Of a stretch of DNA of 64,000 bases, positions 1 through 64,000 are shown piece after piece. Both the position numbers and the translations under genes were made by a program. The number at the start of each line of letters is the position of its first letter. Within the stretch, counting starts at the first letter, position 1. Location of the stretch: IMG/VR virus record IMGVR_UViG_3300034220_000029, positions 526 through 64,525 of that record; one strand, written 5' to 3'. The notes below the pieces were generated by a model that saw only the letters and a program-made list of their open reading frames with translations, made no database searches and was not told the DNA's origin. This DNA comes from a virus.

Positions 1-2
1 AC

Positions 3-893
3 GTGCTGCTCAATGCCGTGGAGCCGGAGGTGAAGGCCCTGCGCGTGTCGGGGGTCACGTTCCTCTGGGCCGAAACCTATGTCAAAGACTTAAAGCTGGT
101 GAAGAACCTGGCGCCAGGCTCCATCAGGAAGCGTGTGGGCGTGCTGGCGCGAATCCTGGACTGGCACTTCCGCCGCAGCGCCGTGAACGGCCAGGTCCCG
201 GGCAACGCCCTGCGCCTGCTGCCGATCGGCTACAGCCAGTACAACCAGATTGACGAGTCGGCCCTTGGCAAGGGCAAGGTGGCCAAGGTCGACGTCAAGC
301 GCGATCTCAGGCTGCCGCCCGAGGACGAGGCGCGGGTGAGGTTGGCGTTGTCGGGGGTCAAGCGTAAGGATCGGGAAAGGGGATTGACTCCTGACGCCGA
401 GTTCACTCTTCTTTTCGACTTGATCATCGACACGGGCCTCAGATTGTCCGAAGCATACCGTCTCAGGATCGCTCAAATCGACTTCGCCATGGGTGTCATA
501 GCGGTGGAAGGTTCCAAGGGCGCCAGGGGGCGCCTGAAGCCTCGTACGGTGCCGATGAAAAAAGAGCTGCGGGAGAAGCTGAAGAAATGGTGCACCGACC
601 GCGTCGGCCTCGTGTTTTCGTTCTGGGACGGCACGAAGGAGGGCAGGGCACGGGCTACGTCGAAGCTGTCGGTGCGCTTTGGCAACCTGTTCGATTACGC
701 CGGGGTCGAGAGACTCACGGAGCATGACTTGCGGCACGAGGCTTGCTGCCGGTGGGTCACGCTCCGTGGTTCTGACGGGAGATGGGTGTTTTCAGATACG
801 GAGATTTGCAAGATCATGGGGTGGACCAGCGCCGACATGATGCTTCGGTACGCCAGCCTCCGCGGGGAGGACCTGGCGAACCGCTTGCTCTAG
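3..893 (+). CDS. int: Tyrosine recombinase/integrase (5' truncated by window edge)
   Basis: Catalytic motifs DTGLRLSE (R), KGARG (K), HDLRHE (HxxR), MGW and MLRYA (Y). Confidence 0.93.
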   Translation: MLLNAVEPEVKALRVSGVTFLWAETYVKDLKLVKNLAPGSIRKRVGVLARILDWHFRRSAVNGQVPGNALRLLPIGYSQYNQIDESALGKGKVAKVDVKRDLRLPPEDEARVRLALSGVKRKDRERGLTPDAEFTLLFDLIIDTGLRLSEAYRLRIAQIDFAMGVIAVEGSKGARGRLKPRTVPMKKELREKLKKWCTDRVGLVFSFWDGTKEGRARATSKLSVRFGNLFDYAGVERLTEHDLRHEACCRWVTLRGSDGRWVFSDTEICKIMGWTSADMMLRYASLRGEDLANRLL

Positions 894-1042
894 TGTCCCC
901 TGGCCTGCATGAACAGGCCGATGTTGCCAATCGCGTAACCCCAGAACGCGATGCCCAGGCCGGTCTGGTGTTTGACGAAGACCTGGTCATACCCGATGTA
1001 GGCATAGGCCACGCCGATGATAGCGATCAACTCAGCGCTCAT
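890..1042 (-). CDS. Small membrane protein (50 aa)
   Basis: Manual translation MSAELIAIIGVAYAYIGYDQVFVKHQTGLGIAFWGYAIGNIGLFMQARGH; start overlaps upstream stop; stop overlaps integrase stop. Confidence 0.7.
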   Translation of the reverse strand: MSAELIAIIGVAYAYIGYDQVFVKHQTGLGIAFWGYAIGNIGLFMQARGH

Positions 1043-1449
1043 GGCCACGTCCCTTCAGACGTGAAGCACTTCAGCAGGATCGCGTCGTCGACGGTGACCG
1101 TGATCATGGGCTGGGCCATGCCGTCGAAGCTGTCGAGCGCGAGGGTGGCCAAGGCCCTGAGCCCATCAGTCCGCTCGAGATAGCGGCTGCCTCTGGCCTC
1201 GACGCGCTGCCACGCCGACCACTCCCCCCAGCCACTGGGCTGAGACTTGAGAAACACCCGGGCCTGCAGATCGTTCGGCCGACTCTGCCCACGCTTGACC
1301 GTCCCCCACCAGTGGCGCTTCGGCTTCCAGTCGCGGATGTATTGCTGGACGAGTTCCTCCCGCTCACGGATGATGCGCCCCTCGCGGGCAGCTTGACGCG
1401 CGTCGAGCTGCTCAAGCACCTGGTAGGCAGGAACCTGGGCGGTGCTCAC
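1039..1449 (-). CDS. Hypothetical protein (136 aa)
   Basis: ORF coupled by 4-nt start/stop overlaps on both sides. Confidence 0.75.
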   Translation of the reverse strand: MSTAQVPAYQVLEQLDARQAAREGRIIREREELVQQYIRDWKPKRHWWGTVKRGQSRPNDLQARVFLKSQPSGWGEWSAWQRVEARGSRYLERTDGLRALATLALDSFDGMAQPMITVTVDDAILLKCFTSEGTWP

Positions 1450-1787
1450 GCGTTACCCCCGACAGCGCTGGTGGCTGTGAGATTGTCCAGGTTCGGCCGC
1501 GGCTGCCGCTTGCGGCCTGAGTGCTTTGGCGCCTCGATGGTGGTAGAGACAAGCACGCCGCCCGGTGCCGGCGGTGTGCCAGTCCCTGAGCGCCGAACAG
1601 CCGCCTGCAGAAGCGCCAGCTCGTTCAGGCGGGCGATGACAGCGCTGCGTGGGAATATCCAGGGCTCGCCAAGCTTGAGGCCTGGGATGTTGCCGGAGCG
1701 AGCGTGCTCCTCGATGGTTCTGGCCGTGCACTTGCAGAGCACTGCCAGGTCCTCGCTGACGAGGATTTCATTTTGTGTGTCGTTCAT
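1446..1787 (-). CDS. Excisionase-like winged-HTH DNA-binding protein
   Basis: EDLAVLCKCTARTIEEHARSGNIPGLKLGEPWIF matches the Xis/HTH_17 pattern; near integrase. Confidence 0.8.
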   Translation of the reverse strand: MNDTQNEILVSEDLAVLCKCTARTIEEHARSGNIPGLKLGEPWIFPRSAVIARLNELALLQAAVRRSGTGTPPAPGGVLVSTTIEAPKHSGRKRQPRPNLDNLTATSAVGGNA

Positions 1788-1811
1788 AGCCGATCTTTTT
1801 ATTTGGGAGAA

Positions 1812-1825
1812 GGCCCCGAAGGGCC
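1812..1825 (-). terminator. C(UUCG)G hairpin, weak terminator or stabiliser
   Basis: GGCCC-TTCG-GGGCC on minus strand, intergenic; U-tract poor. Confidence 0.45.
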
Positions 1826-1830
1826 GGGGA

Positions 1831-2061
1831 TCACCTGAAGGTTTTGCGCACCACCTGCTGGAGGAACAGCACGATCACCCAAGCGCCGCAGAAGACCCAG
1901 TAACTAGGGTCCGTCCACGCCGGGTTGCTTGAGGGGAACATTGCCGGCATCACTGATGTCCAGAGCATCCACATGAGCCACCAGATACCGAGGACTATCG
2001 GGACAATGGCGGCCATCAGCAACAGCCAGGCGGCGATGGCGAAGGGTTTGTTGCCCCTCAC
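1831..2061 (-). CDS. Small membrane protein (2 TM)
   Basis: GTG start overlaps TAXI stop; Trp-rich hydrophobic helices. Confidence 0.7.
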   Translation of the reverse strand: MRGNKPFAIAAWLLLMAAIVPIVLGIWWLMWMLWTSVMPAMFPSSNPAWTDPSYWVFCGAWVIVLFLQQVVRKTFR

Positions 2062-2990
2062 TTTTTCGCTGCCTTGGCGGGCAAGTCGTACCAGGCCCAC
2101 TTGCCTTTGTTGGCGGGGTCAACAGCCTGCCACGCAGGGTGCGTGCCGGTGGCTTCCTTCATCTCATCGATCTTGCCGATGACGCAGCCGCGGAAGCTGG
2201 CCAGCGAGTCAATCATCTTTGCTGTTTTGTACTCGCGGGTGACGAGCAGCGCATCGGTGGAGACGGTCGTGATACCAGCAGCATTCAGCTTCGAGTAGTT
2301 CAAGCGGGCGGGGCGGTACACATGCTTCAGACGCTCAGCGATGGGGCCGGTGATAGGCAGCAGCTTGAAGTTCGGGCCAAGGTCCGTGATCAGCTTGACG
2401 GGCGCACCACCGACGATCAGGCCGGCGCTGACTTCACCGCTTTTGATAGCAGCGACGACGAGGTCGTTGGTTGCGAATTCCACCACGTTGTAGGTGATCT
2501 CGGAGTTCATGCGGATCACCTTGGCTGTGATCGCGGAGCCGCCAGAGGCACCGATCTTCAACCCAGCCAGCGAGGTCAAGTCGGTCAGCACGACCTCCTT
2601 GGACCCCATACCCATGACGCCGCCGACCTTGATGCCGGAGTTCACGGGCGCGACGATGTGAATCTGCTCGTTGTGAAGCGCCAGCAGCGTCTTAAGGTTG
2701 CCCAGCTCCTCGTTCTTCGCGCGCAGGTACAGCACGTCGGACTGGACGAAGGCGGCGTTGACCTCGTTGCCGATCAGCCGGTCGACATTGTCCATCGAGC
2801 CGTTCGAGTTGATCTCGACCATGGCCACCTCGTTGCCGCAGGCATTGACCATCTCTTTGTAGAGAGTGGAGTACGTCAGCTTGGCGCCGCCGGTGGCGAC
2901 CTTCAGTGTCTGCGCGGCCACCGGGGCAAAGGAGCAGGAGGCGACGAGCATTGCCGCAGCGAGGGAGAAAATTCGTGTGAGTTTCTTCAT
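2058..2990 (-). CDS. TAXI-family TRAP solute-binding protein-like, exported
   Basis: Signal peptide with possible lipobox VASC; LKVATGG, SNGSMDNV, AAFVQSDVL, LHNEQIHIV typical of TAXI/NMT1-like receptors. Confidence 0.85.
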   Translation of the reverse strand: MKKLTRIFSLAAAMLVASCSFAPVAAQTLKVATGGAKLTYSTLYKEMVNACGNEVAMVEINSNGSMDNVDRLIGNEVNAAFVQSDVLYLRAKNEELGNLKTLLALHNEQIHIVAPVNSGIKVGGVMGMGSKEVVLTDLTSLAGLKIGASGGSAITAKVIRMNSEITYNVVEFATNDLVVAAIKSGEVSAGLIVGGAPVKLITDLGPNFKLLPITGPIAERLKHVYRPARLNYSKLNAAGITTVSTDALLVTREYKTAKMIDSLASFRGCVIGKIDEMKEATGTHPAWQAVDPANKGKWAWYDLPAKAAKK

Positions 2991-3016
2991 TTGGTTTTTC
3001 TTTTTATGGTGAAGAG

Positions 3017-3304
3017 TTAATAGGCGTTGGGGGTGATCAGTGGATTGATCGACGTAGCTCGGGTGGCGTCCTGGTCGGCAGCAACCTTCGCTCGGTGGTC
3101 CTCGCGCGCTTTGCGCAGGACCTTTTTCATCTGCCGGGTGCCGATCGCGTCGGTCAACTTACGGCGCACCTGCTTTGACAGCGAGGCTTTGTGGCCCTTG
3201 AGCAGCTTGCCGTTCTTGGCGACCAGGCCCGACACATAGAGCCGGTGGTGGTAGCGTTCGAGCGACTCGCCTGCAAGGCGTTCGGGGGTGTGGAGGTCCT
3301 TCAT
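3017..3304 (-). CDS. Hypothetical basic protein
   Basis: 95-aa ORF with GGAG and A-rich leader. Confidence 0.7.
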   Translation of the reverse strand: MKDLHTPERLAGESLERYHHRLYVSGLVAKNGKLLKGHKASLSKQVRRKLTDAIGTRQMKKVLRKAREDHRAKVAADQDATRATSINPLITPNAY

Positions 3305-3331
3305 TTTTCTTCTTATCTCCGGTGGTTGAAA

Positions 3332-3625
3332 TTACGGTCGCGACAGGTAGGCCTGAGCCTGGTCCGGCGTGCGGGTGATGGCAATGGCACGAAGCAGCAG
3401 ATCGGCTGTGATCCCACCGGCTGCAGCTGCGGCCTGCTCGTCAACGGCGCCGACGTCGACGTTGCCTGATCCCAATGAGACGGCGCAGCGAACCCCATTG
3501 ATGCTGTAGACCATGATGAAAGTGCTCGTGCGTGGGTTGCGGAAGAGGCCGGTCGACGGGTAGAGCGCCGCCTGGTACTCCTGCCCCGCACCGGGGTCGA
3601 AGTCCTTGAGGGGGATGGCCTTCAC
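3332..3625 (-). CDS. Hypothetical protein
   Basis: GTG start overlaps upstream stop. Confidence 0.65.
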   Translation of the reverse strand: MKAIPLKDFDPGAGQEYQAALYPSTGLFRNPRTSTFIMVYSINGVRCAVSLGSGNVDVGAVDEQAAAAAGGITADLLLRAIAITRTPDQAQAYLSRP

Positions 3626-3861
3626 GCCGCCGCCTTGCTGAAGTCGACGTAGTATTCCCGGCCAACCTCGAAGAACGCCGCCGCAGGCTTGTCCTTGTGG
3701 ATGTTGAGGATCACGCTGGCCGATGGGGTGGCGTCTGTGAAGGCCTTGTTTTCGCTACCTGGCACGTCGCTGTAGACCGCCAGCATGTAGACGGCTACGT
3801 GGTCCCCCGCAGTAGGGAGGGAAGCGCTGGTAACCTGCATTTTTGCACGTACTGTGTTCAT
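3622..3861 (-). CDS. Conserved small phage protein
   Basis: VRAKMQV...ENKAFTDATPSASVIL...YYVDF pattern recalled from phage hypotheticals; SD AGGAA. Confidence 0.75.
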   Translation of the reverse strand: MNTVRAKMQVTSASLPTAGDHVAVYMLAVYSDVPGSENKAFTDATPSASVILNIHKDKPAAAFFEVGREYYVDFSKAAA

Positions 3862-3871
3862 GGTGTTCCTG

Positions 3872-4027
3872 TTATTCAATCTTCAAGGACTTCATTGCTG
3901 CATCGTCAGGACCCGCGGAAGCCGGCGCGGAAACTGACGTTGAAGGGGAGGAGCCCCCTTCGAGGAAAAATGCCAGGCCACCGAGGATGGCGATCAACGT
4001 GATAGACGCGAGGATGCGGTACAACAT
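3872..4027 (-). CDS. Small single-pass membrane protein (51 aa)
   Basis: Manual translation MLYRILASITLIAILGGLAFFLEGGSSPSTS...; abuts upstream stop. Confidence 0.65.
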   Translation of the reverse strand: MLYRILASITLIAILGGLAFFLEGGSSPSTSVSAPASAGPDDAAMKSLKIE

Positions 4028-4783
4028 TTAGCGGACCCTTTCAGCAAGAGGCGCGGCGGTGTAGATGCCGGCAGTGGCCTTTTGGGCGTCGATGACATGC
4101 GCGGTCAAGCCGAGCTCTGAAGCGGACAGGCCGATCACGGGCGTCTCGTCCATCAGCGATGTCTCCAGCTCGGCGAACGCGCGGTTCAGTGAGGTCTGGA
4201 CGGCGTCAATTGCGGTCTCGGTCTTGATGCGCGCGAGGAAGTCATCCTCGTTCATGCCGGCGGCCTTGTTCAAGCGCTGCGCGGCCTGGCTCATCTTCCA
4301 GATCGCTTCGGCGCGGTTGATCTCCAGCTGGAACTTCTCAAGCTCATCTTTGACGCCCTTGTAGCGCGCCTCGCGCACCTGCAGGAGCCGCTCCATCTGG
4401 CGTTGCTGCTCTGCAAACTTCGGCGCGTCTGCAGGGAACGAGACGGCGAAACCTTCCACCTGAGAGGCGAAGTTGGCAACCTCAGTGCGGAAGGTCGTGA
4501 TCGACTCCTTGAACTTGGTCAAGGCCTCCCGCTGCGCCTGCCACTCATGCTGCAGTGTCTCCACCGGGTTGCGGGACGCCTCATGCCTGATGCCCTTGAG
4601 CTTCAGGTTGGCGGCCTTCATCGCCAGCACCGGAGCGCCGTTGATGAGCACCAGGCCCACGACAAGGGCAAGGCCCAAGCCGATGATCCCTTTGACGGCC
4701 AGGAAGATCACCGGGGAGATGAGCACTGCTGCCGTCAGGCCGAGGCCCCACTTCAGCGCTTTTGCTTTTGCTTCGTTTGTCAT
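4028..4783 (-). CDS. Membrane-anchored coiled-coil protein, PspA/IM30-like
   Basis: Two N-terminal TM helices followed by about 190 aa of heptad-rich helix; PspA similarity is inferred. Confidence 0.7.
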   Translation of the reverse strand: MTNEAKAKALKWGLGLTAAVLISPVIFLAVKGIIGLGLALVVGLVLINGAPVLAMKAANLKLKGIRHEASRNPVETLQHEWQAQREALTKFKESITTFRTEVANFASQVEGFAVSFPADAPKFAEQQRQMERLLQVREARYKGVKDELEKFQLEINRAEAIWKMSQAAQRLNKAAGMNEDDFLARIKTETAIDAVQTSLNRAFAELETSLMDETPVIGLSASELGLTAHVIDAQKATAGIYTAAPLAERVR

Positions 4784-4785
4784 GA

Positions 4786-4995
4786 TCATTTTCCCTTGTT
4801 GGCCAGAACGACACAAAGCGTCGCGTCGGTGGCGCTGTTGGACGCGCCCTTGAGGGCGCAGCGCGCCTTCTGAGGGTCCACGCCGCTGGCCACCATCCTG
4901 GCGATGGTGCGGTCCTCGTTGATCGAGCAGGCCACAGGGGCCAGCAGCACGAGCGCGGCCATCGCCGCGACAAAATACTTGAATGCAGATTCCAT
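4786..4995 (-). CDS. Small exported/membrane protein
   Basis: Hydrophobic N-terminus with lipobox-like VAC; A-rich leader. Confidence 0.7.
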   Translation of the reverse strand: MESAFKYFVAAMAALVLLAPVACSINEDRTIARMVASGVDPQKARCALKGASNSATDATLCVVLANKGK

Positions 4996-5007
4996 GTTTT
5001 TCTTCTT

Positions 5008-5898
5008 TTAGTTGTTGATGAATGATTTCGCCGCAGCACGGATGCGGTCCTGCACGTCTTCACACCTGGCCTGCGCCACTTGCCAGAGGTCGTCGTCGAT
5101 GTACCGCTCGATCGCCTCGCGCGCGATCTTCACGAGTTGGGGTGGTGGGATCGCGTCGAGCTCCCAGCTCTTCGTGCCGTACTTTTTGCGGTAAGACGCA
5201 AAGCGGGAGTCGGTGGCCTTCGCAGGATTCGGCGGAGGCTTGAGCTTGGCGATCTGCTCGAAGTTCAGGGCCAGTCGGTCGAGCTCGATCGGCGTGTCGT
5301 ACTCCTCGGCGAACAACTTGATCCGCTCCTCAAGGTCCCGGCTCATGTCGATGCCGCTGGGGTCGTGGTCCCCCAAATGCAGGATGACGATCTCCTGCTC
5401 ACCGCGTGTGTCGGCGACATCTTTCTCGACGAACTCGCGCAGGACCGTGCCGCTGGGGTAGCCGCGAGCCGCCAACAGCGGCACATCGAACTCGTAGCAG
5501 ACCTGCTGCAGCACCCCGACAAGGGCTTCCTTCTCGACGATGACGATGGGTCGCGTGTACTGGTTGTCCCACATATCGATGTGGAAGCTGCGGGCCGACG
5601 CCTCCAGAATCTGGGCGCCGTCGGTCCAGCGCTGACGCCGCACGAAGTCGCGGGTGCGGTCTTCGATGGCGTCCCAGTCCAGCAGGCCGGCCATGCGGCC
5701 GTCGTTGACAACCCCGGTGATCGTCTTGTAGCTCTGGACCGTGTTGGGGATCAGGTCCTTGGCCACCAGTTGGTAGTACAGCTGCCGGACGGTGAGCGTG
5801 AAGCCCATCCGCTGGTAGCTTTCGATGATGTCGTTGCAGGTCTCGATCATCCGCAGGGTGGCGGGCTTGAAGGCGATGTTCTTATATTTTTGCTTCAT
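5008..5898 (-). CDS. Spo11/TopoVI-A-like toprim protein
   Basis: TVRQLYY (CAP-domain Tyr motif), IVIVEKEAL (toprim Glu), GDHDPSG (DxD). Confidence 0.8.
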   Translation of the reverse strand: MKQKYKNIAFKPATLRMIETCNDIIESYQRMGFTLTVRQLYYQLVAKDLIPNTVQSYKTITGVVNDGRMAGLLDWDAIEDRTRDFVRRQRWTDGAQILEASARSFHIDMWDNQYTRPIVIVEKEALVGVLQQVCYEFDVPLLAARGYPSGTVLREFVEKDVADTRGEQEIVILHLGDHDPSGIDMSRDLEERIKLFAEEYDTPIELDRLALNFEQIAKLKPPPNPAKATDSRFASYRKKYGTKSWELDAIPPPQLVKIAREAIERYIDDDLWQVAQARCEDVQDRIRAAAKSFINN

Positions 5899-5906
5899 GG
5901 GAGCCT

Positions 5907-8039
5907 TTACAGCTGGATCAGGTGGTCGGCAACAGACTGGCTCACCTCCTCGTGCGTCACCAGCAGGATTTGCTGGAAGGAGCACTGAGCAAGGAAGCCG
6001 AGCATGTTGTCGGTGCGGTCGTGATCCATGGCAGCTGCTGGCTCGTCAAGGATCAGGAACGGGGCGGCCGGCAGGAACGTCCGGACCAGGGCAACCCGGA
6101 TGGACAGGCCCAGGGCGTCGAGCGTGGAGCCGCTCATCGAGGTGACCGAGTGCCCGTCGACCTTGAAGCCGTCGGATTCTTTGGTCACCTTGGAAGCGGT
6201 GCCGCGGATGTCGCTGAAGTAGCTGCTGACGGCTGTCAGGACGATGTTCCACAGCTTGTCTGCGATCAGAGGCTTGCACTGGCGCACCCGCTTGAGCAGG
6301 GCGTTGTTGAACTCAAGCGTCTCCAGATCGCGTTCGCGCTGGGCCAGAGCCTCGGTGCAGTCGGCCACAGCCGCCACAGCCCGGTCGTAGGAGGCCTGCT
6401 GGTCCTTCAGGAACCGCTCAGCATCGCTCAGGGCGGTCACGGCGGCTGTGTGGGCTGCCCTGGCACGCTCTGCAGCGCCGCGGGCCGCTGTGAGGGTGTC
6501 CTGGGCGTCCTGCAGGGTTACTTCCGGCAGGGTCAGCAGGGCGTCCTGTGCATTGCTGTCCTCTTCCTGAGCCACCAGCAGCTGGGCCTGAAGGCCTTCG
6601 AGGCGCACCACGTCAGCGTCATAGGCACGCTGGGAGGCCTGCAGCGCCTCGATCTGGCGCTTCAGGGCCGCCGTATCGACCACCGCGCCAACCACTGGGC
6701 CCTTCCAGCGCAGCACAGGCGGCAGCTCGCCGTCGGCCAGCTCGCAGTAGTCAGGGTGCTGGTCCAGCACCTTCAGGGCGCCCGTTGAGGCGTTGCGGAT
6801 GGCCCGCATGGCAACGAGGTCCTGCTGCACCGTAGCGATGCAGGTCTGCTGCTCCGCCCGATCAGCAGTCGCGGCGTCGAGCGCGGTCTGAGTCTCGGCA
6901 TTTTTGGCCGCGACCTCTGGCACGCCGCTAAAGTCCTTGCCGCAGAAGGTGCAGCTGCCGTGCGTCAGCGTCTGCTTGAGCAGCCGGATGTCGCCGTCAA
7001 GGCGCGCAGCCCGGGCCTGCGTCACGGTCACGAGGGTGTCGAGCGCGCCGATCTCCGTGTCGAGCGCTTCGAGCGTGCCCTCGTAGGTGGCGCTGTCAGC
7101 GACCCGCGCAGCCGTGTAGGGCCCGACTTTTGCGAAGGCGGCGGCAATCGCGATGCCGTTGCCGGCGTCGGCGATCTGCCGCTGCAGGGCCTCGACCTGG
7201 CCAGCGACGTTGTCGGGGGCGACACGGGTGCCGAGATTGCTGATCTTCTCCCGCAGCGCCAGCACAGCGCCTGCCGTGCGGGCAGCGTTGCGGATGGCGT
7301 TGTCCCGCTGCACCACGCGCTCGCGGGCCTCGGCGTGAGCTTCCTGGGCCTTCTGCTCGTCGGCTGTGAAGCGGTCCACGTCGAGCACTACCGACTGCAG
7401 CGAGAGCTTGGCCGAGTCGATGCGCGCTGCGGCAGCGTCTGCATCGAACGGGACGGCGTCTGCCTTGGCGCGCTCCAGCAGCTCCTGCGCAGCCTTGAGG
7501 GTCAGCTCGGCGGAGCCGGTGTTGCCAAGGGTCAGCTTCTCCTGCATCAGCTCAATCAGCCGGTCGATCTGGTCGAACTCGGCAAGCTTCTCGATCAGCG
7601 CGGTCGTCTCCTTGGCGCCAGACTCGAGGGCCCCGCGGATTTCGTTCTGGTTGGACAGGGTCAGGCGGGCGGCGGCGCCAGCGTCGACCTTGAGCAGGCG
7701 GGAAATGAATGCGGTGCACTCGTTCTGCCCAGTCACGATGCCGCCGTCATAGTTGATCTCGGCGCCAGACTTGCCGCGCTTGATCGTGTAGACGACGCTG
7801 TCGATGACGACCTCCAGCTCGACCTTCAGCGAGCCGACGGCCTCGCCCCAGGTCACGCAGTCTTCGAGCGCATCGCGGATTGCCTTCACGCCGAACAGGG
7901 CGTAGGAGATTGCTTCTAGCAGCGTGGACTTGCCCTGCTCGTTGAGGGCGCGGATGGCTGTCATGCCGGCGCCGAACGTGACGCTGAGGTCACGGTGGCG
8001 GCGGAAGTTTGTCAGTGTGATTTTGTTAAGCATTGGCAT
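5907..8039 (-). CDS. sbcC: SbcC/Rad50-like SMC ATPase
   Basis: Walker A NEQGKST, coiled coil with CTFCG zinc hook, signature MSGS, Walker B LILDEP, H-loop LVTH. Confidence 0.92.
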   Translation of the reverse strand: MPMLNKITLTNFRRHRDLSVTFGAGMTAIRALNEQGKSTLLEAISYALFGVKAIRDALEDCVTWGEAVGSLKVELEVVIDSVVYTIKRGKSGAEINYDGGIVTGQNECTAFISRLLKVDAGAAARLTLSNQNEIRGALESGAKETTALIEKLAEFDQIDRLIELMQEKLTLGNTGSAELTLKAAQELLERAKADAVPFDADAAAARIDSAKLSLQSVVLDVDRFTADEQKAQEAHAEARERVVQRDNAIRNAARTAGAVLALREKISNLGTRVAPDNVAGQVEALQRQIADAGNGIAIAAAFAKVGPYTAARVADSATYEGTLEALDTEIGALDTLVTVTQARAARLDGDIRLLKQTLTHGSCTFCGKDFSGVPEVAAKNAETQTALDAATADRAEQQTCIATVQQDLVAMRAIRNASTGALKVLDQHPDYCELADGELPPVLRWKGPVVGAVVDTAALKRQIEALQASQRAYDADVVRLEGLQAQLLVAQEEDSNAQDALLTLPEVTLQDAQDTLTAARGAAERARAAHTAAVTALSDAERFLKDQQASYDRAVAAVADCTEALAQRERDLETLEFNNALLKRVRQCKPLIADKLWNIVLTAVSSYFSDIRGTASKVTKESDGFKVDGHSVTSMSGSTLDALGLSIRVALVRTFLPAAPFLILDEPAAAMDHDRTDNMLGFLAQCSFQQILLVTHEEVSQSVADHLIQL

Positions 8040-8718
8040 CCTTCAGGGTGTGGCGTCGGAACGCGGCTGTGGCGACCGGGACCAGCGGCTCGATGAGCTG
8101 CAGCATGGCCTCGGCGTAGACACGAATTTCGTACTGGCTGTGGCTATGCAGGCGCAGCTGTAGGAACTTCATCAGGTTGTGCAGATTCACGGTGGCGAAC
8201 ATATGGCTGTAGGTGCCGACCGGCAGCACGCTGCGAGCAAGCTCCCGTGGCACGCCTTCGGCCAGCATCTCGTGGTAAACGAGGAACGCCGACTCGCACG
8301 CACCTGCGATTACCTTCTGCCAGACCCCAGCATCCGCATGCTGCTCGTGCGTGCGCATCTGCTTGTTAGAGTCGCTCTGCGTCGTGATCTGGTCCAGCTC
8401 GGGCACGTAGAACTCTTCTGGCAGCTCGGCGTAGCGGGCGGAGATTTCGTTGAATCCCCAGGTGCGGTGACGATGCCACTGACGGAACACGAAGATCGGA
8501 GCCTTGACCTCGAAGGTGAACGACACGGCCTCGAAGGGGGAGGTGTGGTGGTTCTTGACGAGGTAGTCGATCAGCTTGGCGTCCTTGCCCTCGTCATCGC
8601 CTGTGCGCCACTCGGCGTTGTAGGAGACGCGAGCGTTGCGAACGATGGAGAGGTCGGACCCCATGTGATCGATGAGCCGGATCAGCCCGTGGTTGAGAAC
8701 TTTAATTGCTTCGGTCAT
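8026..8718 (-). CDS. thyX: Flavin-dependent thymidylate synthase
   Basis: NARVSY, HHTSPFE, RQWHRHRTWGFNEISARY, ARSVLP, HSQYEIR. Confidence 0.95.
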   Translation of the reverse strand: MTEAIKVLNHGLIRLIDHMGSDLSIVRNARVSYNAEWRTGDDEGKDAKLIDYLVKNHHTSPFEAVSFTFEVKAPIFVFRQWHRHRTWGFNEISARYAELPEEFYVPELDQITTQSDSNKQMRTHEQHADAGVWQKVIAGACESAFLVYHEMLAEGVPRELARSVLPVGTYSHMFATVNLHNLMKFLQLRLHSHSQYEIRVYAEAMLQLIEPLVPVATAAFRRHTLKDANA

Positions 8719-8870
8719 TTGCTGGCCTTCTCGATTAGTTTTTGTTGTAGTTGGAGTTCGGCGGGGGTCCTGAATTGCCAGAGGTGGGTGTCGATTCCGT
8801 GCAGGGTGACCACCACTTCGCACACGACGAGGACGGCGCACAGCAGCCAGAAGGCTGCCCACTCGTTCAC
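8715..8870 (-). CDS. Small membrane protein (51 aa)
   Basis: Manual translation VNEWAAFWLLCAVLVVCEVVVTLHG...; 4-nt overlaps on both sides. Confidence 0.65.
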   Translation of the reverse strand: MNEWAAFWLLCAVLVVCEVVVTLHGIDTHLWQFRTPAELQLQQKLIEKASK

Positions 8871-9982
8871 GTCGCCGCCTCTGGCGTTGAGTACAGCGCC
8901 TGGACCGCTGCACGTTGCTTGGGGTCGACAAGCATCTCCAGCAACATCTCGATGACGTTGACGGAGCGGATGTCCTCAATCGATTCGGCAAGTTCGTCGA
9001 CGCCTTCAAGCTTCTCCGCCTGCACCGCGTTGGTGATGACGAATGACTGGCTGCGCTGGCGGAAGGCGGCGATCGCTTTGATGGCGGCAGCGGACTCGGC
9101 GCTGTTGGCGGTGCCTTCGACGCGGATGAAGCCGCGGCCTTCCTCTTCAGTGGCGCCGAGATCGCGCCAATCGATCTTCTCGAACCAGCCGTCGGCAGCG
9201 TCAGGCCTCCACGTTTCGATGAACTCGAGCTTTTCAGTCTCGGGGTCATTGGTGTGGTTGATCACCAGCGCGCGCTTCGTGCCGTTCTTCTGGCCGTCGC
9301 CGTGCGAAAGGCAGTCAGCGATCGAGGTGGGGAACTGGTTGCCCACGATCACGACTGCGCCGCCCAGCACCTCGCGGCCCTGGTGCTCGTGGCCGAAGAT
9401 CATGGTGATGCCCTTGGCCTTCAGGGCCTTGGCCTGGTCCCGCGAGAGGTTCAACGAGTGGTCAGATGCGCAGGCAAAGATGTTGTCGAAATTGCAATGC
9501 AGCAGCAGGTACTTCGTGCTCTCGGGGACCCTGCCAAGCTCGTACTCGAAGAGGTCCTGGTTGGCGACGTGCGGCAGCACGTAGGTCTCAGCGTCCAGAG
9601 CCTGCGCGCCTGAGATCAGCTGGAAGCGCCCGGGGTGCTTCATGGCCAGGATCATTCCGATGAAGGCGACGGTGCCAAGGCGGGAGGAGTCCTTGGACAA
9701 GTCGTGATTGCCCAGCGCCCAAACCAGCTCGATGCCGGGGTTGGCCATCAGGAAGTTGTCGGTGTCTTCATAGACCCGCAGGGCGTGGAGCAGGGGAATG
9801 TCATAGACGTCGGTCAGGTCGCCGTTGACCACCACACGCTCGCAGCCGTTCTGCGGCGCGAGGGCCAGCAGCTTGGCATGCTGTTCGTGGCCCCAGTCGC
9901 GCAACGCTGCTGCCGAGGAGATGGTCGTTCCGCCTGTCCGCTGCACACCCAGGTGCAGGTCATTGATCACAAGTGTTTTCAC
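8867..9982 (-). CDS. sbcD: SbcD/Mre11-like metallophosphoesterase nuclease
   Basis: INDLHLG, NGDLTD, LGNHD, FGHEH motifs; GTG start. Confidence 0.9.
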   Translation of the reverse strand: MKTLVINDLHLGVQRTGGTTISSAAALRDWGHEQHAKLLALAPQNGCERVVVNGDLTDVYDIPLLHALRVYEDTDNFLMANPGIELVWALGNHDLSKDSSRLGTVAFIGMILAMKHPGRFQLISGAQALDAETYVLPHVANQDLFEYELGRVPESTKYLLLHCNFDNIFACASDHSLNLSRDQAKALKAKGITMIFGHEHQGREVLGGAVVIVGNQFPTSIADCLSHGDGQKNGTKRALVINHTNDPETEKLEFIETWRPDAADGWFEKIDWRDLGATEEEGRGFIRVEGTANSAESAAAIKAIAAFRQRSQSFVITNAVQAEKLEGVDELAESIEDIRSVNVIEMLLEMLVDPKQRAAVQALYSTPEAAT

Positions 9983-10220
9983 GTTTTTTCCTTTGTTCAA
10001 TTCCGCGTTTGGTGGCCTCGGAGATGGCCTTTCGTTTCGCCTCGCCCTCATCCGCAGCAAGCTTCACCAGCTCTGCCCGGGGGCGTTTGCGCGTCTCTTG
10101 GCAGGGGGTGCACTGCATCCGCTTGCTGCCGGTGGCTGGGTGGAGCACCACCTTGAAGCCCTCGTCAGTTTTGAAGCAGCGGCAGTAGGGGCAGAAGCGC
10201 TCCTTGACCGCCAGCGTCAT
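9960..10220 (-). CDS. Small zinc-finger protein
   Basis: CPYC...CTPC followed by basic helix. Confidence 0.7.
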   Translation of the reverse strand: MTLAVKERFCPYCRCFKTDEGFKVVLHPATGSKRMQCTPCQETRKRPRAELVKLAADEGEAKRKAISEATKRGIEQRKKRENTCDQ

Positions 10221-10714
10221 CGGATCACCTGCCCGGTGGCGGCGGTTAGGGCTGCAAGGGCGGTGGCGTGCAGCGGGACCTTGCTCAAGTCCCACGAGCC
10301 CCCGACAGCGTTGTCGGCAAGCAGGAGGGCAAGGGGTAGGCCACGCCACAGGTTCTCCGTGGAGTGGTAGACCAGCACGCAGCAGACGCCGCCGCAGTTG
10401 GCACGCTTGCGGAGCCGGGCCAGCTGTGTCACACGCTTGCGCTCAAGGCGGAAGGCATGCTTCGTTTCTTTGACCTCGATCAAGCCGTGGAAGGTTAGGG
10501 TCGTGTCCCCGCGGGGCCCACAGTCCTCGACCTTGCAGAAGAACTCGAAGTCCGCCGCTGCAGCCTTGATGGTGCGGCCGGCAGCCTTGGAGTCGACCAT
10601 CCGGTTGAACTCGTGGTGCGGGTGCTGCGCCCAGTCGGTGAGCGCCCTCTGGGTGGCCTTCTCGGCGACCTCTCCGCGATCAGCGAAGACGTTGATCTTT
10701 TTGAAGTGGGTCAT
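10217..10714 (-). CDS. RecU-like Holliday junction resolvase (PD-(D/E)xK nuclease)
   Basis: RGEVAE, ADFEF, LIEVKETK, GGVCCVLV. Confidence 0.75.
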   Translation of the reverse strand: MTHFKKINVFADRGEVAEKATQRALTDWAQHPHHEFNRMVDSKAAGRTIKAAAADFEFFCKVEDCGPRGDTTLTFHGLIEVKETKHAFRLERKRVTQLARLRKRANCGGVCCVLVYHSTENLWRGLPLALLLADNAVGGSWDLSKVPLHATALAALTAATGQVIR

Positions 10715-11004
10715 GCCGGTGCCCCCTGACGGGAGTTGCCGCGGCCTGGCCCAGAGGGTTTGCAGGCTAGCGCTGCACCGATGTCGCGGTCCTTCTGGGC
10801 TGCACGGGTGCAACCGCAGGAACGGCTCTGGCCGCCCACCAGGTAGTCATGGCGGATGGCGCGGGTTGTGCCGCAGTCGCACTGACAGCGCCAGCTCTTT
10901 TTGCTGGCGCCAGGCGCGGCGGAGATGATTGTGAGTTTGCCTAGCTTTACGCCGGGGGCAGGGCGCGGCGGAACGTACGCCGGCCGCGAGAGCTTGTCGC
11001 TCAT
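10711..11004 (-). CDS. Small Cys-rich zinc-binding protein
   Basis: WRCQCDCG...L.GG.SRSCGC motif common in phage HNH/AP2-associated domains. Confidence 0.75.
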   Translation of the reverse strand: MSDKLSRPAYVPPRPAPGVKLGKLTIISAAPGASKKSWRCQCDCGTTRAIRHDYLVGGQSRSCGCTRAAQKDRDIGAALACKPSGPGRGNSRQGAPA

Positions 11005-11043
11005 GTGGCACCACTTTCTTATTATTTTTATTGGGCGCGGAAA

Positions 11044-11080
11044 CCGACAACGCTTCGCTCGTTGGCTTAGTCGTTGTCGG
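11044..11080. repeat. Inverted pair of the CCGACAACG motif, 19-nt spacer
   Basis: CCGACAACG 11044-11052 and CGTTGTCGG 11072-11080, intergenic just after the polA stop. Confidence 0.85.
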
Positions 11081-11088
11081 GATTGAAA

Positions 11089-14000
11089 CTATACCTCAAA
11101 AGCCTTACTGACGGCAGCGGCAATCACTTCGCTGTCAACAGTTTCACCACACTCGATCTGCTGGTGGAAGTCACGCCCCAGCGAGATCGAGCTGATGATC
11201 GGGATCACCTTGCCGCCATACGGCTGCGTCATGCACCCGTGGACGATCTTGATGACTTCGTAGGCATCGTCGCGGTGCACGGAGAACACCACCTCGTCGT
11301 GGACCGGCGCATAGAACCGGGCACGGAACCTGCCGGTGAACACGCCTGAGCGCCACATTGAAGCCATCGCCAGCTTGGTCTGCTCAGCGCCGGAGCCTTG
11401 AATCTTGAAGTTCGGGCCCTGCCGGCCGGCCTTGGAAGCCTCCCAGCGGTTGTCCGACATCAAGGTTTCACGCAGGTGGCGCCGCGCTCCCATGCGGGTC
11501 GTGGCGTAGCCGTCACGCTCGACCTGAGAGCGCACGTTGTCCTTCCAGATCATGATGCCCGGCATGGCCAAGTCCTTCGCGTCGAGGAAGGCCTGCGCGG
11601 TCTCCTCGTCGGACAGCAGCTCCTCGGCGATCTTCGGGGCCATCGCGTCGTACTGGGATGCGAAGTTCACGGTCTTGGCGTCGCCGCGCAGGTCCTTGGC
11701 TTTCTTCGCTTTGACCGGGTCGCTGCCCTTGAGCATGGCGATGAACGGGTCGTACTCGATGGCCTCGCCCCACAGCAGCAGCGACGCAGCCACAGCTGTC
11801 AGGCTGTGCGGGTCCTTCAGGTTGTCGCCAACGTAGCAGGCTGTCAGAGCCTCGTCGCCTGACCACTCAGCCATGTCGCGCAGCTCCTGACCGGAGAAGT
11901 CGAGTGAACCCACGAGAGCGTCTGCCATGTGCGGCTGGACCACGCCGCGGAACTCGACGCCTTCTCCAAGCTTCGGCATCTGCTGGATGTTGGGGTCGCT
12001 AGCGCTGTAGCGCAGCGTCACAGCCTGGCACTGGTTCAGGGAAGGGTGGATGTACCCGTCACGCCAGTGCGGCAGCGCTTTGTACGGCCGGTAGAACAGG
12101 TTGCGGCGGGTCATCACCGTTCGCACCGTCTGGTAGGCCTTGAGCACTGCCCGCTGCTCGTCGGTGACGTTGTCCTTCTTCAGAGCCCACTCGACAGCCG
12201 TGTCGTCGGTCGAGGCCTTCGAGATCAGCGCCTCCATCTCCTCAGCTGAGAACTCGACTTCCTTACCATCCTTCTCCCGCCGCATCTTCTTGAAGGCGTT
12301 GCGGAAGACCTCGATCTCGCGCTGTTTGTCGGTCAGCTTGTTGAAGATGCGAGGCTTGATCTTGATGACGTGGTAGAACAGATTCTGCATCTGCTTCGGG
12401 CTGCCGAAGTTGATCTTCGGGTCGCCCGTGAAGTTGTCCTTCATGAGCTTGTTCAGCGCGTGCACGTTGCCGTCCTCGATGACCCTGGCCAGGATGGTGG
12501 CCATGTCGCTGTCGGGGAACTGCTCGCACAGATCGAAGGCCATGCCGTCGAGCTTGCGCTTCTTCGTGGTGAACTGCACCTCGTCGGTGTCGACCAGCAT
12601 CGCTGCGGCTTCCTTGACGGCTGCCGGCGACATCTCGGTGAACTCCGGGCAGACCGTGCCGGTCCAGCCGTGGCCCAGCAGGTAGGTCTTGAGCGTCGCC
12701 CAGGCCGCCTCGTAGGCCACTTCGTCACGCGCCTCCATGTTGCGCAGGTTTTCCAGCGAGACCGGGATGCCCTGCACGTAGGCAAGGCTTGTCAGGTACT
12801 CGGGCAGCTGCTCGACCTCCAGGTAGACGCCCCACGTCTGCTCCAGCTCCATGACAAGGCGGTAGTGCGTGTGCAGCGCCGCAGTGCAGATGGTGTCGTC
12901 GCAGCCGTAGTCGAAGACTTCGCGGCCGGTCAGCTCGTTCATCTTGTACTGGCGTCGCTCCCACTCCTGCACCACAGGGGCGACGAGCAGCACGTCCTCC
13001 GCCTCCTCGCCATCCCGCGCCGGGCTTGGCCCCCACACTGCCGCCACGATCTCCTTCTCGAAGGTCTTGAGCACCTCACCACCCTTGAGGCTGCCGACAG
13101 GGCCTTCCTTGCAGGTCGTCTGCTCGTAGGTGGCCTGCGCGTAGTCAAGGTGCCGCAGGCTGCGGTCCTTGAGTCCCTTGGGGTAGTTCTCGTTGGTGTA
13201 CGAGGCACCGATCTTCGTGTCGACCGCGTTCGGCACCATGCCGTGCCAGCCGTTGTCTGCCCACTTGCCGCCCCAGGTGCGGTACAGCACGGAAAATTCA
13301 AACTGGCGATTCTGGATCACCGTGTGAATCTTTTGGGGGATCAACTCGGCCATCTGACGGCACTGGTCGACCGTGATGTTGTCGGTGTCCTTGTGGTCAA
13401 CCGGCATGTAGATCGTGTGCTGGCTGTTGTCGCCGAAGGTCAGGGACATGCCGGTCAGCTCGTGGCCAAGCACGTCGATGCGCGCCCGGTCGTTCTCGGT
13501 GAGCGACTTCAAGCGGCTGATCCACTCGTCCGATTCCTCGCTGCTGGAGGTCTCGATGTCGAGCGCGGCGAACGGGCTGAGTGACATCTGGGCTTTGACC
13601 TGGCCGTAGGCCTTGTCATAGTTCGCGGCCGTCACCAGCGTCTTAGTGCCGTAGAAACGCCGCAACTCAGGCACGCGCTGCTCGTCGGCCAGCTCTGACC
13701 ACTGCTTGACCATCCCGGGGATGAGCTCAAGTGGGCGCTTCTTCGTGTTGACCTCGTTGATCAGCAGGCTCGCAACGCGCCAGCTGGTGGCCACACCTTG
13801 CTTGTCGTCGATGAGCTTCTGCAGGTGCGGGAAGTCAGCGATGTCTTCCTTCAAGCGGTCCAGCTGGTCGTTCTGAATCAGGTCGGTCAGCATGTCCAGG
13901 CCGTCGAGGCCGAAGATGCGAACCAGGTCGACGAACTTCGTGTCGCCGAAGCCCTTGGCTCCAGGAATCTTGTCCCCCGGGTCCCCGACAAGGGCCTTGT

Positions 14001-14541
14001 ACAGGGTGATGTATTTGTGCGGGAAGCCGCCGAACGGGTTCTTGTTGAGCTCGCCAAGGCGCCAGACGCTGGTGTTCTCGTCGACCAGAACGGAGAGGTC
14101 GCCGTCAACTGTGGCCACGACGTTCTTCTCGTTGCGCAGATTCTTGCAGAGGTAGCCGATCACGTCGTCAGCTTCAAGGCCTTCCTGCTGCGCGATGTGC
14201 ACGCCGAGATCGCGCATCATCTGTGTGGCACGCTCGCGGGCGATGTTCAGCTGCTCGCTGACCGCGTCACACTTGTCGCGGCCAACCTTGTAGGTGGGGA
14301 GGAACGAACGGCGGCGGAGCTTGGCGTTGCGCCCGTCCCAGACCAGAATGGCCTGGCGGGGGGCAAGGTCGAACTCCTTCAGGTGGTCGCTGAACTTCTC
14401 GAAGAAGCCGTCGATGCCGTACTGGGCGCCGTTGACCTGCACCGGTTTGCCGTCCACCTGAATGACGCGGCCTTCGTCATGGTCGACCCCGCGCAGCAGG
14501 GCCTGGTTCATCCAGCTGTTGCCGTCGATTATGAGACGCAT
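11089..14541 (-). CDS. polA: Family A DNA polymerase with 5'-3' and 3'-5' exonuclease domains
   Basis: LIIDGNS, EADDVIG, GDPGDKIPG (5'-3' exo); ALDIETS (ExoI); motifs A DFSGQELR, B AKTVNF, C VHDEV. Confidence 0.95.
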   Translation of the reverse strand: MRLIIDGNSWMNQALLRGVDHDEGRVIQVDGKPVQVNGAQYGIDGFFEKFSDHLKEFDLAPRQAILVWDGRNAKLRRRSFLPTYKVGRDKCDAVSEQLNIARERATQMMRDLGVHIAQQEGLEADDVIGYLCKNLRNEKNVVATVDGDLSVLVDENTSVWRLGELNKNPFGGFPHKYITLYKALVGDPGDKIPGAKGFGDTKFVDLVRIFGLDGLDMLTDLIQNDQLDRLKEDIADFPHLQKLIDDKQGVATSWRVASLLINEVNTKKRPLELIPGMVKQWSELADEQRVPELRRFYGTKTLVTAANYDKAYGQVKAQMSLSPFAALDIETSSSEESDEWISRLKSLTENDRARIDVLGHELTGMSLTFGDNSQHTIYMPVDHKDTDNITVDQCRQMAELIPQKIHTVIQNRQFEFSVLYRTWGGKWADNGWHGMVPNAVDTKIGASYTNENYPKGLKDRSLRHLDYAQATYEQTTCKEGPVGSLKGGEVLKTFEKEIVAAVWGPSPARDGEEAEDVLLVAPVVQEWERRQYKMNELTGREVFDYGCDDTICTAALHTHYRLVMELEQTWGVYLEVEQLPEYLTSLAYVQGIPVSLENLRNMEARDEVAYEAAWATLKTYLLGHGWTGTVCPEFTEMSPAAVKEAAAMLVDTDEVQFTTKKRKLDGMAFDLCEQFPDSDMATILARVIEDGNVHALNKLMKDNFTGDPKINFGSPKQMQNLFYHVIKIKPRIFNKLTDKQREIEVFRNAFKKMRREKDGKEVEFSAEEMEALISKASTDDTAVEWALKKDNVTDEQRAVLKAYQTVRTVMTRRNLFYRPYKALPHWRDGYIHPSLNQCQAVTLRYSASDPNIQQMPKLGEGVEFRGVVQPHMADALVGSLDFSGQELRDMAEWSGDEALTACYVGDNLKDPHSLTAVAASLLLWGEAIEYDPFIAMLKGSDPVKAKKAKDLRGDAKTVNFASQYDAMAPKIAEELLSDEETAQAFLDAKDLAMPGIMIWKDNVRSQVERDGYATTRMGARRHLRETLMSDNRWEASKAGRQGPNFKIQGSGAEQTKLAMASMWRSGVFTGRFRARFYAPVHDEVVFSVHRDDAYEVIKIVHGCMTQPYGGKVIPIISSISLGRDFHQQIECGETVDSEVIAAAVSKAFEV

Positions 14542-14888
14542 GAGTTGGCTTTCGATTTGTTCCTGACGTCAGAGCCGTCGAGGAAAACACGACGCGTGGT
14601 CGTGTTTGGGATGAATCTTGGTTCGAGCCACTCGGGGTAGACCCCGGCGGCCGGCAGCTCCACAACGACGAGTGCGCTGATCTGGTAGCTGGGTGGCTTG
14701 GTGCTTTTGAGCTCAGCCACGATCCCCGTGCGCAGCTGCTCAGTGAGCCAGCCAAACACGAAGTGCTTTGAAATTTTGGCGGAGGCCACGCAGGCGATGA
14801 GGCCTGCGCGGGTCTTCGGTGTACGAAGGAGGCCGTTCAGTGTGGCCTCCGCTTTGCGCACCTGGGCGCGGCGCGACTCCGGCTTCAT
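14529..14888 (-). CDS. Hypothetical protein
   Basis: ATG at 14888 overlaps upstream stop; SD GAGG. Confidence 0.7.
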   Translation of the reverse strand: MKPESRRAQVRKAEATLNGLLRTPKTRAGLIACVASAKISKHFVFGWLTEQLRTGIVAELKSTKPPSYQISALVVVELPAAGVYPEWLEPRFIPNTTTRRVFLDGSDVRNKSKANSCVS

Positions 14889-15130
14889 CGGTGAAACCTC
14901 TTTGTCTTTTCGGAATCGCCCTGGCACCCGACGCAGCGAGTCTTCCCCAGCGCCAGACGGAGCGGGGGAATATCGACGCCGCAGTCGACGCACTCGGTGA
15001 TTGGCCAAGTCCCGTCTGCGGCTTGGACCTGCTCAGGCTTGGCCTTCTCGCGGGTGTTGGCGATGTACGCATCAGTGAGCTTCTGGGTCAGCTCGCTGGC
15101 GACGTCGAGGTCGTCTGCGACCGCGGCCAT
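14885..15130 (-). CDS. TraR/DksA C4-type zinc-finger protein
   Basis: DDLDVASE N-terminus; CVDCG..IP..RL......RCVGCQ. Confidence 0.9.
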   Translation of the reverse strand: MAAVADDLDVASELTQKLTDAYIANTREKAKPEQVQAADGTWPITECVDCGVDIPPLRLALGKTRCVGCQGDSEKTKRFHR

Positions 15131-15678
15131 CAGTGAACCGCCTCGTGGAACGTCTCAGCCATGCTGCGGCCCGCGTGGATCAGGTCTTCCATCGTGTGGT
15201 CGTTCCGCACAAAGATAGAGATGCGGTTGATGGAGACGCCGTTTTCGGATTCGTGCTGGGCGGCAGCTCCGGTGAGGCCGACGTTGTCGGGGCGCTCGAT
15301 GCGGACGATGATGCCGCCCAAGGCGATCACTGCGTCGGCTTCGTTGTCATACCGGCAGTCGGTGATGACGCTGTCCGGCCGGCCGTCGGCGATCCAGCGG
15401 CGCAGTGCGCGGTTCACCCAGGTCTCTTTGCCGAGCGTGTTGCGGATGCCGCTGCCGACTTCCTGCAGAGCCATGCGGCGGGTCTTGCCCAAGGCTTCGC
15501 TGTACTGCTCCTTGCCCAGGTTGTCGTGGTACAGGGCAGGGTCCTCGTCAGCGATCATCGCTGTGACATCCTTCAGTGCGTCGGCGAACGCGAGGCGGAT
15601 GAAGCCTTTTTCGATCAAGCCTTTGGCAAAAGTATCTTTGCCGCTATGGGCGAGGCCCGTGATTGCGATCAATGTCAT
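15130..15678 (-). CDS. Deoxynucleoside monophosphate kinase
   Basis: GLAHSGKDT P-loop, AFADALK, RMALQEVG, ITDCRYDNE, HESE. Confidence 0.9.
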   Translation of the reverse strand: MTLIAITGLAHSGKDTFAKGLIEKGFIRLAFADALKDVTAMIADEDPALYHDNLGKEQYSEALGKTRRMALQEVGSGIRNTLGKETWVNRALRRWIADGRPDSVITDCRYDNEADAVIALGGIIVRIERPDNVGLTGAAAQHESENGVSINRISIFVRNDHTMEDLIHAGRSMAETFHEAVH

Positions 15679-15910
15679 GGCTGTGCTTCTTATTATTTTT
15701 ATGGTCAAGCCAGTTGAAGAACCTTCTCCATGCGTAGGAGCGGACGATGCTGATGACGGTGAAAACCATCACTACGGTGAAGTTTTGTTTTGTGTTGGAC
15801 TGAATCTCCAGGAAAGGCGTGATGATGTAAGCCCAGGTCAGCATCGCGAGGATGAAGCCTGAGGCGGTGTTAAAAAGCTGCTCAATTAACGAGCGGGTTC
15901 GTGTCTGCAT
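15644..15910 (-). CDS. Small 2-TM membrane protein
   Basis: MQTRTRSLIE...SIVRSYAWRRFFN pattern recalled from phage membrane hypotheticals. Confidence 0.75.
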   Translation of the reverse strand: MQTRTRSLIEQLFNTASGFILAMLTWAYIITPFLEIQSNTKQNFTVVMVFTVISIVRSYAWRRFFNWLDHKNNKKHSHDIDRNHGPRP

Positions 15911-16872
15911 CGCAGGTCACCTTCCTTCAGATCGAGAAACTCGTGGGCCTTCTGGATCAGCGCGGTGTTTAGCCGGCGGTTGCTGTCCTTCCATGCAGGC
16001 GCCAGCAGATCGGAGAAGTCGGCACCTGACATCAGGATCGGCACCGCAACGCGATACAGGTCCATCAGCAAGGCTTGTTCGTCGAGGAGCTCACGGCATG
16101 CCGCGATTGCCCCGACAACGTCTGCAGTAGTGCCCACAACCTTGCTCTTGCTACGCTTTTTGCGCGGCACGAACCCGACGTGAATCGGTTTGATCGTGGG
16201 GATGGCTTCAGCGCTTTCCGTGCGGATCGCGCTGTTGATTGCCCAGAGCACGGCCGGCGAGAGGTTCTCGCCAGCCACAGCCTTGGCAAGTGGATGATTC
16301 GTGATCAGCAGCGGCACGCGCAGCCCGTCCATGCTGGCGTCGTGCGCCAGATCGGGGGCAACCCTCACGCGCTGCATGAAGTTCGACCAGCAGCCGTCTG
16401 GCGCGGCCGACATGCGGCAGTCACCAAGGTCCAGGCTGACCGACGTCTCGTAGTACACAGCGGGGGTACGTGTCATCGACGATGCAATGGCGACAAGCTT
16501 CGCGGCGGGGGTCCACCAGTCGCCGTCAGCGCAGCGCGGGCCAAAGAACGTGTCAGCCGCGGCGCCGGCATAGACGCGCCTTGCGACGCGGTCAGGAACG
16601 GGCAGACGGCCAAGCGGCCGGTCCACGTACTCTTCGTAGATCATGACGACCTCGTCCCGATCCACCCGGGGGCGGGGGACGCACCAGTCAGCGGCAAAGA
16701 TGCCGTTGCAGTGGTCGAAGATTGTGAAGCCCGGCAGCATGACTGGTTTCGCATCTTTGGGTTCGTCGAGCATGCGCGCCTGAACTGTGTAAGTGAGCCC
16801 CAGTTCACCCAGGGCCTTCGCAACAATGTTCAGGGCGCGCCGCCCGTCGACCCAATTAGGCGCCGGAAGCAC
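15886..16872 (-). CDS. Hypothetical protein (328 aa)
   Basis: Long ORF filling the gap in the operon; no motif recognised. Confidence 0.7.
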   Translation of the reverse strand: MLPAPNWVDGRRALNIVAKALGELGLTYTVQARMLDEPKDAKPVMLPGFTIFDHCNGIFAADWCVPRPRVDRDEVVMIYEEYVDRPLGRLPVPDRVARRVYAGAAADTFFGPRCADGDWWTPAAKLVAIASSMTRTPAVYYETSVSLDLGDCRMSAAPDGCWSNFMQRVRVAPDLAHDASMDGLRVPLLITNHPLAKAVAGENLSPAVLWAINSAIRTESAEAIPTIKPIHVGFVPRKKRSKSKVVGTTADVVGAIAACRELLDEQALLMDLYRVAVPILMSGADFSDLLAPAWKDSNRRLNTALIQKAHEFLDLKEGDLRCRHEPAR

Positions 16873-17470
16873 TTTCCAGCACAGCGCGCTCAGCCACCAG
16901 GTCGCGGTTGATCGCGCGATCCAGCGTGAACTGCATGCCGTTGTAGCGCTCGAGCAGCTTCTCCACGTTGACCCGCTCCAGCTTGGTCGTGTTGGTCGTC
17001 GTGTTGGTGTCTTCGAGGCTGGTCAGCACCACGAACAGCGCCTTGCACAGGTCGCCGGTCAGGTCCGGGGGGACCTTGCCGTAGCCGGCCCAACGCTTGG
17101 CGCTGTCCAGCAGTTCGTTGCACAGCTTGTCCACGTAGGTGGACATCGTGCCGACGTGCGCTTCCATGTGGCGCTCGATGTACTCGTCGATCTCTTCGAC
17201 GGTGACATGGTCTTTGCCGGTGAAGTCGTTGATGACTTGGCCAAGCGCCTGGGTGTAGAACGTGAGGTCGCCACCTTCTTCGATGGCGTTGACTTTGTCA
17301 GGGGCCTGACGAAGTTCGTAAATCTCGGTGACGATGCCGAGGACCGCGTGAGCGAAGTCCTTGGCGGGGTCACCAGATCGGTTGAAAAGGGAACGGACGA
17401 AGCCGTCATAGCCGACGGTGTTGAACACCTCGTCAGCCGTCATGCGTGCAGGGGTTTTGTTATCGCTCAT
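16856..17470 (-). CDS. MazG-like nucleotide pyrophosphohydrolase
   Basis: HAVLGIVTEIYE, EEGGDLTFY, ELLDSAKRWAGYGK, NVEKLLERY. Confidence 0.8.
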   Translation of the reverse strand: MSDNKTPARMTADEVFNTVGYDGFVRSLFNRSGDPAKDFAHAVLGIVTEIYELRQAPDKVNAIEEGGDLTFYTQALGQVINDFTGKDHVTVEEIDEYIERHMEAHVGTMSTYVDKLCNELLDSAKRWAGYGKVPPDLTGDLCKALFVVLTSLEDTNTTTNTTKLERVNVEKLLERYNGMQFTLDRAINRDLVAERAVLESASGA

Positions 17471-18183
17471 TTTTTCTTTTTATTATCGAGGGCGAGTTGA
17501 ACAGTGTATGCCAGGTCGTAGTCAAGGTCCATGTTTCCTTGCATCCAGCGGAAGTACGATGAGGGCACATCGGCGAACGCGTCGCCCTTGTGTTTGCCCA
17601 TCGGCATCTTCGCCATCTCGAACGGCGGGGCCGAGGCCTGAGCCAGCTCACGCAGGGTCATGCCCGTGCGCTCGCAGAGATGTTTGGTCAAGTGAAACGC
17701 GGTCATCACGTCTGCCATCACCCTGTGCGCACCAGTGGAGCGCGGCAGGTTCAAGGCGTAGATCATGGTTGACAACTGGTGGTTGCCGGACTCTGGGTAG
17801 AGTCGTCGTACCCAACGCAGCGTGCATAGCTCCTGCACGATGTTGGGCATGTAAGGCTTCAGGAACCGATGGTCGAATGCGATGCGGTGCCCAATGAGCA
17901 CTACAGGGTCTTCGATCTTCGAGCCGAAGCAGCTTGGGTCGTCGAGGCCGAAAAATTCCTCGATGGTCGGTGAGTTCTCGACGTCCGCGTTGACGAGGTG
18001 GTGTACACCTGACGACTCCGGCGAGATGAATCGCTCAGGGTCGATCAGGCTTTCCACTTCCCGGATCACGTTGAAGTGCTCGTCGATCTCCAGCCAGCCC
18101 ACCTCAACAACTTTGTCGTCTTCTTCGACTCCAGTTGTCTCAGTGTCACAGACCAAATATCTGACGTTGTCGGGGAGGCTCAT
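17467..18183 (-). CDS. DnaQ/ExoX-like DEDDh 3'-5' exonuclease
   Basis: CDTETTG, GHRIAFD, HRVMADV; C-terminal MPMGKHKG domain. Confidence 0.9.
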   Translation of the reverse strand: MSLPDNVRYLVCDTETTGVEEDDKVVEVGWLEIDEHFNVIREVESLIDPERFISPESSGVHHLVNADVENSPTIEEFFGLDDPSCFGSKIEDPVVLIGHRIAFDHRFLKPYMPNIVQELCTLRWVRRLYPESGNHQLSTMIYALNLPRSTGAHRVMADVMTAFHLTKHLCERTGMTLRELAQASAPPFEMAKMPMGKHKGDAFADVPSSYFRWMQGNMDLDYDLAYTVQLALDNKKKK

Positions 18184-18194
18184 ATTGAGTTTTC

Positions 18195-18221
18195 AAAAGG
18201 AGCCCCGAAGGGCCCCTTTTT
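18195..18221 (-). terminator. Rho-independent terminator, possibly bidirectional
   Basis: AAAAGGGGCCC-TTCG-GGGCTCCTTTT on minus strand. Confidence 0.8.
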
Positions 18222-18223
18222 AC

Positions 18224-19069
18224 TTACGGCTTGAGCGGCAGAATGGCCGACAGACGAATCTTCGTCCACGAGTTCTTGCCCTTCGATGCGGCCTCGCGGA
18301 TGAAGTAGATCGTGAACGGGTCTTCAGGCAGCTTGTAGCCAGGCAGGCCCATGGCGACGCACTTCGCAGTGGCCTCCAGGTCGTTCTGGTACTTGCGGAA
18401 GGCCGGGATGCTCGACGACGCCAGCGTGATCTGGATCACGCCCATGAAGTCAGGCTCTTCCTCCGCGCCCATCGCCGCCACCTGCGTGTCGATGAACTCG
18501 CGGCAGGAGGCTTTGTCGAAGTCCTCCTCGGTGCGCAGGTACTCGAGGTATTCCTGCACGGGCTTGCCTTCCCAGGCCTTGTTCTCCTCGCCGACCACGT
18601 TGTCGATCGTCACGCCGTCGCCCGAGTAGGCAACGAACGCGCCGCTGGAGGCGCCTTCTTCACCTGGCGACACCTCGAAGTGACGGTCCCAGGCCAGCAG
18701 GCGGCCCTTGACCCACTTGCCGAGCACAAGCTTCTCGCCGTTCATTTCCTTGATCACGCCGTCCCCAGCCTTGAACACGCGGTGGCTGCCGTACCCGAAG
18801 TCAGCGGCGCCCTGCATGGCCTCCACTTCCTTCTTGAACTGCTTGGCCGCGGCTGCCGCTTCGTTCACCGCGCCGACGCTGCTTGTGGCAGCCTTGGCGA
18901 TGGCGGTGCTCGTCACCTCGGCCGCCTCTTTGGCGTCCACGGTTGGAGTTTCTGCAGCTGCGGCAGGTTGTGCCGGCTGCTCAGCGACTGCGGTTTCGCC
19001 AGTGTCCGGCTCCTGCTCGAAAGCAGTTGCAGGGGTCTTGGCTTGGGATGTTGGCTTCTTGAGTGCCAT
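18224..19069 (-). CDS. Replication-associated protein, putative ssDNA-binding
   Basis: Disordered Ala/Glu/Pro N-terminus and beta-rich core next to primase; function inferred from position. Confidence 0.5.
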   Translation of the reverse strand: MALKKPTSQAKTPATAFEQEPDTGETAVAEQPAQPAAAAETPTVDAKEAAEVTSTAIAKAATSSVGAVNEAAAAAKQFKKEVEAMQGAADFGYGSHRVFKAGDGVIKEMNGEKLVLGKWVKGRLLAWDRHFEVSPGEEGASSGAFVAYSGDGVTIDNVVGEENKAWEGKPVQEYLEYLRTEEDFDKASCREFIDTQVAAMGAEEEPDFMGVIQITLASSSIPAFRKYQNDLEATAKCVAMGLPGYKLPEDPFTIYFIREAASKGKNSWTKIRLSAILPLKP

Positions 19070-19106
19070 AATTTTCATTTCCTTTTACATTGACATTAAA
19101 AATTGC

Positions 19107-21980
19107 TCAGGACGCTTTCGTCTTGAACATCTCGACGCCTTCCATGACCAGCTTTTCAAGGCTGAACCGGAAGACCCTCGTCTGCCCGCTGACACGCAGC
19201 GGACTGGACAAGCACAGTTTGTCCATGAGCGCAGGCGACTTGCCCATCGCGCTCATGAACGAATCAGCGTTGGAGTAATAGGGCGTGAAACCCTTGCGTT
19301 TACACCACGCGTAGTATTTGACGAACACCTCTCGCATGCGCAGCTCGACATACCCGTCACGGACCAGGTACTCGTCGCCTTCGCGCATTGCGAACTCGCC
19401 GTCGCTCGCCTCGGTCCTGGAGATCAGGCCGATGTCGTTCAAGGTCTTGGCGGCTTCGCTCATGGCCATCACACTGATGTCAGCCTTGTGCTCGTAGATC
19501 GACTGGCGCAGCACATCCATGTCAGCGCGCAGCGCGTCACCGTAAACGGTGCGCAGCACGCCGTCGAGGTAGTTCAGGCCCTCCAGCACGATGGCAAGGT
19601 TGTAGACCTGGCGGTCGACGACACCCTTGTCGAACGAAGCGCGCAGCTCGGCCCGGATCGGCTCAAGCGCCGCGCGCCGGCTTGCCACCGTCTCACGGTA
19701 CGAGAACTTCAGCAGGGACCTGCCAAGGCTGCTCATGTGCTCCTGGCCAGCGACAGCCTGATCGAAGAACTTGGTGTTCTTCGTCGAGTCGTCGGGGTTG
19801 AAGCCCACCGGCAGCGACCGCTGCACCACCGCCGTTTGCATCTCCTGCGTCTCAGCAAGGAATGCGATCGGCGTCGAGTACGAGTAGTCGGTGATGTCGC
19901 GGAACGACGAGCTGGCGTTGCCTCGTGACATGCCACCTGAGGACCCGGTGCCCTGGTTGTAGGCAAGCCTGAAGGCTTGCAGCAGCAGGTCGGTGCGGAT
20001 CGAGCCCATCTCCGTCGGCTTGTACTCATCGAGGATGAGCGGGATGCTGGCGGAGCCCGTAAAGGCGGCCTTCAAGGAGAAGGCCGTGGTGGTGGTCGCA
20101 CACGATTTGATGACGACGTCCGTGGTCAGGTAGAACATCCGGGCGAACAGGCTCGTGGTGAGCGTCTTGCCGCAACCTGCAGGGCCATTCGGGTGCAGCA
20201 GCGGGAACTGCTGGAACGCCTGATGGTAGAACTGCCGGTGAAAGCACGACACAGACCAGCCCAGCATCTGCGCCACGATCGTGGGGTTGTTGACCTTGAG
20301 CAGCGCCCGAATCCAAGCCAGCGAGTCCGGCGTGTTTTCCAGAGGCTTGGCGTTGTGCACGTCAGCGTAGAAGATCGGCCGGGTGGAAACGGCTGGCTGG
20401 AACACGTAGGCCGCGTCAGCGTTCTCGGTGAGGACGCTGTCGGGGTGAACCCAGACCACATCCTTGATCGACCGATCTTTGATCAGCGGGTTCTGGATGA
20501 TGTCCAGCCCCTCTTTATGCAGGGCGTACACGATACGTCCTCCTTTCTTTGCGGCGCGCGACAGCATCAGCTGAACCGCGCCGGCTTGGGTGTCTGTGCC
20601 AGAGAAAATGCCGCCGTAGTCCGAGCAGTAAGCGCTCAGGTTGGCGCGCGACGTGAAGGACTTGCCTGGGATCGAGTGGCGCCCGGCGCCGATGCCGTCG
20701 CACATGACGTCGGCCTCGATGCCCAGCACCTTCAAATCCTCAGCGTCCATCATCAGCGTCGGTTTGCGGAAGGCGATGTTGCTGATGGTCTTGGCACCCT
20801 CGGCGGTCCGCTTGTGGATGCCGGTGGTGGTGATCATCAGGCCCTCAAGCAACGCCGATTGCGCGGAGTTGATCTCTTGGGCAAGCTCTTCGGTGAGCTC
20901 CTCTTCCTCCGCCTCAGGCACGCTGCCAACGCCTGCGCCGGCTGACAGGCCGTCGAGGTCGCCGGTAGGCGAATCGACGTCGACCAGCGAGCGAATGGCG
21001 CCGCGTGAGTAGCCGTAGCATGGGTTGTCGTGGGTGTATTCCCACATCCGCCGCAGCTCCTCCTTACGCTTGCGCGGGGAGTTGTAGCGGGCAGAGTCGC
21101 CCTCATGCGTTTTGCACAGCCCTTCGGCCGCCTCGACGAGCTGCTCGGCAGACTTGCCCAGCGCGTTCGCCGTGATGGCAAGTTGCATGGACAGCTTCTG
21201 GAAGCCGACGCCCGGGGCAAGGCCCTCACCGCGCATGATGCGCTCGATGGTGGGTGGGAACTGACCCTTGAACTTGGCGAGGAGCGCCGTGTCGGCGCTG
21301 CCTTTGGAGCGGCGCTTCAGACCCTCTTCCATCTTGGTCTGGCACTTGTTGAACATCGCCGCGAGGGCGGTGCTCATCTCAGGCAACTCACGCTGTGGCT
21401 CCGGCGTCGGCTGACTGCAGAGCTTGTTGTAGAGCTCCACGGTCATCGACATCGCGTCGTCAACAGAGATGGGCACCTTGTACATGCCGTTGCTGCGAAC
21501 CACGCCAGGCGTGCGCCACATCCTGCCGCGGCGCCCGGTGTAGACCCGCAGGTCCAGGGTGTCGACGACCATCTGCATGGCCATCTCGCGGTAGATGTAG
21601 GGCAGGGCGACGACGCCGGCCTTGGGGACCTTGGCCATCAGCACCACTGCGGGCACCTCAAGGTGGAAGCCTCGGCCGCCAGTGGCATAAAGCCGCAGGC
21701 TGCGCAGGTTCACGCCAAGGTCTTGAAGATTGGTCAGGAACTTTTGGAACTGAGGTATTGTGGCCTCGACGTTCTCGGCGTCCCAATCAAAATACAGCGG
21801 ACCGCTGTACTTCATCTTGGCGTATTCGTCGCGATCCCAACTATCGTCGGGTGACGAGTGAGCATCGAGGACGGTCACGAAGGCCGGCTGACGCTCACGC
21901 AAAATCTTCTCTCGGTGCTCGGACAGGGCCTCAACCCATGCGTCCTCGCCTCCGGTCATCTGATACCAGAAAAAACTCAT
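19107..21980 (-). CDS. AEP primase-polymerase fused to P-loop helicase/ATPase
   Basis: YFDWD and TGGRGFH (AEP motifs I/II); C-terminal GPAGCGKT and LILDEYK. Confidence 0.85.
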   Translation of the reverse strand: MSFFWYQMTGGEDAWVEALSEHREKILRERQPAFVTVLDAHSSPDDSWDRDEYAKMKYSGPLYFDWDAENVEATIPQFQKFLTNLQDLGVNLRSLRLYATGGRGFHLEVPAVVLMAKVPKAGVVALPYIYREMAMQMVVDTLDLRVYTGRRGRMWRTPGVVRSNGMYKVPISVDDAMSMTVELYNKLCSQPTPEPQRELPEMSTALAAMFNKCQTKMEEGLKRRSKGSADTALLAKFKGQFPPTIERIMRGEGLAPGVGFQKLSMQLAITANALGKSAEQLVEAAEGLCKTHEGDSARYNSPRKRKEELRRMWEYTHDNPCYGYSRGAIRSLVDVDSPTGDLDGLSAGAGVGSVPEAEEEELTEELAQEINSAQSALLEGLMITTTGIHKRTAEGAKTISNIAFRKPTLMMDAEDLKVLGIEADVMCDGIGAGRHSIPGKSFTSRANLSAYCSDYGGIFSGTDTQAGAVQLMLSRAAKKGGRIVYALHKEGLDIIQNPLIKDRSIKDVVWVHPDSVLTENADAAYVFQPAVSTRPIFYADVHNAKPLENTPDSLAWIRALLKVNNPTIVAQMLGWSVSCFHRQFYHQAFQQFPLLHPNGPAGCGKTLTTSLFARMFYLTTDVVIKSCATTTTAFSLKAAFTGSASIPLILDEYKPTEMGSIRTDLLLQAFRLAYNQGTGSSGGMSRGNASSSFRDITDYSYSTPIAFLAETQEMQTAVVQRSLPVGFNPDDSTKNTKFFDQAVAGQEHMSSLGRSLLKFSYRETVASRRAALEPIRAELRASFDKGVVDRQVYNLAIVLEGLNYLDGVLRTVYGDALRADMDVLRQSIYEHKADISVMAMSEAAKTLNDIGLISRTEASDGEFAMREGDEYLVRDGYVELRMREVFVKYYAWCKRKGFTPYYSNADSFMSAMGKSPALMDKLCLSSPLRVSGQTRVFRFSLEKLVMEGVEMFKTKAS

Positions 21981-22025
21981 TGTGGCCCACTATTATTATT
22001 TTTATAGGGCTCAGGTGAGGAGCCG

Positions 22026-22529
22026 TCAGTACCTTACAGGCACCTCCGGGAATCGCTCCCTGAATTTATTCAGAGTCACACAGTACGTATCTCCCTCGAC
22101 CTGATGGTGCTCTTTGCTCCGGGTCTTTAGAAGTATTGCGTAATGAGGCACGAATTGTACGCCTTTGCCGGGAATTTGCTTGCCTTTCCACTTCAGAATG
22201 AAGTTCTGTGGCACCTGCATGAACAGGTCACGGCCGCGCCAGCGCTGAGGTTTGACACTCAGCACCACGGGACCCTGTTCGTCGATCATGGTGAGCGTGG
22301 GACCGCCGATCCGAGTCATCTCCATGTCGCCCATCAGCACCATGGAAAGGTCGCCCGGCTGCCCGTCGCGGAGGGTGTAGACCACCATCCTGCGGTTGGG
22401 AAAGCCAGACTCCAGACTCAGGGCGCCATAGCTCTCATAGACCTCACGCTCCCCTGGCAGCAGTGTCTGGATCAGCGCAGCTAAACTCTCCGCGTCGTCC
22501 AAAAACCTGCCGCTATTTTTATCCGCCAT
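22026..22529 (-). CDS. Hypothetical protein (167 aa)
   Basis: ORF overlaps helicase end. Confidence 0.7.
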   Translation of the reverse strand: MADKNSGRFLDDAESLAALIQTLLPGEREVYESYGALSLESGFPNRRMVVYTLRDGQPGDLSMVLMGDMEMTRIGGPTLTMIDEQGPVVLSVKPQRWRGRDLFMQVPQNFILKWKGKQIPGKGVQFVPHYAILLKTRSKEHHQVEGDTYCVTLNKFRERFPEVPVRY

Positions 22530-23928
22530 AAACGGCCCTTCTCAAATCTTTGTATCCTCCTTGGACACTGTTCGCCAGCTCATCATTGTCCAGAAGGTTT
22601 CTGAACATGCCTACCTGAACAGTTCCCTGCGCTATCGCCAAGCGGCAGTGAACCACGTCATCCTGGCCGTCGCGATCCAACCTCGCCACCACCTGATGGA
22701 AGGGCGTTGGCGTTGTCGGGGCCTCAACAATGAGCATATCAGAGCACACATGCTGTAGGCCGTCGACCCCAAAGCCTGCGCTCTGTGGCTGAATCTGGAT
22801 GACCCTGCAAAGCGGGTCGTCGATAAAGCGCTCGATCGCCGCGAGCTTGGCCTTCGGAGAAACGTCCCCGTAGACCGCCACCGCGTTGTATTTGGTCAAT
22901 GCCCCCTGCAGGTACTTGTTGGTGCGGCGAAAGTTCGCCACCACAACTAGCTTCTTCTCGCCAATCTCTTCCAGCGTCTCCTCGATCATGTCGAGCACCG
23001 CCGGCCGCCGGTCGGGATTTTCATCGAATTCCCCCCAGTTGACAATAATTTGTTGCAGGGCGGATCGCAGCTTGCTCGCCGAGATCGCGTCAATTTCCTT
23101 GCCGTTATCGAACTCCACGAGGCGTTCCTCAGCGATACGGTGGTAGAGCTTCAGGTGAGCATCCTCAAGGTTGTAAGGCCTTGGGGTAAAAATAACATCC
23201 GGCAGGTCCTTCTTAACCTCCCTGCGGAGCACGCGCGACGTCTGCACCTTCATGTTCTGGGCCAGCAGGTCAAGGTTCACCCAGGACGTCACGTTGTCAT
23301 ACTCGTCCTTCTCGCCGACGTGCAGCCGCTCGAAGTGCCGTTTGTTCCTGTACAGGCCCGGGGCGATGAGCTTCATATAGGCGTAGGAATCGCCAGGCTT
23401 GTTGACGGGCGTGCCGGTCAGCGGCAGCAGCGGGCGCTCCTCCGACATCAGCGCGATCGCCTTGTGGTTCTGGCTCTCGATGTTCTTGATCGCGGTGGCC
23501 TCGTCGGCAATGATGCCGAGCCGGCGACCTTCAAAATAGCCGTGCAAGTGCTCGAAGTCGTTCTTCAGCATGCCGTAGGTCAGCAGGATGAAGTCGGCGC
23601 TCAGGTCAAGCTGGAGCCGCTTCTTGGGGGCACCCGCGTAGAGCGTGGCGGACAGGGCCTTGCCCGTCTTGAGGTTCGTGATGCTGCCGAGCCACAGGTA
23701 CCACTGCACCAGCAGGATAGGCGGCAGCACGACCAGCCATTGAGCGTAGCCGTGCTGGATCATCCAGTACAGGGCGTGGTGGGTGGAGCCGGCGGTCTTG
23801 CCGGCCCCGGGGTCCCAGTAGTAGCCGGCCCGAGGGTACTGGGCCAGCTCGTTCACCTCCTCTATCTGGAAGGGATACAAGACAAACGGAAATTTGAATT
23901 GCTCCCTGACTGCTTCGTAAGGCGTCAT
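22519..23928 (-). CDS. SNF2-like SF2 helicase
   Basis: YPFQ, DPGAGKT, IADEAT, LTGTP, GFGVDGLQ, QVVARLDRDGQ. Confidence 0.9.
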   Translation of the reverse strand: MTPYEAVREQFKFPFVLYPFQIEEVNELAQYPRAGYYWDPGAGKTAGSTHHALYWMIQHGYAQWLVVLPPILLVQWYLWLGSITNLKTGKALSATLYAGAPKKRLQLDLSADFILLTYGMLKNDFEHLHGYFEGRRLGIIADEATAIKNIESQNHKAIALMSEERPLLPLTGTPVNKPGDSYAYMKLIAPGLYRNKRHFERLHVGEKDEYDNVTSWVNLDLLAQNMKVQTSRVLRREVKKDLPDVIFTPRPYNLEDAHLKLYHRIAEERLVEFDNGKEIDAISASKLRSALQQIIVNWGEFDENPDRRPAVLDMIEETLEEIGEKKLVVVANFRRTNKYLQGALTKYNAVAVYGDVSPKAKLAAIERFIDDPLCRVIQIQPQSAGFGVDGLQHVCSDMLIVEAPTTPTPFHQVVARLDRDGQDDVVHCRLAIAQGTVQVGMFRNLLDNDELANSVQGGYKDLRRAVYGG

Positions 23929-23950
23929 GTTGGTCTTTGGGAACGGTTGA

Positions 23951-24403
23951 TCAGAAGTGGGCGAGAGCCTGCTGGGCCTGCCCGAGTTGGTGGATGGGTC
24001 GGTCGAGAACCGGGTGCTCCGGCACGCGGTACCAGCGCGCCCAATAGCTCATGGTGTCGATCCAGGCGTGGCCGTAGGCCTCGTACAGCGGCATCTGCAT
24101 GTGAAGGTCCAGCTCAACGATGCGCTTGAGCACCGCGGGCGGTGGCAGGCCCATCAGCGACCGCACGAGGCGGCAGTCGGGGACCTGGCCAGCCAGCGCG
24201 ATCTCGCCAGTCGCCGGCACGAACTGCACCGTCTGGAAGACCAGCGAGGTGAAGTTCGGGTCAGGCTGCTCGCCGGGGTACAGGCCGCAGGGCCTGGACA
24301 TCCATGCGAGGTTCCAGGCCTCGCGGTCATGCTTGAGCAGCGGTGAGCTGAAGAGCCCAGTGACATCAGGCGGGGCGGGGGTGTAGAGGATGGTTTTACT
24401 CAT
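23951..24403 (-). CDS. Hypothetical protein
   Basis: Coupled ORF, 150 aa. Confidence 0.7.
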   Translation of the reverse strand: MSKTILYTPAPPDVTGLFSSPLLKHDREAWNLAWMSRPCGLYPGEQPDPNFTSLVFQTVQFVPATGEIALAGQVPDCRLVRSLMGLPPPAVLKRIVELDLHMQMPLYEAYGHAWIDTMSYWARWYRVPEHPVLDRPIHQLGQAQQALAHF

Positions 24404-24696
24404 GCAGCTGCTGCCTGCGGGGCGTTGCCAATCAGCGTCTGGCCAAGGTGCACGATCTCGCCCATCTGGCCCCCGGTCTGCCGCAGGTCAAGCTTGACCC
24501 GAGCGACCTTGATCTCGGCGTTGAGTGAGTTGGAAATTGCGTCGAGGCCCTTGCCCATCGCCTCCACGTCGGTTGCACTGATCTCCTTGCGGGCCAACGC
24601 CAGAAGGCTGTTGCCCACGACCCTGCGAAGGTCGCCGAGCGTGGAGATTTGGTCGAGGTCCTGCAGACCTTCAAGGACTGTTTTTGATGGTTTCAT
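24400..24696 (-). CDS. Hypothetical protein
   Basis: Helical 98-aa ORF, coupled. Confidence 0.7.
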   Translation of the reverse strand: MKPSKTVLEGLQDLDQISTLGDLRRVVGNSLLALARKEISATDVEAMGKGLDAISNSLNAEIKVARVKLDLRQTGGQMGEIVHLGQTLIGNAPQAAAA

Positions 24697-25255
24697 TCTT
24701 TGCTCTCTTCAGTTGTTTTGAAAGGCGGTGGATGGTGAGCTGCTCACGCTTCAAGTCAAGCAGCTCGGGGGTTAGCCGTGAGATTGGGATGCCCAGCCGT
24801 TGGGCAACGTAGGTGGGCTCCAGGGCCTGCCGGGCGCCCCAGGCTTTGAGGTCTGCCTCAGCGGGCTCAGGCCAGCCCGGGTGGGAGGCTTGCCACAGGG
24901 TGTAGGTGGCCTGGATGGCAACCTCCTCTGCTTCAGCCTTCACCCCGACGCAGCGACGGCATGTGTTCGCACCTTTGTAGAAGTGGCTGGGTTGCCGCCG
25001 CTCAGCGCACTCGGCGCAGACCTTGTAGAGCTTTTGGTGGCCCCGTGGTGACCTCTTAAATCCCCAGCGGGCCAGTTGCCTCCCCAAGGCCCTACTGGCT
25101 GCTGCACCCACGATGCGTGCGGCGGCGGAGGCTTGAACACGCGCCATGTCGTCAGCTAGCATCTGATCGAAGCAGCACGAGCACATCCACCACCCGAGGT
25201 AGTGCCTCCCCTGTTCAGTGGTCCCCCCGCAGCGAAGGCACTCATGGCTAGGCAC
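24671..25255 (-). CDS. Cys-rich putative DNA-binding protein
   Basis: Several CxxC pairs; C-terminal LTPELLDLKREQL helix; start uncertain. Confidence 0.6.
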   Translation of the reverse strand: MPSHECLRCGGTTEQGRHYLGWWMCSCCFDQMLADDMARVQASAAARIVGAAASRALGRQLARWGFKRSPRGHQKLYKVCAECAERRQPSHFYKGANTCRRCVGVKAEAEEVAIQATYTLWQASHPGWPEPAEADLKAWGARQALEPTYVAQRLGIPISRLTPELLDLKREQLTIHRLSKQLKRAKNETIKNSP

Positions 25256-26597
25256 AGGCCGCCTCGAACTGGGCGATCACCTCGGGCAAGGTGTCAGCTT
25301 CGTACTTGTCGTTGCGCAGCTCGACGAACCGCGGGTGGAACAGCGAGTGCTTGACGTTGCTTTCGGAAGGCAGCGACACCTCGTTGGCGCGGACGCACAT
25401 GATCTTGCCCAGTACCGAGTCACGGTTCTCGTGCAGGTACAGCTCCATCTCACGCTTGAAGCCCGACACAGCGACCTCCAGCTCGCCATCGAGCGACTGG
25501 CAGACCACGGAGCCGAACGTGTCGGCAGTGCGCTTGCCGTCGGTGCCCTCGCGGAAGCCAGTGATCTTCAGATCGACATCGACCTCCAGCTTGAACTTGA
25601 CCTGGTCCTTGCTGTCACCGTCGCGCCAGATGGCGTCGGGGTGCTTGACCACGGTGCCTTCGAGCTTCTGGGCCAGGACCTGCCGGTAATGCTCCATTGC
25701 CTCGGCCTTGCTGAACACAAGGCGGGACTCGATGGCTTGGATGCGCGAACGGCCGGCGGTGGTGATGTGCCCCAGCAGCGTTTGATAACGCCCCTTGTAC
25801 GGGAGCTTGCAGGAGCCCTTGACCACAGCGGCGGCCAGCGGGATCAAGTCCCACGCGTCGAAGCGAATGTCGTAGCCGACTGGAATTTCGCCATCGTTCT
25901 GCAGGCTGTTGAGCAAGCCGTTGCCCTCGGCGCGGCTCTGCAGCACCCCACCCTTCCAGACGGTCAGCTCGCCATGGATTTGGGTGCCGCGCGGCGTCGT
26001 CCACTGCACGTCCTCGGCCAGCAGGTTCAACGCATCCCGGGGGAAGGTGTTGCCCTGCCGAGTGGTGATCAACACATTGCCGTCGCTGTCGTGGTCGATG
26101 CGGGCGAACATGCCGTTGGCCTTGAGCTGGCTGATGATGCCGACAGACCAATCCCACTTTTCGTAGTTGGAGTCCTTCGGCAGCGTGCACCGCATGTAAG
26201 CAAAGTCGGGGATCAGCCCGGGGAACGCGGCGTTGGTGATCGTCGTGCCGGCACCGCAGCGCAGGTCCTTCAGAATGACGCGGCGCAGCAGCTCGCCAGA
26301 GTCAGGGCTCAGCTCGCGCAGCGAGAACCCAATCTGCTCATGGGCAGCGTTGCCGCCGATCCTGCGTGCTGCGAGGTCCGCCAACAGCTTGAATTCAGCC
26401 TCCTCCCACTCCGCGGTCCCAGACGTTGTCGGGGGCGGCAACTTTTTGATGTAGTAGTTGACGGTGGGGTCGAGGGCAAGCTTGACGATGCTCCGCTCGT
26501 ATTCGGAGAACTGGGCGACGAGCGCCTGCTTGTCCTTCTTGCCCGGCGTCAAGGCGATGGCTTCGATTTTTGCAAAGAGCAGGTTAGTGGAATCCAT
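25248..26597 (-). CDS. ATP-dependent DNA ligase, T4-type, with variant motif I
   Basis: N-terminal DBD, QLKANG (motif I), FDAWD, EGTVVK, VKFKLEVDVDLKI, LFHPRFVELRNDK. Confidence 0.9.
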   Translation of the reverse strand: MDSTNLLFAKIEAIALTPGKKDKQALVAQFSEYERSIVKLALDPTVNYYIKKLPPPTTSGTAEWEEAEFKLLADLAARRIGGNAAHEQIGFSLRELSPDSGELLRRVILKDLRCGAGTTITNAAFPGLIPDFAYMRCTLPKDSNYEKWDWSVGIISQLKANGMFARIDHDSDGNVLITTRQGNTFPRDALNLLAEDVQWTTPRGTQIHGELTVWKGGVLQSRAEGNGLLNSLQNDGEIPVGYDIRFDAWDLIPLAAAVVKGSCKLPYKGRYQTLLGHITTAGRSRIQAIESRLVFSKAEAMEHYRQVLAQKLEGTVVKHPDAIWRDGDSKDQVKFKLEVDVDLKITGFREGTDGKRTADTFGSVVCQSLDGELEVAVSGFKREMELYLHENRDSVLGKIMCVRANEVSLPSESNVKHSLFHPRFVELRNDKYEADTLPEVIAQFEAACA

Positions 26598-26985
26598 GGG
26601 TTGTCCTGTGAGTGATGTGATCAATGAAGTCGTCCATGTCGAGGTTTTCGGTTGGACGCCAAGGCGTGTGGAGGCCGTCGAGGTACTCCTCGACTTCTCC
26701 GCAAAGGTTTTCCGCGGCGGCTACCACGGTGGCGGTGTTCGACCAGAACCGACGCCACAGCACCGGCCCTTGGTTGCCGATGTTTTCGTATGCGTAGATC
26801 AGATAAACGCCGCCCTCGAACTCGGCGTAGCCGAGCATGATCTGCAGATTGCCCGCCTTTGCTGAGAAGCCGTTGGTGTTGTTCAGGGCGACCTTCCCCT
26901 CCCAGGCGAACTGGTCGGGTCGCAGCTCCGGAACTTCAGGCTGTACTTCGGCAACGCCGGGTTGTAGTTCGGCAACTTCGCTCAT
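26584..26985 (-). CDS. Hypothetical protein with 7-aa N-terminal repeats
   Basis: VAELQPG/VAEVQPE/VPELRPD. Confidence 0.7.
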   Translation of the reverse strand: MSEVAELQPGVAEVQPEVPELRPDQFAWEGKVALNNTNGFSAKAGNLQIMLGYAEFEGGVYLIYAYENIGNQGPVLWRRFWSNTATVVAAAENLCGEVEEYLDGLHTPWRPTENLDMDDFIDHITHRTTHGFH

Positions 26986-27302
26986 CGCTGTGCCCCGGTG
27001 ACTCGTCCGCCGGGCATGAGGTGTAGCTTGCCGAGTGATCTCTGGGCTGCCGGCACGGCATGGGCCCTGAGGTGTGCGCCAATCCCAAGCGACGCCAGCT
27101 CGTGGCGCCCAAGGTGTTGTGCGATTTCCATGTCAATTCCGTGAACGGCAACGATGTGGCCCTCCACAAAGTTATCGCCACGGGCTGTTGCGTTAACAAC
27201 TGCTCCGTCGATTTTGATGCCCGCTGTCCCCGGGTTGAATGGATCAAGGATGATCCATGAACCTGCGCGCCATTCGATCTTAAATTTCTGGTTTGTTTTC
27301 AA
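26982..27302 (-). CDS. Hypothetical protein
   Basis: 106-aa ORF, TTG start, coupled to next gene. Confidence 0.6.
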   Translation of the reverse strand: MKTNQKFKIEWRAGSWIILDPFNPGTAGIKIDGAVVNATARGDNFVEGHIVAVHGIDMEIAQHLGRHELASLGIGAHLRAHAVPAAQRSLGKLHLMPGGRVTGAQR

Positions 27303-27360
27303 GGTGTACTCTTCGTAAGAAGGTGACGGGCCGTCAAAAGTCAGCCCGTAGGGATTGGAA

Positions 27361-27398
27361 AAATCAAAAGTTTTCCGGGCAGTCCCCTACCGCCCGGT
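27361..27398 (-). terminator. Rho-independent terminator ending the early block
   Basis: CCGGGCGG-N7-CTGCCCGG then AAAACTTTTGATTTT on minus strand. Confidence 0.6.
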
Positions 27399-27402
27399 CC
27401 AC

Positions 27403-28311
27403 TTACAGGTGGCTAAAGGCGGTCACTTCTTCGCACGCAGGGTCTTCGCCCTCCGGCGTGTAGACCAAATACAGTTTGTTGTCCGCAACGATCGTGCAGA
27501 CCTCGTGGAGCGCACTGAGCTTCGTGGTGGCAGCAACGAGGCGCTCGTCTGCTGTCAGCGCTGCATCAAGTTCCAACCACTCGATGTCAGAGCAGGGCAC
27601 GGACCACGGATCAGGCGTCGGCGCGTCGTCGGAGGCGCAATCGACCCGGCTGCCCTGGAAGTCCCAGTAGTGCTCCCCAGCGCCGACGCTCTGGACTCTC
27701 GCCAGGTCAAGCGCCTCGTAGTATTCGCGGGACAGTTTGAAGCACTTCGGGGCGGTGTAGCCGCCGCGAACATCGCATCCGCCGTGGACGCTGACGATCA
27801 GGTGGGAAGGCTCGTGGCTGTCCTCGAGGTAGAGCTGCACGTACTGCAGCACCTGCGAGCAGTCCCAGTTGTCCGGGTCGTTGTACGTGTTGATCACGTT
27901 AGGCGCGGCCTCGTAGCGGCCTTCGTTGTGCTCGTGCTCGGCGAACATCTCCTGGATGCCCAGCCACGACTCGTCTTCGAGGCCCTCGTTCGCAACATAG
28001 GCGTCGAGCCGCTGCTGCATCACGGCGTCGAACTCCAAGCAGCCCACCATCCAGTGGTACAGGCTGATGGTGGCCAACATCTCGGGCCGGGGGACATGCT
28101 CAGGCTTGTCCTCGTAGCGCCAGGTGCTCCAGCGGCACGTCACTTCAGGCTGGTCGGCGAGTGACTTGCCGGCATTGCGCGACCAGTTCCTGCCGTAGTG
28201 GTCGCCGCTGTCGCACAGGCCGCGGCCGGTGTTCTCTTTGAGCATCTCCTCGACTATCTGGGCCGTGGTGACCCCGGTGTAGTCGCGAGTCTTGATCTCG
28301 GTTTCTGTCAT
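27403..28311 (-). CDS. Acidic hypothetical protein (302 aa)
   Basis: Hairpin + GGAG RBS; ENTGRGLCDSG and VHGGCDVRGGYT patterns. Confidence 0.85.
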   Translation of the reverse strand: MTETEIKTRDYTGVTTAQIVEEMLKENTGRGLCDSGDHYGRNWSRNAGKSLADQPEVTCRWSTWRYEDKPEHVPRPEMLATISLYHWMVGCLEFDAVMQQRLDAYVANEGLEDESWLGIQEMFAEHEHNEGRYEAAPNVINTYNDPDNWDCSQVLQYVQLYLEDSHEPSHLIVSVHGGCDVRGGYTAPKCFKLSREYYEALDLARVQSVGAGEHYWDFQGSRVDCASDDAPTPDPWSVPCSDIEWLELDAALTADERLVAATTKLSALHEVCTIVADNKLYLVYTPEGEDPACEEVTAFSHL

Positions 28312-28380
28312 GTGAACTCCAAAAATTCCGCAAAGCGCGGTTGATGGGACCCATTCCTTAAATAGGTCCCGGGGTGCCTG

Positions 28381-28677
28381 TCAAGTGTTGTCGGTTTGCC
28401 TTTCCATCTGCTTGTCGATCCGGGCCCTCAGCTCCCGCAGCTCACCAGTCATGCGACCCTGCGCCTGGCGGTAGTCGTCGATGGTTTCGTCGCGCTCGTC
28501 GATGATTGCCTTCTGGTGGTCCATGAAGTTCAGCGCGGCGTGCCAGACCTTGCTGCCGATCAGCTCCTGAGTCATGGCAGGCCAGGGCTCACCGTGGCGC
28601 AGTGCCTCGACCTGCATGGTGGTGTCGTCACGGATGAAGACGTACTTGCCTTCGCAAAATTCGTAGCGTGTTTTCAT
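28381..28677 (-). CDS. Hypothetical protein
   Basis: 98 aa; start overlaps upstream stop. Confidence 0.75.
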   Translation of the reverse strand: MKTRYEFCEGKYVFIRDDTTMQVEALRHGEPWPAMTQELIGSKVWHAALNFMDHQKAIIDERDETIDDYRQAQGRMTGELRELRARIDKQMERQTDNT

Positions 28678-28913
28678 GGGAATCCTGGGAAAGGGCCGTC
28701 GACGATTTCTACCGTTGTGTCCATCGATTCGACCGAGCCAATGATCTCGACGGACGGCTCAAGCTTGAGCAGCCCTTCGTTGTGGGCGTCAAGCAGTTGC
28801 TCGACGTACTGCTGCTGATCCTCGTCAGCGACGTTGTCGGGGATGGGTATGTGGAAGCGCTCGCGCTCCCACACCGCCTGGATGCGGTCGACGGTGTAGA
28901 GGCGGGCTGTCAA
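28674..28913 (-). CDS. Acidic hypothetical protein
   Basis: GGAG + TTG start at 28913. Confidence 0.65.
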   Translation of the reverse strand: MTARLYTVDRIQAVWERERFHIPIPDNVADEDQQQYVEQLLDAHNEGLLKLEPSVEIIGSVESMDTTVEIVDGPFPGFP

Positions 28914-28914
28914 T

Positions 28915-29370
28915 TCAGCTCCTCGCCAGGTAGGTGACGCCAGCGAACTCGACCTCGCTGTAGTCGGCCTTGATGTTGTCGGCGGTAGCGTCCCAGTCAA
29001 TGACGAGGTAGTTGGGCAGGTCCTGCGGGAGATCGCCGATTTCCTTCAGCAGCTCTTGCGTGTACTCGACGAAGTGGTCCTCGCGGATCAGTGTGGCGCC
29101 GTGTTCCCAGTCGGAGACGTTCGATTGGGCCTCGTCAGCCAGGCCCTGCAGTTTCAGGAACTCTTCGGCTTCCTCGTTCAGGATGTGGCTTGAATCGTCT
29201 GCAACGTGCTGCAGCCAGTCGTCGTAGCTGAGCTGGTTCTTCTCGTCAACGCCCTCGTTGTCGGGGAGTTCGCCGTACGCATCTTCGAGCTCGCTATCGA
29301 GCTCCTCCATGCGGGCGATGACATCCCGGCTGTCAATGATTTGGTCAAATTCATTTACTTCTCGTGCCAT
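28915..29370 (-). CDS. ArdA-like acidic antirestriction/DNA-mimic protein
   Basis: Very Asp/Glu-rich; C-terminal FVEYTQELLKEIGDLPQDLPNYLVIDWDATA resembles the ArdA C-domain. Confidence 0.6.
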   Translation of the reverse strand: MAREVNEFDQIIDSRDVIARMEELDSELEDAYGELPDNEGVDEKNQLSYDDWLQHVADDSSHILNEEAEEFLKLQGLADEAQSNVSDWEHGATLIREDHFVEYTQELLKEIGDLPQDLPNYLVIDWDATADNIKADYSEVEFAGVTYLARS

Positions 29371-29411
29371 GTTGGCCTCCAAAAATTGCCGCAAAGTGCA
29401 GCGGGGTTAAA

Positions 29412-29543
29412 TCAGTCGCAGCTGCCGCCCTCGGTGTCCTCGGGCTTGACGCGGTTGAATTCCGATGCGGGCAGGTGCCCACATTCCATGCCATAGAAAT
29501 ATTCCACGGCGGCCGGCGGAGGGCTTGCCGGCGACTCAGTCAT
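29412..29543 (-). CDS. Small hypothetical peptide (43 aa)
   Basis: Manual translation; start overlaps upstream stop. Confidence 0.45.
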   Translation of the reverse strand: MTESPASPPPAAVEYFYGMECGHLPASEFNRVKPEDTEGGSCD

Positions 29544-29769
29544 TGGTTTTTCTTCCTTGACCATTTGAGATTTCCTTCAGGCGGTTGTGCGCCCACTGGA
29601 CCCCTTCAAAGAGGCCGGCGCTTCGGTGAATGACTTGCCCTCGGCGCTTGATTGCGATGAGGGACTCAGGTGTCGGCTCATACTCAAGGTGGTACGGCCC
29701 CACGATGCAGGCCCGCTGCGAGGCCTGCTCGTCGACTTGCGGCGGTGCTTCAAGTTCGAGGGTAGTCAA
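29536..29769 (-). CDS. Hypothetical protein
   Basis: TTG start overlaps upstream stop. Confidence 0.55.
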   Translation of the reverse strand: MTTLELEAPPQVDEQASQRACIVGPYHLEYEPTPESLIAIKRRGQVIHRSAGLFEGVQWAHNRLKEISNGQGRKTND

Positions 29770-30914
29770 GGCGTCTTCACCCCTTCCTTGAGGGCAGCCA
29801 CAGCTGGGTTGAAGAACTCCGACTCCAGCGCTTCCATCGCATCGTCGGAGCCGATGAAATTCCAGCAGCTGTCGTGGTCGTCGCGCGGAATCCAGCCGAT
29901 GCCGTCGCCGTCCCCAGTCACGTCTGGGTCGAGGTCGAACACCTCGACGACGCAGCCGTAGACGTCGCCGCTGCACCACTTTGCATACTCGCTGCAGACG
30001 GACTCTGCATACTCTTCCGCTGCACGGCGCAGGTCAGACTCGTCGGTGGGCGGATACTCGTTCGCAATATGCAAACGGCATACGCCCCAGCTGCCCCGGA
30101 AGACTTCCACCTCGCCATGAAAGACACCGTAGACGCTGTCGGGGTGAGGCGTCACCTGCCTCATCGAGATGCCCGGCGGGTACGGCGTCAGGTTGTCGAT
30201 GGCGCCCTTGTCTGCCACCCACACCGCGTTGGGGAGGTCGTTGTGGTCACCGTCCCAGTCATGCAGGGAGATGCTCGTCTCGCCGCGGCCGTCGCTGTAG
30301 TGCATCGGGATCACGTAGGGGCCGACGATCTGCCTCCAGTAAACCGTGTAGAGCTGGATCGCCCGCTCCTGTATCGGGTCCCAGAACACGCCGTTCGGGT
30401 CCTCGAGGTCTTGCCACAGCTCGTTGCGGTGAGCGACGAGCGCCTGATCAAGCGTCTCGCCCTCTTCAAGTTCGAGGTCACGGACCTCAAGCCAGTTGCC
30501 GAACAACTCGAAGTCCCCCTCGACCTTGGCAAGCCACTCAAGGGCGGCGATGTCGCGCAGGCAGTGGCTCGCCACCTGTAGACCGCGGTGCCCGATGTAG
30601 GGGTCACACGCAAACAGGTGGTCGATGTCGGGTTGGTCGTAGCTGTCAACACGTAGTGCCCGCCGCAGCTCCGACTCGTCGTCAGTGATGACGCCCTCGT
30701 TGTGGGTGTACAGGTCGCCTTGGCAATCGCCGTCGGTCATCGGGTTGCCACTGCCGTCGTTATCCTGGACCAGGTACGCGATGACGAGATGGTCGCCGAC
30801 GCGCTCGGCCATCATGTTGTCTTCGGAGACCGGCTCGAAGGTCAGGGGTACTTCGACGCCCTCGACCTCGACACTGTGCGTGGTGCGGGTTCGGGTTCGT
30901 GTTCTCAGGTGCAT
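29766..30914 (-). CDS. Large acidic hypothetical protein (382 aa)
   Basis: GGAG RBS; YAKWCSGDVYG...DSCWNFIG pattern. Confidence 0.85.
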   Translation of the reverse strand: MHLRTRTRTRTTHSVEVEGVEVPLTFEPVSEDNMMAERVGDHLVIAYLVQDNDGSGNPMTDGDCQGDLYTHNEGVITDDESELRRALRVDSYDQPDIDHLFACDPYIGHRGLQVASHCLRDIAALEWLAKVEGDFELFGNWLEVRDLELEEGETLDQALVAHRNELWQDLEDPNGVFWDPIQERAIQLYTVYWRQIVGPYVIPMHYSDGRGETSISLHDWDGDHNDLPNAVWVADKGAIDNLTPYPPGISMRQVTPHPDSVYGVFHGEVEVFRGSWGVCRLHIANEYPPTDESDLRRAAEEYAESVCSEYAKWCSGDVYGCVVEVFDLDPDVTGDGDGIGWIPRDDHDSCWNFIGSDDAMEALESEFFNPAVAALKEGVKTP

Positions 30915-30925
30915 GGCGGCTCCAG

Positions 30926-31222
30926 TTAAACGCTGAAGCGTGGTGAGAAGAGGTTGGTCATGTGCCCAGTGCTGCGGTCGATGCGGTTGCAGATGCCTGC
31001 AACGTCGTGGGCGAAGTTGAAGCCGTCAGCATCGAGCAGCTGCTGCAGCTTCAACGGGTTGCCGTTGGCGTGGCATGCCGTGATGTCCATCTGCATGCCC
31101 AGGACGTCGGTGAAGCCGCTGTCGGGGAACTCCTTCATGAAGCGTTGGACGATCTGGTCGATGAGGGCGGAGTCGGCGGGGCAGACTCGGAAGGAAACTC
31201 GTTCTTTGCGTGCGGTGGTCAT
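30926..31222 (-). CDS. Conserved small phage protein
   Basis: MDITACHANGNPLKLQQLLDADGFNFAHDVAGI pattern. Confidence 0.8.
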   Translation of the reverse strand: MTTARKERVSFRVCPADSALIDQIVQRFMKEFPDSGFTDVLGMQMDITACHANGNPLKLQQLLDADGFNFAHDVAGICNRIDRSTGHMTNLFSPRFSV

Positions 31223-31242
31223 GTGTGGTCCTTGGTAATGAA

Positions 31243-32637
31243 TCAACCTACCGCCCGGTCAAGCCTGTACCCGGCGGTGGTGGCGATGCCAGCCACATCG
31301 ACGTTGCGCAGGCATTGCCCGACGCGCTTCATCAAGGCGATGACCATGCCGGGTGCAACGCCCTGGCCAAGCGCGATGTGCTTGTCGGTGTTGGACATGC
31401 CGGCGACCAGCGCCGGGTTGACACCCTTGATCCGTGCATGCTCGTCGCCGCTGAAGAGGCGCAGCAGGTTGGGGTCAGTCGGGTGCTTGAGCAGCGGGTC
31501 GGTCGAGCCGCCCTTGTGATAGCCCTTGCGCAGCGTCGGGACCTTGGTGGAAGTGGGGTCGACGATCTGCATCTGGAAGCCCTTGCCGGCTGCCTTGTCG
31601 GTCACAGCCTTGTCCTTGAGGTACTGGAAGGTGCCCCAGTGGTGGTCGCCGTGCCGGTCGAGGATGTCAGCCACGGTGCGAACTGGGCGCACAGCTGGAG
31701 CCAGGCCAGCAAGGTCCAGCGTGATGCCGCGGGTGACGGCCACGAGGAACCAGCGGATGCGCTTTTCGAGGGCGCCGAAGTCCTGCGAGTCCAGCACCAC
31801 TTCGTGGGTCGAGTAGCCCATGTCGCGCAGCTGCTGGCGGATGATCGATGCCGAGGCGGAGGTGGCGTACTCAGGGACGTTCTCCAGCAGCACCACACCG
31901 GGCTGAAACTTCTGGACGAACGTCAGGAAGGCGTGGGCAAGGTGGCCGACCTCGGGGTGGTCTTCCATCATGGCGATCCCGTGCTTGGATTTGCCGGCCT
32001 TGCTGGCGCCGCTGCAGGGGATGCCAGCCACCAGCACGTCGGCGTAGGGAAGGGAGGCCATCAGCGCCTCGTCCTGGATCGCTTCCTGCATCGGTGCTGC
32101 GATCGTCATCGTTGTCGGGGTGATGGCGTCGTTGGCGGAGCTGGCATGCTCCAGCAGGTCGGCGTCAATCTCGTTGACGACCACGGCATGCGCGGCGATC
32201 CCGACCTGAGCCAGACCGGCGTGGGCGGCGTTGTCGAGGATGCCGGCGCCGAAGGCCAGGCCCGCCACCGTCAGGGCCGCACCGCTCAAACCGGTGCGCA
32301 AACGTGCGAGGCGGGTCGTGGCGGCCTTTTCGGAGGCCAGCTGGGAGATCAGGATCTCGCCGTCGTTGAATTCGACCTTGACGGCCTCCATGCCCTTGAA
32401 GGCGCCGAGCACCAGGTCGGAGTTCAGATCGATCACCGGGACCGACTTGGCACCCTCACCCTTGCCGGACACAAGGAATCCGCCCTCAGGGTTGCTGTAC
32501 AGGCGCACAGCGTCTTCCTTGACGTCGATGGAGTAGCGGTCGCCCCGCTTGAATCCGCAGCCTGCAAGGCGTTGGGTCTGGAAGTAAAGGCGTGGCCGGC
32601 CGCGGTGCGACCCGACCTGTTTGGTCTCGTAGTGCAT
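31243..32637 (-). CDS. DNA cytosine-C5 methyltransferase with extra N-terminal domain
   Basis: AFGAGIL (motif I), GIPC (IV), LENV (VI), RIRWF (VIII), LGQGV (X). Confidence 0.9.
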   Translation of the reverse strand: MHYETKQVGSHRGRPRLYFQTQRLAGCGFKRGDRYSIDVKEDAVRLYSNPEGGFLVSGKGEGAKSVPVIDLNSDLVLGAFKGMEAVKVEFNDGEILISQLASEKAATTRLARLRTGLSGAALTVAGLAFGAGILDNAAHAGLAQVGIAAHAVVVNEIDADLLEHASSANDAITPTTMTIAAPMQEAIQDEALMASLPYADVLVAGIPCSGASKAGKSKHGIAMMEDHPEVGHLAHAFLTFVQKFQPGVVLLENVPEYATSASASIIRQQLRDMGYSTHEVVLDSQDFGALEKRIRWFLVAVTRGITLDLAGLAPAVRPVRTVADILDRHGDHHWGTFQYLKDKAVTDKAAGKGFQMQIVDPTSTKVPTLRKGYHKGGSTDPLLKHPTDPNLLRLFSGDEHARIKGVNPALVAGMSNTDKHIALGQGVAPGMVIALMKRVGQCLRNVDVAGIATTAGYRLDRAVG

Positions 32638-32686
32638 AGGACTCCAAAAGCTGCCGCAAAGCGCGGCGGGTTGTGTGATGGGCTGC

Positions 32687-32959
32687 TCAGTGATGCGAGA
32701 TCGGTGGGCGCGAGCTGCCCCAGCTCGACGAGGGCGGGGCGACAGGCGGGGTCACTGGCTCAGGCATCGGGCCGCGCAGACGCTTGACCCGCGCAGCCTG
32801 ATACCGAACCTGGGCCCTGGCCAAGTCGAGGGAGTCGAGGGCTTCCAGCTCGGCGACCAGGGCGGCTTGCAACTTGCGATCCCGCGCTTGCTCCTGGGTC
32901 AGTGGCCGCCACACTTCGAGGAAGGGCTGGATCAGTTTTCGTTGGAGGTAGTTAAGCAT
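32687..32959 (-). CDS. Hypothetical protein
   Basis: Coupled ORF. Confidence 0.6.
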   Translation of the reverse strand: MLNYLQRKLIQPFLEVWRPLTQEQARDRKLQAALVAELEALDSLDLARAQVRYQAARVKRLRGPMPEPVTPPVAPPSSSWGSSRPPISHH

Positions 32960-33227
32960 TGTCTGGATACTCCTGGGGAAGGTCGGGTCTCACGCATTCG
33001 ACGGCTGCGTCACGGCCAGTGGCCAGCAGCAGCAGAACGCCGGGGTTGAGTTGTTGGTTCGGAGCTACTAGCTCCAGTGCACCCATCGCGCCGATGAAGA
33101 AGTGCAGTTGCGCCTCGGCGTGTTTTTTGGTGCCGGGCTTGAGGCCTTGGGCTTCCCTCCGGCCTTTCCACTTCAGCGCGAGGCGGTGAAGCAAAATGGC
33201 GTGGGCTGTGTGACTGTGGGCGATCAT
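32952..33227 (-). CDS. Hypothetical protein
   Basis: Coupled ORF. Confidence 0.7.
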   Translation of the reverse strand: MIAHSHTAHAILLHRLALKWKGRREAQGLKPGTKKHAEAQLHFFIGAMGALELVAPNQQLNPGVLLLLATGRDAAVECVRPDLPQEYPDNA

Positions 33228-33718
33228 TCCTGATACCTCCAGTCAGCCGGCACGTCGTACGCTGTGACGTCGCCGTCGCAGGTGTCGATGATCCCGGCGT
33301 TGGGCACGCAGGGTGATGCGCGGCGGGCTTTGTCCGTGGAGAACGGAGACATCAAGATGAAGAAGTGCAGGGCGCCACCCATCCAGCTCGATTGGTACTG
33401 CACCGGGTTGGGCGGGTAGCCCTCGATCTCGATCTCGCCCGCCGTGATGGCGCTGTCGCATTCCCATTCGTCGCCGAACTCCTCGGTGGCCGCGTCCTCG
33501 TCCAGCGCACCGTTGCCGTCGAGCAGCCGCTCGGGTACGAAGTCGCCGTTGTCAATGTCGGCCCGGAGCTCTGTGAGGAACTCCTGGAGGCCTTCGACGT
33601 AGCTCAAGTCTCGCGCATGGCTCCCGTACAGCAGTGTTTCCACGATGTCCGGGTCCAGGCTGGCCGCGCTGATGTAGCCGTAGGCGATGCCGCTGTCGGG
33701 GTTGACGTTGGGAGTCAT
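33224..33718 (-). CDS. Acidic hypothetical protein
   Basis: NVNPDSGIAYGYI...SPCVPNAG pattern; coupled. Confidence 0.8.
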   Translation of the reverse strand: MTPNVNPDSGIAYGYISAASLDPDIVETLLYGSHARDLSYVEGLQEFLTELRADIDNGDFVPERLLDGNGALDEDAATEEFGDEWECDSAITAGEIEIEGYPPNPVQYQSSWMGGALHFFILMSPFSTDKARRASPCVPNAGIIDTCDGDVTAYDVPADWRYQE

Positions 33719-33960
33719 GAAATCTCCCCGCGGCAGTCGCCGCAGTGTGTGTGCAGTTCCGCATCCGTCGTGAACAGTGGGTGAATTAAGTTGCCCTCGC
33801 GGTCAACGAGGTCGTACTCCACGCCTTGGTCGTCCTTGCAGGACTCACCCATGGCGTAGGGGTGGTTGTGGTCGAGCTTCATCCGCTGCGTTGCCTTCTG
33901 GGTACAGGGCACGCAGTGGGCATCCGCCTCGAAGGCGTAGCCGTAGATGCGGTCGGTCAT
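33715..33960 (-). CDS. Small Cys/His-containing protein
   Basis: HCVPC...HCGDC; coupled. Confidence 0.75.
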   Translation of the reverse strand: MTDRIYGYAFEADAHCVPCTQKATQRMKLDHNHPYAMGESCKDDQGVEYDLVDREGNLIHPLFTTDAELHTHCGDCRGEIS

Positions 33961-34139
33961 GCCGGCTCCAGCTCAGGCACAGGCTCCGCCACCGTCTCGC
34001 GCTCGAAGATGAGTGCAAGCACCGGGCCGGTCGGCTTGGGCGTTTCTTCGAGCACCATGTTGATGGCCTCGACGTGATCCTCGCAGTCGATCTCGTAGCG
34101 GGCAAGCTTGCCGGCCACCCTGCCGAAAACCGAGATCAT
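33957..34139 (-). CDS. Hypothetical protein
   Basis: Coupled 60-aa ORF. Confidence 0.7.
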   Translation of the reverse strand: MISVFGRVAGKLARYEIDCEDHVEAINMVLEETPKPTGPVLALIFERETVAEPVPELEPA

Positions 34140-34477
34140 GCTTTCACCTTATAGCCATACGCACCCATCAGCAGGTTGCCGGCATGGACCCAGGCCTCGG
34201 TGATCAAGTCCCTTGTGAAATCGCACTCGATGTCAAACTCGAAGCCCATGAAGCTTGACGCCAGCGCGTTGAGCATCAGCTGGTTGGCATCGACGAAATC
34301 GTGCAGGTAGTCGATCCCCTCACCGGGTTCGCGCAGCGAATTCTTCAGCACGCACAAGTCAAGCTGGGCGACGCTGAGGCCTGTGGTCAGTTCCACAAGG
34401 AAGTTGGCCGACACGGTGGCGACAGCGTGCTTGCGCATGACCGCCGGGTGTTGTTTGACGTCTTCGAGGTTCATCAT
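34136..34477 (-). CDS. Hypothetical protein
   Basis: ATG at 34477 overlaps upstream stop. Confidence 0.7.
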   Translation of the reverse strand: MMNLEDVKQHPAVMRKHAVATVSANFLVELTTGLSVAQLDLCVLKNSLREPGEGIDYLHDFVDANQLMLNALASSFMGFEFDIECDFTRDLITEAWVHAGNLLMGAYGYKVKA

Positions 34478-34788
34478 TGAGTGACCTTGTCTTTGAGGTA
34501 GAGGCGGACTTGGCTCAGGCGGTACAGGTTGCAGCCGCCGCTGTTGGAGCGAAGGGCGGGTGCCGGTGAGGCCAGGCCCACGGAGTTTTTGCCGCGCAGC
34601 TTGCCGCGCAGCGTGTTCGGTTTCATGCCGAGGCGGTCTTCGCATTCAGCGAGCGAGTACAGTGGCTCCTTCGGCCTCGCTGTCGGGGACGGCTTCGGAG
34701 GCTGCGAGAACCGGTGGGCGATGCACGGCTCGCTGGGGTAGTGCGGTGGGTTCGGGAAAACCGTGCTAGGGCTATGCAGCATGGGCAA
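34474..34788 (-). CDS. Putative HTH DNA-binding protein
   Basis: YSLAECEDRLGMKPNTLRGKL resembles an HTH. Confidence 0.55.
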   Translation of the reverse strand: MPMLHSPSTVFPNPPHYPSEPCIAHRFSQPPKPSPTARPKEPLYSLAECEDRLGMKPNTLRGKLRGKNSVGLASPAPALRSNSGGCNLYRLSQVRLYLKDKVTQ

Positions 34789-35104
34789 CCTCCAGCTTCC
34801 CGACCGTGATCAGGTGCGTGCGCAGCGCGTTGGTGGCGGCGGCGTAGCAGCTGTGCGAATGGAACTCGCCGACGGTCTGGATGTTGCCGTTGTCGGGGTC
34901 CTGGCGCCGCACGCTGAAGCCGACCACGCCCGAAGGGTTGGTCTCTTGCGTGACGAAGTAGTTGCCGTGGTCAGTCTTCACGCCGACGCCGGGCAGCACT
35001 GTGCGGAAGAACACGAGTGTTTCGGTGTCGAACCAGTGGCGGAACTCGCCGGGGCGGTACAGCCGCTTGATCTCGGCCATGGAAATGGCGGGGTATCCAA
35101 GCAT
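34772..35104 (-). CDS. Conserved phage hypothetical protein
   Basis: Hairpin + GGAG RBS; HWFDTETLVFF...YFVTQE pattern. Confidence 0.8.
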   Translation of the reverse strand: MLGYPAISMAEIKRLYRPGEFRHWFDTETLVFFRTVLPGVGVKTDHGNYFVTQETNPSGVVGFSVRRQDPDNGNIQTVGEFHSHSCYAAATNALRTHLITVGKLEVAHAA

Positions 35105-35173
35105 GTTGATCTCCTAAGGTTGCCCAAAGCGGGCGGTGTTCACGAAAGGTGAACGGGTGGGTTTGCTGAACGG

Positions 35174-35530
35174 TTACAGGTACGCGGGGTATTGCTCGAT
35201 GACCCTCCTCACGAACGTGCGGTGGATCGCCGCCTTCATTTCCGCGTCGGCCGGCAGGCCCCACTTCATCACGTTGTAGAGGTAGATGAAGCGGACATCA
35301 TCGTCCCCGGGGTCGTCGCCTTCGTCGCGCTCGGCAGTGATGTCCACCCAGCGGTACGCGTCGCTGAAGCACATTCGCGCCAGCTGGCAGCTGGTGCTCT
35401 CCTTGCGTCGCTGATTGCTGGGTCGCTCACGCACCCAGCCGTCGACGTTGTAGTCGGATTCGAGCTGGGCGTGGGCCTGGCAGATGTCGAAGACGCTGAC
35501 GGGGTTGCCGTCGATCTTGAGGTAGTTCAC
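35174..35530 (-). CDS. Hypothetical protein
   Basis: GTG start just after upstream stop. Confidence 0.75.
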   Translation of the reverse strand: MNYLKIDGNPVSVFDICQAHAQLESDYNVDGWVRERPSNQRRKESTSCQLARMCFSDAYRWVDITAERDEGDDPGDDDVRFIYLYNVMKWGLPADAEMKAAIHRTFVRRVIEQYPAYL

Positions 35531-35531
35531 G

Positions 35532-35906
35532 TCAGTGTTCCGTGATCAGGATCAACGCGAACCTCACCGACTCGTTGGCCAGCATGAAGTCGAACTTGCC
35601 GTCGGGCATGTCGGTGTAGGCAAGCTCGTGCTTCCAGACTGGGGGCGCATCATCTTCAAGCGTGAGCTCGACGTGCCCCTTGTTGTCCTTCACGATCAGC
35701 GAGACGATGCCTTGCGTGGCACCGGTCTCAATCATCACGGCCGGCAGCTCGGTCGCCAGCATGTCAATCAGCCAGTAGCAGCCCGCTTCTGCACAGTCCT
35801 TGACGCCGTCGCTGTACTCGAAGCGCGGGTCATACCAATGTGAGTAAAACGCGTTCGCGCCGTTGCGGCTCTCGTTGAATGCCGCGTTGAATGCCTGGAT
35901 GTTCAT
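35532..35906 (-). CDS. DUF6876-like protein
   Basis: YSDGV...AGCYWLID...YTDMP pattern (family name from memory). Confidence 0.7.
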   Translation of the reverse strand: MNIQAFNAAFNESRNGANAFYSHWYDPRFEYSDGVKDCAEAGCYWLIDMLATELPAVMIETGATQGIVSLIVKDNKGHVELTLEDDAPPVWKHELAYTDMPDGKFDFMLANESVRFALILITEH

Positions 35907-36517
35907 GTTGGTTCCTTGATGTCGTTGTGTTCGCCGTGTATGACCATGATCACTTCGTAATCAAGGTGCTCGTCACCCACTGGAGGGTTGTCTTCCAGAT
36001 CATCACGTTCGTCTGGGCTCATCGCGGCTACATACGCTTCGGACTGCGCCATCGTCTGGGCCTCGAGCACCGTTCGCGCCTCGACGGTTGCCATGTACGT
36101 GTCAGTGCCGAAGTTGTCGGTGACGTGCTCGGGGTAGAGGACCAGCACGGTGAACTTGCGCATGCCGTTGGGGAGCTTCCCCTCAAGTGCCGCGAGCCTC
36201 GCCTGCAGAACGCGGTACGGCGGGTTGGCCGCGGCCTCAGCCATCGCCTCCGCTGCCTCGGCCTGGGCGTCCTCGATCGTGCCGAAGTACATGCTGACGC
36301 TGGCTGATGCCTTGCTGCCGTCGTGGTAGCGCACGCTGATCGAGCCCCATGTGCCCCCGGGACTTATCATGTGCTCGGTCACCGTCAACGGGTGGATGTC
36401 GACCCTGAGGAGGACGCTGTCGGGGTCCCCGTTCTCCCAGATGTAGTCGAGGTCGTAGGCGGTGAAGGGGAGCTTCTGCTGAACCAGAAACTCGTGGGTC
36501 ATTGCGCGTGATTTCAT
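35903..36517 (-). CDS. Hypothetical protein (204 aa)
   Basis: Coupled ORF. Confidence 0.75.
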   Translation of the reverse strand: MKSRAMTHEFLVQQKLPFTAYDLDYIWENGDPDSVLLRVDIHPLTVTEHMISPGGTWGSISVRYHDGSKASASVSMYFGTIEDAQAEAAEAMAEAAANPPYRVLQARLAALEGKLPNGMRKFTVLVLYPEHVTDNFGTDTYMATVEARTVLEAQTMAQSEAYVAAMSPDERDDLEDNPPVGDEHLDYEVIMVIHGEHNDIKEPT

Positions 36518-36864
36518 CGGTCGTCCTTGTGCTCGTTGATGGTGGCCTTGAACAGATGCTTCAGCTTCTCGATGTCTGGCCTGTCATAGAGTCGGTTGGT
36601 GTGACCGCAGTGTGGGCACTTGAAACGGCCTTCGCCGCTGTGCCAGGTGTCGCCACCCATGCAGCCGTGAGGCTGTTCGTACCAGTGGGTCTGGATGTAG
36701 TCCAGGTCCTTGATTTGCATGCCCATGCCGCAACCCTTGCCGAAGTTGTTGCTGGTGCACTGCACGAGGGTCCGGCTCAGCATTTCGCTGATGGCCTTCT
36801 GGGTCGCGCTCAGTTCAAGCTTCTTGGCCGTCTCCTCCGCGCGGAGGTCTTCGAGTGTTTTCAT
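36514..36864 (-). CDS. Zn-ribbon hypothetical protein
   Basis: HGCMGGDTW...CPHCG; flanked by 17-bp direct repeats. Confidence 0.8.
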   Translation of the reverse strand: MKTLEDLRAEETAKKLELSATQKAISEMLSRTLVQCTSNNFGKGCGMGMQIKDLDYIQTHWYEQPHGCMGGDTWHSGEGRFKCPHCGHTNRLYDRPDIEKLKHLFKATINEHKDDR

Positions 36865-36890
36865 CGGTCGTCCTTCATGTTGTCTCCGTG

Positions 36891-37409
36891 CTAGTCTTCA
36901 TCGGTAACGTCAGCGAACTGCCCAACGAACGCGTCCACTTTCGCCGTGAGGCTCTTGTGAGCCGCCTCGACCTCTGTGAGCCTGCGCTGGTAGTACGTCA
37001 GCGCTTCGACGAACGCATCGGTGCTGCTCTTCGCCTTCATGGCGAGGTTCATGCCGCGGGTCTCGTCGTAAAGCCAGAAGCCGTTCGTACAGTTGGAGAG
37101 GGTGAGGGTCTCGCTCAGCTTCTCGTGCGTCTCCAACAGCTTGCGCGGCGGCTCAGGCTCAGGCACCGGCAGGGTCTCGGGCAGGGCGAACTCGCCGCCG
37201 TGCAGCTTGGCGTGCTCGTACAGCGCGCGGCCTTCCTTCGTGGGCACCCAGATGCGGTTGCCGTGATAGCCCGGCTCATCGCGCTTCTGCCAGTAGCACG
37301 CCGCCAGGAAGGTGAACTTCGACGCCATGCTGTAACGGTCAAGCAGCCAGTGCAGCACTGGCTGGTGCTCAGGTGCTGCGTACTTCGTGATCTCGTCGCG
37401 GGTTTTCAT
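36891..37409 (-). CDS. Hypothetical protein
   Basis: SD AAGGA + ATG. Confidence 0.75.
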   Translation of the reverse strand: MKTRDEITKYAAPEHQPVLHWLLDRYSMASKFTFLAACYWQKRDEPGYHGNRIWVPTKEGRALYEHAKLHGGEFALPETLPVPEPEPPRKLLETHEKLSETLTLSNCTNGFWLYDETRGMNLAMKAKSSTDAFVEALTYYQRRLTEVEAAHKSLTAKVDAFVGQFADVTDED

Positions 37410-37421
37410 ATCAACTTCCTT

Positions 37422-37658
37422 TCAGCCAACAATTTCAAAGGCACTGCGCAGCGTGAACTCGCCCTCGTGGGGGCAGTAATAGGTGATGCAGTCGTCCCCT
37501 ATGTACTCCTCAAGGTCCCTGTTCAGCCTGTGGGGGAAGGCCTCGCACGTCCGGGAGTTCATGACGCGCCGCTCACGGTTGCCGAGGACCTGGTTGAGCC
37601 CGTCAGGGATGTGCCACGGACCGCGGTTGCGAGGCACGTAGATGTCCTTGATCCTCAC
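37422..37658 (-). CDS. Hypothetical protein
   Basis: GTG start overlaps upstream stop. Confidence 0.65.
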   Translation of the reverse strand: MRIKDIYVPRNRGPWHIPDGLNQVLGNRERRVMNSRTCEAFPHRLNRDLEEYIGDDCITYYCPHEGEFTLRSAFEIVG

Positions 37659-37828
37659 GCGAGCTCCTCGGGCGGGGGCGCCACCTGGCAGCGGCCCTCG
37701 GCATAAGCGTCGAGCAGGGCAATGGCCAGCTCCCTGTTGTTATCAAAGTAGTCGTTATCACCTTCGAGATAGCCAGGGTAGGTTTCCTCGTCGTAAGGTC
37801 TGCGAGGTTTGTGCTCAGGCAGCTTCAT
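37655..37828 (-). CDS. Hypothetical protein
   Basis: ATG overlaps upstream stop; GAGGAG SD. Confidence 0.7.
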   Translation of the reverse strand: MKLPEHKPRRPYDEETYPGYLEGDNDYFDNNRELAIALLDAYAEGRCQVAPPPEELA

Positions 37829-38331
37829 GCCAACTCCTCGTAGGCCTTGGCCTTGATGTAGCACTCGTCGACAAGCGGTTCGGGATGCAGATAGACCACA
37901 GAGTTGCCGTCCACCTTGCGCCGGAAGAGCAGGTAGCAGCTGTAGTCGACGCCGCCGTGACACTGGCCGTTCTGCAGGTAGCATTGGTTGCCGATGGTCC
38001 CGACGACGTGCATCCCACTGGGGGCGTGGCCCGCAACCTCAATTGATTCGGCGAGCCGCATCATGTCCAGCATTGCGCGCACCTTTGCCTTGTGGAACGG
38101 CAGCATCTTGTTGCTGGTCATCTCCTTGAGGTAGCCCTCGGCACGCAGACTCTTGATGGGGATTCTGATTTTGCGCAGCACCTGGCGCAGTGCCATGCGC
38201 CCGTAGTAATCAAGGTTCTCTTTGGACATGCCGCTGATGTCAATGACAGTGCCGATTGGCAGCTTTGGCTTTGGCAGCGCAACTGGGTCGCCCAGGTACT
38301 GGATTTGATCCAGAGGAGACTTCGCTCTCAC
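37825..38331 (-). CDS. Hypothetical protein
   Basis: GTG at 38331 overlaps upstream stop. Confidence 0.7.
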   Translation of the reverse strand: MRAKSPLDQIQYLGDPVALPKPKLPIGTVIDISGMSKENLDYYGRMALRQVLRKIRIPIKSLRAEGYLKEMTSNKMLPFHKAKVRAMLDMMRLAESIEVAGHAPSGMHVVGTIGNQCYLQNGQCHGGVDYSCYLLFRRKVDGNSVVYLHPEPLVDECYIKAKAYEELA

Positions 38332-38729
38332 GCGAGCTCCTCGGGCACTTCCACCTCTTTGCCGAGCACCGACGCCACGTAGCAGCGCATGGCTGCAATG
38401 AGGAACGTCTCGCCGTAGTAGCAGTGAAAATCCCCGCCCTCGTGGCGCAGTGAGGCGTATGCGAACCACTTTCTGTCCGGGGTCACAAGATCGGCGATCG
38501 CCGGTGATGCGTCAGCCGAACCACGCACCCAAGGGCGTTCACGCTCAATGATCGGCCACGCTATGGCCGGGTCGATGCATGGGGCGTAGTTCGGGTCCGC
38601 CGAGTACAGTGCCCGGCGCACGAGGTGTGGGTACTCGTTGCCGGTTGCGATCCAGACCGGGGTGCCTTCACACTTCGCAACCAGCCAATCGATCTGGGCC
38701 AGCGTTGCGTCTGCGACTTTGATTTTCAT
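38328..38729 (-). CDS. NinX/DUF2591-like phage protein
   Basis: IDWLVAKCEG, AWPIIERE, LIAAMRCYVAS. Confidence 0.8.
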   Translation of the reverse strand: MKIKVADATLAQIDWLVAKCEGTPVWIATGNEYPHLVRRALYSADPNYAPCIDPAIAWPIIERERPWVRGSADASPAIADLVTPDRKWFAYASLRHEGGDFHCYYGETFLIAAMRCYVASVLGKEVEVPEELA

Positions 38730-38977
38730 TTGGTCTGCCTTTCAAAGATGGGCTCGAAGACTTCGCTGATGTCGTTGTCGGGGACCAGGTCGTCGTTGAC
38801 CGTGTCGCCACAGCCGACAGCGAAGTCCTCGATCGCGTCGAGCACGGCGTCATGGACGGGTCCAGGCCACTCTTCGCCGATGACAGTCACGCGCTCCAGC
38901 TCCCCAAGGGCTTCCCAGAAGGCGACCTTGGCGGAGATCACCGCACGAGCTGCGGCACATTGTTCGGGGGTCATCAT
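38726..38977 (-). CDS. Hypothetical protein
   Basis: Coupled ORF. Confidence 0.7.
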   Translation of the reverse strand: MMTPEQCAAARAVISAKVAFWEALGELERVTVIGEEWPGPVHDAVLDAIEDFAVGCGDTVNDDLVPDNDISEVFEPIFERQTK

Positions 38978-39249
38978 GAGTCTTGCTCCAGCGTCACGTC
39001 GGCGTCGGCGCAGAGCACCGAGACCTTGATGCCCATCTCGTCAAGCTTGCCGTAGCCTTCGATGAAGTCGTTGTTCCAGCCAGCGATGCGGCCGGTGGCC
39101 GCCAGCTCGCCGATGTGGGCGACGTGTTCTTCGATCGTGTCGAAGGCGTAGAAGCTCTTGCGGAACTCCTCCATGAACTCCGGTGTGAATTTGGTCTCGT
39201 CGATCGAGACATCGACGAGCACGTCGACGTTGACAGTAAAGTTTTTCAT
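38974..39249 (-). CDS. Acidic hypothetical protein
   Basis: Hairpin + GGAG RBS. Confidence 0.8.
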   Translation of the reverse strand: MKNFTVNVDVLVDVSIDETKFTPEFMEEFRKSFYAFDTIEEHVAHIGELAATGRIAGWNNDFIEGYGKLDEMGIKVSVLCADADVTLEQDS

Positions 39250-39282
39250 GTTGAACTCCGTTGTTGCCGCAAAGCGCGGCGG

Positions 39283-39471
39283 TTATTTGACTGCGGCCTT
39301 CTTCACTTCACGGCACGCCGACCAGCGGGCAGACTTGCCGATGTCAGCAACCAACTCCATGCAGTCGGCCTTGGTTGCGATGTTGTCGATGACGACCGGG
39401 CCGCCGCTGGCAGCGTGGTAGCCGGTAAGGTCGAAGTAGGCGATGAACACCCAGACAGCGATCGTGCTCAT
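39283..39471 (-). CDS. Small exported Cys-pair protein
   Basis: Hydrophobic N-terminus; two Cys. Confidence 0.7.
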   Translation of the reverse strand: MSTIAVWVFIAYFDLTGYHAASGGPVVIDNIATKADCMELVADIGKSARWSACREVKKAAVK

Positions 39472-39716
39472 GCCGCAGCCCTCCAGTCAGCGATGGCCTT
39501 CTGCCCTGCGTCGAAGTGGGCCTTGGCCTGCTCTTGGAATCCGAACAGGGCGGTGATGCGCGCCAGTTCCTGAATGGCCTGCAGGAACACGACCTCGGGG
39601 CCATGCTCTGCCGGCAAGTCGCTGCTGTCGTGCTTCTGGCTCATCTGGTACTGGTCGTTGGACGCGTAGTCGATGACATACCGTGTCCGCGTCAACTTGG
39701 GTTCAGCGCGGCTCAT
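39468..39716 (-). CDS. Hypothetical protein
   Basis: Coupled ORF. Confidence 0.7.
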   Translation of the reverse strand: MSRAEPKLTRTRYVIDYASNDQYQMSQKHDSSDLPAEHGPEVVFLQAIQELARITALFGFQEQAKAHFDAGQKAIADWRAAA

Positions 39717-39904
39717 TCCTTCATCCCTCCCAGAGCGAGGCCCAGCCAGATCAGGCCGAGGCCGATCCTGTTCAGGCCGTACCGCACCGGGGACGACAGC
39801 AGCAGCCAGCCGGTGAACCAGTAGCCGTCACACTTGATGCTGTGCTTCAAGGCCGGGTTGAACTCGCCCCAGAAGGTGCGCTTTGTTTTGATGGATTTAG
39901 GCAT
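39713..39904 (-). CDS. Small membrane protein
   Basis: C-terminal hydrophobic helix; coupled. Confidence 0.6.
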   Translation of the reverse strand: MPKSIKTKRTFWGEFNPALKHSIKCDGYWFTGWLLLSSPVRYGLNRIGLGLIWLGLALGGMKE

Positions 39905-40265
39905 CGTTGGCTTTCTTGGTGGTGTTGAGACGCTGGGCCTGCAGCTCAGCCTCCATGGCTGGGAACTCGTTGAAGCGCCGGCAGATTTCATCGATCGTTT
40001 CCCGCAGGTTCCATGCGTCGTCGCCAATGCCGAGCGTCTCGGGAATAACGGCGATGGTGGTCTCGGGCCGGTCGTGGTACGTGGTGAACAGCTGGCCCTC
40101 AGCCAACACCAATTTCTGGTGGTGGTCGGTGAAGCGATCAGCAGCAGGCTTGTAGATCAAGCGGAACGCCTCCAGAAACTGGGCATCGTCGGTGAAAAAG
40201 ATGTTGCCGTCGCGGTGGACGATGCCACCTGCTGCGCGGATGGCGTCCTTGATCTCCTGGCTCAC
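39897..40265 (-). CDS. Hypothetical protein
   Basis: Coupled ORF. Confidence 0.75.
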   Translation of the reverse strand: MSQEIKDAIRAAGGIVHRDGNIFFTDDAQFLEAFRLIYKPAADRFTDHHQKLVLAEGQLFTTYHDRPETTIAVIPETLGIGDDAWNLRETIDEICRRFNEFPAMEAELQAQRLNTTKKANDA

Positions 40266-40507
40266 TCCGGCACCTCATCGGCGAAGCGCGAATAGACCAC
40301 GCCGTGGGTATCGCCGTTGAGGGCGATCTCCCGCAGGCTGGGGAAGTAAGCGAAGGCGTCCGCCACCCACTGCGGCACGCCGCCGTCGTCACCAACAGGC
40401 TGCGGACCCGAGGCGTAGAAGTTGCCGCGAATCTCCAGCTTGGTGTGGCTGTGGGCGCCGTGGAACGTGGGCTTGGTGCTGCCCTTCATTGCGAACGAGA
40501 GGCTCAT
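40262..40507 (-). CDS. Hypothetical protein
   Basis: Coupled ORF. Confidence 0.7.
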   Translation of the reverse strand: MSLSFAMKGSTKPTFHGAHSHTKLEIRGNFYASGPQPVGDDGGVPQWVADAFAYFPSLREIALNGDTHGVVYSRFADEVPE

Positions 40508-40815
40508 GCTTTTTCTCCTGGTTTGAGCGCCGCGATCTGGGCAAGCAGCGCGGGGTCGGTCTTGAAGTTGGCGATCGCGGACAGGTCCACGGTCGGGCTC
40601 AGGCTGTCCGGCAAATCACCGGCAGGCGCAGCGGCGTAGCCCCTGCCGGCTTCCTGCTCGCTGCGGATGTTCCAGGCGCGGGCGAACCCGGCCTCGAAAG
40701 TCCGGCGGTTGGCGATGGTGTCAAGCATCGGATGGCGCGCCGTGAAGTACGCCTCGGCCGCGTCGTTGCGGTGCGCCTCCATCAGTGCGTGGTCTCGCTC
40801 GAATCGGTCGCTCAT
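40504..40815 (-). CDS. Hypothetical protein
   Basis: ATG at 40815 overlaps upstream stop. Confidence 0.7.
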   Translation of the reverse strand: MSDRFERDHALMEAHRNDAAEAYFTARHPMLDTIANRRTFEAGFARAWNIRSEQEAGRGYAAAPAGDLPDSLSPTVDLSAIANFKTDPALLAQIAALKPGEKA

Positions 40816-41624
40816 GCGGGTTCTCCAGTGGAGTGCACGGTGCCTTTGAATTGCAGGCCCGGGCAGGGTTTCTTGTGCGAATAGTCGGTGCCGGTCTGAA
40901 TCTCGCCGGAGCCGCCACACAGGTGGCAGGGTGTGCACTCGTCGGCGTCGTAGTCGAGGATGTCGGGCCTTGTGGTGGTCTCGCCGATGATGTGGCGCAT
41001 GCGATCAGCCTCGTACCGAACCCGGTGCGGGTACTCGGAGCGGTCGATCGTGAAGCACTCCTCTTTGTCCGCGCTGTATAGCAGGGCTGTCCAGTTGTTC
41101 CGGCCGTTCGACTCGGGCATCTTCCCGTACCAGACCGAGAGGCCTCCGGCGATCAGTTCGGGATGACCGTCGAGCTCGCCGCGAATCTCCAACTCCTCCT
41201 TGACCGCCCCTTCCACGCTCTCGGTGATGTGGTCATCGATCACGGACATGATCACGGAGGGCAGAGTGTTAACCTTGCTGATCCGGCCGCCAGTGGCGTG
41301 GCACAGCACGATCGGGTAGGAGTGCAGGATCATGCTGAAGTCGCTCAGCTCCTTCTTCAGCAGATCGATGTCGATCGTGCCGTCCTCCTTGAGGATCAGC
41401 TCGGACCAGAACTTCCAGGCATCCTCCACGCTCTCGATCGCGTCGACATCGCCGAGCCGCGGCAGCGCCGTCACGTCCGGCAGACCGTCAATCGTGGCAC
41501 GCTGGATGCGGCGCACGATGTCGCGTAGGAATTTGCTCTCGGCCGGTGGGTAGCCGCTGAACGCTGTGGCGTGGCGGAGGTCGGTGGCGATGACGGCCAG
41601 TGTCTGTGCAGTTTCTTTTTTCAT
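40812..41624 (-). CDS. Multi-domain hypothetical protein (270 aa)
   Basis: RNNWTA...SEYPHRVRYEADR pattern; C-terminal CHLCGGSG zinc motif. Confidence 0.8.
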   Translation of the reverse strand: MKKETAQTLAVIATDLRHATAFSGYPPAESKFLRDIVRRIQRATIDGLPDVTALPRLGDVDAIESVEDAWKFWSELILKEDGTIDIDLLKKELSDFSMILHSYPIVLCHATGGRISKVNTLPSVIMSVIDDHITESVEGAVKEELEIRGELDGHPELIAGGLSVWYGKMPESNGRNNWTALLYSADKEECFTIDRSEYPHRVRYEADRMRHIIGETTTRPDILDYDADECTPCHLCGGSGEIQTGTDYSHKKPCPGLQFKGTVHSTGEPA

Positions 41625-41854
41625 TTTGGTTCCCGGGTTGTGTTGAGGACGGCTTTCTGGATCGCCTCAGCCGCGTCGATCCACTGGAGCTTTGCGCACA
41701 GCCCTGCCTGAGCCCATTCGGGCCCTTGAAGCGGGGCGACAACACCAGCGCGGTGGGCGCTGTAGCCGATCTCCGCGAGGCGTTGCCACTCGTCGACCTC
41801 AGCGTCGGTAGGGATGCCGGGGAGAGTGGCTGTCGGTATGGTTGGATTGGGCAT
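41621..41854 (-). CDS. Hypothetical protein
   Basis: GGAG RBS. Confidence 0.7.
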   Translation of the reverse strand: MPNPTIPTATLPGIPTDAEVDEWQRLAEIGYSAHRAGVVAPLQGPEWAQAGLCAKLQWIDAAEAIQKAVLNTTREPK

Positions 41855-41865
41855 GTCAGCTCCAG

Positions 41866-42255
41866 TTAGGCGCGCATCGTGCGCAGTTCGTCGTACAGGC
41901 GTTGGGAGGCTCCAGGGTCGCCGTCGTCAGCTTCTTCGACCTCGGCGGCCACGTACTCGTCAAGTCGACGCCAGAAGGCTCGGCGGTCGGGCAGTGGGCT
42001 GTCGGCCTGGCCCTTGGTGGTGATGGCCTCGACGCCGTTGGTAGGCACGTCAGCGGGGCGCCAGACGTGCCCACAGCCGTCGCACAGGTGCGAGCGGTGG
42101 GGTGGGTTGGTCCAGCGAGACTCAGGGCAGATGCACTGGTCGTCGAAGGTGCCGCCGCCGGGGGTCAGGCAGGATCGTGTGTGCGGCTCCGGCGCGTCGA
42201 TGTGCTGCCGGCCGCAGGCCGGGCAGTGCAGCACCATGTCGATCGGGGCGTTCAT
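41866..42255 (-). CDS. Zn-binding conserved phage protein
   Basis: PIDMVLHCPACGRQHID...HRSHLCDGCGHVWRPADVPTNGV. Confidence 0.8.
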   Translation of the reverse strand: MNAPIDMVLHCPACGRQHIDAPEPHTRSCLTPGGGTFDDQCICPESRWTNPPHRSHLCDGCGHVWRPADVPTNGVEAITTKGQADSPLPDRRAFWRRLDEYVAAEVEEADDGDPGASQRLYDELRTMRA

Positions 42256-42467
42256 CCATTCCTCGCAAGCTTGCGCAGGGCGAGCATGTCGCGGCCACTC
42301 ACGAGGACGTCGAAGTTGAGCTGGCGTCTGGCCGCGCGGCGCAGCTTGCGCAGGGCCGTGGTGCGCCCCATCAGATGGCGCGGGCCGCCACCCCACCGGG
42401 CGTGAAGCCGCAGGTCGTACGTCAGGTTGATGACGACGTAGGGTTTGCGTTTGAGGCTTGAACTCAT
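42252..42467 (-). CDS. Small Arg-rich protein
   Basis: Hairpin + AGGAG RBS. Confidence 0.7.
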   Translation of the reverse strand: MSSSLKRKPYVVINLTYDLRLHARWGGGPRHLMGRTTALRKLRRAARRQLNFDVLVSGRDMLALRKLARNG

Positions 42468-42547
42468 TTGGACTCCTAAAACAATAGCAACAAGGTGTTG
42501 CGGGTAAAGGGCTGGGCCCTCTCCAGTACATCCGGTGCACTGGGGAG

Positions 42548-42567
42548 GGCACCCCCGAAGGGGTGCC
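42548..42567 (-). terminator. 8-bp C(UUCG)G hairpin in non-coding structured region
   Basis: GGCACCCC-TTCG-GGGGTGCC on minus strand; no U-tract. Confidence 0.5.
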
Positions 42568-43205
42568 GTCTCTCATTAGCTGGCTATCGCCGTTTCCAGG
42601 CCAGCGCTGGTTACCCAATCCCGCCTTCAGGGGTCGGCGACTGAGGTGAAAGCGAGGGGTGCGTTAAAGCCCAGTGGGTCAGGGCGCACCTTCCTCAGCA
42701 GCGGTGGGTTGGACGGTCGCGCCTCTCATCCCATCCCGGTCTACCGCTCAATGTCTCCCCGACCCTAAGTTCCGTTTAAATTTTGTGTGATGTTGTGCTC
42801 CTAAAACAATAGCTAGCAGCCCTTACTGGGCGGTGCGGTACCGCCCATTTCGGGCGAAAAAATCTACTCCAAATACGGCGCTCTCTCGTGCACAGATCGC
42901 GCCGCATTCAGGCTAGGTTTTGCATCTCGCGGATGGAATTAACGTCTTCTGTTGACGGCCCTCGAAGGGCGGTTTGGCCGCTGATCGTGCTGGCCGTGAC
43001 AGTGACCCCTCGGGGTATGCAGGGCTATGCAGTCAGCGCTCCTCACCCGGAACACAGGTGATCTGGAGCGGTTGGCTTTGACGGCGTGATGCAAGTTTGT
43101 CTGCTGCCGCGTGAGGTGGGTCAATATTTCATGTCGTTCTCCTTGTAAATGCCAAGCAGGCCGAAAGGGTTCCCACTTGGATCACCCAGCCTGCTTTTTC
43201 TTCAA

Positions 43206-43598
43206 TCACTCCTCGTCGAAGTACGGCCCTCCCACTTGTCCGGGCAGCGTGTTGCTGCGCTGAACCACAGCCCACTCAAGGCCTGTGGCGCCGGGCACCC
43301 GACGAATTTCAAACTCACCTTCAAGGAAGATGCTGCGGTAGTCCAGCAGCGCGTGCTCGGCGCGAGACTGGTCCCTGCCGAAGCGCTCAACCACGGTAAA
43401 GCCAGCCCGAAGGTTGACGGCCTCGCAGGTGAGCACGGTCATGGTCTTCTGGTCGATTTCCAGCCGCAGCACCACGTTGCACGGGCCGTGCTTGATGCAG
43501 TCCTCTGCGTCAAGCTTGTGGTCGTGCAGCGAGGCCGTGATGACGTTGCTCAGATCGGTACCCAGCACGAGTCCCAGCCACTTGACGGACGGGCTCAT
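43206..43598 (-). CDS. Hypothetical protein
   Basis: ATG at 43598 overlaps upstream stop. Confidence 0.7.
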   Translation of the reverse strand: MSPSVKWLGLVLGTDLSNVITASLHDHKLDAEDCIKHGPCNVVLRLEIDQKTMTVLTCEAVNLRAGFTVVERFGRDQSRAEHALLDYRSIFLEGEFEIRRVPGATGLEWAVVQRSNTLPGQVGGPYFDEE

Positions 43599-44530
43599 GC
43601 GACCTCGGTCCTTGCGCTGACCACGGCGAGCGTCTCGACGTCGAGCTCGAGCCGCACCAGGTGCGTCCGCTTCGCGGAAGTGAGGCTGGCTTGATCGCGG
43701 TCGATGCGCAGGTCGCCCATGAGGACCTGCTCGCCGTCGCGGTGGGCAGCTGCAGCAATCCAGCGGACCGCTGTGGGCTTCATGCGGTACTCGAAGTCCG
43801 GGTCCTCCGGGCACGGTGTCGCAGCCGGCATCCATTCACGGTTCGGCCCCCTGCGGAACTCCAGGCGATGCTTCAGACCCCTGAGCTCGGCCAAGGTGAT
43901 GACCTCCTTGTTCGCCCTGACGCGGGCCTCGTCTGCCGCCTTGATCTGGGCGACCCGTTTCGCAGCGGCCCGGCGGGCAATTTCAGCCCGGACGCCGACG
44001 ATCGACAGGCCCCTGGGAGGTTGAGGGGACTGGACCTCGAACGCGCCCTCGGCGCAGAACGTGACGCCGTCGTTGACGCCCATGACGTTGAGAGAGGCAG
44101 CCAGCTGCTCGTCAGTCGCGTCTATCAGGCCGATCGGCTCACGGGCAGACGCCGGGGTGTTATTGAGGCAGCCGATGACGCCGCCGGAGAGGTCAGCGCC
44201 AATGACGCGCATCAGGTCGGTGATGATCGTCTCGAAGGAATCGGCGGGCCTGGCCGGGCCGAGGTCAGCGACGATCCGGCTGCCATCCTTCTCGGCGTCG
44301 CCGGTGCTGTTGAAGCGACCGTCTGCGGAAAAGGACTGGTGTCTGTTAACCCAGGCCGGACTGCCGCCCTTGGGGCCAAACGCCACGAAGTCAGCGAGGA
44401 TCGGGTATTCGTCGATCGAGCCGGTGGCGTCGTCATCGCCCATGGTGCGTGTCAGCGCTGTGACCCGCACAATATCGCCGTTGGCGCAACGGTAAAAGTT
44501 ACCAACGACTGGGTTGAATTTGAATGTCAA
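43595..44530 (-). CDS. Hypothetical protein (about 311 aa)
   Basis: Hairpin + GGAG + TTG start at 44530. Confidence 0.8.
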   Translation of the reverse strand: MTFKFNPVVGNFYRCANGDIVRVTALTRTMGDDDATGSIDEYPILADFVAFGPKGGSPAWVNRHQSFSADGRFNSTGDAEKDGSRIVADLGPARPADSFETIITDLMRVIGADLSGGVIGCLNNTPASAREPIGLIDATDEQLAASLNVMGVNDGVTFCAEGAFEVQSPQPPRGLSIVGVRAEIARRAAAKRVAQIKAADEARVRANKEVITLAELRGLKHRLEFRRGPNREWMPAATPCPEDPDFEYRMKPTAVRWIAAAAHRDGEQVLMGDLRIDRDQASLTSAKRTHLVRLELDVETLAVVSARTEVA

Positions 44531-44636
44531 TTTGAACTCCGAAAATGTGAGCAATTCGCTCGGGTTTGCCTCTGAAGAAGCAAGTGAAATATACCTTTAG
44601 CGTTACAACTTGTTGCAGGTTTCCTTTGTGACTTAA

Positions 44637-44891
44637 TTACACCGGGCGGTGTGCTTCTTTATTGATAGCTGCCTGTGCCCGTGCGACAAGGGCTCCAGTG
44701 TCACCGCGGGTATATACCACCAGTGGTTTTTCAAACACAGTGGGCATTACCTGCGCGTAGATGGCGACGTTGTCGGGGCAGTCCTCATTGCCGTCGATCT
44801 CGAACGAGGCGAAGACCGGCGGGTCAAGCCGGCGCAGCGCCGTGCTGCGCAGCCAGGCCACGTCCTCACGGTCATTGAGGAACTGGATCAT
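44637..44891 (-). CDS. Hypothetical protein
   Basis: ATG overlaps upstream stop. Confidence 0.7.
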   Translation of the reverse strand: MIQFLNDREDVAWLRSTALRRLDPPVFASFEIDGNEDCPDNVAIYAQVMPTVFEKPLVVYTRGDTGALVARAQAAINKEAHRPV

Positions 44892-45151
44892 GCTGGCGCC
44901 CGCTTCTTGATGTAGTAGCCAAAGCCTGTCACCCAGGTGATGTCGAGTGGAATCTTGTGGTGCACTGCGTGCTCCATCAGGACCCAAACCGTGCTGCCGG
45001 AGGAGGAGTGCGTCGAGTGCCCGAATTGCTCGAACAAATCGATCAGGGTGCGAGCTTGAGCCCGCGTCACCGTCCGAGAGACGAGACCAAATGCAGACGT
45101 TGTCGGGTTGAGTTTGATGCGGCCGTCCCCGCTGAACATGCCGTAGTCCAT
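44888..45151 (-). CDS. Hypothetical protein
   Basis: Coupled ORF. Confidence 0.7.
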   Translation of the reverse strand: MDYGMFSGDGRIKLNPTTSAFGLVSRTVTRAQARTLIDLFEQFGHSTHSSSGSTVWVLMEHAVHHKIPLDITWVTGFGYYIKKRAPA

Positions 45152-45615
45152 CACATCTTCCCCAGCAGCTCGTCTTCGATGGCCTGGCGCCGGGCCTCCA
45201 TCTCCTCCTCGATCCGGGTCCTCAGTACCTGCCGGGTCGACTCGTGGAACATGCTCGCCACCGACTGCACCACCAGTGGGTGCATCCACCACTCACCGGC
45301 GAAGGTGTAGGTGGAGCGCTTGGTGGTGCGCTCACCCCACAGGTTGTCCCCGTTCCAGACGGTGAGCTCAAGTAGCCCCGTGTCCTGCCGCAGGCACAGG
45401 TCGGTGCACTTGTCGTAGGTGCTGGTCGAGCTCTTTTCCTCGAAGGGGACGGGCGTCGCCCTGTAGTTGTCGTGGCTCTCGCCCTTGACAACCCTGAGCT
45501 GCCCGGTACGCACCGCTTCACGCAGCGGGCCCACCAACTTGTGGTTGTAGTCACTGCAGTGCACGTCGTGGCCCCAGAGCTCGAACTTGCGCTTGAGGGT
45601 GTTGACCTCGTTCAT
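45151..45615 (-). CDS. Hypothetical protein
   Basis: Coupled ORF, 154 aa. Confidence 0.75.
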   Translation of the reverse strand: MNEVNTLKRKFELWGHDVHCSDYNHKLVGPLREAVRTGQLRVVKGESHDNYRATPVPFEEKSSTSTYDKCTDLCLRQDTGLLELTVWNGDNLWGERTTKRSTYTFAGEWWMHPLVVQSVASMFHESTRQVLRTRIEEEMEARRQAIEDELLGKM

Positions 45616-46025
45616 GCTGGCGCTCCCGGTGGGTTGTAGATCAGGCCCCTCAACTCAGCGAGGGCTTGCATGCGCGCCTCGAAGCGGGTGAGGAAGTCTC
45701 CGCTGCCGGAGAAGCTGTCGTGGGCCCGCTGCATATCGCAGAGCAGGTCCAGCGCTGCGTTGCCTTCAATCCCCGCGGCCTTCAGTGCCGCCTCGAACCT
45801 GTTCCTGGTTAGGGACTCGGGGCGCAGGTGCATCCACACCGTCGTGCCGTCACCCTGCTCGTCGAAGACTGGGTCGTAGGCGTTGTCGGGGATGAGGCCG
45901 CCGACAATGCACTTGTCACCGTTCGGTGCCCGGTACATGCAGGCGCCGTCTTCGTCATGAGAGGCGCGGCCCTGCGTCCTGATGTGGTTCAGGCCTTCGT
46001 CGAAGATTTGCTGTAGCGTTTTCAT
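45612..46025 (-). CDS. Conserved phage hypothetical protein
   Basis: QQIFD...QGRAS...CMYR...KCIVGGLIPD...QRAHD pattern. Confidence 0.8.
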   Translation of the reverse strand: MKTLQQIFDEGLNHIRTQGRASHDEDGACMYRAPNGDKCIVGGLIPDNAYDPVFDEQGDGTTVWMHLRPESLTRNRFEAALKAAGIEGNAALDLLCDMQRAHDSFSGSGDFLTRFEARMQALAELRGLIYNPPGAPA

Positions 46026-46969
46026 TCCTCGTCCCCTATGGCTTTGCGAATCTCAACTGGCACATGGTCGCCGCGGTAAACGGCGTCGCAGACGGCTTCG
46101 GTCGTAGCGGCGACGCTCAGGCCCTCTGGGACCTTGACCTCGAAGCGGGTGACGCTGCTGCAGGCGTTGCCGGGAGCCTGCGAATCGATCGTGAAGCGCG
46201 TCTCAGCCTCTTCCTGAGTACGGAACCACATGACGTGCTCGTTGCGGGTCACGGGGCGCTCGATCACCACACCGTGCACCACCGAGGTCTTCTCCTTCGT
46301 GCCGGTGACGCGCTCGATGACCGAGTCGATACGCTCGGCAGACTTGTCGATGAAGGCACGCAGCTCGTCGAGCTTCTCGACAAGGTCGTTATGCTTGTTC
46401 ACGCACATGGCGATGTAGTCAACCTGGTTGCGGTTGCGCGGCCCGACGGTCGACAAGATCGGCTCACCGTCGCCGTCCACCAAGGCCCATCCGTGGCCGG
46501 TCGTTCTGATATGCACCGGCAGTGCGAACGGCGCAGCATCGAGCTCGGCCACAGGCTCAAGCACCCGCGGCATCAGCTCGTCAAACGTGGTGGGCAGCAC
46601 GCAGTAGCTGCTGTTGCCCCAACGCACAGCGCAATCGAAGTCAAGGCCTGCAGCGCGCTCGATGAACGCCCCCGCCGTCTCGTTGTTGTCTAGCGCCTTG
46701 AAGCGCTTGCTGTAGTTGGCCAGAACGATGGTCATGCCCTCGACACGCTGGGCCAGCCCGATCACGTCCGCAACGTATTTCTCGCGCGGTGTCGGCTCGG
46801 CAGACTCATCAACCACCAGCACGAGGTCGCTGCTTGAGAAGCAGTGCTGCAGGCCCGCCCTGTCTCGCACCCGCGCCCAGTTGGCGGAGATTTTCGTGTA
46901 GAGGATGTGGGTCACGTTCGATTCAAACTCGTCATCCACCGCTATCGAGTCAAAGCGTACGGTTTTCAT
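46022..46969 (-). CDS. Multi-domain hypothetical protein (315 aa)
   Basis: Coupled ORF. Confidence 0.75.
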   Translation of the reverse strand: MKTVRFDSIAVDDEFESNVTHILYTKISANWARVRDRAGLQHCFSSSDLVLVVDESAEPTPREKYVADVIGLAQRVEGMTIVLANYSKRFKALDNNETAGAFIERAAGLDFDCAVRWGNSSYCVLPTTFDELMPRVLEPVAELDAAPFALPVHIRTTGHGWALVDGDGEPILSTVGPRNRNQVDYIAMCVNKHNDLVEKLDELRAFIDKSAERIDSVIERVTGTKEKTSVVHGVVIERPVTRNEHVMWFRTQEEAETRFTIDSQAPGNACSSVTRFEVKVPEGLSVAATTEAVCDAVYRGDHVPVEIRKAIGDEE

Positions 46970-47328
46970 GCTGGTGCCCTTTCGATGGCGGTGTCGAGCA
47001 CCAGCAGCACGTCGGCGTGCTTGGTGTCTTGGTGGTCGTTGAACTGGGTCATCAGCCAGGAGGGTGCAAACGCGGTGCCGGTGTCGTGTTTCCGGGTAGG
47101 AAACAACTCAAGCAGGATCGGCGCGACAGCCTCACGCACCTCAAGGGCCCTGCCGAAGTGCCCTTGCGTCGCGACGTCCACACCACCGAAGAAGCAATAG
47201 CAAACCGCGTCAGCCTCCAGGGACGACGTGGGCCCACCAAGCGCGTCCCGGCCGAAGGCGCCCTTGGTCCAGCGCTCCTTGTCAGCGAGGACCTCGCGTG
47301 TGGCGATCAGGTCAGATTTGAGTGTCAT
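46966..47328 (-). CDS. DUF6197-like protein
   Basis: WTKGAF...CYCFFG...FNDHQDTKHADVL (family name from memory). Confidence 0.75.
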   Translation of the reverse strand: MTLKSDLIATREVLADKERWTKGAFGRDALGGPTSSLEADAVCYCFFGGVDVATQGHFGRALEVREAVAPILLELFPTRKHDTGTAFAPSWLMTQFNDHQDTKHADVLLVLDTAIERAPA

Positions 47329-47717
47329 GCTGCCACCTCTTCCATCGTGACGGGCAGGGTGGCATTGACGGGGGTTTCAGCCGGCGCGTCCATGTCGATT
47401 TGAACCTCAGCCGCAAGGCGCAACGACCAGCCACCCTCGACAAGGGCATAGGCAAGCATCCGGCCGGTCGTGGCGTAGCGCTCACGCAGGGTGCGGGCCA
47501 CCTTGTACAGGGGGCCGAACTCGACTCGTGCGGGGCCGTCGTGGCCGAGCATGAAAGACTCGATGGTGGCGCGCAAACGCTGTGACAATGGGCTGCGCTC
47601 CAGTACCAGACGGTGTCGGTGGTACGGGCCAGACCCAGGTAGGGCAATGGCCACCATCAAGGTAAAATCGCCATCCCCGGGGATGGGGGACGTGGCTGTC
47701 GCTCTGACTTCGTTCAT
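47325..47717 (-). CDS. Hypothetical protein
   Basis: Hairpin + GGAG RBS. Confidence 0.75.
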   Translation of the reverse strand: MNEVRATATSPIPGDGDFTLMVAIALPGSGPYHRHRLVLERSPLSQRLRATIESFMLGHDGPARVEFGPLYKVARTLRERYATTGRMLAYALVEGGWSLRLAAEVQIDMDAPAETPVNATLPVTMEEVAA

Positions 47718-47825
47718 AGTCGGACTCCAAAAAGGTGCAACAAAGCGTTGCGGGGTGTGAGCGATTGTGCTCGGGTCTGTAGGACTGTGCTAACTATTTT
47801 TGTAGGACAGTCTTATTTTCGTGAA

Positions 47826-48314
47826 TTAGTTATCGGAACGCGGCTTGCTCCCCAAGCGGTTTGACCGGCAGGAACTCAAGAATCTGCGAGCCATCTGGAT
47901 CATGGGCAGCGAGACAAGGATTTGGCGGGCGCCCCGCACAGCGTTCAAGAAGGCGACCTTGTCTTCGAGGTAAACCGTGTCGTAGCTCCCGTTCCACGAC
48001 GGGTTCGCCACCAGCTTCATCGGCGGAGCGTCATCGAATCGCACGGTCACGATGCACTGCTGGCTGCAGTTAATCATGCCTTTGCTGACTGCGACGCTGA
48101 CCCCAGTGCCCCGCTGCATCCACCCGAGGCTCAGCACACCGTGCACGGGGCCGTCGAAGGGCGGCTTCAGGCTCAGGGTGTTGCTGCGGACGGTGGCGCC
48201 GTGCGACACCTCGTTCGTCATCCGGTCAGTTTTGGACACGAGAGTCCATTCAGCCTGTGCCGAGAAGCAGCACAGAGCGGCGATCAATGCGAGGGTACGG
48301 GGCAGGGTCTTCAT
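47826..48314 (-). CDS. Secreted protein, possibly frameshifted near C-terminus
   Basis: Signal peptide MKTLPRTLALIAALCCFSAQA; VRFDDAPP; GGAG RBS. Confidence 0.8.
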   Translation of the reverse strand: MKTLPRTLALIAALCCFSAQAEWTLVSKTDRMTNEVSHGATVRSNTLSLKPPFDGPVHGVLSLGWMQRGTGVSVAVSKGMINCSQQCIVTVRFDDAPPMKLVANPSWNGSYDTVYLEDKVAFLNAVRGARQILVSLPMIQMARRFLSSCRSNRLGSKPRSDN

Positions 48315-48378
48315 GGTGGCTCCAGTAAAAGTGGTCACTGAATGTACAGTCTGGCGCCAGCCCCGTATATGGACAAAT

Positions 48379-48594
48379 TTACAGTCCCTGGCCTTTCAGC
48401 TCGCGCACCTTGCGCAAACCAGACTTGGCCTGCTTCAGGGTTGCGTCGAACTCCTCAAGCGTCGCACGGTGCGATGAATCAAGGCCTGCAGCCTCCGCCA
48501 GTGCGGCGCGTGTGGCCAAGGTGTTGCGGTACATCCTGCTCAGCGCGCTCACTTCGGCGTTGGTCAGCGGTTTGAATTCGGGGTCGGTTCTCAT
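48379..48594 (-). CDS. Hypothetical protein
   Basis: Helical ORF. Confidence 0.65.
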   Translation of the reverse strand: MRTDPEFKPLTNAEVSALSRMYRNTLATRAALAEAAGLDSSHRATLEEFDATLKQAKSGLRKVRELKGQGL

Positions 48595-48595
48595 G

Positions 48596-48865
48596 TCAGT
48601 CCCCGACAACGTCTGAGCCTTGAACTGCGGCGAGATCAACCTTCACCTTGGCGTGAAGGCCCCGCATGCCGAGGGCGTGGCGCAGTTTGCTGGCTGCCTC
48701 AAGGGCATAGGCCCTGCTGCGGCCGTTCACGCCGCCCAGCAGGTCGTGGATGGCTTCGAGCCCGGCTCGCATGGCCACGGTGTCTCGGTCGGTGGCGGCG
48801 CGGGCCGCAATGTTGTCGACGAGCTGCCGGGCTACGGCAGCGCGCTCAATGTTTGGGTCAGTCAT
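48596..48865 (-). CDS. Hypothetical protein
   Basis: SD AGGA + ATG. Confidence 0.7.
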   Translation of the reverse strand: MTDPNIERAAVARQLVDNIAARAATDRDTVAMRAGLEAIHDLLGGVNGRSRAYALEAASKLRHALGMRGLHAKVKVDLAAVQGSDVVGD

Positions 48866-49085
48866 ATTTGTGGTTCCTGTGTGATTTCAGTCCGGGAGCG
48901 ATCTTGCAGCAGGCCGAGTAGTGGGCTTCGGCGCCCTCCACATCGTCACAGCGCACCTTGGTGTGGACCTCGCCGTCGGGGTCCCTGAGGAGCACAGCGT
49001 ACATGCCCCGGACACCGGCCTCCCGCTCCACGCTGACATGCGCCCCGTTTTTGTAGGTGCGGCTCTTTGGTTTTCGCATCGGCAT
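48858..49085 (-). CDS. Hypothetical protein
   Basis: SD GAAGGA + ATG at 49085. Confidence 0.7.
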   Translation of the reverse strand: MPMRKPKSRTYKNGAHVSVEREAGVRGMYAVLLRDPDGEVHTKVRCDDVEGAEAHYSACCKIAPGLKSHRNHKYD

Positions 49086-49256
49086 GGCGTGTCCTTCATG
49101 TTGGCGTTGTCGGGGCGTCGCGGGTATCGGCTGTGACCCAGGTGTGTCGCGTAGGCGAGGGGCACAGCGGGTGAGGGTGAGGGTGACAGGGGCGGTGACG
49201 TTGTCGGGGTTGTCGCCGGATGGCGACAACTTTGACGTTGTCGGGGTGCGTTTCAA

Positions 49257-49630
49257 ATGGGAAACGACCTTAGACCGTTGATTTCATTGAAGAATAAAAA
49301 TTCCTGATTTGCAAAATAGGGGTGCAGGGTAAAACGGCCTTTTTCATGAGAAAGTTACAAAGTACGTTTCACATTATGAAATGAAGTAAAAAAATAAAAG
49401 TGATTCCACCAGCTTCGGGGGACTTATATTTAACTACTCTTTTTTCTGTTTCTATTCAACAACTTGATCGCGTTTTTCTGCAAAAATGTGCCTCTTTTTT
49501 GAGCACAGCTGGATACTTGTCCAGTGGTTTTTGTCTGTTACAACTGTAACGATGCTATCAATTTTGACGTGAGTAAGCGCTAATTTAAGGCGTTTAATTG
49601 GGGACAGAGTAGCGATTTTGTTACAACTTG
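49257..49630. promoter_or_regulatory. AT-rich non-coding tract, candidate origin or packaging/control site
   Basis: Clearly lowest GC in window; no plausible ORF; flanked by oppositely oriented motif copies. Confidence 0.55.
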
Positions 49631-49687
49631 CGCTCCAGACCTGCCCCCGACAACGTCATGCACCAAATCAGTGCCAAAACTATGCAA

Positions 49688-49759
49688 ATTTCACATTGTG
49701 GAACGCCCAGGACCTGCCCCCGACAACGTCAAGCGCAGGAAAATTCCACAATGTGAAAT
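49688..49759. repeat. Perfect 16-bp inverted repeat enclosing one motif copy
   Basis: ATTTCACATTGTGGAA 49688-49703 and TTCCACAATGTGAAAT 49744-49759. Confidence 0.9.
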
Positions 49760-49792
49760 GTCGAGGGCCCAGCCCCCGACAACGTCACCGTC

Positions 49793-50044
49793 TCAGGCAA
49801 AGACGGCGGCCTGATTCCTGGCCGCCCAGTACGTGCGGCCTGCCAGAACGGGCGCTGGTGCCGGTTCTTGGTAGAAGTCAGCCACCAGCACTGGGTTATG
49901 CCCGTCCGTGGCGTACAGGCGCCCTGAGCAGGCCCTGGCGCGGCTTTCCGATCGAGCCCTGTTCTTGCTCAGTACACCGTAGCGGGTGAAGACAGCGCCG
50001 GGCATGGTGACGTTGTCGGGGCGCATGACGTAGTACAGCATCAT
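49793..50044 (-). CDS. Hypothetical protein
   Basis: ATG overlaps stop of upstream peptide. Confidence 0.7.
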   Translation of the reverse strand: MMLYYVMRPDNVTMPGAVFTRYGVLSKNRARSESRARACSGRLYATDGHNPVLVADFYQEPAPAPVLAGRTYWAARNQAAVFA

Positions 50045-50106
50045 GCACCCAGCAAGGCGGTCAGGGCTTCGTCGAGGACAGGCAGCTCAGGGGTGTAGTC
50101 GATCAT
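50041..50106 (-). CDS. 21-aa peptide MIDYTPELPVLDEALTALLGA
   Basis: Hairpin + GGAGTTCAAC-ATG; stop overlaps next ATG. Confidence 0.6.
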   Translation of the reverse strand: MIDYTPELPVLDEALTALLGA

Positions 50107-50968
50107 GTTGAACTCCAAATGAGGCGCAAATCGCGCCGGGTTGCGGGACAAGGCAAAGAGCAGGGTCCGTGTGCAGGGCCCTGTTATTTGCCCCCGACAA
50201 CGTCAATGCCTCTGGCGGCGGCGTTGTCGGGGACTCAGGTTTTAAACCGCGTCTCAAAGCGAGACGGTTGGCCGGCCAGTGCCGGGATTCCACAGTACGC
50301 GCCCTGTGTTATGGCGTTGCATATACCCTTGCGATCGGGTTCGTTATTCAGCTTATGCGACCACCTCCCGCCCCGTCGTTGTCGGGGTTTGCCGGAGTTG
50401 CTGCATATTCCTTTTTCAGGTTCAGCACGGCGCTGCAGAACAGCGCGCTACTCGTGGGGATGTGTCATCGCACCTGGCCATTGCTTTCGCGGGACCATGG
50501 GCTCAGCAGTGGTGTCTGCTGGTTGCGGGCTTTCACCGGCTAGGCCTCTGTGATGTGCATGGGTCAGTCGATCGGTCGGCCTGTTGTGAGTGACTTGGCC
50601 GCCGTCAATGCTGGTTCAGCATCACATAGCGTAGGGCTGCCACGGGTAGCCCGTCAGGGCCCGCAATGGTGGCAGCTTGGCAGTGCCTGCACAGCAAGCC
50701 CCGACAATGTGAGCGCCTTCGAGCGTGAATCCGGATGCTGCAACTGGTGCGGGCAAGGGGACAAACGCTGTCCAGGTGGGGGCCATAGAGGCCGCCACGG
50801 GGCAGGGGCGCCGACGGTACTAGCGCTATGCGCGCTGGCGTTGTCGGGGATACTGTGCAAACTTTTAAGGGGCGGCCCGGGTAACGGATTCACCGGGCAT
50901 GGGCTTAGCGCCGATGCTGGGGGAAAGCGTTACCGTATCCCTTTCGGGGGGCGAGCAGTGCGATGACT

Positions 50969-51007
50969 GGCTTTAGGATGCTATCATTTTGATAGCATGC
51001 TAAAGCC
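50969..51007. repeat. Long palindrome (17-bp stem, one mismatch, 3-nt loop)
   Basis: GGCTTTAG-G-ATGCTATCA-TTT-TGATAGCAT-G-CTAAAGCC. Confidence 0.85.
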
Positions 51008-51030
51008 TGCTTTTGCAGGCTTCAGGGTGT

Positions 51031-51555
51031 TTATGCTGTGATGGCCTCCTTTTTGGCAAGGGCAGCGCGCAGGCTGTCGCGTTCAATGAGCACGCTCGCC
51101 AGCTCTGCCTCAAGGCGCGCGATTTTCTGCGCTGGTGTTTCCGCTGTCGGGTCTTTAGGCTTCTTCACTGCGTCCTTGAAGAAGCCGCACCACATCCCGG
51201 ACAGCTCTACCATGCGTGCATCATGGTCGTCCTGATCCTTGGCGCGTCCATTGGCAGTGAAGTCCTGCAGGGCATGAATGCAGGTGGCACGCCACGCGCG
51301 GGCACGGGAAGACTTCAGGGTGTCGGAGTGCAGGCGCTTGAATACCTCAGCTGTAGCAGTGAGGGCGGAAAGCTCAGCCTTGCTACCACCGGAGGCAATC
51401 ATGCTGCTGAAGACAGGCGCTACAGCGTCGAAGGTGGCAGGGCCTACCTCTGCACCCTTGAGGGCCAGCAGGGCAGCGGCAATGCTGAGGGGGGAGTATT
51501 TGAGGGACACGACAGCAGGACGCTTGGCGCTTGGGGCGGTAGTGGTGAGGGACAT
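51031..51555 (-). CDS. First leftward early gene, helical Ala-rich protein
   Basis: Hairpin + AGGAG RBS; C-terminal coiled coil. Confidence 0.8.
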   Translation of the reverse strand: MSLTTTAPSAKRPAVVSLKYSPLSIAAALLALKGAEVGPATFDAVAPVFSSMIASGGSKAELSALTATAEVFKRLHSDTLKSSRARAWRATCIHALQDFTANGRAKDQDDHDARMVELSGMWCGFFKDAVKKPKDPTAETPAQKIARLEAELASVLIERDSLRAALAKKEAITA

Positions 51556-51632
51556 AGTAAGGACTCCTAAGTGTGGGCAAGGTGCCCGGTGTAGGGATGC
51601 GTTATTGCTTCCCATGCCCGCAATTATGTACC

Positions 51633-51822
51633 CATTTATTAGGTCATAGTGTTGTATTTAAGGGAATGCAAGAATAAAAGAATAAATAAATGTAATGAGT
51701 TGTAACAACTGACGTATAGCCTTTATTGGGTCATTTTCGGGGCCTGGCCGTCCCTGGGCCCAAATCCGCGGCGGAAAAATTCTAGAAACTTTCTGACCTA
51801 ATAAATGTGTTCCATGTATAAT
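51633..51822. promoter_or_regulatory. Divergent promoter region with inverted TGACCTAATAAATG operators
   Basis: 14-bp exact inverted copies 51633-51646 and 51794-51807, 1-mismatch 12-mer at 51722-51733, TATAAT at 51817-51822. Confidence 0.7.
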
Positions 51823-51828
51823 CGGCGC

Positions 51829-52260
51829 ATGCCTAAAATTGCACGCCCTCGTCCAGAATACGAAGCCCTCGTCCAGCGCATTGCGCGCGGCGAGATCACG
51901 CGCCCCGAAGCGGCCACACTTGCCGCTTCCAGCACCGGTCTGAGCGCGAACACCTTCCTCAGCTGGCTGCGCAGCTCCGGCAGGGTGAAGGACTTGATCG
52001 ACCGACGCGGTACCGTTGGCCAGAACAGCATCCACGCCCACAAGGACCCCGACAAGGTCCTCGCCTACGAGAACGCCCTCAACGCGGTGATGGGCGGAGA
52101 CCTGACCATGGTCGCCGCGGCCAAGAAGTTCGACGTCTCGTACCGCTACCTGGTCAAAAAGGTCCACAAGGCGAAGGAAAACCTCGACAAGGCCCTCGTG
52201 GAGGAGCCGATCCCGAACCTGGAGCGGGCCATCTACGAGGCCTCGGCGGCCCACCTGTGA
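51829..52260 (+). CDS. Tandem-HTH DNA-binding protein, candidate repressor
   Basis: TRPEAATLAASSTGLSANTFLSWL and TMVAAAKKFDVSYRYLVKKV (psq-like HTH). Confidence 0.65.
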   Translation: MPKIARPRPEYEALVQRIARGEITRPEAATLAASSTGLSANTFLSWLRSSGRVKDLIDRRGTVGQNSIHAHKDPDKVLAYENALNAVMGGDLTMVAAAKKFDVSYRYLVKKVHKAKENLDKALVEEPIPNLERAIYEASAAHL

Positions 52261-52305
52261 CAGCGCGGCGCACGCGCACAGCCAGGCGCACCCCGACAGG
52301 GGTAG

Positions 52306-52890
52306 CCAAACCGCCCCAGACAGCCCCAATATCCTTCGTGGAAGGGGCCGAAATCGCCGCAGATCGTCAAGAAACCAGCGAAATCCAACACGATTTCAGC
52401 GAAAAGTGCCCCGAAAAGGGCGAAAACAGGGCTAAAGGGCCCTGAAATCGTTGAAACTGGGCCCCAGAGAACGAAAAAGCAGAAGGAGCGCCACAACGAG
52501 GCCCGGCGGCGCCGCTACCACGCGCTGACGCCGGCCGAGCGCTCCGTCAGGCGCTGGCGCCACGAGGCCAAGCCGCCGATCCCGCGCCCCGGCACCGTTC
52601 GCTCGCGCCACCCGCGCCACTGCGCGCTGGCCAACGCCTTCTGCGACTATTCCGACATCGAAGACGTCATCCGCACGTACATCGCGTGCGCGGTGATGAA
52701 CGAGCTCGGCTGGGGCGTGGTGTACACCGTCGACCACCTGGTGCCGCTCACGTCCCCGCTTGTCTGCGGCTTGCATGTGCACTGCAACTTGGCCGTCGTC
52801 GCGCACCTGGAAAACTCCCGCAAGGGCAACTCGATCTGGCCGGGCATGTGGCCGATGGATTGGGGGACGCTTGATTTGCTGCTGATGTAG
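52306..52890 (+). CDS. HNH endonuclease, start uncertain
   Basis: VDHLVPL...VCGLHVHCNL....ENSRKGN; frame open from 52306 but first ATG/GTG at 52690-52693. Confidence 0.75.
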   Translation, partial: PNRPRQPQYPSWKGPKSPQIVKKPAKSNTISAKSAPKRAKTGLKGPEIVETGPQRTKKQKERHNEARRRRYHALTPAERSVRRWRHEAKPPIPRPGTVRSRHPRHCALANAFCDYSDIEDVIRTYIACAVMNELGWGVVYTVDHLVPLTSPLVCGLHVHCNLAVVAHLENSRKGNSIWPGMWPMDWGTLDLLLM

Positions 52891-52941
52891 TCCCAGTATG
52901 GTCCCGCTTCAGAACAACAAGAGCCGCTCAGCGGCCTGCCC

Positions 52942-53379
52942 ATGGATGATGTCCCCGATCTGCCAGTAGCCGCGTCCAACGCGGCGCCAGGCAAGAAGAC
53001 CAGCGTAGCGCAGTTCGACCTCACGGCGATGCCGGTGAACGAGCTGCTGTCGTTGCGTGCGCAGATTGAGGCGCGGCTGCCGGCCAAAGACCTCAAGGAC
53101 ATGGACATGGCGCGCGAGCTGGTGCTCCAGGTGCTGGTGCTGCAGCAGATGCAGCAGGTGGTGCTCGACGACGGCGACACGCCGGCCAACCAGAAGGCCC
53201 AGGTGGCCAACAGCCTCTCGGCCGCGCTGATCAACCTCGTGCGGCTCCAGACCGACGTCTACACGAGCGAGCGGCTCAAGCAAATCGAGCAGGCGCTGGA
53301 GGAGACGATCAACGGCCTCGATGAGCCCGTGCGCACGCTGTTCATGGACCGGTACGGTACCGCGCTGGGGGTCCTGTGA
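52942..53379 (+). CDS. Putative terminase small subunit
   Basis: Helical 145-aa ORF overlapping TerL start. Confidence 0.65.
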   Translation: MDDVPDLPVAASNAAPGKKTSVAQFDLTAMPVNELLSLRAQIEARLPAKDLKDMDMARELVLQVLVLQQMQQVVLDDGDTPANQKAQVANSLSAALINLVRLQTDVYTSERLKQIEQALEETINGLDEPVRTLFMDRYGTALGVL

Positions 53380-55097
53380 GCCTTGAGCTGGCGGACCAGC
53401 ATTACAAGCGCCTGCTGTCGAAGACGACGCGGCGCCTGTCCCGCGCCGACCTTGCCAAGTGGATCACCGACAACACGTACATCGGCGGCCGGCCGTTCTC
53501 GTTCAAGGACCACGAGTTTCAGGAAAAAATCCTGCAGGACACGAGCCAGGAGATCGTGATCATGAAGTCGGCCCAGCTGGGCCTGTCCGAGATGAGCCTG
53601 CGCATGGCGCTGGGCCTGGTGATGCTCATGCCGGGCAACTTCGCCATCGGCTACACGTTCCCGACAGCGTCCTTCGCGTCGCACTACTCGAAGACCCGGT
53701 TCGACCCCATCGTGCGCGGCTCGCCGAGCCTGCGCGCCGCGGTGCGGCTGACCGACCTCGACAACGCCGAGAGCAAGGCCTTCGGCCCCGGGCGCTTCAT
53801 CTTTTTCAAGGGCGCCGCGGTCGGCAACGCCGCCATTTCCGACTCGCTTGACCTGCTGATCCACGACGAGCTTGACTTCAGCGACCCCGACATCGTCGGC
53901 GACTACACCAGCCGCTTGATCCACTCGCCCTGGAAGATGAAAGTCAAGCTGTCCACGCCGACCTTCCCCGGCGGGCCGATCGACAGCGCGTTTGGCCAGT
54001 CCCGCAAGCACTTCAATTTCTGCCGGTGCCAGCACTGCAACACGCGGTTCATCCCGAATTTCTACGAGCACGTCAAGATTCCTGGCTGGGACAAGCACCT
54101 CGACGAGATCACGCGCGACAACCTGCACACCGTCAACTACGCCGCGGCGAAGCTGCTGTGCCCGAGCTGCTTCCAGGCGGTGGACCTGAACCCCGAGCAC
54201 CGCGAGTGGGTGTGCGAGAACCCGGAGGAGCCGCACATCGCCGCCGGGTACAAGGTCAGCCCGTTCGATGCCCCGAACGTCATCACGCTGTCCAACCTGA
54301 TCGAGGCGTCCACCAGCTACGCCAGCAAGGCGAAGTTCCGCCAGTTCTCCCTGGGCATTCCCGCGGCCGACGCCGACAGCGGCTTGACCGAGGAGGACCT
54401 TGAGCGGATCGGGGTGCAGATGGTGCAGAGCCCGTTCACGACGCACGTCATGGGGATTGACCTGGGCTTGACCTGCCACTTCATGGTGGGCAGCTTGACG
54501 CCGGAGGGCCAGCTCGTCGTGGTGCACTACGAGCGGGTACCGCTCAAGGCCTTCCGCGAGCGGTACACCGCCCTGAAGTCGCAGTACCGCATCTCGATCG
54601 TGGTGAGCGACATCCAGCCGTACACCGACCTGATCATGTCGATGAGCGCCATTGACCACAACCTCTTCGGCGCCAGGTACGTGACGCGCCAAGGCCTTGA
54701 GGTCTACGACGTGAAGGTGCAAGACCCCGACAACGACAACGCCATCGAGGGCGTCCGCGAGATCAGCGTCAACCGGAACGCCATCTTCGACAAGATCATG
54801 TCGGAAGTGCGCCCGGCCGATGGCGAGGCCCCGCGCGTGGTGATCAGGAAGCTGGAGGACTGGGAGCTCATCAAATCCCACATGACCGACATGAAGCGGG
54901 CCTCGGCGACCCTGCGCAACGGCGAGTTCACCAGCGTCTGGCAGAAGTCCAGCAAGGGCAACGACCACTACCACCACACGCTGGGCTACCTCTGGATCGC
55001 CGCCCAGCTGCGCGGGATCGCGATGGGCGGCATGGCCACCGGGATGCCTGGCGTCAGCACTTTCAAGATCAAGGGCTCCACGCCGGTCCGTAGGTAG
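53376..55097 (+). CDS. terL: Terminase large subunit, lambda GpA-like
   Basis: MKSAQLGLSE (GpA-type Walker A), LIHDELD, LSTPT, CQHC/CPSC, GIDLG nuclease, NDHY. Confidence 0.9.
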   Translation: MSLELADQHYKRLLSKTTRRLSRADLAKWITDNTYIGGRPFSFKDHEFQEKILQDTSQEIVIMKSAQLGLSEMSLRMALGLVMLMPGNFAIGYTFPTASFASHYSKTRFDPIVRGSPSLRAAVRLTDLDNAESKAFGPGRFIFFKGAAVGNAAISDSLDLLIHDELDFSDPDIVGDYTSRLIHSPWKMKVKLSTPTFPGGPIDSAFGQSRKHFNFCRCQHCNTRFIPNFYEHVKIPGWDKHLDEITRDNLHTVNYAAAKLLCPSCFQAVDLNPEHREWVCENPEEPHIAAGYKVSPFDAPNVITLSNLIEASTSYASKAKFRQFSLGIPAADADSGLTEEDLERIGVQMVQSPFTTHVMGIDLGLTCHFMVGSLTPEGQLVVVHYERVPLKAFRERYTALKSQYRISIVVSDIQPYTDLIMSMSAIDHNLFGARYVTRQGLEVYDVKVQDPDNDNAIEGVREISVNRNAIFDKIMSEVRPADGEAPRVVIRKLEDWELIKSHMTDMKRASATLRNGEFTSVWQKSSKGNDHYHHTLGYLWIAAQLRGIAMGGMATGMPGVSTFKIKGSTPVRR

Positions 55098-55132
55098 GGG
55101 ATTGCTTACGGCATTGACGCGGCCCTAGTGTC
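55097..55132 (+). promoter_or_regulatory. Late promoter GGGGATTG-N16-GGCCCTAGTGTC (copy 1)
   Basis: Same boxes and spacing as 62520-62555. Confidence 0.75.
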
Positions 55133-55138
55133 TTCGCA

Positions 55139-56668
55139 ATGTTCGGCAAACTGAAAACCTTTTTCCTGGGTGCGGGGGCCACTGTCGAGAAGACGGGTGC
55201 CGCCGCGCTGCCGCCTATCGTCGACCCGAAGGTGCCCAACCGCCCGCAGGGTGTCCAGTCGGCCAGCAAGCGGACGGCAACGTCCACCGGGGACCTGAAG
55301 CTTTCCGCGACCGACCGGCGCACCGCAAACCTTGACCTGCTGACGCTGCGCAACGGCACGTCCACCAAATCGACGATCCGGGACCTGGCGGCAGTCAGTC
55401 CCGACCTCTCCGCCAGCGTCTGGGCGTACCAGCGCATGGTGGTCACGCGGAACTTTTCCGCTGTGGCCCGCAACATGGACGGCACGATCAACGTGCCGGC
55501 GACCGAGCTGGCGCAGCAGCTGCTGTCCCGGTTCAACTTCCTGACCGACTACAACGACGGCTTCTCAGGCGTCTCATCGATCCACTCGGTGGCCGAGAGC
55601 CTGGCGCTGGAGCTGCGCCTGTACGGCGCCTGCTCGATGGAGCTGGTGCTGGACAAGGCCCGCGTGCCCAACCGCCTGCAGCCGATCTCCACCACGCAGA
55701 TCGAGTTCTTCGAGGACAACACCGGCTACGTGTACCCGGTCCAGAAGGCCAACGGCGAGGAGATCAACCTCGACACGCCCGCGTTCTTCTACGAGGCGCT
55801 TGACCAGGACCTGCTGACGGCTTACTCGAACGCCCCAATGGAGGCGGCGCTGCAGGCGGTGCTTGCAGATACGGAATTCACGAATGACGTACGCCGCGTG
55901 ATCAAGCGCGCGCTGCACCCGCGCCTCGACGTCACCATCAATTCCGAGCTGTTCCGCAAGAACGCCCCGATCGACGTGATCGGTGATCCCGAGAAGATGC
56001 GGGCCTACCAGGAAAACTTCATCCGCGACGTGGAGTCGACTGTCAACGGCCTGGAGCCGGACGACGCGCTGGTGCACTTCGACTCGGTCGAATTCGACTA
56101 CCTCAACAACGGCAACGTCACGCTCAACAAGGAGTACGAGACGCTGCAGGGCATGGTCAACGCGAAGACCGCCACCGGCACGAAAGCGCCTCCCGCGGTG
56201 CTTGGCCACGGCGCCACGTCCCAGAACATCGCCTCGACCGAGACCTTGCTGTTCATGCGCTACTGCGAGGGCGTGCAGAACAAGATCAACTCGATCCTCT
56301 CGCGCGCCATGACGCTGGGTGTGCGCCTGCTTGGCCAGGATTGCTACGTGCAGTTCGCGTTCGACCGCATCGACCTGCGCCCCGACGCCGAGCTGGAGGC
56401 CTTCCGCTCCATGAAGCAGAGCCGGGTGCTCGAGCAACTGTCGATCGGTTTCATCTCCGACGAAGAGGCTGCCATCGAGCTGACCGGCCGGCTGCCTGCG
56501 GCCGGCGCGCCGAAGCTGAGCGGGACCTTCTTCAAGGCCGGCGCCAGCGACCCCAACGCGGTCGAAGAGAACCCGACCAGCAACACCAGCACCGGCCCCG
56601 AGGGCCCGCGCGACACCAAGACCCAGACACCGACACAACCAAAAGGCCCCGTCAAACGGGTGAAGTGA
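55139..56668 (+). CDS. Portal protein
   Basis: 509 aa directly after TerL; helical; position in head module. Confidence 0.85.
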   Translation: MFGKLKTFFLGAGATVEKTGAAALPPIVDPKVPNRPQGVQSASKRTATSTGDLKLSATDRRTANLDLLTLRNGTSTKSTIRDLAAVSPDLSASVWAYQRMVVTRNFSAVARNMDGTINVPATELAQQLLSRFNFLTDYNDGFSGVSSIHSVAESLALELRLYGACSMELVLDKARVPNRLQPISTTQIEFFEDNTGYVYPVQKANGEEINLDTPAFFYEALDQDLLTAYSNAPMEAALQAVLADTEFTNDVRRVIKRALHPRLDVTINSELFRKNAPIDVIGDPEKMRAYQENFIRDVESTVNGLEPDDALVHFDSVEFDYLNNGNVTLNKEYETLQGMVNAKTATGTKAPPAVLGHGATSQNIASTETLLFMRYCEGVQNKINSILSRAMTLGVRLLGQDCYVQFAFDRIDLRPDAELEAFRSMKQSRVLEQLSIGFISDEEAAIELTGRLPAAGAPKLSGTFFKAGASDPNAVEENPTSNTSTGPEGPRDTKTQTPTQPKGPVKRVK

Positions 56669-56669
56669 C

Positions 56670-58109
56670 ATGGACATTTTTGACATCAAGATGTGGGCCG
56701 GCACCGAAGAAGCTCTCGCCGGCTACCTGCTGACGCTCAAGCGGATCACCGCCGATGGTGCGCTGACCAAGAAGGCCGACATCTACGGCGACGGTGACCG
56801 CGCCGAGCGCCCACCCCGCCTGTTCTCCAAGCAGGGTGACATCGGCGTGATCTCGATCTCGGGCTCGCTGAACAACTCCAGCTCGTGGATCAACGAGTAT
56901 TACGGCATGACGGGGTACCCGGAGATTCGGGCGGCCCTTGTCCACGCGGCCATGCAGGAAGACATCAAGCACATCGTGCTCGACATCAAGTCCGGCGGCG
57001 GCGCGGTTTCCGGCTGCTCCGACACGGGCGACCTGATCAAGACCATCGACGGCCAGGTGAAGCCGGTCAGCTCGTTCTCCGACGGCATGATCGCGTCCGC
57101 CGCGTACTGGCTTGGCGCGTCGGCCCGGGACTTGACCATCGGCAAGGTCACCGAGGCTGGCTCCATCGGCGTGCTGGTGATGCACCAGGAAATGAGCAGG
57201 ATGCTGGCCGAGGCGGGCATCACGATCAACGTGATCCGCTCCGGCAAGTTCAAGGCTCTCGGCAATTCGATGGAGCCGCTGAGCGAGCTTGGCAAGGAAA
57301 CCATTCAGGCCCAAGTCGATGAGATGAACGATATGTTCGTCGCCCACGTTGCCGAGTGCCGCAAGACGACCCCCGCTCTCGTCGAGAGCCGGATGGGCCA
57401 GGGCCGCGTGTTCATTGGGCAGACCGCCATGGACGTCGGCCTGGTCGACGCGATCTCCAACTTCGACACCTTCATGTCGAAGAAGCAGGGGGAGATTGAC
57501 TCTACAAAACAACAGCCCAAGTATGGTGCCAACCTTCCAAAAGGATCTATTTTGAAAACAGCATTGACACAACAAGCAATCGCCGCGATGGCCGCGGGCG
57601 CCGTACTGCTGGAGACCCCCGTGGTTCCCGGCGCGACTGCTCCGGTCGCTGAGGTTCCTGCCCCAGTGGCTGAAGTCCCAGCTCCCGCTGAGATCGCCCC
57701 AGTCGCCGAGACGCCCGCCGCGAACGCCGATGTGGTGTCTTTGCTGCAGGGCCAATTGGCCGCTGCACAAGGCCAGGTGGTCACCCTGAACGTCGAGCTG
57801 CAGACCGCAAAGTCTGCCGCTGCTGGCGTCACTGCCGCCGCCGAAAAGATGCGCCCTGTCGTGCGCGCTGCCGTCGGCAACCTGCGCATCGCGCTGGGTG
57901 GCACTGACGCAGGCGTCGAGGCACTGGACGACGCCGGCCTGCTCGCTGAGCACGCCAACCTGGCGGCCCAGTTCGACAAAAAGTTCAAGGCTGGTGGCGT
58001 GGCGGCAGTGCCGTCCGCCAACGCCGAAAAGGAGAGCGAAGTTGGCGTGGATGAACCACGCCGCCAAGCTCGTTTGGCAGCCACCCTCAACAGCAACAGC
58101 AAAAAATAA
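56670..58109 (+). CDS. S49 (SppA/ClpP-like) prohead protease with C-terminal scaffold
   Basis: IVLDIKSGGG, MIASAAYWLG, AGSIGV, GRVFIGQTAMDVGLVD. Confidence 0.92.
   Translation: MDIFDIKMWAGTEEALAGYLLTLKRITADGALTKKADIYGDGDRAERPPRLFSKQGDIGVISISGSLNNSSSWINEYYGMTGYPEIRAALVHAAMQEDIKHIVLDIKSGGGAVSGCSDTGDLIKTIDGQVKPVSSFSDGMIASAAYWLGASARDLTIGKVTEAGSIGVLVMHQEMSRMLAEAGITINVIRSGKFKALGNSMEPLSELGKETIQAQVDEMNDMFVAHVAECRKTTPALVESRMGQGRVFIGQTAMDVGLVDAISNFDTFMSKKQGEIDSTKQQPKYGANLPKGSILKTALTQQAIAAMAAGAVLLETPVVPGATAPVAEVPAPVAEVPAPAEIAPVAETPAANADVVSLLQGQLAAAQGQVVTLNVELQTAKSAAAGVTAAAEKMRPVVRAAVGNLRIALGGTDAGVEALDDAGLLAEHANLAAQFDKKFKAGGVAAVPSANAEKESEVGVDEPRRQARLAATLNSNSKK
57552..58109 (+). CDS. Nested in-frame scaffolding protein
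   Basis: AAGGA 57541-57545 then in-frame TTG at 57552 in an AT-rich patch; downstream Ala-rich coiled coil. Confidence 0.55.
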   Translation: MKTALTQQAIAAMAAGAVLLETPVVPGATAPVAEVPAPVAEVPAPAEIAPVAETPAANADVVSLLQGQLAAAQGQVVTLNVELQTAKSAAAGVTAAAEKMRPVVRAAVGNLRIALGGTDAGVEALDDAGLLAEHANLAAQFDKKFKAGGVAAVPSANAEKESEVGVDEPRRQARLAATLNSNSKK

Positions 58110-58123
58110 GGAGCTAGTTAATC

Positions 58124-58612
58124 ATGCCTAAATTCAAGTTTGGCGTAGTCATGGACCTGGCGGAGGCACAAACCGCCCGCCTGGCAGACGGCGCCTCCGG
58201 CTCGGCCACCCAGCTGGCCAAAGAAGACAACGACAAGTTCGTCAAGCTGATTGGCGACAGCCAGTACGGCTTGTGCGCTGTCGGCAATGAGATCGAGGGC
58301 GTCGTGTCCGTCGCGAATGACATCGCGCCCGGCGACGGTTTCAACCTCGGCTCGATCATCAACAACGTCCGCGCCCGCGTCAAGGTCACCCTCGACGGCC
58401 TGCAGGCAACACCCGGCACCGGCACCCTCGTGGTCGGCGACTACGTGGTCTGCGGCACCGTGACCGCTCGCGGCACCGTTCTGCCAGGCCCACCCAAGGT
58501 GTGCAAGGCGACGGCAGCAGCAACCGGCATCGTCTTCAAGTGGCGTGTTGTGTCCTTCATCTCGGGAACTGGCGCAGTTGGCCAGACCGCGCTGATCGAG
58601 CGCGTGTCCTAA
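58124..58612 (+). CDS. Head decoration/cement protein
   Basis: Beta-rich 162 aa between protease and capsid; AAGGAG RBS. Confidence 0.7.
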   Translation: MPKFKFGVVMDLAEAQTARLADGASGSATQLAKEDNDKFVKLIGDSQYGLCAVGNEIEGVVSVANDIAPGDGFNLGSIINNVRARVKVTLDGLQATPGTGTLVVGDYVVCGTVTARGTVLPGPPKVCKATAAATGIVFKWRVVSFISGTGAVGQTALIERVS

Positions 58613-58639
58613 ACCCAAAAAGAAATCAAGGAGCGAATC

Positions 58640-59821
58640 GTGAGCAAACAAGAACTCGTAATTGTCGACGCGCGCGGCGACAAGAAACCAGTCGATCTGA
58701 GCGTTGCCCTGTACAAGGACGCCGCTGAAGCAGGCTTGAGCCTGGGTCAACACATGGCCAACGTCTACCCGACGAACGCCAACAAAGACGGCACTGCCAT
58801 GCAGCAGGTGCTCGAGCAGTGCGGCATCTTCGTCAAGGGCAACAAGGAATTCGGCATCCGTGCTTCGAGCATGGACGACATCCTGAACCCCAAGGAAGCC
58901 GCATCGGCCATCACCCGCGACGGCATCCCGGCTTCCCGCCTGCTGTTCCCGGCCGTGATCCTCGACATCATCGAGGACAAGCTGCAGCGCGACTACTCGA
59001 CCAACCCCAACGCCTTGACCAGCATGGTTGCCGTCGACGACAGCATCCAGGGTGATCGCTGGGAGCGCCCGGTCCTGAACTTCGACAAGCCTGAAGAGGC
59101 CCGTTCGGCACCCGTGAGCCAGCTCTCGCTGCCAAACAGCATGCTGACGATCACTGCGTCGGACAAAACCATGCGCATCCCCAACTGGGCGATCGGCATG
59201 ACGATCTCTGAGCAGGCGCTGAAGTCCACGACCCTTGACCTGGTTGGCCTGGCCGTGAGCCGCCAAGCTGCTGTCGAAGGCAACGAGCGCGCCAACGGCT
59301 ACATCCTGTCGCTGCTGCAAGGCGACACGGACTACAGCATGGTTGCTCTGTCGGCAATCGCTGGCAAGGTGCAGACCGCCGTGTCCCTGGACTCCGCAGC
59401 CTCCGCCGGCCTGACCCAGAAGGCCTGGCTGACCTGGTTGTCGCAGCGTTCCGAGAAGCGTGTCATCACCCACGTCGTGACCGACCTGGCTGGCGCCATG
59501 GCCATCGAGAGCCGCGTCGGCAAGCCGGTGGTGGTCGGTGACAACCCAACCAGCGTTCGCATCGACACGCTGATGGAAGTCATCAACCCAATGTGGCCCG
59601 CCAAGGTCAAGGTCTTCCTGACCAACGACGTGAACTGGCCTGCCAAGACCATCATGGGCATCGATCAGCGCTATGCGATCCACCGCGTCAACTCCTTGAC
59701 CGCCCAGTACAGCGCCATCGAGCAGTTCGTGCTGAAGCGTGCCACGTCGCTGCGTATCGACAAAGGCGAAGCAGTCGTCCGACTGTTTGACGAGGCCTTC
59801 GAGGTTCTGACCTACGCGTAA
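58640..59821 (+). CDS. Major capsid protein
   Basis: 393 aa, strong RBS, position, followed by hairpin. Confidence 0.85.
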   Translation: MSKQELVIVDARGDKKPVDLSVALYKDAAEAGLSLGQHMANVYPTNANKDGTAMQQVLEQCGIFVKGNKEFGIRASSMDDILNPKEAASAITRDGIPASRLLFPAVILDIIEDKLQRDYSTNPNALTSMVAVDDSIQGDRWERPVLNFDKPEEARSAPVSQLSLPNSMLTITASDKTMRIPNWAIGMTISEQALKSTTLDLVGLAVSRQAAVEGNERANGYILSLLQGDTDYSMVALSAIAGKVQTAVSLDSAASAGLTQKAWLTWLSQRSEKRVITHVVTDLAGAMAIESRVGKPVVVGDNPTSVRIDTLMEVINPMWPAKVKVFLTNDVNWPAKTIMGIDQRYAIHRVNSLTAQYSAIEQFVLKRATSLRIDKGEAVVRLFDEAFEVLTYA

Positions 59822-59840
59822 TAGCGTCGGCTGACTGACC

Positions 59841-59871
59841 CGGGGCGAGCATGCGAAAGCAGCCCGCCCCG
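59841..59871 (+). terminator. Hairpin after capsid gene (GAAA loop)
   Basis: CGGGGCG...TGC-GAAA-GCA...CGCCCCG; weak U-tract. Confidence 0.5.
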
Positions 59872-59895
59872 TTCCCATAACCTGAGCCCAATAAA

Positions 59896-60222
59896 ATGAC
59901 AAAACCTACCCTGACCCTGAACGGCCAAGCCCCCACAACCGCCGCGCCTGCAGCCACCGCCCCCGCCCCCGAGGTAACCGCGCCTGCGGTCACCACGCCT
60001 GCGGCCGACGCGCCCGACGCTCCCGCTGCCGATGCTCCTGTGCCCGAGCGCGAGACGCCGAGCCTGCTGGGTACCCGGCAGCGCATCGTGACGAAGAATG
60101 GCCAGCCCTCACTGCACCTGGTGCTCAATGAGTGGTTCGGCGCCGACTCGCGCAAGACGCTGGTCGACGACTTCACCCAAGCCCAGCTTGACGCGGGTAA
60201 ATGGCTCGTGTCCGAAGAATAA
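59896..60222 (+). CDS. Hypothetical virion protein with Ala/Pro-rich N-terminus
   Basis: ORF after capsid gene. Confidence 0.75.
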   Translation: MTKPTLTLNGQAPTTAAPAATAPAPEVTAPAVTTPAADAPDAPAADAPVPERETPSLLGTRQRIVTKNGQPSLHLVLNEWFGADSRKTLVDDFTQAQLDAGKWLVSEE

Positions 60223-60240
60223 TCCCGCAGGGCTTACCGC

Positions 60241-60741
60241 ATGTCTTTGACCACCTACTGTGAATACGATGAGGTTCGGGCCGCCCTTGGCGTGAATGAC
60301 CTTGAGTTGAAGGAGTCGGTGCTGAGCCTTCCCGTTTACGAGATGGGCTTGGTCCGGGAGCTTTCTAAGGTCTCGACGTCACTGAATGCGATTTTTTCCA
60401 CTGTCCACTCCCTGGACGCGGCGTCTCGCACCGTGCAGGAGGCCGGGCTGCACGACGCGGTCCGCTTGTTCAGCGTTTACGCTGCCGCCAAGCAGGTGGG
60501 CGTCTCCCTTGCCACCTTCGCTCCGAAGGATGTCGGTGACGGCAAGGCCACGGTGTCCCGCTTCGCGGGCACCCCGTTCCTCGACACGCTGGAGCGGATC
60601 GACCGCTTCTACACCGAGCTGCGCGGGTCCCTGGTAGACGCCTACGAGGCGTACACGGGCGCGGCCACCTCCTTGGCCTCCACGGTGCCAGCCACCGCTT
60701 TCCTGGCCTCACCGCGGGCCTACGACCCGGTGACTGGCTGA
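60241..60741 (+). CDS. Head-tail adaptor (gp15-like, by position)
   Basis: TTYCEYDEVRAALG N-terminus typical of connectors. Confidence 0.65.
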   Translation: MSLTTYCEYDEVRAALGVNDLELKESVLSLPVYEMGLVRELSKVSTSLNAIFSTVHSLDAASRTVQEAGLHDAVRLFSVYAAAKQVGVSLATFAPKDVGDGKATVSRFAGTPFLDTLERIDRFYTELRGSLVDAYEAYTGAATSLASTVPATAFLASPRAYDPVTG

Positions 60742-61580
60742 TGCTGTCCCTGACGGACGCGGCGACCTACTTCGACCGCACGCAGGTCCTCGACCCCGAC
60801 ACCGGCACGGTCCTGTTCCTCGGGCAGGTCGACCCCTACGACGATTCCAAGAGGGATGCTGGCGGCGCTTACCGCCGCATCCTGTCCCTGGCGCCAGGCA
60901 CCGCGGTGCCGGCCAGCCGGGCCGTGCGCATCTTCGGCCAGGTCTGGCTGATCGGCAACAAGGAGGTCGACGGCCTTGAGCTCGCGCACCGCGACAAGTA
61001 CGTCCTCCAGCCGGCCGGCCAGCAGCTGAGCATCGGCCGCCTCTCTGGGTACCTCGGCGCTGTGGCTGCCGGCACGGCCTGGGCGGGCGTTGAGTGGATC
61101 AAGGACGGCAAGGAGATGGGGGCCTCTTCCGAGGTGGTCCGCATGCACAACATCTTCCTGGCCACGGGCTTCGACGTGCGCGCGCGGGATGTGGTTTGGA
61201 ACAGCAACGGCGCCTACCTCGTGCTATCAATTCATGAGCAGCCGAGCGGCTACAAGCTTGCCTCCACGGCGCAATTGGATTACCCCGTGGCAACCGCCAC
61301 CCTTGTCCCGCGCGTGTACAGCCCGACGCTGGGTGCGTACACACCGGGAGCCCCTGCCAGTGTGGCGGCCTTGCGCGTGCGGTGGCAGAACCTCTTCGCC
61401 TATGCCGATGAGGCAGCGGCGCGGTATCAGGAGGGGGACGACACAATCGTCCTGCCTGCTGGCACCGCGGTGGACACGGCGAGCCGGATCACGCTTGATT
61501 CCGAGGAATGGACCGTCCTGGCCGTCAATGCCCTGGGCGGCGCCGTCACTGTGCACGGGCGGCCGGCGTGGGCCACGTAA
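60741..61580 (+). CDS. Head closure/connector protein (by position)
   Basis: Beta-rich 279 aa; coupled. Confidence 0.6.
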   Translation: MLSLTDAATYFDRTQVLDPDTGTVLFLGQVDPYDDSKRDAGGAYRRILSLAPGTAVPASRAVRIFGQVWLIGNKEVDGLELAHRDKYVLQPAGQQLSIGRLSGYLGAVAAGTAWAGVEWIKDGKEMGASSEVVRMHNIFLATGFDVRARDVVWNSNGAYLVLSIHEQPSGYKLASTAQLDYPVATATLVPRVYSPTLGAYTPGAPASVAALRVRWQNLFAYADEAAARYQEGDDTIVLPAGTAVDTASRITLDSEEWTVLAVNALGGAVTVHGRPAWAT

Positions 61581-62110
61581 CGAATCTCGCCAGGTTCAAC
61601 ATCGGCGTGGACCTGGCCTTCAAGCAGGTCGCCGCGCTGGGCACCCAGGCCTATCGGGATTTCATCTGGCAGGTGTTCCTCCGCATCCTCCGCGAGACCC
61701 CGCAGTGGTCCGGCAAGGCCGTGGCGAACTGGAACATCAGCATCGGGGCCCCCAACTTCGATTTCATCGACAACCTCGGGGACCCGGTGGACAACTTTGG
61801 CGTCGCCCACGAGAAGGGCGATGAGCGGTGGATGCGGATCGCGCGCACGCGCAACAAGCCCATCATGCAGAGCATCCGCTATCGGGACAAGGTCTTCATC
61901 TCCAACGGTGTGACCGGGGATGACGACGGCGGCAAGTCGGCCAACACCTACCTTGAGTCGCTGCAGGACCCGGGCTACTGGGCAAGCAAGCTGCGGGCCG
62001 TCAACCAGCCGTACGAGACCGCGCAGGAGAGCGTGATCGTCATCGGGACCAAGTTTGGAAGCAAGGGCTTCGCACTGCCGCGCATCAGCGGTGAGGACTG
62101 GAAATCATGA
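61568..62110 (+). CDS. Neck/tail completion protein (HK97 gp10-like)
   Basis: ETPQWSGKAVANW motif; GTG start. Confidence 0.7.
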   Translation: MGHVTNLARFNIGVDLAFKQVAALGTQAYRDFIWQVFLRILRETPQWSGKAVANWNISIGAPNFDFIDNLGDPVDNFGVAHEKGDERWMRIARTRNKPIMQSIRYRDKVFISNGVTGDDDGGKSANTYLESLQDPGYWASKLRAVNQPYETAQESVIVIGTKFGSKGFALPRISGEDWKS

Positions 62111-62514
62111 ACACAAAAGAGTTTCGCGCGGCCTTGTTTGCCGACATCGTGGCATGGGGCGCCGCGGCTTTTCCGGCCATGCCGCTGATCTTCGAGAACG
62201 GCCCGGTACCCGACGAGAACAGCATCGGTCAAATCTGGCTTGACTGCGAGGTGCGCTGGTACGGAGCCAAGAACGTCAGCATGGGCGTGACGCCGCGCGG
62301 GCGCCACAGCGGCGCGGTTTCCACGCAGGTGTTCTATCGCCAGGCCGCAGGCACTGGCCAGGCCGACGACGTCGTCGACAGCCTCGAGACCCTGCTGAAG
62401 AACAAACGCCTGGGCGCGGGGCAGCTGCAGTTCCCGCAGAGGACCGCCCCGACACACTTGAAGGGCTGGTACAAAACCGGGCTCCTCACCCCGTTCTACC
62501 TAGACCGGGATTGA
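62107..62514 (+). CDS. Tail terminator protein
   Basis: IFEN...WLDCEV...G.V..QVF pattern directly before tail tube. Confidence 0.7.
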   Translation: MNTKEFRAALFADIVAWGAAAFPAMPLIFENGPVPDENSIGQIWLDCEVRWYGAKNVSMGVTPRGRHSGAVSTQVFYRQAAGTGQADDVVDSLETLLKNKRLGAGQLQFPQRTAPTHLKGWYKTGLLTPFYLDRD

Positions 62515-62519
62515 CAGTG

Positions 62520-62555
62520 GGGGATTGATCTTCCGATGCGGGTGGCCCTAGTGTC
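62520..62555 (+). promoter_or_regulatory. Late promoter GGGGATTG-N16-GGCCCTAGTGTC (copy 2)
   Basis: Same boxes and spacing as 55097-55132. Confidence 0.75.
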
Positions 62556-62588
62556 CTCAGGAACATACCGCCCAACACGGAGATTCCC

Positions 62589-63818
62589 ATGCCTTTTGCA
62601 TCAAGCGCCTACGGCCAACTTCGCTACATTTCCGAGTCCAGCTACGGCGTCATCCCGGGGGCCGGCAATGGAGTGAACCTGCGCATGACAGGCCCGACGA
62701 TGAAGGCGGCTGTGGCCACCACCAAGTCCAACGAGATTCGCCCCGACCGCCTGTCCACAGGCCTGACCCGCACCGACCTGAACATCGACGGCGGGTTCAA
62801 TTTTGAGCTCTCCGGCAAGGAATACGACCCCTTCCTGGAAGGCATCATCGGCGGGAACTTCGCGCATTACGGCACCGCCGGCATCGGCACCACCTTCACT
62901 GCGACCACCCTGGCCGGCAGTATCACCGCCGGTGTAGCGCCCACCACGACTTCGGCCTTCACCAACATCGGTCTGGGCTCGTGGATCAAGGTCATCCCGC
63001 CCGTCGGCGCTGCAGCCGCGGTCAAGGATTACTTCGCCGACAAGTGGTTCAAGACCCACGCAGTTACCGCCGCGACGACCACGGCCATCACCCTTGACGC
63101 CAGCACCCCGATCGCCGCCCCCGGCATCGTGACGGGTATTGCTGGTTACTCGATCAGCCAGTCTGTCGTCTCCAACGGTGCGGTCGTCAAGTCCTTCGAC
63201 CTGGAATACGCCCTGACGGACGTGACCCAGTTCCTGACCTTCACCGGCATGCGCGCGAACAGCCTTGAGCTGAGCCTGGAAGTCGGCTCGATCATCACCG
63301 GCTCGTTCGGCTTCATCGGCGCCGGCCACACGATCCAAGGCACAACCCTGCTGCCCGGCTCGCCGGTCGCTTCGCAGTCGCTCGAGGTGATGAATGCTGT
63401 GGCCGACGTCGGCTTGATCTACGAGAACGGGACGAACTTGCTTGGGGCCACCAGCTTCATCAAGAGCGTCAAGTTCAACGTGTCGAACAACCTGCGCGGC
63501 CAGAAGGCTGTCGGCGTCTACGGCAACGCAGGCATCGGCTCCGGTGAGCTGGAGATCGGCGGTTCGCTGGAGGTCTACTTCCAGGACGCGACCTACTACA
63601 GCAAGTGGCTTGCCGGCACGACCACCAGCCTTGCGCTGGGTGTGGCTGACGCCGCGGGCAACGGCTACTTGATCGAGATGGACAAGGTCCAGTTCAAGGA
63701 CGGCGGCATGAACGCTGGCGGCCGGAACGACGACGTGATGCTGTCGCTGCCATTCAGCGCCTTCTACAACCAAACCACGGGCCGCGGCCTGCGGATCACA
63801 CGCGCTGTCGCTGCATAA
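62589..63818 (+). CDS. Major tail tube protein
   Basis: 409 aa Thr/Gly-rich; LRYISESSYG, SNEIRPDR, GSLEVYF. Confidence 0.85.
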   Translation: MPFASSAYGQLRYISESSYGVIPGAGNGVNLRMTGPTMKAAVATTKSNEIRPDRLSTGLTRTDLNIDGGFNFELSGKEYDPFLEGIIGGNFAHYGTAGIGTTFTATTLAGSITAGVAPTTTSAFTNIGLGSWIKVIPPVGAAAAVKDYFADKWFKTHAVTAATTTAITLDASTPIAAPGIVTGIAGYSISQSVVSNGAVVKSFDLEYALTDVTQFLTFTGMRANSLELSLEVGSIITGSFGFIGAGHTIQGTTLLPGSPVASQSLEVMNAVADVGLIYENGTNLLGATSFIKSVKFNVSNNLRGQKAVGVYGNAGIGSGELEIGGSLEVYFQDATYYSKWLAGTTTSLALGVADAAGNGYLIEMDKVQFKDGGMNAGGRNDDVMLSLPFSAFYNQTTGRGLRITRAVAA

Positions 63819-63844
63819 GAATCCCGGGCAAAGACCCTAGATAG

Positions 63845-63867
63845 GCCGGTCCGGATGGGCCGGCTTT
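63845..63867 (+). terminator. Rho-independent terminator
   Basis: GCCGGTCC-GGAT-GGGCCGGC-TTT. Confidence 0.7.
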
Positions 63868-63891
63868 AACCCTGAAGAAGAAGAAAAAACC

Positions 63892-64000
63892 ATGGACATC
63901 TTTGCACAGTACGCCACTGACGAAAAAACTGAAGTCGAGGGCGCGACGTTCCAGCTCTCCAAGACCGCCAGCGTCCGTGTTGCCCGCGCGGGCAACACCA
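63892..64000 (+). CDS. Tail assembly chaperone (3' truncated)
   Basis: MDIFAQYATDEKTEVEG...VRVARAGN after tail tube; A-rich leader. Confidence 0.65.
   Translation, partial: MDIFAQYATDEKTEVEGATFQLSKTASVRVARAGNT

Follow-up and report, generated by a model that had tools for sequence, protein, structure and literature searches.

A selected, family-wide 13-bp word in the hub and early arm of a temperate phage: a candidate docking site for a DNA-binding factor

Introduction

Networks of operators scattered over the genome have been reported for a few model phages. The closest to the one described here are the stoperators of the Cluster A mycobacteriophages (L5 gp71, Bxb1, the TipsytheTRex repressor), temperate phages carrying more than 20 dispersed copies of an asymmetric 13-bp word that mostly point with transcription (PMC9283540). 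This site is read by a two-domain monomer, as described for the TipsytheTRex repressor (PMC9283540). The word CCCCGACAACG considered below likewise extends to 13 asymmetric base pairs, exists in more than 20 dispersed copies and belongs to a temperate phage, and its copies also mostly follow transcription, although here codon usage explains the bias inside genes. The differences are numerous. Cluster A sites occupy short intergenic gaps on both arms, whereas ours are mostly inside genes and are confined to a hub and the early arm. The Cluster A site also acts as the operator of the early lytic promoter and its motifs co-vary with the repressors, while here the switch promoters are copy-free and the word stays identical despite unrelated switch regulators. 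The hosts, finally, are mycobacteria in one case and proteobacteria in the other.

Other systems share some of these traits. The C1 repressor of P1 and P7 also controls several units of a temperate phage through one asymmetric site (17 bp in that case) repeated around the genome, but P1 operators sit at promoters, whereas no promoter partner was found for the word and most of its copies are coding. T1-like phages (T1, Stevie) contain 16–20 transcription-oriented copies of a 22-bp asymmetric repeat of unknown function (PMC4319613). Both families of repeats are asymmetric, multi-copy and found in proteobacterial phages; those of T1 are intergenic and belong to virulent phages, while the word is shorter, mostly intragenic, hub-clustered and carried by temperate ones. 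Origin iterons and archaeal ORB elements form mirrored arrays of asymmetric sites on both sides of an AT-rich element, just as the hub does; the hub nevertheless has irregular, wide spacing and no adjacent initiator gene, and some 15–20 further copies extend over 48 kb of one arm. As for the 13-bp matS sites of MatP, the parS sites of ParB and the KorB sites of IncP plasmids, they recur across one defined portion of a replicon and, as here, seem not to depend on orientation, but they are palindromic and read by dimers.

The DNA analysed, hereafter “the window,” is a stretch of 64,000 nt within an 84,353-bp provirus record (G000). It is from a temperate phage, with a tyrosine integrase and 60-bp att-like end repeats in the record. 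Our preferred reading, held tentatively, is that CCCCGACAACG-t-C-r is a candidate cis-acting docking site for one family-specific DNA-binding factor that would most likely serve in early-arm transcription control.

A Word Selected at the DNA Level

The window contains 27 exact copies of CCCCGACAACG, where dinucleotide shuffles yield about 0.03 and never more than 1. An earlier note on this DNA had given the position and strand of all 27, and each was exact on recount. There are 30 copies across the whole record (expectation about 0.03–0.3), making CCCCGACAACG by far its commonest repeated 11-mer. Over 89 sites the full 13-bp consensus reads CCCCGACAACG-t-C-r; it is asymmetric, not palindromic, and position 13 is C in 84 of the 89.

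Such a word might simply follow from base composition, codon usage or the recurrence of a peptide: CCC-GAC-AAC is made of preferred codons, and this frame accounts for 41 of the 76 copies embedded in ORFs. Codon-aware null models, which the earlier note had proposed as a check, are nonetheless exceeded 6- to 140-fold. Against the 18 sense copies observed, a synonymous shuffle within genes gives 3.18 ± 1.34 (maximum 8) and a codon-order shuffle 0.13; an independent-codon model of the G000 early arm expects 0.068 copies. Moreover, about half of the copies use a different frame or are non-coding, 12 sit in a largely non-coding hub, and late arms with the same codon usage stay at background. The by-product explanation is thereby refuted, and we give it practically no credence.

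The proteome itself bears the mark of this selection. The tripeptide Pro-Asp-Asn, encoded by the commonest frame, is found 14 times for 2.3 expected. The next frame, Pro-Thr-Thr, uses ACA (9.8% of Thr codons) and is represented four times in the G000 early arm for 0.003 expected. Several frames are thus used, unfavourable ones among them, and the selection at the DNA level that the earlier note had deduced from these two frames is borne out.

Where the Copies Sit

The 30 copies of G000 are divided between the hub (12), the early arm (14) and the late arm (4). The features outside the hub are as follows.

7208..48611, minus strand: 14 dispersed early-arm copies, exact matches, mostly intragenic, starting at 7208, 15282, 16110 (antisense), 18165, 22711, 26424, 28832, 29256, 32110, 34888, 38773, 44768, 45881 and 48601 (antisense)
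1457..36425: nine CCCCGACAGCG variants, at 1457+, 10300+, 12507-, 20435-, 30134-, 31117-, 33691-, 34678- and 36415-
346..356, minus strand: copy within the tyrosine integrase gene, antisense to the gene
54725..54735, plus strand: sole late-arm copy of the window, within the TerL gene
80261, 82101 and 82149 (window-equivalent positions): three further late-arm copies past the window

Ten or more of the 14 copies in the early arm fall in coding sequence; the genes concerned include those for an SbcC-like protein, a dNMP kinase, an exonuclease, an SNF2 helicase, a ligase and a C5-methylase. The nine one-mismatch CCCCGACAGCG copies reported earlier in the window are real, and seven of them are sense-oriented in the early arm. 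Two other statements had to be amended: the single late-arm copy becomes four over the whole genome, and “genome-wide” overstates a spread in which 12 copies fall inside 1.8 kb (49105–50849). Site density amounts to 1.44/kb in the hubs of five genomes, 0.24/kb in early arms and 0.04/kb in late arms, with 1, 0 and 0 copies in the late arms of the relatives G002, G003, and G004. Since late arms are at background, the word belongs to the early arm and the hub, and does not coat the whole genome.

Orientation and the Stoperator Analogy

Twelve of the 14 early-arm copies are sense, as previously noted, the antisense ones being 16110 and 48601. In seven genomes, 58 of the 70 dispersed copies are inside confident ORFs, 52 of them sense and six antisense; for an orientation-blind requirement, the independent-codon model predicts a ratio of 8.7–19:1 from codon usage alone. 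Antisense copies are in fact enriched as much as sense ones (six for about 0.04 expected). The intragenic sense bias is accounted for by codon usage and so is no evidence of roadblock polarity. The only hint of a real polarity comes from the 12 dispersed copies that are probably non-coding by crude gene calls, 11 of which are sense and one antisense.

These figures bear on the analogy drawn in the earlier note, according to which the copies would be true stoperators: the immunity repressor, as a monomer, would halt elongating RNA polymerase in an orientation-dependent manner, silencing the early arm in the lysogen. What stands of it is the asymmetric 13-bp word in many copies, its selection as DNA, the temperate lifestyle, the 11:1 ratio just mentioned and the precedent of a two-domain monomer reading such a site (PMC9283540). 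What is weakened is the argument from orientation, as the sense bias in coding regions equals the codon-usage expectation and most copies are intragenic; the late arms are left uncovered as well.

Alternatively, the word might act in RNA, either as an element through which early transcripts are processively antiterminated, processed or degraded, or as the antisense target of a hub RNA bearing its complement. The copies are indeed mostly sense and confined to the early arm, no protein tracks the word, both orientations are present in the leftward-transcribed DNA of the hub, and the common A-to-G variant would preserve G:U pairing. Yet codon usage explains the sense bias, the antisense copies are equally enriched, and the frequent variants CCCCGTCAACG and CCCCGACAAGG of G003 and G004 are transversions that would break the pairing. 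Rfam gave no match, and no structure is conserved from one lineage to another; a role in RNA seems quite improbable.

The Immunity Switch and Candidate Readers

Three features are needed here.

51630..51810: divergent switch of the immunity type, having inverted operators of its own at 51630–51653 and 51787–51810
51805..52260, plus strand: tandem-HTH protein of 151 aa with an HTH_psq match, in repressor position
14532..14888, minus strand: basic winged-helix protein of 119 aa, directly upstream of DNA polymerase I

G000, G002, and G012 have tandem-HTH proteins, which suit an asymmetric site, where a repressor would be placed, and this favors stoperators; in G003 and G004, relatives of the switch protein are fused to an S24 peptidase. 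Several observations at the switch go against them. No copy of the word is found in the divergent switch (51616–51804), whose promoters are thus copy-free, and G000 uses private operators there, TGACCTAATAAATG, present in no other genome of the set. A tandem-HTH protein of this kind also exists in G012, which lacks the word. The switch regulators of word-sharing relatives are only 15–28% identical, while the word itself is identical; the 51805–52260 HTH is therefore unlikely to be the reader, for which it is a weak candidate. All in all, true stoperators look improbable, if less so than a role in RNA.

A phage promoter element of the MotA-box or phage-RNAP type was also considered. Neither TANNNT, TTGAC nor AT-rich stretches show a preferred position in the 60 nt flanking each of the 89 sites on both sides, and the sites have no fixed -10 or -35 partner; together with the mostly intragenic copies, this speaks against such an element. 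The winged-helix protein, part of the replication module and translationally coupled to Pol I, is an unlikely reader: it is conserved, but also present in the motif-free G012. No G000 gene is both in all motif-bearing genomes and missing from the motif-free relatives, and no ParB, KorB or MatP homologue was found among the genes scanned (about half of the gene set).

The Hub and its AT-Rich Core

Between the early and late arms, the copies are gathered as follows, the strand sign being that on which CCCCGACAACG reads 5′ to 3′.

49105..50849, both strands: hub, 12 copies in 1.8 kb, at 49105-, 49199-, 49236-, 49645+, 49718+, 49774+, 50011-, 50192+, 50222-, 50377- and 50839-, with a one-mismatch copy at 50699+
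49226..49626: AT-rich core of about 400 bp, minimum GC 0.31
50192..50232: inverted pair of copies, head to head, 19 bp apart

Copy 48601+ is just outside. The hub has both orientations inside leftward-transcribed DNA, and three copies stand on each side of the core with their CCCC/GGGG ends facing it. The core holds an element, TTTCACATTATGAAA, common to G002, whose hub has a matching layout: 14656-/14679-, an AT-rich segment at 14701–15076, then 15377+/15476+/15553+. Head-to-head pairs and arrays facing an AT-rich core recur in G000 and G002, and an AT-rich segment adjoins the sites in G004 and G005. The inverted pair is followed by a non-coding block (50222–50319) conserved with G002, and inverted pairs of the word were seen only in contigs of this phage family.

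This layout is the basis of the main rival to an operator-like network, and agrees equally well with it. In that explanation the hub would be the phage replication origin: mirrored initiator-binding sites, iteron- or archaeal ORB-like, would flank an AT-rich unwinding element, and the dispersed copies would either titrate or handcuff this initiator or affect forks travelling through the early arm. Repeats flanking an AT-rich region, as in replication origins, are present in both G000 and G002, and a primase (probably a primase-helicase), Pol I, a ligase and an exonuclease are all among the phage's own genes. Selection blind to orientation is in keeping with a site bound in double-stranded DNA and lacking transcriptional polarity, and the winged-helix protein coupled to Pol I also fits. 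Conversely, the regular close spacing of origins is absent (gaps of 94, 37, 73, and 56 bp), and the 73/56 and 99/77 bp spacings are not iteron-like. No initiator gene lies beside the copies: the neighboring ORFs are small unknowns, and the primase is 28 kb away. By-eye inspection noticed no DnaA-box-like element, a restriction of the dispersed copies to one arm is unexpected for such a function, and G012 has kept replication proteins at 58–64% identity while the word is absent. An origin thus seems rather unlikely, though clearly better placed than stoperators.

We infer that a protein binds the word, as well as what the binding does. The docking-site reading would have the factor act chiefly at the hub, where the mirrored arrays surround the 400-bp core, the roughly one copy per 3.5 kb in early replication and recombination genes being auxiliary sites. 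By occupying, looping or road-blocking, it would most likely govern early-arm transcription, in the manner of the operator networks of P1 C1 and L5, and would probably be other than the immunity-switch repressor. A bolder reading, about as doubtful as true stoperators, sees the word as a domain mark, a frozen family-wide 13-bp tag inscribed in coding sequence that labels the early arm and hub and is no classical repressor operator. The tag might be read by a small DNA-binding protein of new fold, or by RNA from the opposite-strand copies of the hub; such a reader might order the entire 48-kb early arm, compact it or set its timing, much as MatP does for a matS-marked domain.

Conservation and Turnover

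In at least seven related genomes, whose TerL proteins are 48–63% identical, this word again ranks first among 11-mers. It is the most repeated 11-mer in G002, G003, G004, and G015 (18, 10, 15, and 16 copies, respectively) and, once tandem simple repeats are set aside, in G016 (13 copies). Eleven more contigs of the family also carry copies. G000 and G002 have no site position in common, and positions differ between lineages, which argues for repeated gain under selection. Conversely, a whole lineage (G012, G013, and G014) is without the word: G012, a complete, temperate close relative (TerL 59–61%), has zero copies despite retaining the winged-helix protein, the tandem-HTH switch protein and an 83-aa hub protein.

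The reader might also be a host factor, such as a protein of the nucleoid or of defence, or the word might be a Chi-like signal to host recombination nucleases; the phage family would accumulate copies to exploit or evade that factor. This would agree with an identical word across phages of about 50% protein identity and the want of a phage protein that follows it, and a change of host could explain the word-free lineage. Still, the Variovorax paradoxus ISL-3 chromosome, the kind of check named in the earlier note, is at background, with 11 non-prophage copies in 6.6 Mb, most of which simply encode Pro-Asp-Asn. Among 2.9 million viral contigs, every true cluster adjoins the TerL of this phage family, the other two-copy matches being coding repeats. 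The word is thus a feature of the phage. Early-arm restriction would be left unexplained, and 13 bases far exceed the known Chi sites, which are 5–8 nt long. A host reader therefore ranks as low as a role in RNA.

The network has traits not reported for known ones, in that the selected word is mostly inside genes and reshapes the proteome (Pro-Asp-Asn is six-fold over-represented), is identical across about 50% protein identity despite differing immunity switches, and turns over in position between lineages. Its mostly intragenic sites, its confinement to hub and early arm and its probably non-switch reader set it apart from both P1 C1 and L5. It offers a clean natural test of a DNA-binding requirement competing with coding sequence, and a caution for high-GC phages, where the sense bias of an intragenic motif can come from codon usage alone and not from transcriptional polarity. 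The network further suggests that a widespread soil and freshwater prophage family has a so far unrecognised regulator or origin system. One member, the Variovorax prophage with 16 copies over two contigs, resides in the cultured strain Variovorax paradoxus ISL-3, which makes bench work feasible.

The Phage Genome

The genome, drawn from a biocrust metagenome, has no nucleotide match to any of 50,697 phage records, and its closest protein matches, about 30% identical (at most 31%), come from 80-88-kb siphophages of Vibrio and Pseudomonas. Its tyrosine integrase and 60-bp end repeats make it that of a temperate, integrated phage, and the repeats, which stand beside the integrase gene, are likely the attL and attR of the prophage.

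Main features of the genome (window positions unless stated otherwise)
3-893, + strand: tyrosine integrase gene, at the start of the record
Left 49 kb, leftward: early arm, with Pol I, primase, SNF2 helicase, ligase, SbcCD-like proteins and exonuclease
Left 49 kb, leftward: further early-arm genes, for dNMP kinase, MazG-like protein and C5-methylase
From 51.8 kb, rightward: late arm, tandem-HTH gene first, then TerS, TerL and portal
Genome 5-64, before the window starts, and the final ~70 bases of the record: 60-bp direct repeats, 95% identity

Between 5008 and 17470, this temperate phage encodes a dNMP kinase, a MazG-like pyrophosphatase and a C5-cytosine methylase that carries a long extension at its N-terminus, a set that may be a sign of modified bases in the virion DNA.

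A Word Selected at the DNA Level

The asymmetric word CCCCGACAACG is by far the most repeated 11-mer, with 30 copies across the whole 84,353-bp record, of which the window is bases 526-64525, and nine occurrences of a CCCCGACAGCG variant. All 27 copies claimed in the earlier note were recovered on their strands by a pattern search of the window, where dinucleotide shuffles yield 0.03 copies and never more than one. The codon-aware comparison proposed at the same time, for which genes were called roughly from third-position GC, leaves the excess standing: the 18 sense and 4 antisense copies observed exceed both a within-gene synonymous-codon shuffle that keeps the proteins (3.18 +/- 1.34 sense, 0.05 antisense) and a shuffle of codon order (0.13 and 0.01). 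The Pro-Asp-Asn tripeptide itself occurs 14 times against 2.3 expected, so that the requirement at the DNA level has altered the proteins. Other copies are read as Pro-Thr-Thr and use ACA, a minor codon (9.8% of Thr codons); the early arm has four in this frame, where 0.003 would be expected. The word is thus real and strongly selected as DNA. Aligning 89 sites from the family extends it to the 13-bp consensus CCCCGACAACG-t-C-r, with C at position 13 in 84 of the 89.

A Word of One Phage Family

Relatives were recovered by TerL searches and motif-pair scans. In G002 (18 copies), G003 (10), G004 (15) and G015 (16), CCCCGACAACG heads the list of 11-mers, while in G016 (13 copies) it is outranked by tandem simple repeats only; the TerL proteins of these five genomes are 48-63% identical to that of the window. 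A prophage of Variovorax paradoxus ISL-3 holds 16 copies over two contigs, and sense copies or hubs (local clusters of the word) occur in eleven further contigs of the family. The word is absent from the more distant relatives G007-G009 (TerL 36-38%) and from a single inner branch made up of G012, which is complete and temperate, G013 and G014. A search of G012 and G013 for a replacement motif gave none, their top words being local tandem repeats. At the position of the hub, G012 has a 1.1-kb GC-rich array (61.2-62.3 kb, L100:1200-2300) of about 17 one-directional AAGCCGCCGC-like units, which may be either low-complexity coding sequence or an array of replacement repeats.

In a scan of 2.9 million viral contigs, all true motif clusters fell within this family, and the remaining two-copy matches are coding or tandem repeats. 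G001 was dismissed as a member on the same grounds, its two copies being a coding repeat inside an unrelated prophage. Is the word then borrowed from the host? Outside the prophage, 11 copies occur in the 6.6 Mb of the Variovorax genome, where the reversed control occurs 4 times; most of the 11 are ordinary in-frame Pro-Asp-Asn codons, and host enrichment was rejected. This unenriched host, the length of 13 bp and the restriction to one phage family sit awkwardly with a Chi-like signal or any other that the host would read. The word is confined to a single family of temperate phages, and no description of it as a phage element turned up in the literature.

Orientation and the Search for a Reader

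The earlier note compared the word to the stoperators of mycobacteriophages L5 and Bxb1, which are oriented with transcription and read by an immunity repressor. The sense excess it described is present, early-arm copies numbering 44 sense and 5 antisense, but polarity need not be its cause: a model of independent codons already predicts sense:antisense ratios of 8.7-19:1, because CCC-GAC-AAC consists of preferred codons while its complement needs disfavoured ones. Set against this model, the confidently coding copies (52 sense, 6 antisense) indicate an enrichment over expectation that is equally strong in both orientations. A real polarity is suggested by the 12 dispersed, probably non-coding copies alone, 11:1 sense on crude gene calls.

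The divergent immunity-type switch (51616-51804) has inverted operators of its own and zero copies of the word. These operators are an inverted pair of TGACCTAATAAATG sites (51630-51653 and 51787-51810) that bracket the switch, and a degenerate third copy lies between the two; they are absent from all 13 related genomes, so that this phage appears to have an immunity specificity of its own. At the repressor position, the genome of the window, G002 and G012 encode tandem-HTH proteins, and G003 and G004 encode HTH-S24 peptidase fusions. With a mutual identity of 15-28%, they are unlikely to have the same 13-bp specificity. Taken literally, with the immunity repressor as reader of the word, the stoperator model fails, or gives no clear answer, on most of its defining features and is quite improbable.

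Which other protein could bind the word? None of the small hub proteins is conserved across lineages. A screen of gene presence and absence first singled out a basic protein of 119 aa (14532-14888, - strand), found in every motif genome recovered at first and lacking in G007-G009. Among 1.8 billion representative proteins its family is small, with 46 clusters at 50% identity. The helix-turn-helix of the protein is invariant, and its confident winged-helix model (pLDDT 83) has a likeness to PadR/Fur/ArsR-type folds (Foldseek E about 0.002-0.01). The motif-free G012 and G014 nevertheless keep the same recognition helix, and this protein is probably not the reader. Its gene always lies directly upstream of the Pol I gene, which it overlaps, and is preceded in several relatives by a DksA/TraR-type zinc-finger gene. 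An 83-aa hub protein was rejected as well, being present in motif-free G012 and missing from G003, G004 and G015, as were proteins of 328 aa, 150 aa and 159 aa (the last acidic), whose distributions are patchy. With all genomes included, no gene of the window's genome matches the distribution of the motif.

Hub, Early Arm and Turnover of Sites

The word is concentrated in the hub, a cluster at 49105-50849 between the two arms, and in the early arm: over five genomes, hubs have 1.44 copies per kb, early arms 0.24 and late arms 0.04. The hub of the window packs 12 copies into 1.8 kb, and a 400-bp AT-rich core (GC down to 0.31) is flanked by three copies per side whose CCCC/GGGG ends face the core. 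G002 has the same layout, an AT-rich segment also adjoins sites in G004 and the Variovorax prophage, and head-to-head pairs recur. An origin of replication with auxiliary sites is a possible reading of the word, if a rather unlikely one. Within 60 nt of the sites, neither a -10 nor a -35 element stands at a fixed distance, which argues against a promoter element.

The genome of the window and G002 have no site position in common. G003, G004 and the Variovorax prophage, close relatives of one another, share several. The only position common to distant lineages is in codons 3-7 of the exonuclease gene (17467-18183, - strand), at the N-terminus Met-Ser-x-Pro-Asp-Asn-Val-Arg, with the same codon offset in the window's genome, G003, G004 and the Variovorax prophage. 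Selection thus acts on having sites, while their positions turn over. We tentatively favour a dispersed operator-like network for a putative family-specific DNA binder, distinguished by its intragenic embedding and by a word that stays constant across relatives with differing immunity switches.

Action of the word by RNA pairing sits badly with the transversion variants that are frequent in G003 and G004. Rfam and tRNA searches gave no match, and a conserved hub RNA was set aside as the common factor, the 100-nt block concerned being common to G002 only. Over 103 nt this non-coding block (50222-50319, wider 50150-51030) matches G002 at 77% nucleotide identity, although protein identity with G002 is only about 50%. 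It starts right behind a head-to-head motif pair and contains a hairpin that shows compensatory changes; it could represent a structured small RNA or else DNA with a regulatory role. Two other hub elements are common to the window's genome and G002 only, and look like operators of other regulators: a near-palindrome TTTCACATTATGAAA in three copies (49367-49381, 49689-49703 and 49744-49758), two of which enclose the motif copy at 49718, and a GCTATCA-N4-GATAGC palindrome at 50969-51007, just downstream of the first early gene.

Follow-up and report, generated by a model that had tools for sequence, protein, structure and literature searches.

A repeated covarying hairpin ahead of early-gene ribosome-binding sites in temperate siphoviruses

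Hairpin copies in the early region

Why should the early genes of a virus be preceded, time after time, by a short hairpin standing at nearly the same distance from a ribosome-binding site, and would such a signal act in DNA or in RNA? The question is raised by a first-pass annotation of the 64,000-nucleotide stretch analysed here (the window), which reported ten such hairpins upstream of GGAG sequences. All ten are present on the minus strand with stems, loops and GGAG spacing as claimed: the stems are 4-5 bp with a C-G closing pair, the loops are GCTTT in five copies, ACCTT in two, and ACTTT, GAATT and GATTT in one each, and the hairpin precedes GGAG by 6, 7, 7, 7, 6, 10, 8, 8, 6 and 7 nt, reading from copy 10 to copy 1. 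ACC(C), described as the usual 5′ neighbor, stands before the hairpin in 9 of the 10 copies, and the claim that stem pairing is always kept is borne out in all ten apart from one G.T wobble in the copy at 29388. The copies and the genes they head are as follows.

51550..51598, minus strand: copy 1, hairpin 51575-51587; ACACC, stem GGGC/GCCC, loop ACCTT, 7 nt, GGAG, ATG
51031-51555, minus strand: 174-codon ORF headed by copy 1, the first early gene, 3′ of the presumed immunity switch
50099..50147, minus strand: copy 2, hairpin 50123-50137; AACCC, stem GGCGC/GCGCC, loop GATTT
50041-50106, minus strand: 21-codon ORF headed by copy 2, with an ATGA overlap to the conserved 83-aa gene at 49793-50044
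47711..47761, minus strand: copy 3, hairpin 47737-47751; stem GCAAC/GTTGC, loop GCTTT; heads a 130-codon ORF
47759-47772, minus strand: small second hairpin immediately upstream of copy 3
44523..44572, minus strand: copy 4, hairpin 44549-44561; stem GAGC/GCTC, loop GAATT; heads a 311-codon ORF with a TTG start
42459..42511, minus strand: copy 5, hairpin 42487-42501; stem GCAAC/GTTGC, loop ACCTT, 10-nt spacer; heads a 71-codon ORF
39242..39290, minus strand: copy 6, hairpin 39266-39280; stem GCCGC/GCGGC, loop GCTTT; begins 2 nt past the stop of the upstream ORF and heads a 91-codon ORF
35097..35145, minus strand: copy 7, hairpin 35122-35134; stem GCCC/GGGC, loop GCTTT; heads a 110-codon ORF
35138-35154, minus strand: 6-bp hairpin adjoining copy 7 on its upstream side
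32628..32677, minus strand: copy 8, hairpin 32653-32667; stem GCCGC/GCGGC, loop GCTTT
31243-32637, minus strand: gene for a 464-aa DNA methyltransferase, headed by copy 8
29363..29412, minus strand: copy 9, hairpin 29388-29402; stem GCTGC/GCGGC with one G.U, loop ACTTT; heads a 151-codon ORF
28303..28351, minus strand: copy 10, hairpin 28328-28340; stem CCGC/GCGG, loop GCTTT
27403-28311, minus strand: conserved 302-aa gene headed by copy 10, the last unit ahead of the replication genes

Occurrence in related genomes

The observation is real and much stronger than chance. A mechanical scan for perfect stems closed by C around a 5-nt loop that ends in TT yielded 17 hairpins on the minus strand; in nine of them GGAG follows after 6-10 nt, against a chance expectation of about 0.5. 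The same scan of the plus strand found GGAG at that distance after 1 of 11 hairpins. A covariance model built from the ten window hairpins (R1) scored these founders at E-values from 7e-13 to 8e-9, with the next-best match in the window at 0.03. Searching the remaining 20 kb of the 84-kb prophage genome with R1 gave no additional copies, and the assertion that the hairpin never occurs among replication or virion genes holds for that genome.

When the search was extended to relatives, as had been suggested at first pass, R1 picked up a further 47 copies in five related viral contigs that had played no part in building the model. The integrated 84-kb phage and at least five uncultured relatives thus carry 10-13 copies per genome, in all six genomes exclusively in the early region and always on the early-gene strand. 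The phages carrying the element are temperate siphoviruses, and each of the four near-complete genomes has an integrase. Rfam covariance models run against positions 27000-54000 of the window, with E-values up to 5, gave no match, and nothing was found in the literature searched; the element is undescribed, as had been supposed.

Covariation and folding

The hairpin is part of a unit of about 45 nt that consists of AACCC, a 4-6 bp stem closed by C-G, a loop of the form R..(Y)T, about seven G-poor bases, GGAGTYCAAC, and ATG. Among the 57 clean copies there are 25 distinct stems. Pairing holds in 96% of the cells of the 61-row model alignment, versus 61% in shuffles, and both sides are altered in 80 cells, versus 26 expected; moving the partner by one column lowers pairing to 39-48%, and RNAalifold recovers the stem helix and no other. 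Loss of pairing in relatives had been named beforehand as evidence against the element, and the opposite is seen: the hairpin persists, with altered stems, at orthologous loci before the methyltransferase, the 151-aa family and the 302-aa family, in three or four genomes for each. At the level of sequence comparison, these patterns demonstrate selection for pairing.

Loops are 4-5 nt long, rarely 6, across all 57 copies, and the preferred loop depends on the genome, being GCTTT in G000 and G006, GACT or GATT in G001, GATT in G008, GCATT in G007, and ACCTT in G005, which hints at a trans-acting binder. The predicted stability has a median of -8.3 kcal/mol, folding in context gives a median pair probability of 0.98, and the two flanks of the hairpin contain 9% and 4% G. 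Opening the ribosome site is predicted to cost 5.2 kcal/mol versus 6.1 kcal/mol for other Shine-Dalgarno genes of the same regions (p = 0.0016). The predicted gain in accessibility is small, and disrupting the stem computationally shifts it by only about 0.1-0.6 kcal/mol, in a direction that differs between the arms. G.U pairs make up 1 in 297 cells, and their near-absence fits a very strong short RNA stem and a DNA hairpin equally well.

The genes around the element turn over far more than the element does. These early regions are hyperplastic, with no gene family common to all six genomes and five common to four genomes, while the element is always there, and the same families are headed by the hairpin in one genome and internal in another. 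Such a pattern would suit a recombination joint, for which the PeSL cassettes of T4-like phages are a precedent (PMC2839356), where homologous recombination in the common 45 nt would permit swapping, duplication or deletion of early blocks with their expression left intact, and any role in expression would be secondary; a chimeric copy in G005 (L065:14569-14628), with a second loop and 3′ arm, resembles a crossover scar. The identical stretches are, however, just 5 nt and about 13 nt, and the central 10 nt vary yet stay complementary; as recombination needs identity, this variation points to selection on structure. We consider a joint of this kind improbable as the primary role, and it would be compatible with the explanation that we prefer below rather than replace it.

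Position relative to gene starts

All but one of the 57 clean copies lie at the start of an ORF, with the hairpin at about -32 to -18 relative to the start codon. The distance from hairpin to GGAG is 6-8 nt in 48 of the 57, and that from GGAG to the start is 6 nt in 34 of 56. Starts are ATG in 52 of 56 (under a looser criterion, 89% versus 71% for other genes), and the GGAGTYCA spacer is present only where the hairpin is present. Across the predicted ORFs, the hairpin is clearly locked in its distance to the putative ribosome site and confined to early-gene starts. It is also common for a copy to begin no more than 15 nt past an upstream stop codon (25 of 57), which speaks for transcription from upstream, and later genes within blocks mostly have overlapping stop and start codons; as far as gene predictions go, the hairpin falls inside transcribed leaders or short intercistronic gaps. 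The first-pass annotation took it to mark the first gene of each early cassette, which is nearly right. In the window no copy fails to head an ORF, although about six intergenic stretches (77-281 nt) of its early region carry no copy.

Many copies in short early intergenic gaps, asymmetric and in a single orientation, recall the stoperators of phage L5 and the ESAS of cluster K (PMC3203893), and in temperate phages a repressor might bind AACCC and GGAGTYCAAC on double-stranded DNA, silencing early genes in the lysogen. A DNA-binding protein would not select compensatory changes in a variable 5-bp inverted repeat, and what stays invariant is a ribosome-binding site correctly spaced from ATG, so that a DNA operator of this type seems very unlikely.

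Promoters, terminators and candidate factors

Three features upstream of individual copies bear on how the early region is transcribed.

51623..51671, minus strand: sigma70-like leftward promoter region upstream of copy 1 (TTGCAT, 17 nt, TATGAC, and further on TACATAAT), recognized from sequence only
28379-28384, minus strand: TTGACA box, within 28346..28384, directly upstream of copy 10
28346-28370, minus strand: 6-7 bp inverted repeat between the TTGACA box and copy 10

The TACATAAT end lies about 35 nt ahead of the copy 1 stem, and given the sigma70-like region upstream, copy 1 would sit in a 5′ leader. The start predicted from the TTGACA box falls a few nt ahead of the copy 10 hairpin; in the G008 counterpart before the orthologous gene, the inverted repeat is kept with its arms swapped. 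The earlier view that several copies have no sigma70 promoter nearby is borne out for most copies. About eight weak or moderate promoter-like matches occur upstream of the 57 copies, and no strong promoter-like sites were found on the early-gene strand in the early regions of the window and G001. Since no sequence upstream of position -6 is conserved across the copies, and no promoter boxes are found there, the element is not a sigma70 cassette.

Nor is it an intrinsic terminator, because at least five T in the 8 nt past the stem are found in only 6 of the 57 copies, four of them in this genome. Weak terminators or attenuators between blocks would have been suggested by the window, where a simple terminator scan accepts 4 of the 10 copies, with a T-run following the stem. 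The stems are merely 4-6 bp, and the conserved loop and 5′ flank would be needless for termination; contradicted by the sequences of the relatives, the idea appears close to refuted and has next to no chance of being correct.

Antitermination accounts for more of the layout. Here a phage factor would bind the nascent hairpins as nut-like reloading sites and ride the host polymerase through terminators over a leftward unit of 25-50 kb. There are very few sigma70-like promoters over 25 kb, copy 1 stands just past the sigma70-like early-promoter sequence in the manner of nutL, copy 2 of G001 is preceded, at about 10 nt, by a terminator-like 14-bp hairpin with a T-run, and the element resembles lambda boxB in size (5-bp G/C stem, 4-5 nt loop) and in having phage-dependent loop specificity. 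However, this mechanism would leave the fixed 7-nt distance to GGAG and the conserved pre-ATG spacer unexplained, and would employ 10-13 copies though one per operon is enough. No boxA (CGCTCTTA-like) was found beside the hairpin, where (A)ACCC is the only conserved 5′ flank, and the loops are pyrimidine-rich, unlike those of the GNRA type. The first early ORFs (174 and 82 aa) do not encode small arginine-rich proteins, and nearly half of the copies would be melted by a ribosome terminating on the upstream gene. The boxB-like site proposed at first pass is a poor fit for an element locked to the Shine-Dalgarno sequence, and we judge antitermination unlikely.

The same annotation also raised a single-stranded DNA promoter as in N4, in which a polymerase on the extruded hairpin would start at the first G of GGAG and leave a 10-nt leader. 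This G lies 14-15 nt from the hairpin centre, as in LUZ7 hairpin promoters (PMC9163698), stem bases vary with pairing kept, as in N4 (PMC4496689), conservation continues through GGAGTYCAAC like an initially transcribed region, and the scarcity of G.U pairs would agree. Loops are nevertheless 4-5 nt rather than 3, and several copies have a TTGACA box that places a host-polymerase start at the 5′ edge of the hairpin. A PF00940 search of four genomes (G000, G001, G005 and G006), with E-values up to 10, found no T7/N4-type polymerase gene; the control genomes gave no match either, so that the sensitivity of the search is unproven. The longest ORFs are at most 1361 aa and the largest proteins are tape measure, tail fibre, DNA polymerase and primase; the near-complete genomes all encode an integrase. 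With no gene for such an RNA polymerase recovered by that search, and with a sigma70-like sequence ahead of copy 1 by the presumed immunity switch, an N4-type promoter is disfavoured and, in our estimate, quite improbable; on the first of these grounds, the simplest view is that the host polymerase transcribes the early genes. There is a slim chance that true extruded-DNA-hairpin promoters do operate in temperate siphoviruses, served by a new polymerase among the unannotated proteins or by the host enzyme re-targeted by a phage factor, in which case N4-style promoters would extend far beyond N4-like phages.

The core common to the four near-complete genomes consists of integrase, replication and virion genes; no RNA-binder-like protein was found among the proteins they share, and the conserved early 83-aa protein has no recognizable RNA-binding fold.

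Proposed role in early mRNA

Control of translation or RNA stability, rather than of the transcription start, is the most likely function suggested by this arrangement. Our specific proposal, offered tentatively and with belief and doubt nearly in balance, is that an RNA element at -32 to -18 sets or regulates, for the cistron that opens each early block, the loading of ribosomes and the survival of the RNA. From the sequences we infer that the element acts at the RNA level, that it affects translation or stability, and that a binder exists. The translational operator and the processing or stabilizing site named at first pass both appear to remain the best fit, tied to the ribosome site.

The composite signal of about 45 nt would act in early mRNA and not in DNA. 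As the host polymerase transcribes an early block, the 4-6 bp hairpin would fold, with near-G-free tracts on both flanks offering no nearby pairing partner, and would be followed by a fixed GGAG, a fixed 6-nt spacer (UYCAAC) and AUG. The first cistron of each block would in this way receive its own ribosome entry site, insulated from the upstream gene, and later genes in the block would mostly be coupled to the first through their overlapping stop and start codons. Lying within the 30S footprint, the hairpin could also act as an operator: a phage- or host-specific factor, suggested by the conserved closing pair and the genome-specific loop, may bind it and raise or lower the whole early class together. 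If the RNA were begun or cut just upstream, the hairpin might in addition cap the 5′ end against decay.

An element with a fixed place inside the ribosome footprint and a phage-dependent loop type, which outlasts the genes it heads, would permit a direct test of on-off control by a phage over an entire class of messages via one small RNA handle. It would be a compact, context-independent expression part for high-GC bacteria, and the covariance model is a practical marker of early-gene starts in these uncultured phages.

Comparison with known systems

The ompA leader is a 5′-terminal stem-loop that stabilizes its mRNA, and the T7 RNase III sites are intercistronic processing hairpins that need a helix of about 20 bp. 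Like them, the present element is a hairpin at the 5′ end of the RNA of a cistron, or close to it, and stands between the units of an early polycistronic message; unlike them, it has a conserved loop and a fixed distance to a ribosome site. A lambda-type nut site consists of boxA and boxB, the latter with a purine-rich pentaloop of GNRA-like fold, and occurs once per early operon, unconnected with any ribosome site. Likenesses are the 5-bp G/C stem, the short loop in an early transcript with phage-dependent specificity, and the first copy after the early promoter; the loops here (GCTTT, GATT, GACT, GCATT, ACCTT) are not purine-rich, and the 10-13 copies per genome each stand 6-8 nt before GGAG.

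Hairpin promoters of the N4 type have a 5-7 bp stem (at least 4 bp in LUZ7), a conserved 3-nt loop and a start that lies 11-15 nt past the hairpin centre and is usually a G (PMC4496689, PMC9163698), and in N4 the non-conserved stem bases vary freely if pairing is kept (PMC4496689). In LUZ7, initiation at early promoters is at a G 13-14 nt from the centre, and the G start of middle promoters lies about 15 nt downstream of loops of 3-4 nt (PMC9163698). The short covarying stem, conserved loop and G about 14 nt downstream of the centre are shared. The loop length is not, and no gene for a virion or T7-like RNA polymerase was found here.

The promoter-early stem-loop (PeSL) of T4-type phages (Arbiol et al. 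2010, PMC2839356) is likewise a repeated composite signal in which a G/C stem-loop heads ORFan genes of a hyperplastic early region, and the present element may, like PeSLs, mark points of gene swapping. A consensus sigma70 promoter is what defines a PeSL, in which the stem-loop serves as a terminator (PMC2839356), whereas our element has no promoter boxes and usually no T-run, its conserved part being the ribosome site.

Among known concepts the nearest is the SAS/ESAS of cluster K mycobacteriophages, described since 2011 and still of unknown function (PMC3203893; 2025 survey PMC12699233). Both are asymmetric repeats in which a Shine-Dalgarno core is joined to conserved bases without an rRNA partner, located a few nt before the start codon (3-7 nt for SAS) in one orientation, with 11-19 copies of SAS versus 10-13 of the hairpin element. 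Both are limited to the non-structural half of temperate siphovirus genomes and show a strong ATG preference that is kept before unrelated genes, and an inverted repeat precedes about half of SAS. The sequences are unrelated (GGGATAGGAGCCC in SAS versus GGAGTYCAAC), as are the phages, SAS belonging to phages of Mycobacterium. ESAS arms are 17 bp and sequence-conserved, and are read as protein-binding DNA because they lack compensatory changes, whereas a hairpin is present in almost every copy of the new element at a fixed 7 nt from GGAG. Given its different consensus, its variable arms of 4-6 bp and its 80 cells with changes on both sides, the element is a functional analogue of SAS/ESAS and not a member. 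With its structured part established by compensatory changes in 57 copies, it presents the cleaner case.

Ten copies in the window and the genome that carries them

The first-pass annotation had described ten covarying pentaloop hairpins upstream of early-gene GGAG sites, and all ten were recovered in place, with the stems, loops and spacings it reported (numbered here along early transcription on the minus strand, from copy 1 at 51575-51587 to copy 10 at 28328-28340). When the minus strand was scanned mechanically for perfect stems closed by C around a 5-nt loop with TT at its 3′ end, 17 hairpins were found, 9 of which had GGAG 6-10 nt downstream against a chance expectation of about 0.5; the same scan of the plus strand gave 1 of 11. 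Every copy occupies an intergenic gap, just 33-69 nt long in five cases, and most genes inside one early block are joined by ATGA overlaps. R1, a covariance model trained on these ten copies, detected no additional one in the window, nor in the 20 kb of the record outside it.

The record (G000) is 84,353 bp long, the window covers its bases 526-64525, and the window has a GC content of 62%. The main features are as follows.

Layout of the phage genome
Record 207-1418, reaching window position 893: tyrosine integrase, adjoining the repeat with the tRNA-like 3′ part
From 53.2 kb down to 1, minus strand: all genes of this part
53-28 kb, minus strand: about 60 small genes, mostly without annotation
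After these small genes, minus strand: ligase, helicase, primase, family A DNA polymerase, SbcCD
From 53.4 kb, rightwards: terminase, portal, protease, major head, tape measure, J-like tail fibre

A direct repeat of 60-70 bases, which includes the 3′ half of a tRNA-like sequence, lies within the first 100 bases of the record and again at its end (~84,280-84,353). ARAGORN called no complete tRNA there. These end repeats look like prophage att sites, and the tRNA-like 3′ part and integrase at the start, with the same 60-70 bases at the end, identify the record as an integrated temperate phage. An integrase is present in all four near-complete genomes of the group. By megablast, the early region had no match among GenBank phages.

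Related contigs carrying the element

Relatives were reached first with the ligase as anchor and then with a pattern of the conserved flanks only. Five related viral contigs were obtained in this way.

Related viral contigs
G001: 76 kb, assembled as a circle, ligase 49% identical
G005: 71 kb
G006: 85 kb
G007 and G008: fragments

R1, which was built without any sequence from these five, matched 10-13 times in each, in every case on one strand and within one 16-25 kb stretch immediately upstream of the replication genes; copies were also found on five more short metagenome contigs. By contrast, there was no significant R1 match in PMBT3, Lana or Vibrio phage K45, the nearest cultured phages by terminase similarity (~30% identity). 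Scanning GTDB genomes with a pattern yielded 109 matches, with no multi-copy case and only a lone look-alike in a Desulfovibrio MAG. Searches with single proteins returned no relatives of a 302-aa early protein in viral contigs and none of the ligase in GTDB genomes, and an exact 18-mer search of viral contigs gave chance matches for the most part.

Anatomy of the element

Across 57 clean copies, the element opens with a 5′ flank of (A)ACCC, with no conservation upstream of position -6. The stem has 4-6 bp, nearly always G-C first and with a C-G closing pair last, leaving three free positions between them, and encloses a loop of 4-5 nt (rarely 6) with a purine first and T last. Usually A or AC stands directly 3′ of the stem, followed by a spacer, and the distance from stem to GGAG is 6-8 nt in 48 of the 57 copies. 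After GGAG come T-Y-C-A-A-C and the start codon, with a spacer of 6 nt in 34 of 56 copies and ATG as the start in 52 of 56. Counted from the start codon as 0, GGAG spans -10 to -7 and the hairpin roughly -32 to -18. The flanks are depleted in G, which makes up 9% of the ten bases 5′ of the stem and 4% of the six bases 3′ of it, compared with ~31% genome-wide. An ORF of 21-485 codons follows 56 of the 57 copies. The GGAGTYCA arrangement occurs only together with the hairpin, and other genes in the same genomes have GGAG with unrelated spacers.

Several known signals were compared with this anatomy and rejected. A T-run, as an intrinsic terminator would have, follows only 6 of the 57 family copies, four of them in the window; the consensus bases of a his-type pause hairpin are missing at the expected distance; GTYCAAC matches the RYYYAAC inverse core of an integron attC-like site, but the partner core site is absent; and a primase signal would leave the ribosome site unexplained.

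One copy in G005 is chimeric (piece L065:14569-14628, minus strand): an intact hairpin, GCAGC/GCTTT/GCTGC, comes first, next the loop and 3′ arm of a second copy of the ACCTT type, and then GGAG, so that the spacer is 17 nt long. The arrangement looks like a crossover scar between two elements.

Selection for pairing

The 57 clean copies contain 25 different stems. In a 61-row alignment, which was fitted to the model and is thus biased in favour of structure, standard pairs fill 96% of cells, compared with 61% after shuffling and 35-52% after sliding the partner, and both sides have changed in 80 cells versus 26 expected, with such changes at all five pairs. RNAalifold predicted this helix and no other from the same rows, and a MAFFT alignment of the ten window copies gave an agreeing picture. 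The alternative in which AACCC pairs with GGAGU to hide the ribosome site was rejected, as it showed no covariation and RNAalifold returned no such helix.

Orthologous positions give the same result at single loci. Ahead of the methyltransferase gene the stems are GCCGC, GGGGC, GCGCC and GCCC, and ahead of the 302-aa gene family they are CCGC, GCCCC, GCCTC and GCGC, with the hairpin kept throughout; the loss of pairing in relatives that would have told against the original proposal was therefore not seen. A DNA operator was rejected because a DNA-binding protein would not select arms that are variable yet complementary. Rfam contained nothing similar, in agreement with the first-pass view that the element was undescribed. 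The hairpin family is a real, conserved and undescribed structured element.

Transcript context and upstream structures

Upstream of copy 1 (51575-51587) there is a sigma70-like leftward sequence, TACATAAT, which ends ~35 nt before the stem, and a divergent gene adjoins; judged by this placement, the copy would be within a 5′ leader. The first copy in G005 and in G006 also follows operator-like palindromes. These are repeated palindromes of the GAATTCGAA / TCGATTCGG type on the minus strand (L068:3490-3560 in G006 and L065:16370-16440 in G005), directly upstream of the first hairpin, and are probably the immunity operators of the two phages.

In G000, G001 and G008 the orthologous 302-aa gene is preceded by a TTGACA box placed for a host-polymerase start 0-7 nt before the hairpin, so that the hairpin would form the extreme 5′ end of that RNA, an arrangement that stabilises mRNA in E. 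coli. Between the TTGACA box and the last element lies an inverted repeat of 6-7 bp around a 12-nt loop (28346-28370, minus strand), with a counterpart in G008 upstream of L070:18431; the arms are GGGACC/GGTCCC in the window and GGGTCC/GGACCC in G008, the sequence being swapped and the pairing kept. This repeat may be either an operator or another RNA hairpin.

A PeSL-type sigma70 promoter cassette was rejected, as there are no conserved boxes and few promoter-like matches, and 25 of the 57 copies begin 15 nt or less after the upstream stop codon; sigma54, ECF, Bacteroidetes-type and Caulobacter-type promoters had misfit boxes or wrong spacing. An N4-type hairpin promoter was kept as a rival because GGAG begins 14-15 nt from the hairpin centre, the distance at which the early and middle hairpin promoters of LUZ7 are reported to start, also at G (PMC9163698). 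N4 itself leaves non-conserved stem bases free to vary provided that pairing is kept (PMC4496689). We consider an N4-type promoter unlikely, however: the Pfam model for T7-type polymerases had no match in four genomes, in a search of unproven sensitivity since the control genomes gave none either, all large proteins are already accounted for, and the integrase is common to all four near-complete genomes.

Additional structure upstream of the element was not enriched in general, but a second perfect hairpin ending 2-10 nt upstream was, with 14 of 57 copies versus 8.6% expected. AACCC would then form a short single-stranded stretch joining two hairpins, where cutting is plausible.

Other structures and repeats were also noted.

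42548-42567, minus strand: strong hairpin (8 bp, TTCG loop) lacking a T-run, ~45 nt ahead of copy 5 in a 437-nt gap without a gene call
L044:1272-1307 (G001): 14-bp terminator-like hairpin with a TTTT tail, ending ~10 nt before G001 copy 2 and directly following the first early ORF and a CCCCGACAACG motif
49115, 49209, 49246, 49645, 49718, 49774, 50192 and 50232: examples of CCCCGACAACG in the window

The 11-mer CCCCGACAACG is distinct from the hairpin element. It occurs ~33 times in G000 on both strands (window 356-54725 and beyond), both in non-coding DNA, with a cluster at 49.1-50.4 kb, and within genes as codons for P-D-N-(V/A). G001 has 13 copies.

Possible action and binder

When 140 nt of native RNA is folded, the pairs of the hairpin reach a median probability of 0.98, and the energy of the hairpin alone is -8.3 kcal/mol. 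A pseudoknot between loop and GGAG was dropped; U.G, U-A and C-G pairs are possible on paper, and GGAG never varies. Opening the ribosome site costs 5.2 kcal/mol, compared with 6.1 for other Shine-Dalgarno genes in the same regions (p = 0.0016). Disrupting the stem in silico had a slight effect on this cost, and insulation alone is therefore a weak explanation.

The fixed distances, the conserved spacer without rRNA complementarity, the preference for ATG and the confinement to the early class argue for a ribosome-loading element, which would act at the first cistron of each early block; the interval from -32 to -18 falls inside the 30S footprint, on the platform side. A likely second role would be that of a 5′ cap or processing boundary. 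We give this RNA-level reading as a whole slightly less than an even chance, divided about equally between autonomous action and action through a binder. Class-wide control here would resemble T4 RegA or RegB in logic and differ from them in form.

The closing pair and loop ends are conserved while the preferred loop differs genome by genome, as would be expected for co-evolution with a specific binder. When ~35 proteins of the early and replication regions were searched against Pfam and PHROGs, no RNA-binding protein, sigma factor, antiterminator or polymerase emerged. Early gene content varies enormously from genome to genome, and the genes common to the four near-complete ones (integrase, replication and virion genes) include no candidate. 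The leading candidate is a basic protein whose gene lies close to the start of the early region.

50041-50106, minus strand: 21-codon ORF headed by copy 2, with an ATGA overlap with the 83-aa gene
49793-50044, minus strand: basic 83-aa gene, conserved near the early-region head in five genomes

Its fold, predicted with confidence (pLDDT 81), is beta-beta-alpha-beta-beta with a C-terminal helix, and it had no PDB or Atlas match of weight, the faintest lead being the T4 Dmd antitoxin (E 0.5). A host factor or the ribosome itself is also a possible binder.

Comparison with known elements

PeSL cassettes (PMC2839356) have a hyperplastic setting in common with the element, and perhaps also a role in shuffling; the one chimeric copy in G005 resembles a crossover scar. 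Yet their definition rests on a promoter, which the present element lacks. This element is instead start-associated in kind, and its closest counterpart in the literature is the SAS/ESAS of cluster K mycobacteriophages, a repeat with a Shine-Dalgarno core and bases unable to pair with rRNA, 3-7 nt before ATG, present in 11-19 copies in one orientation at non-structural genes only, with inverted repeats ahead of half of them (PMC3203893); its function was still unknown as of 2025 (PMC12699233). The two differ in sequence and phage group and, decisively, in their structure: the arms of ESAS are long, conserved in sequence and non-compensatory, whereas the element described here has a short hairpin with compensatory changes.
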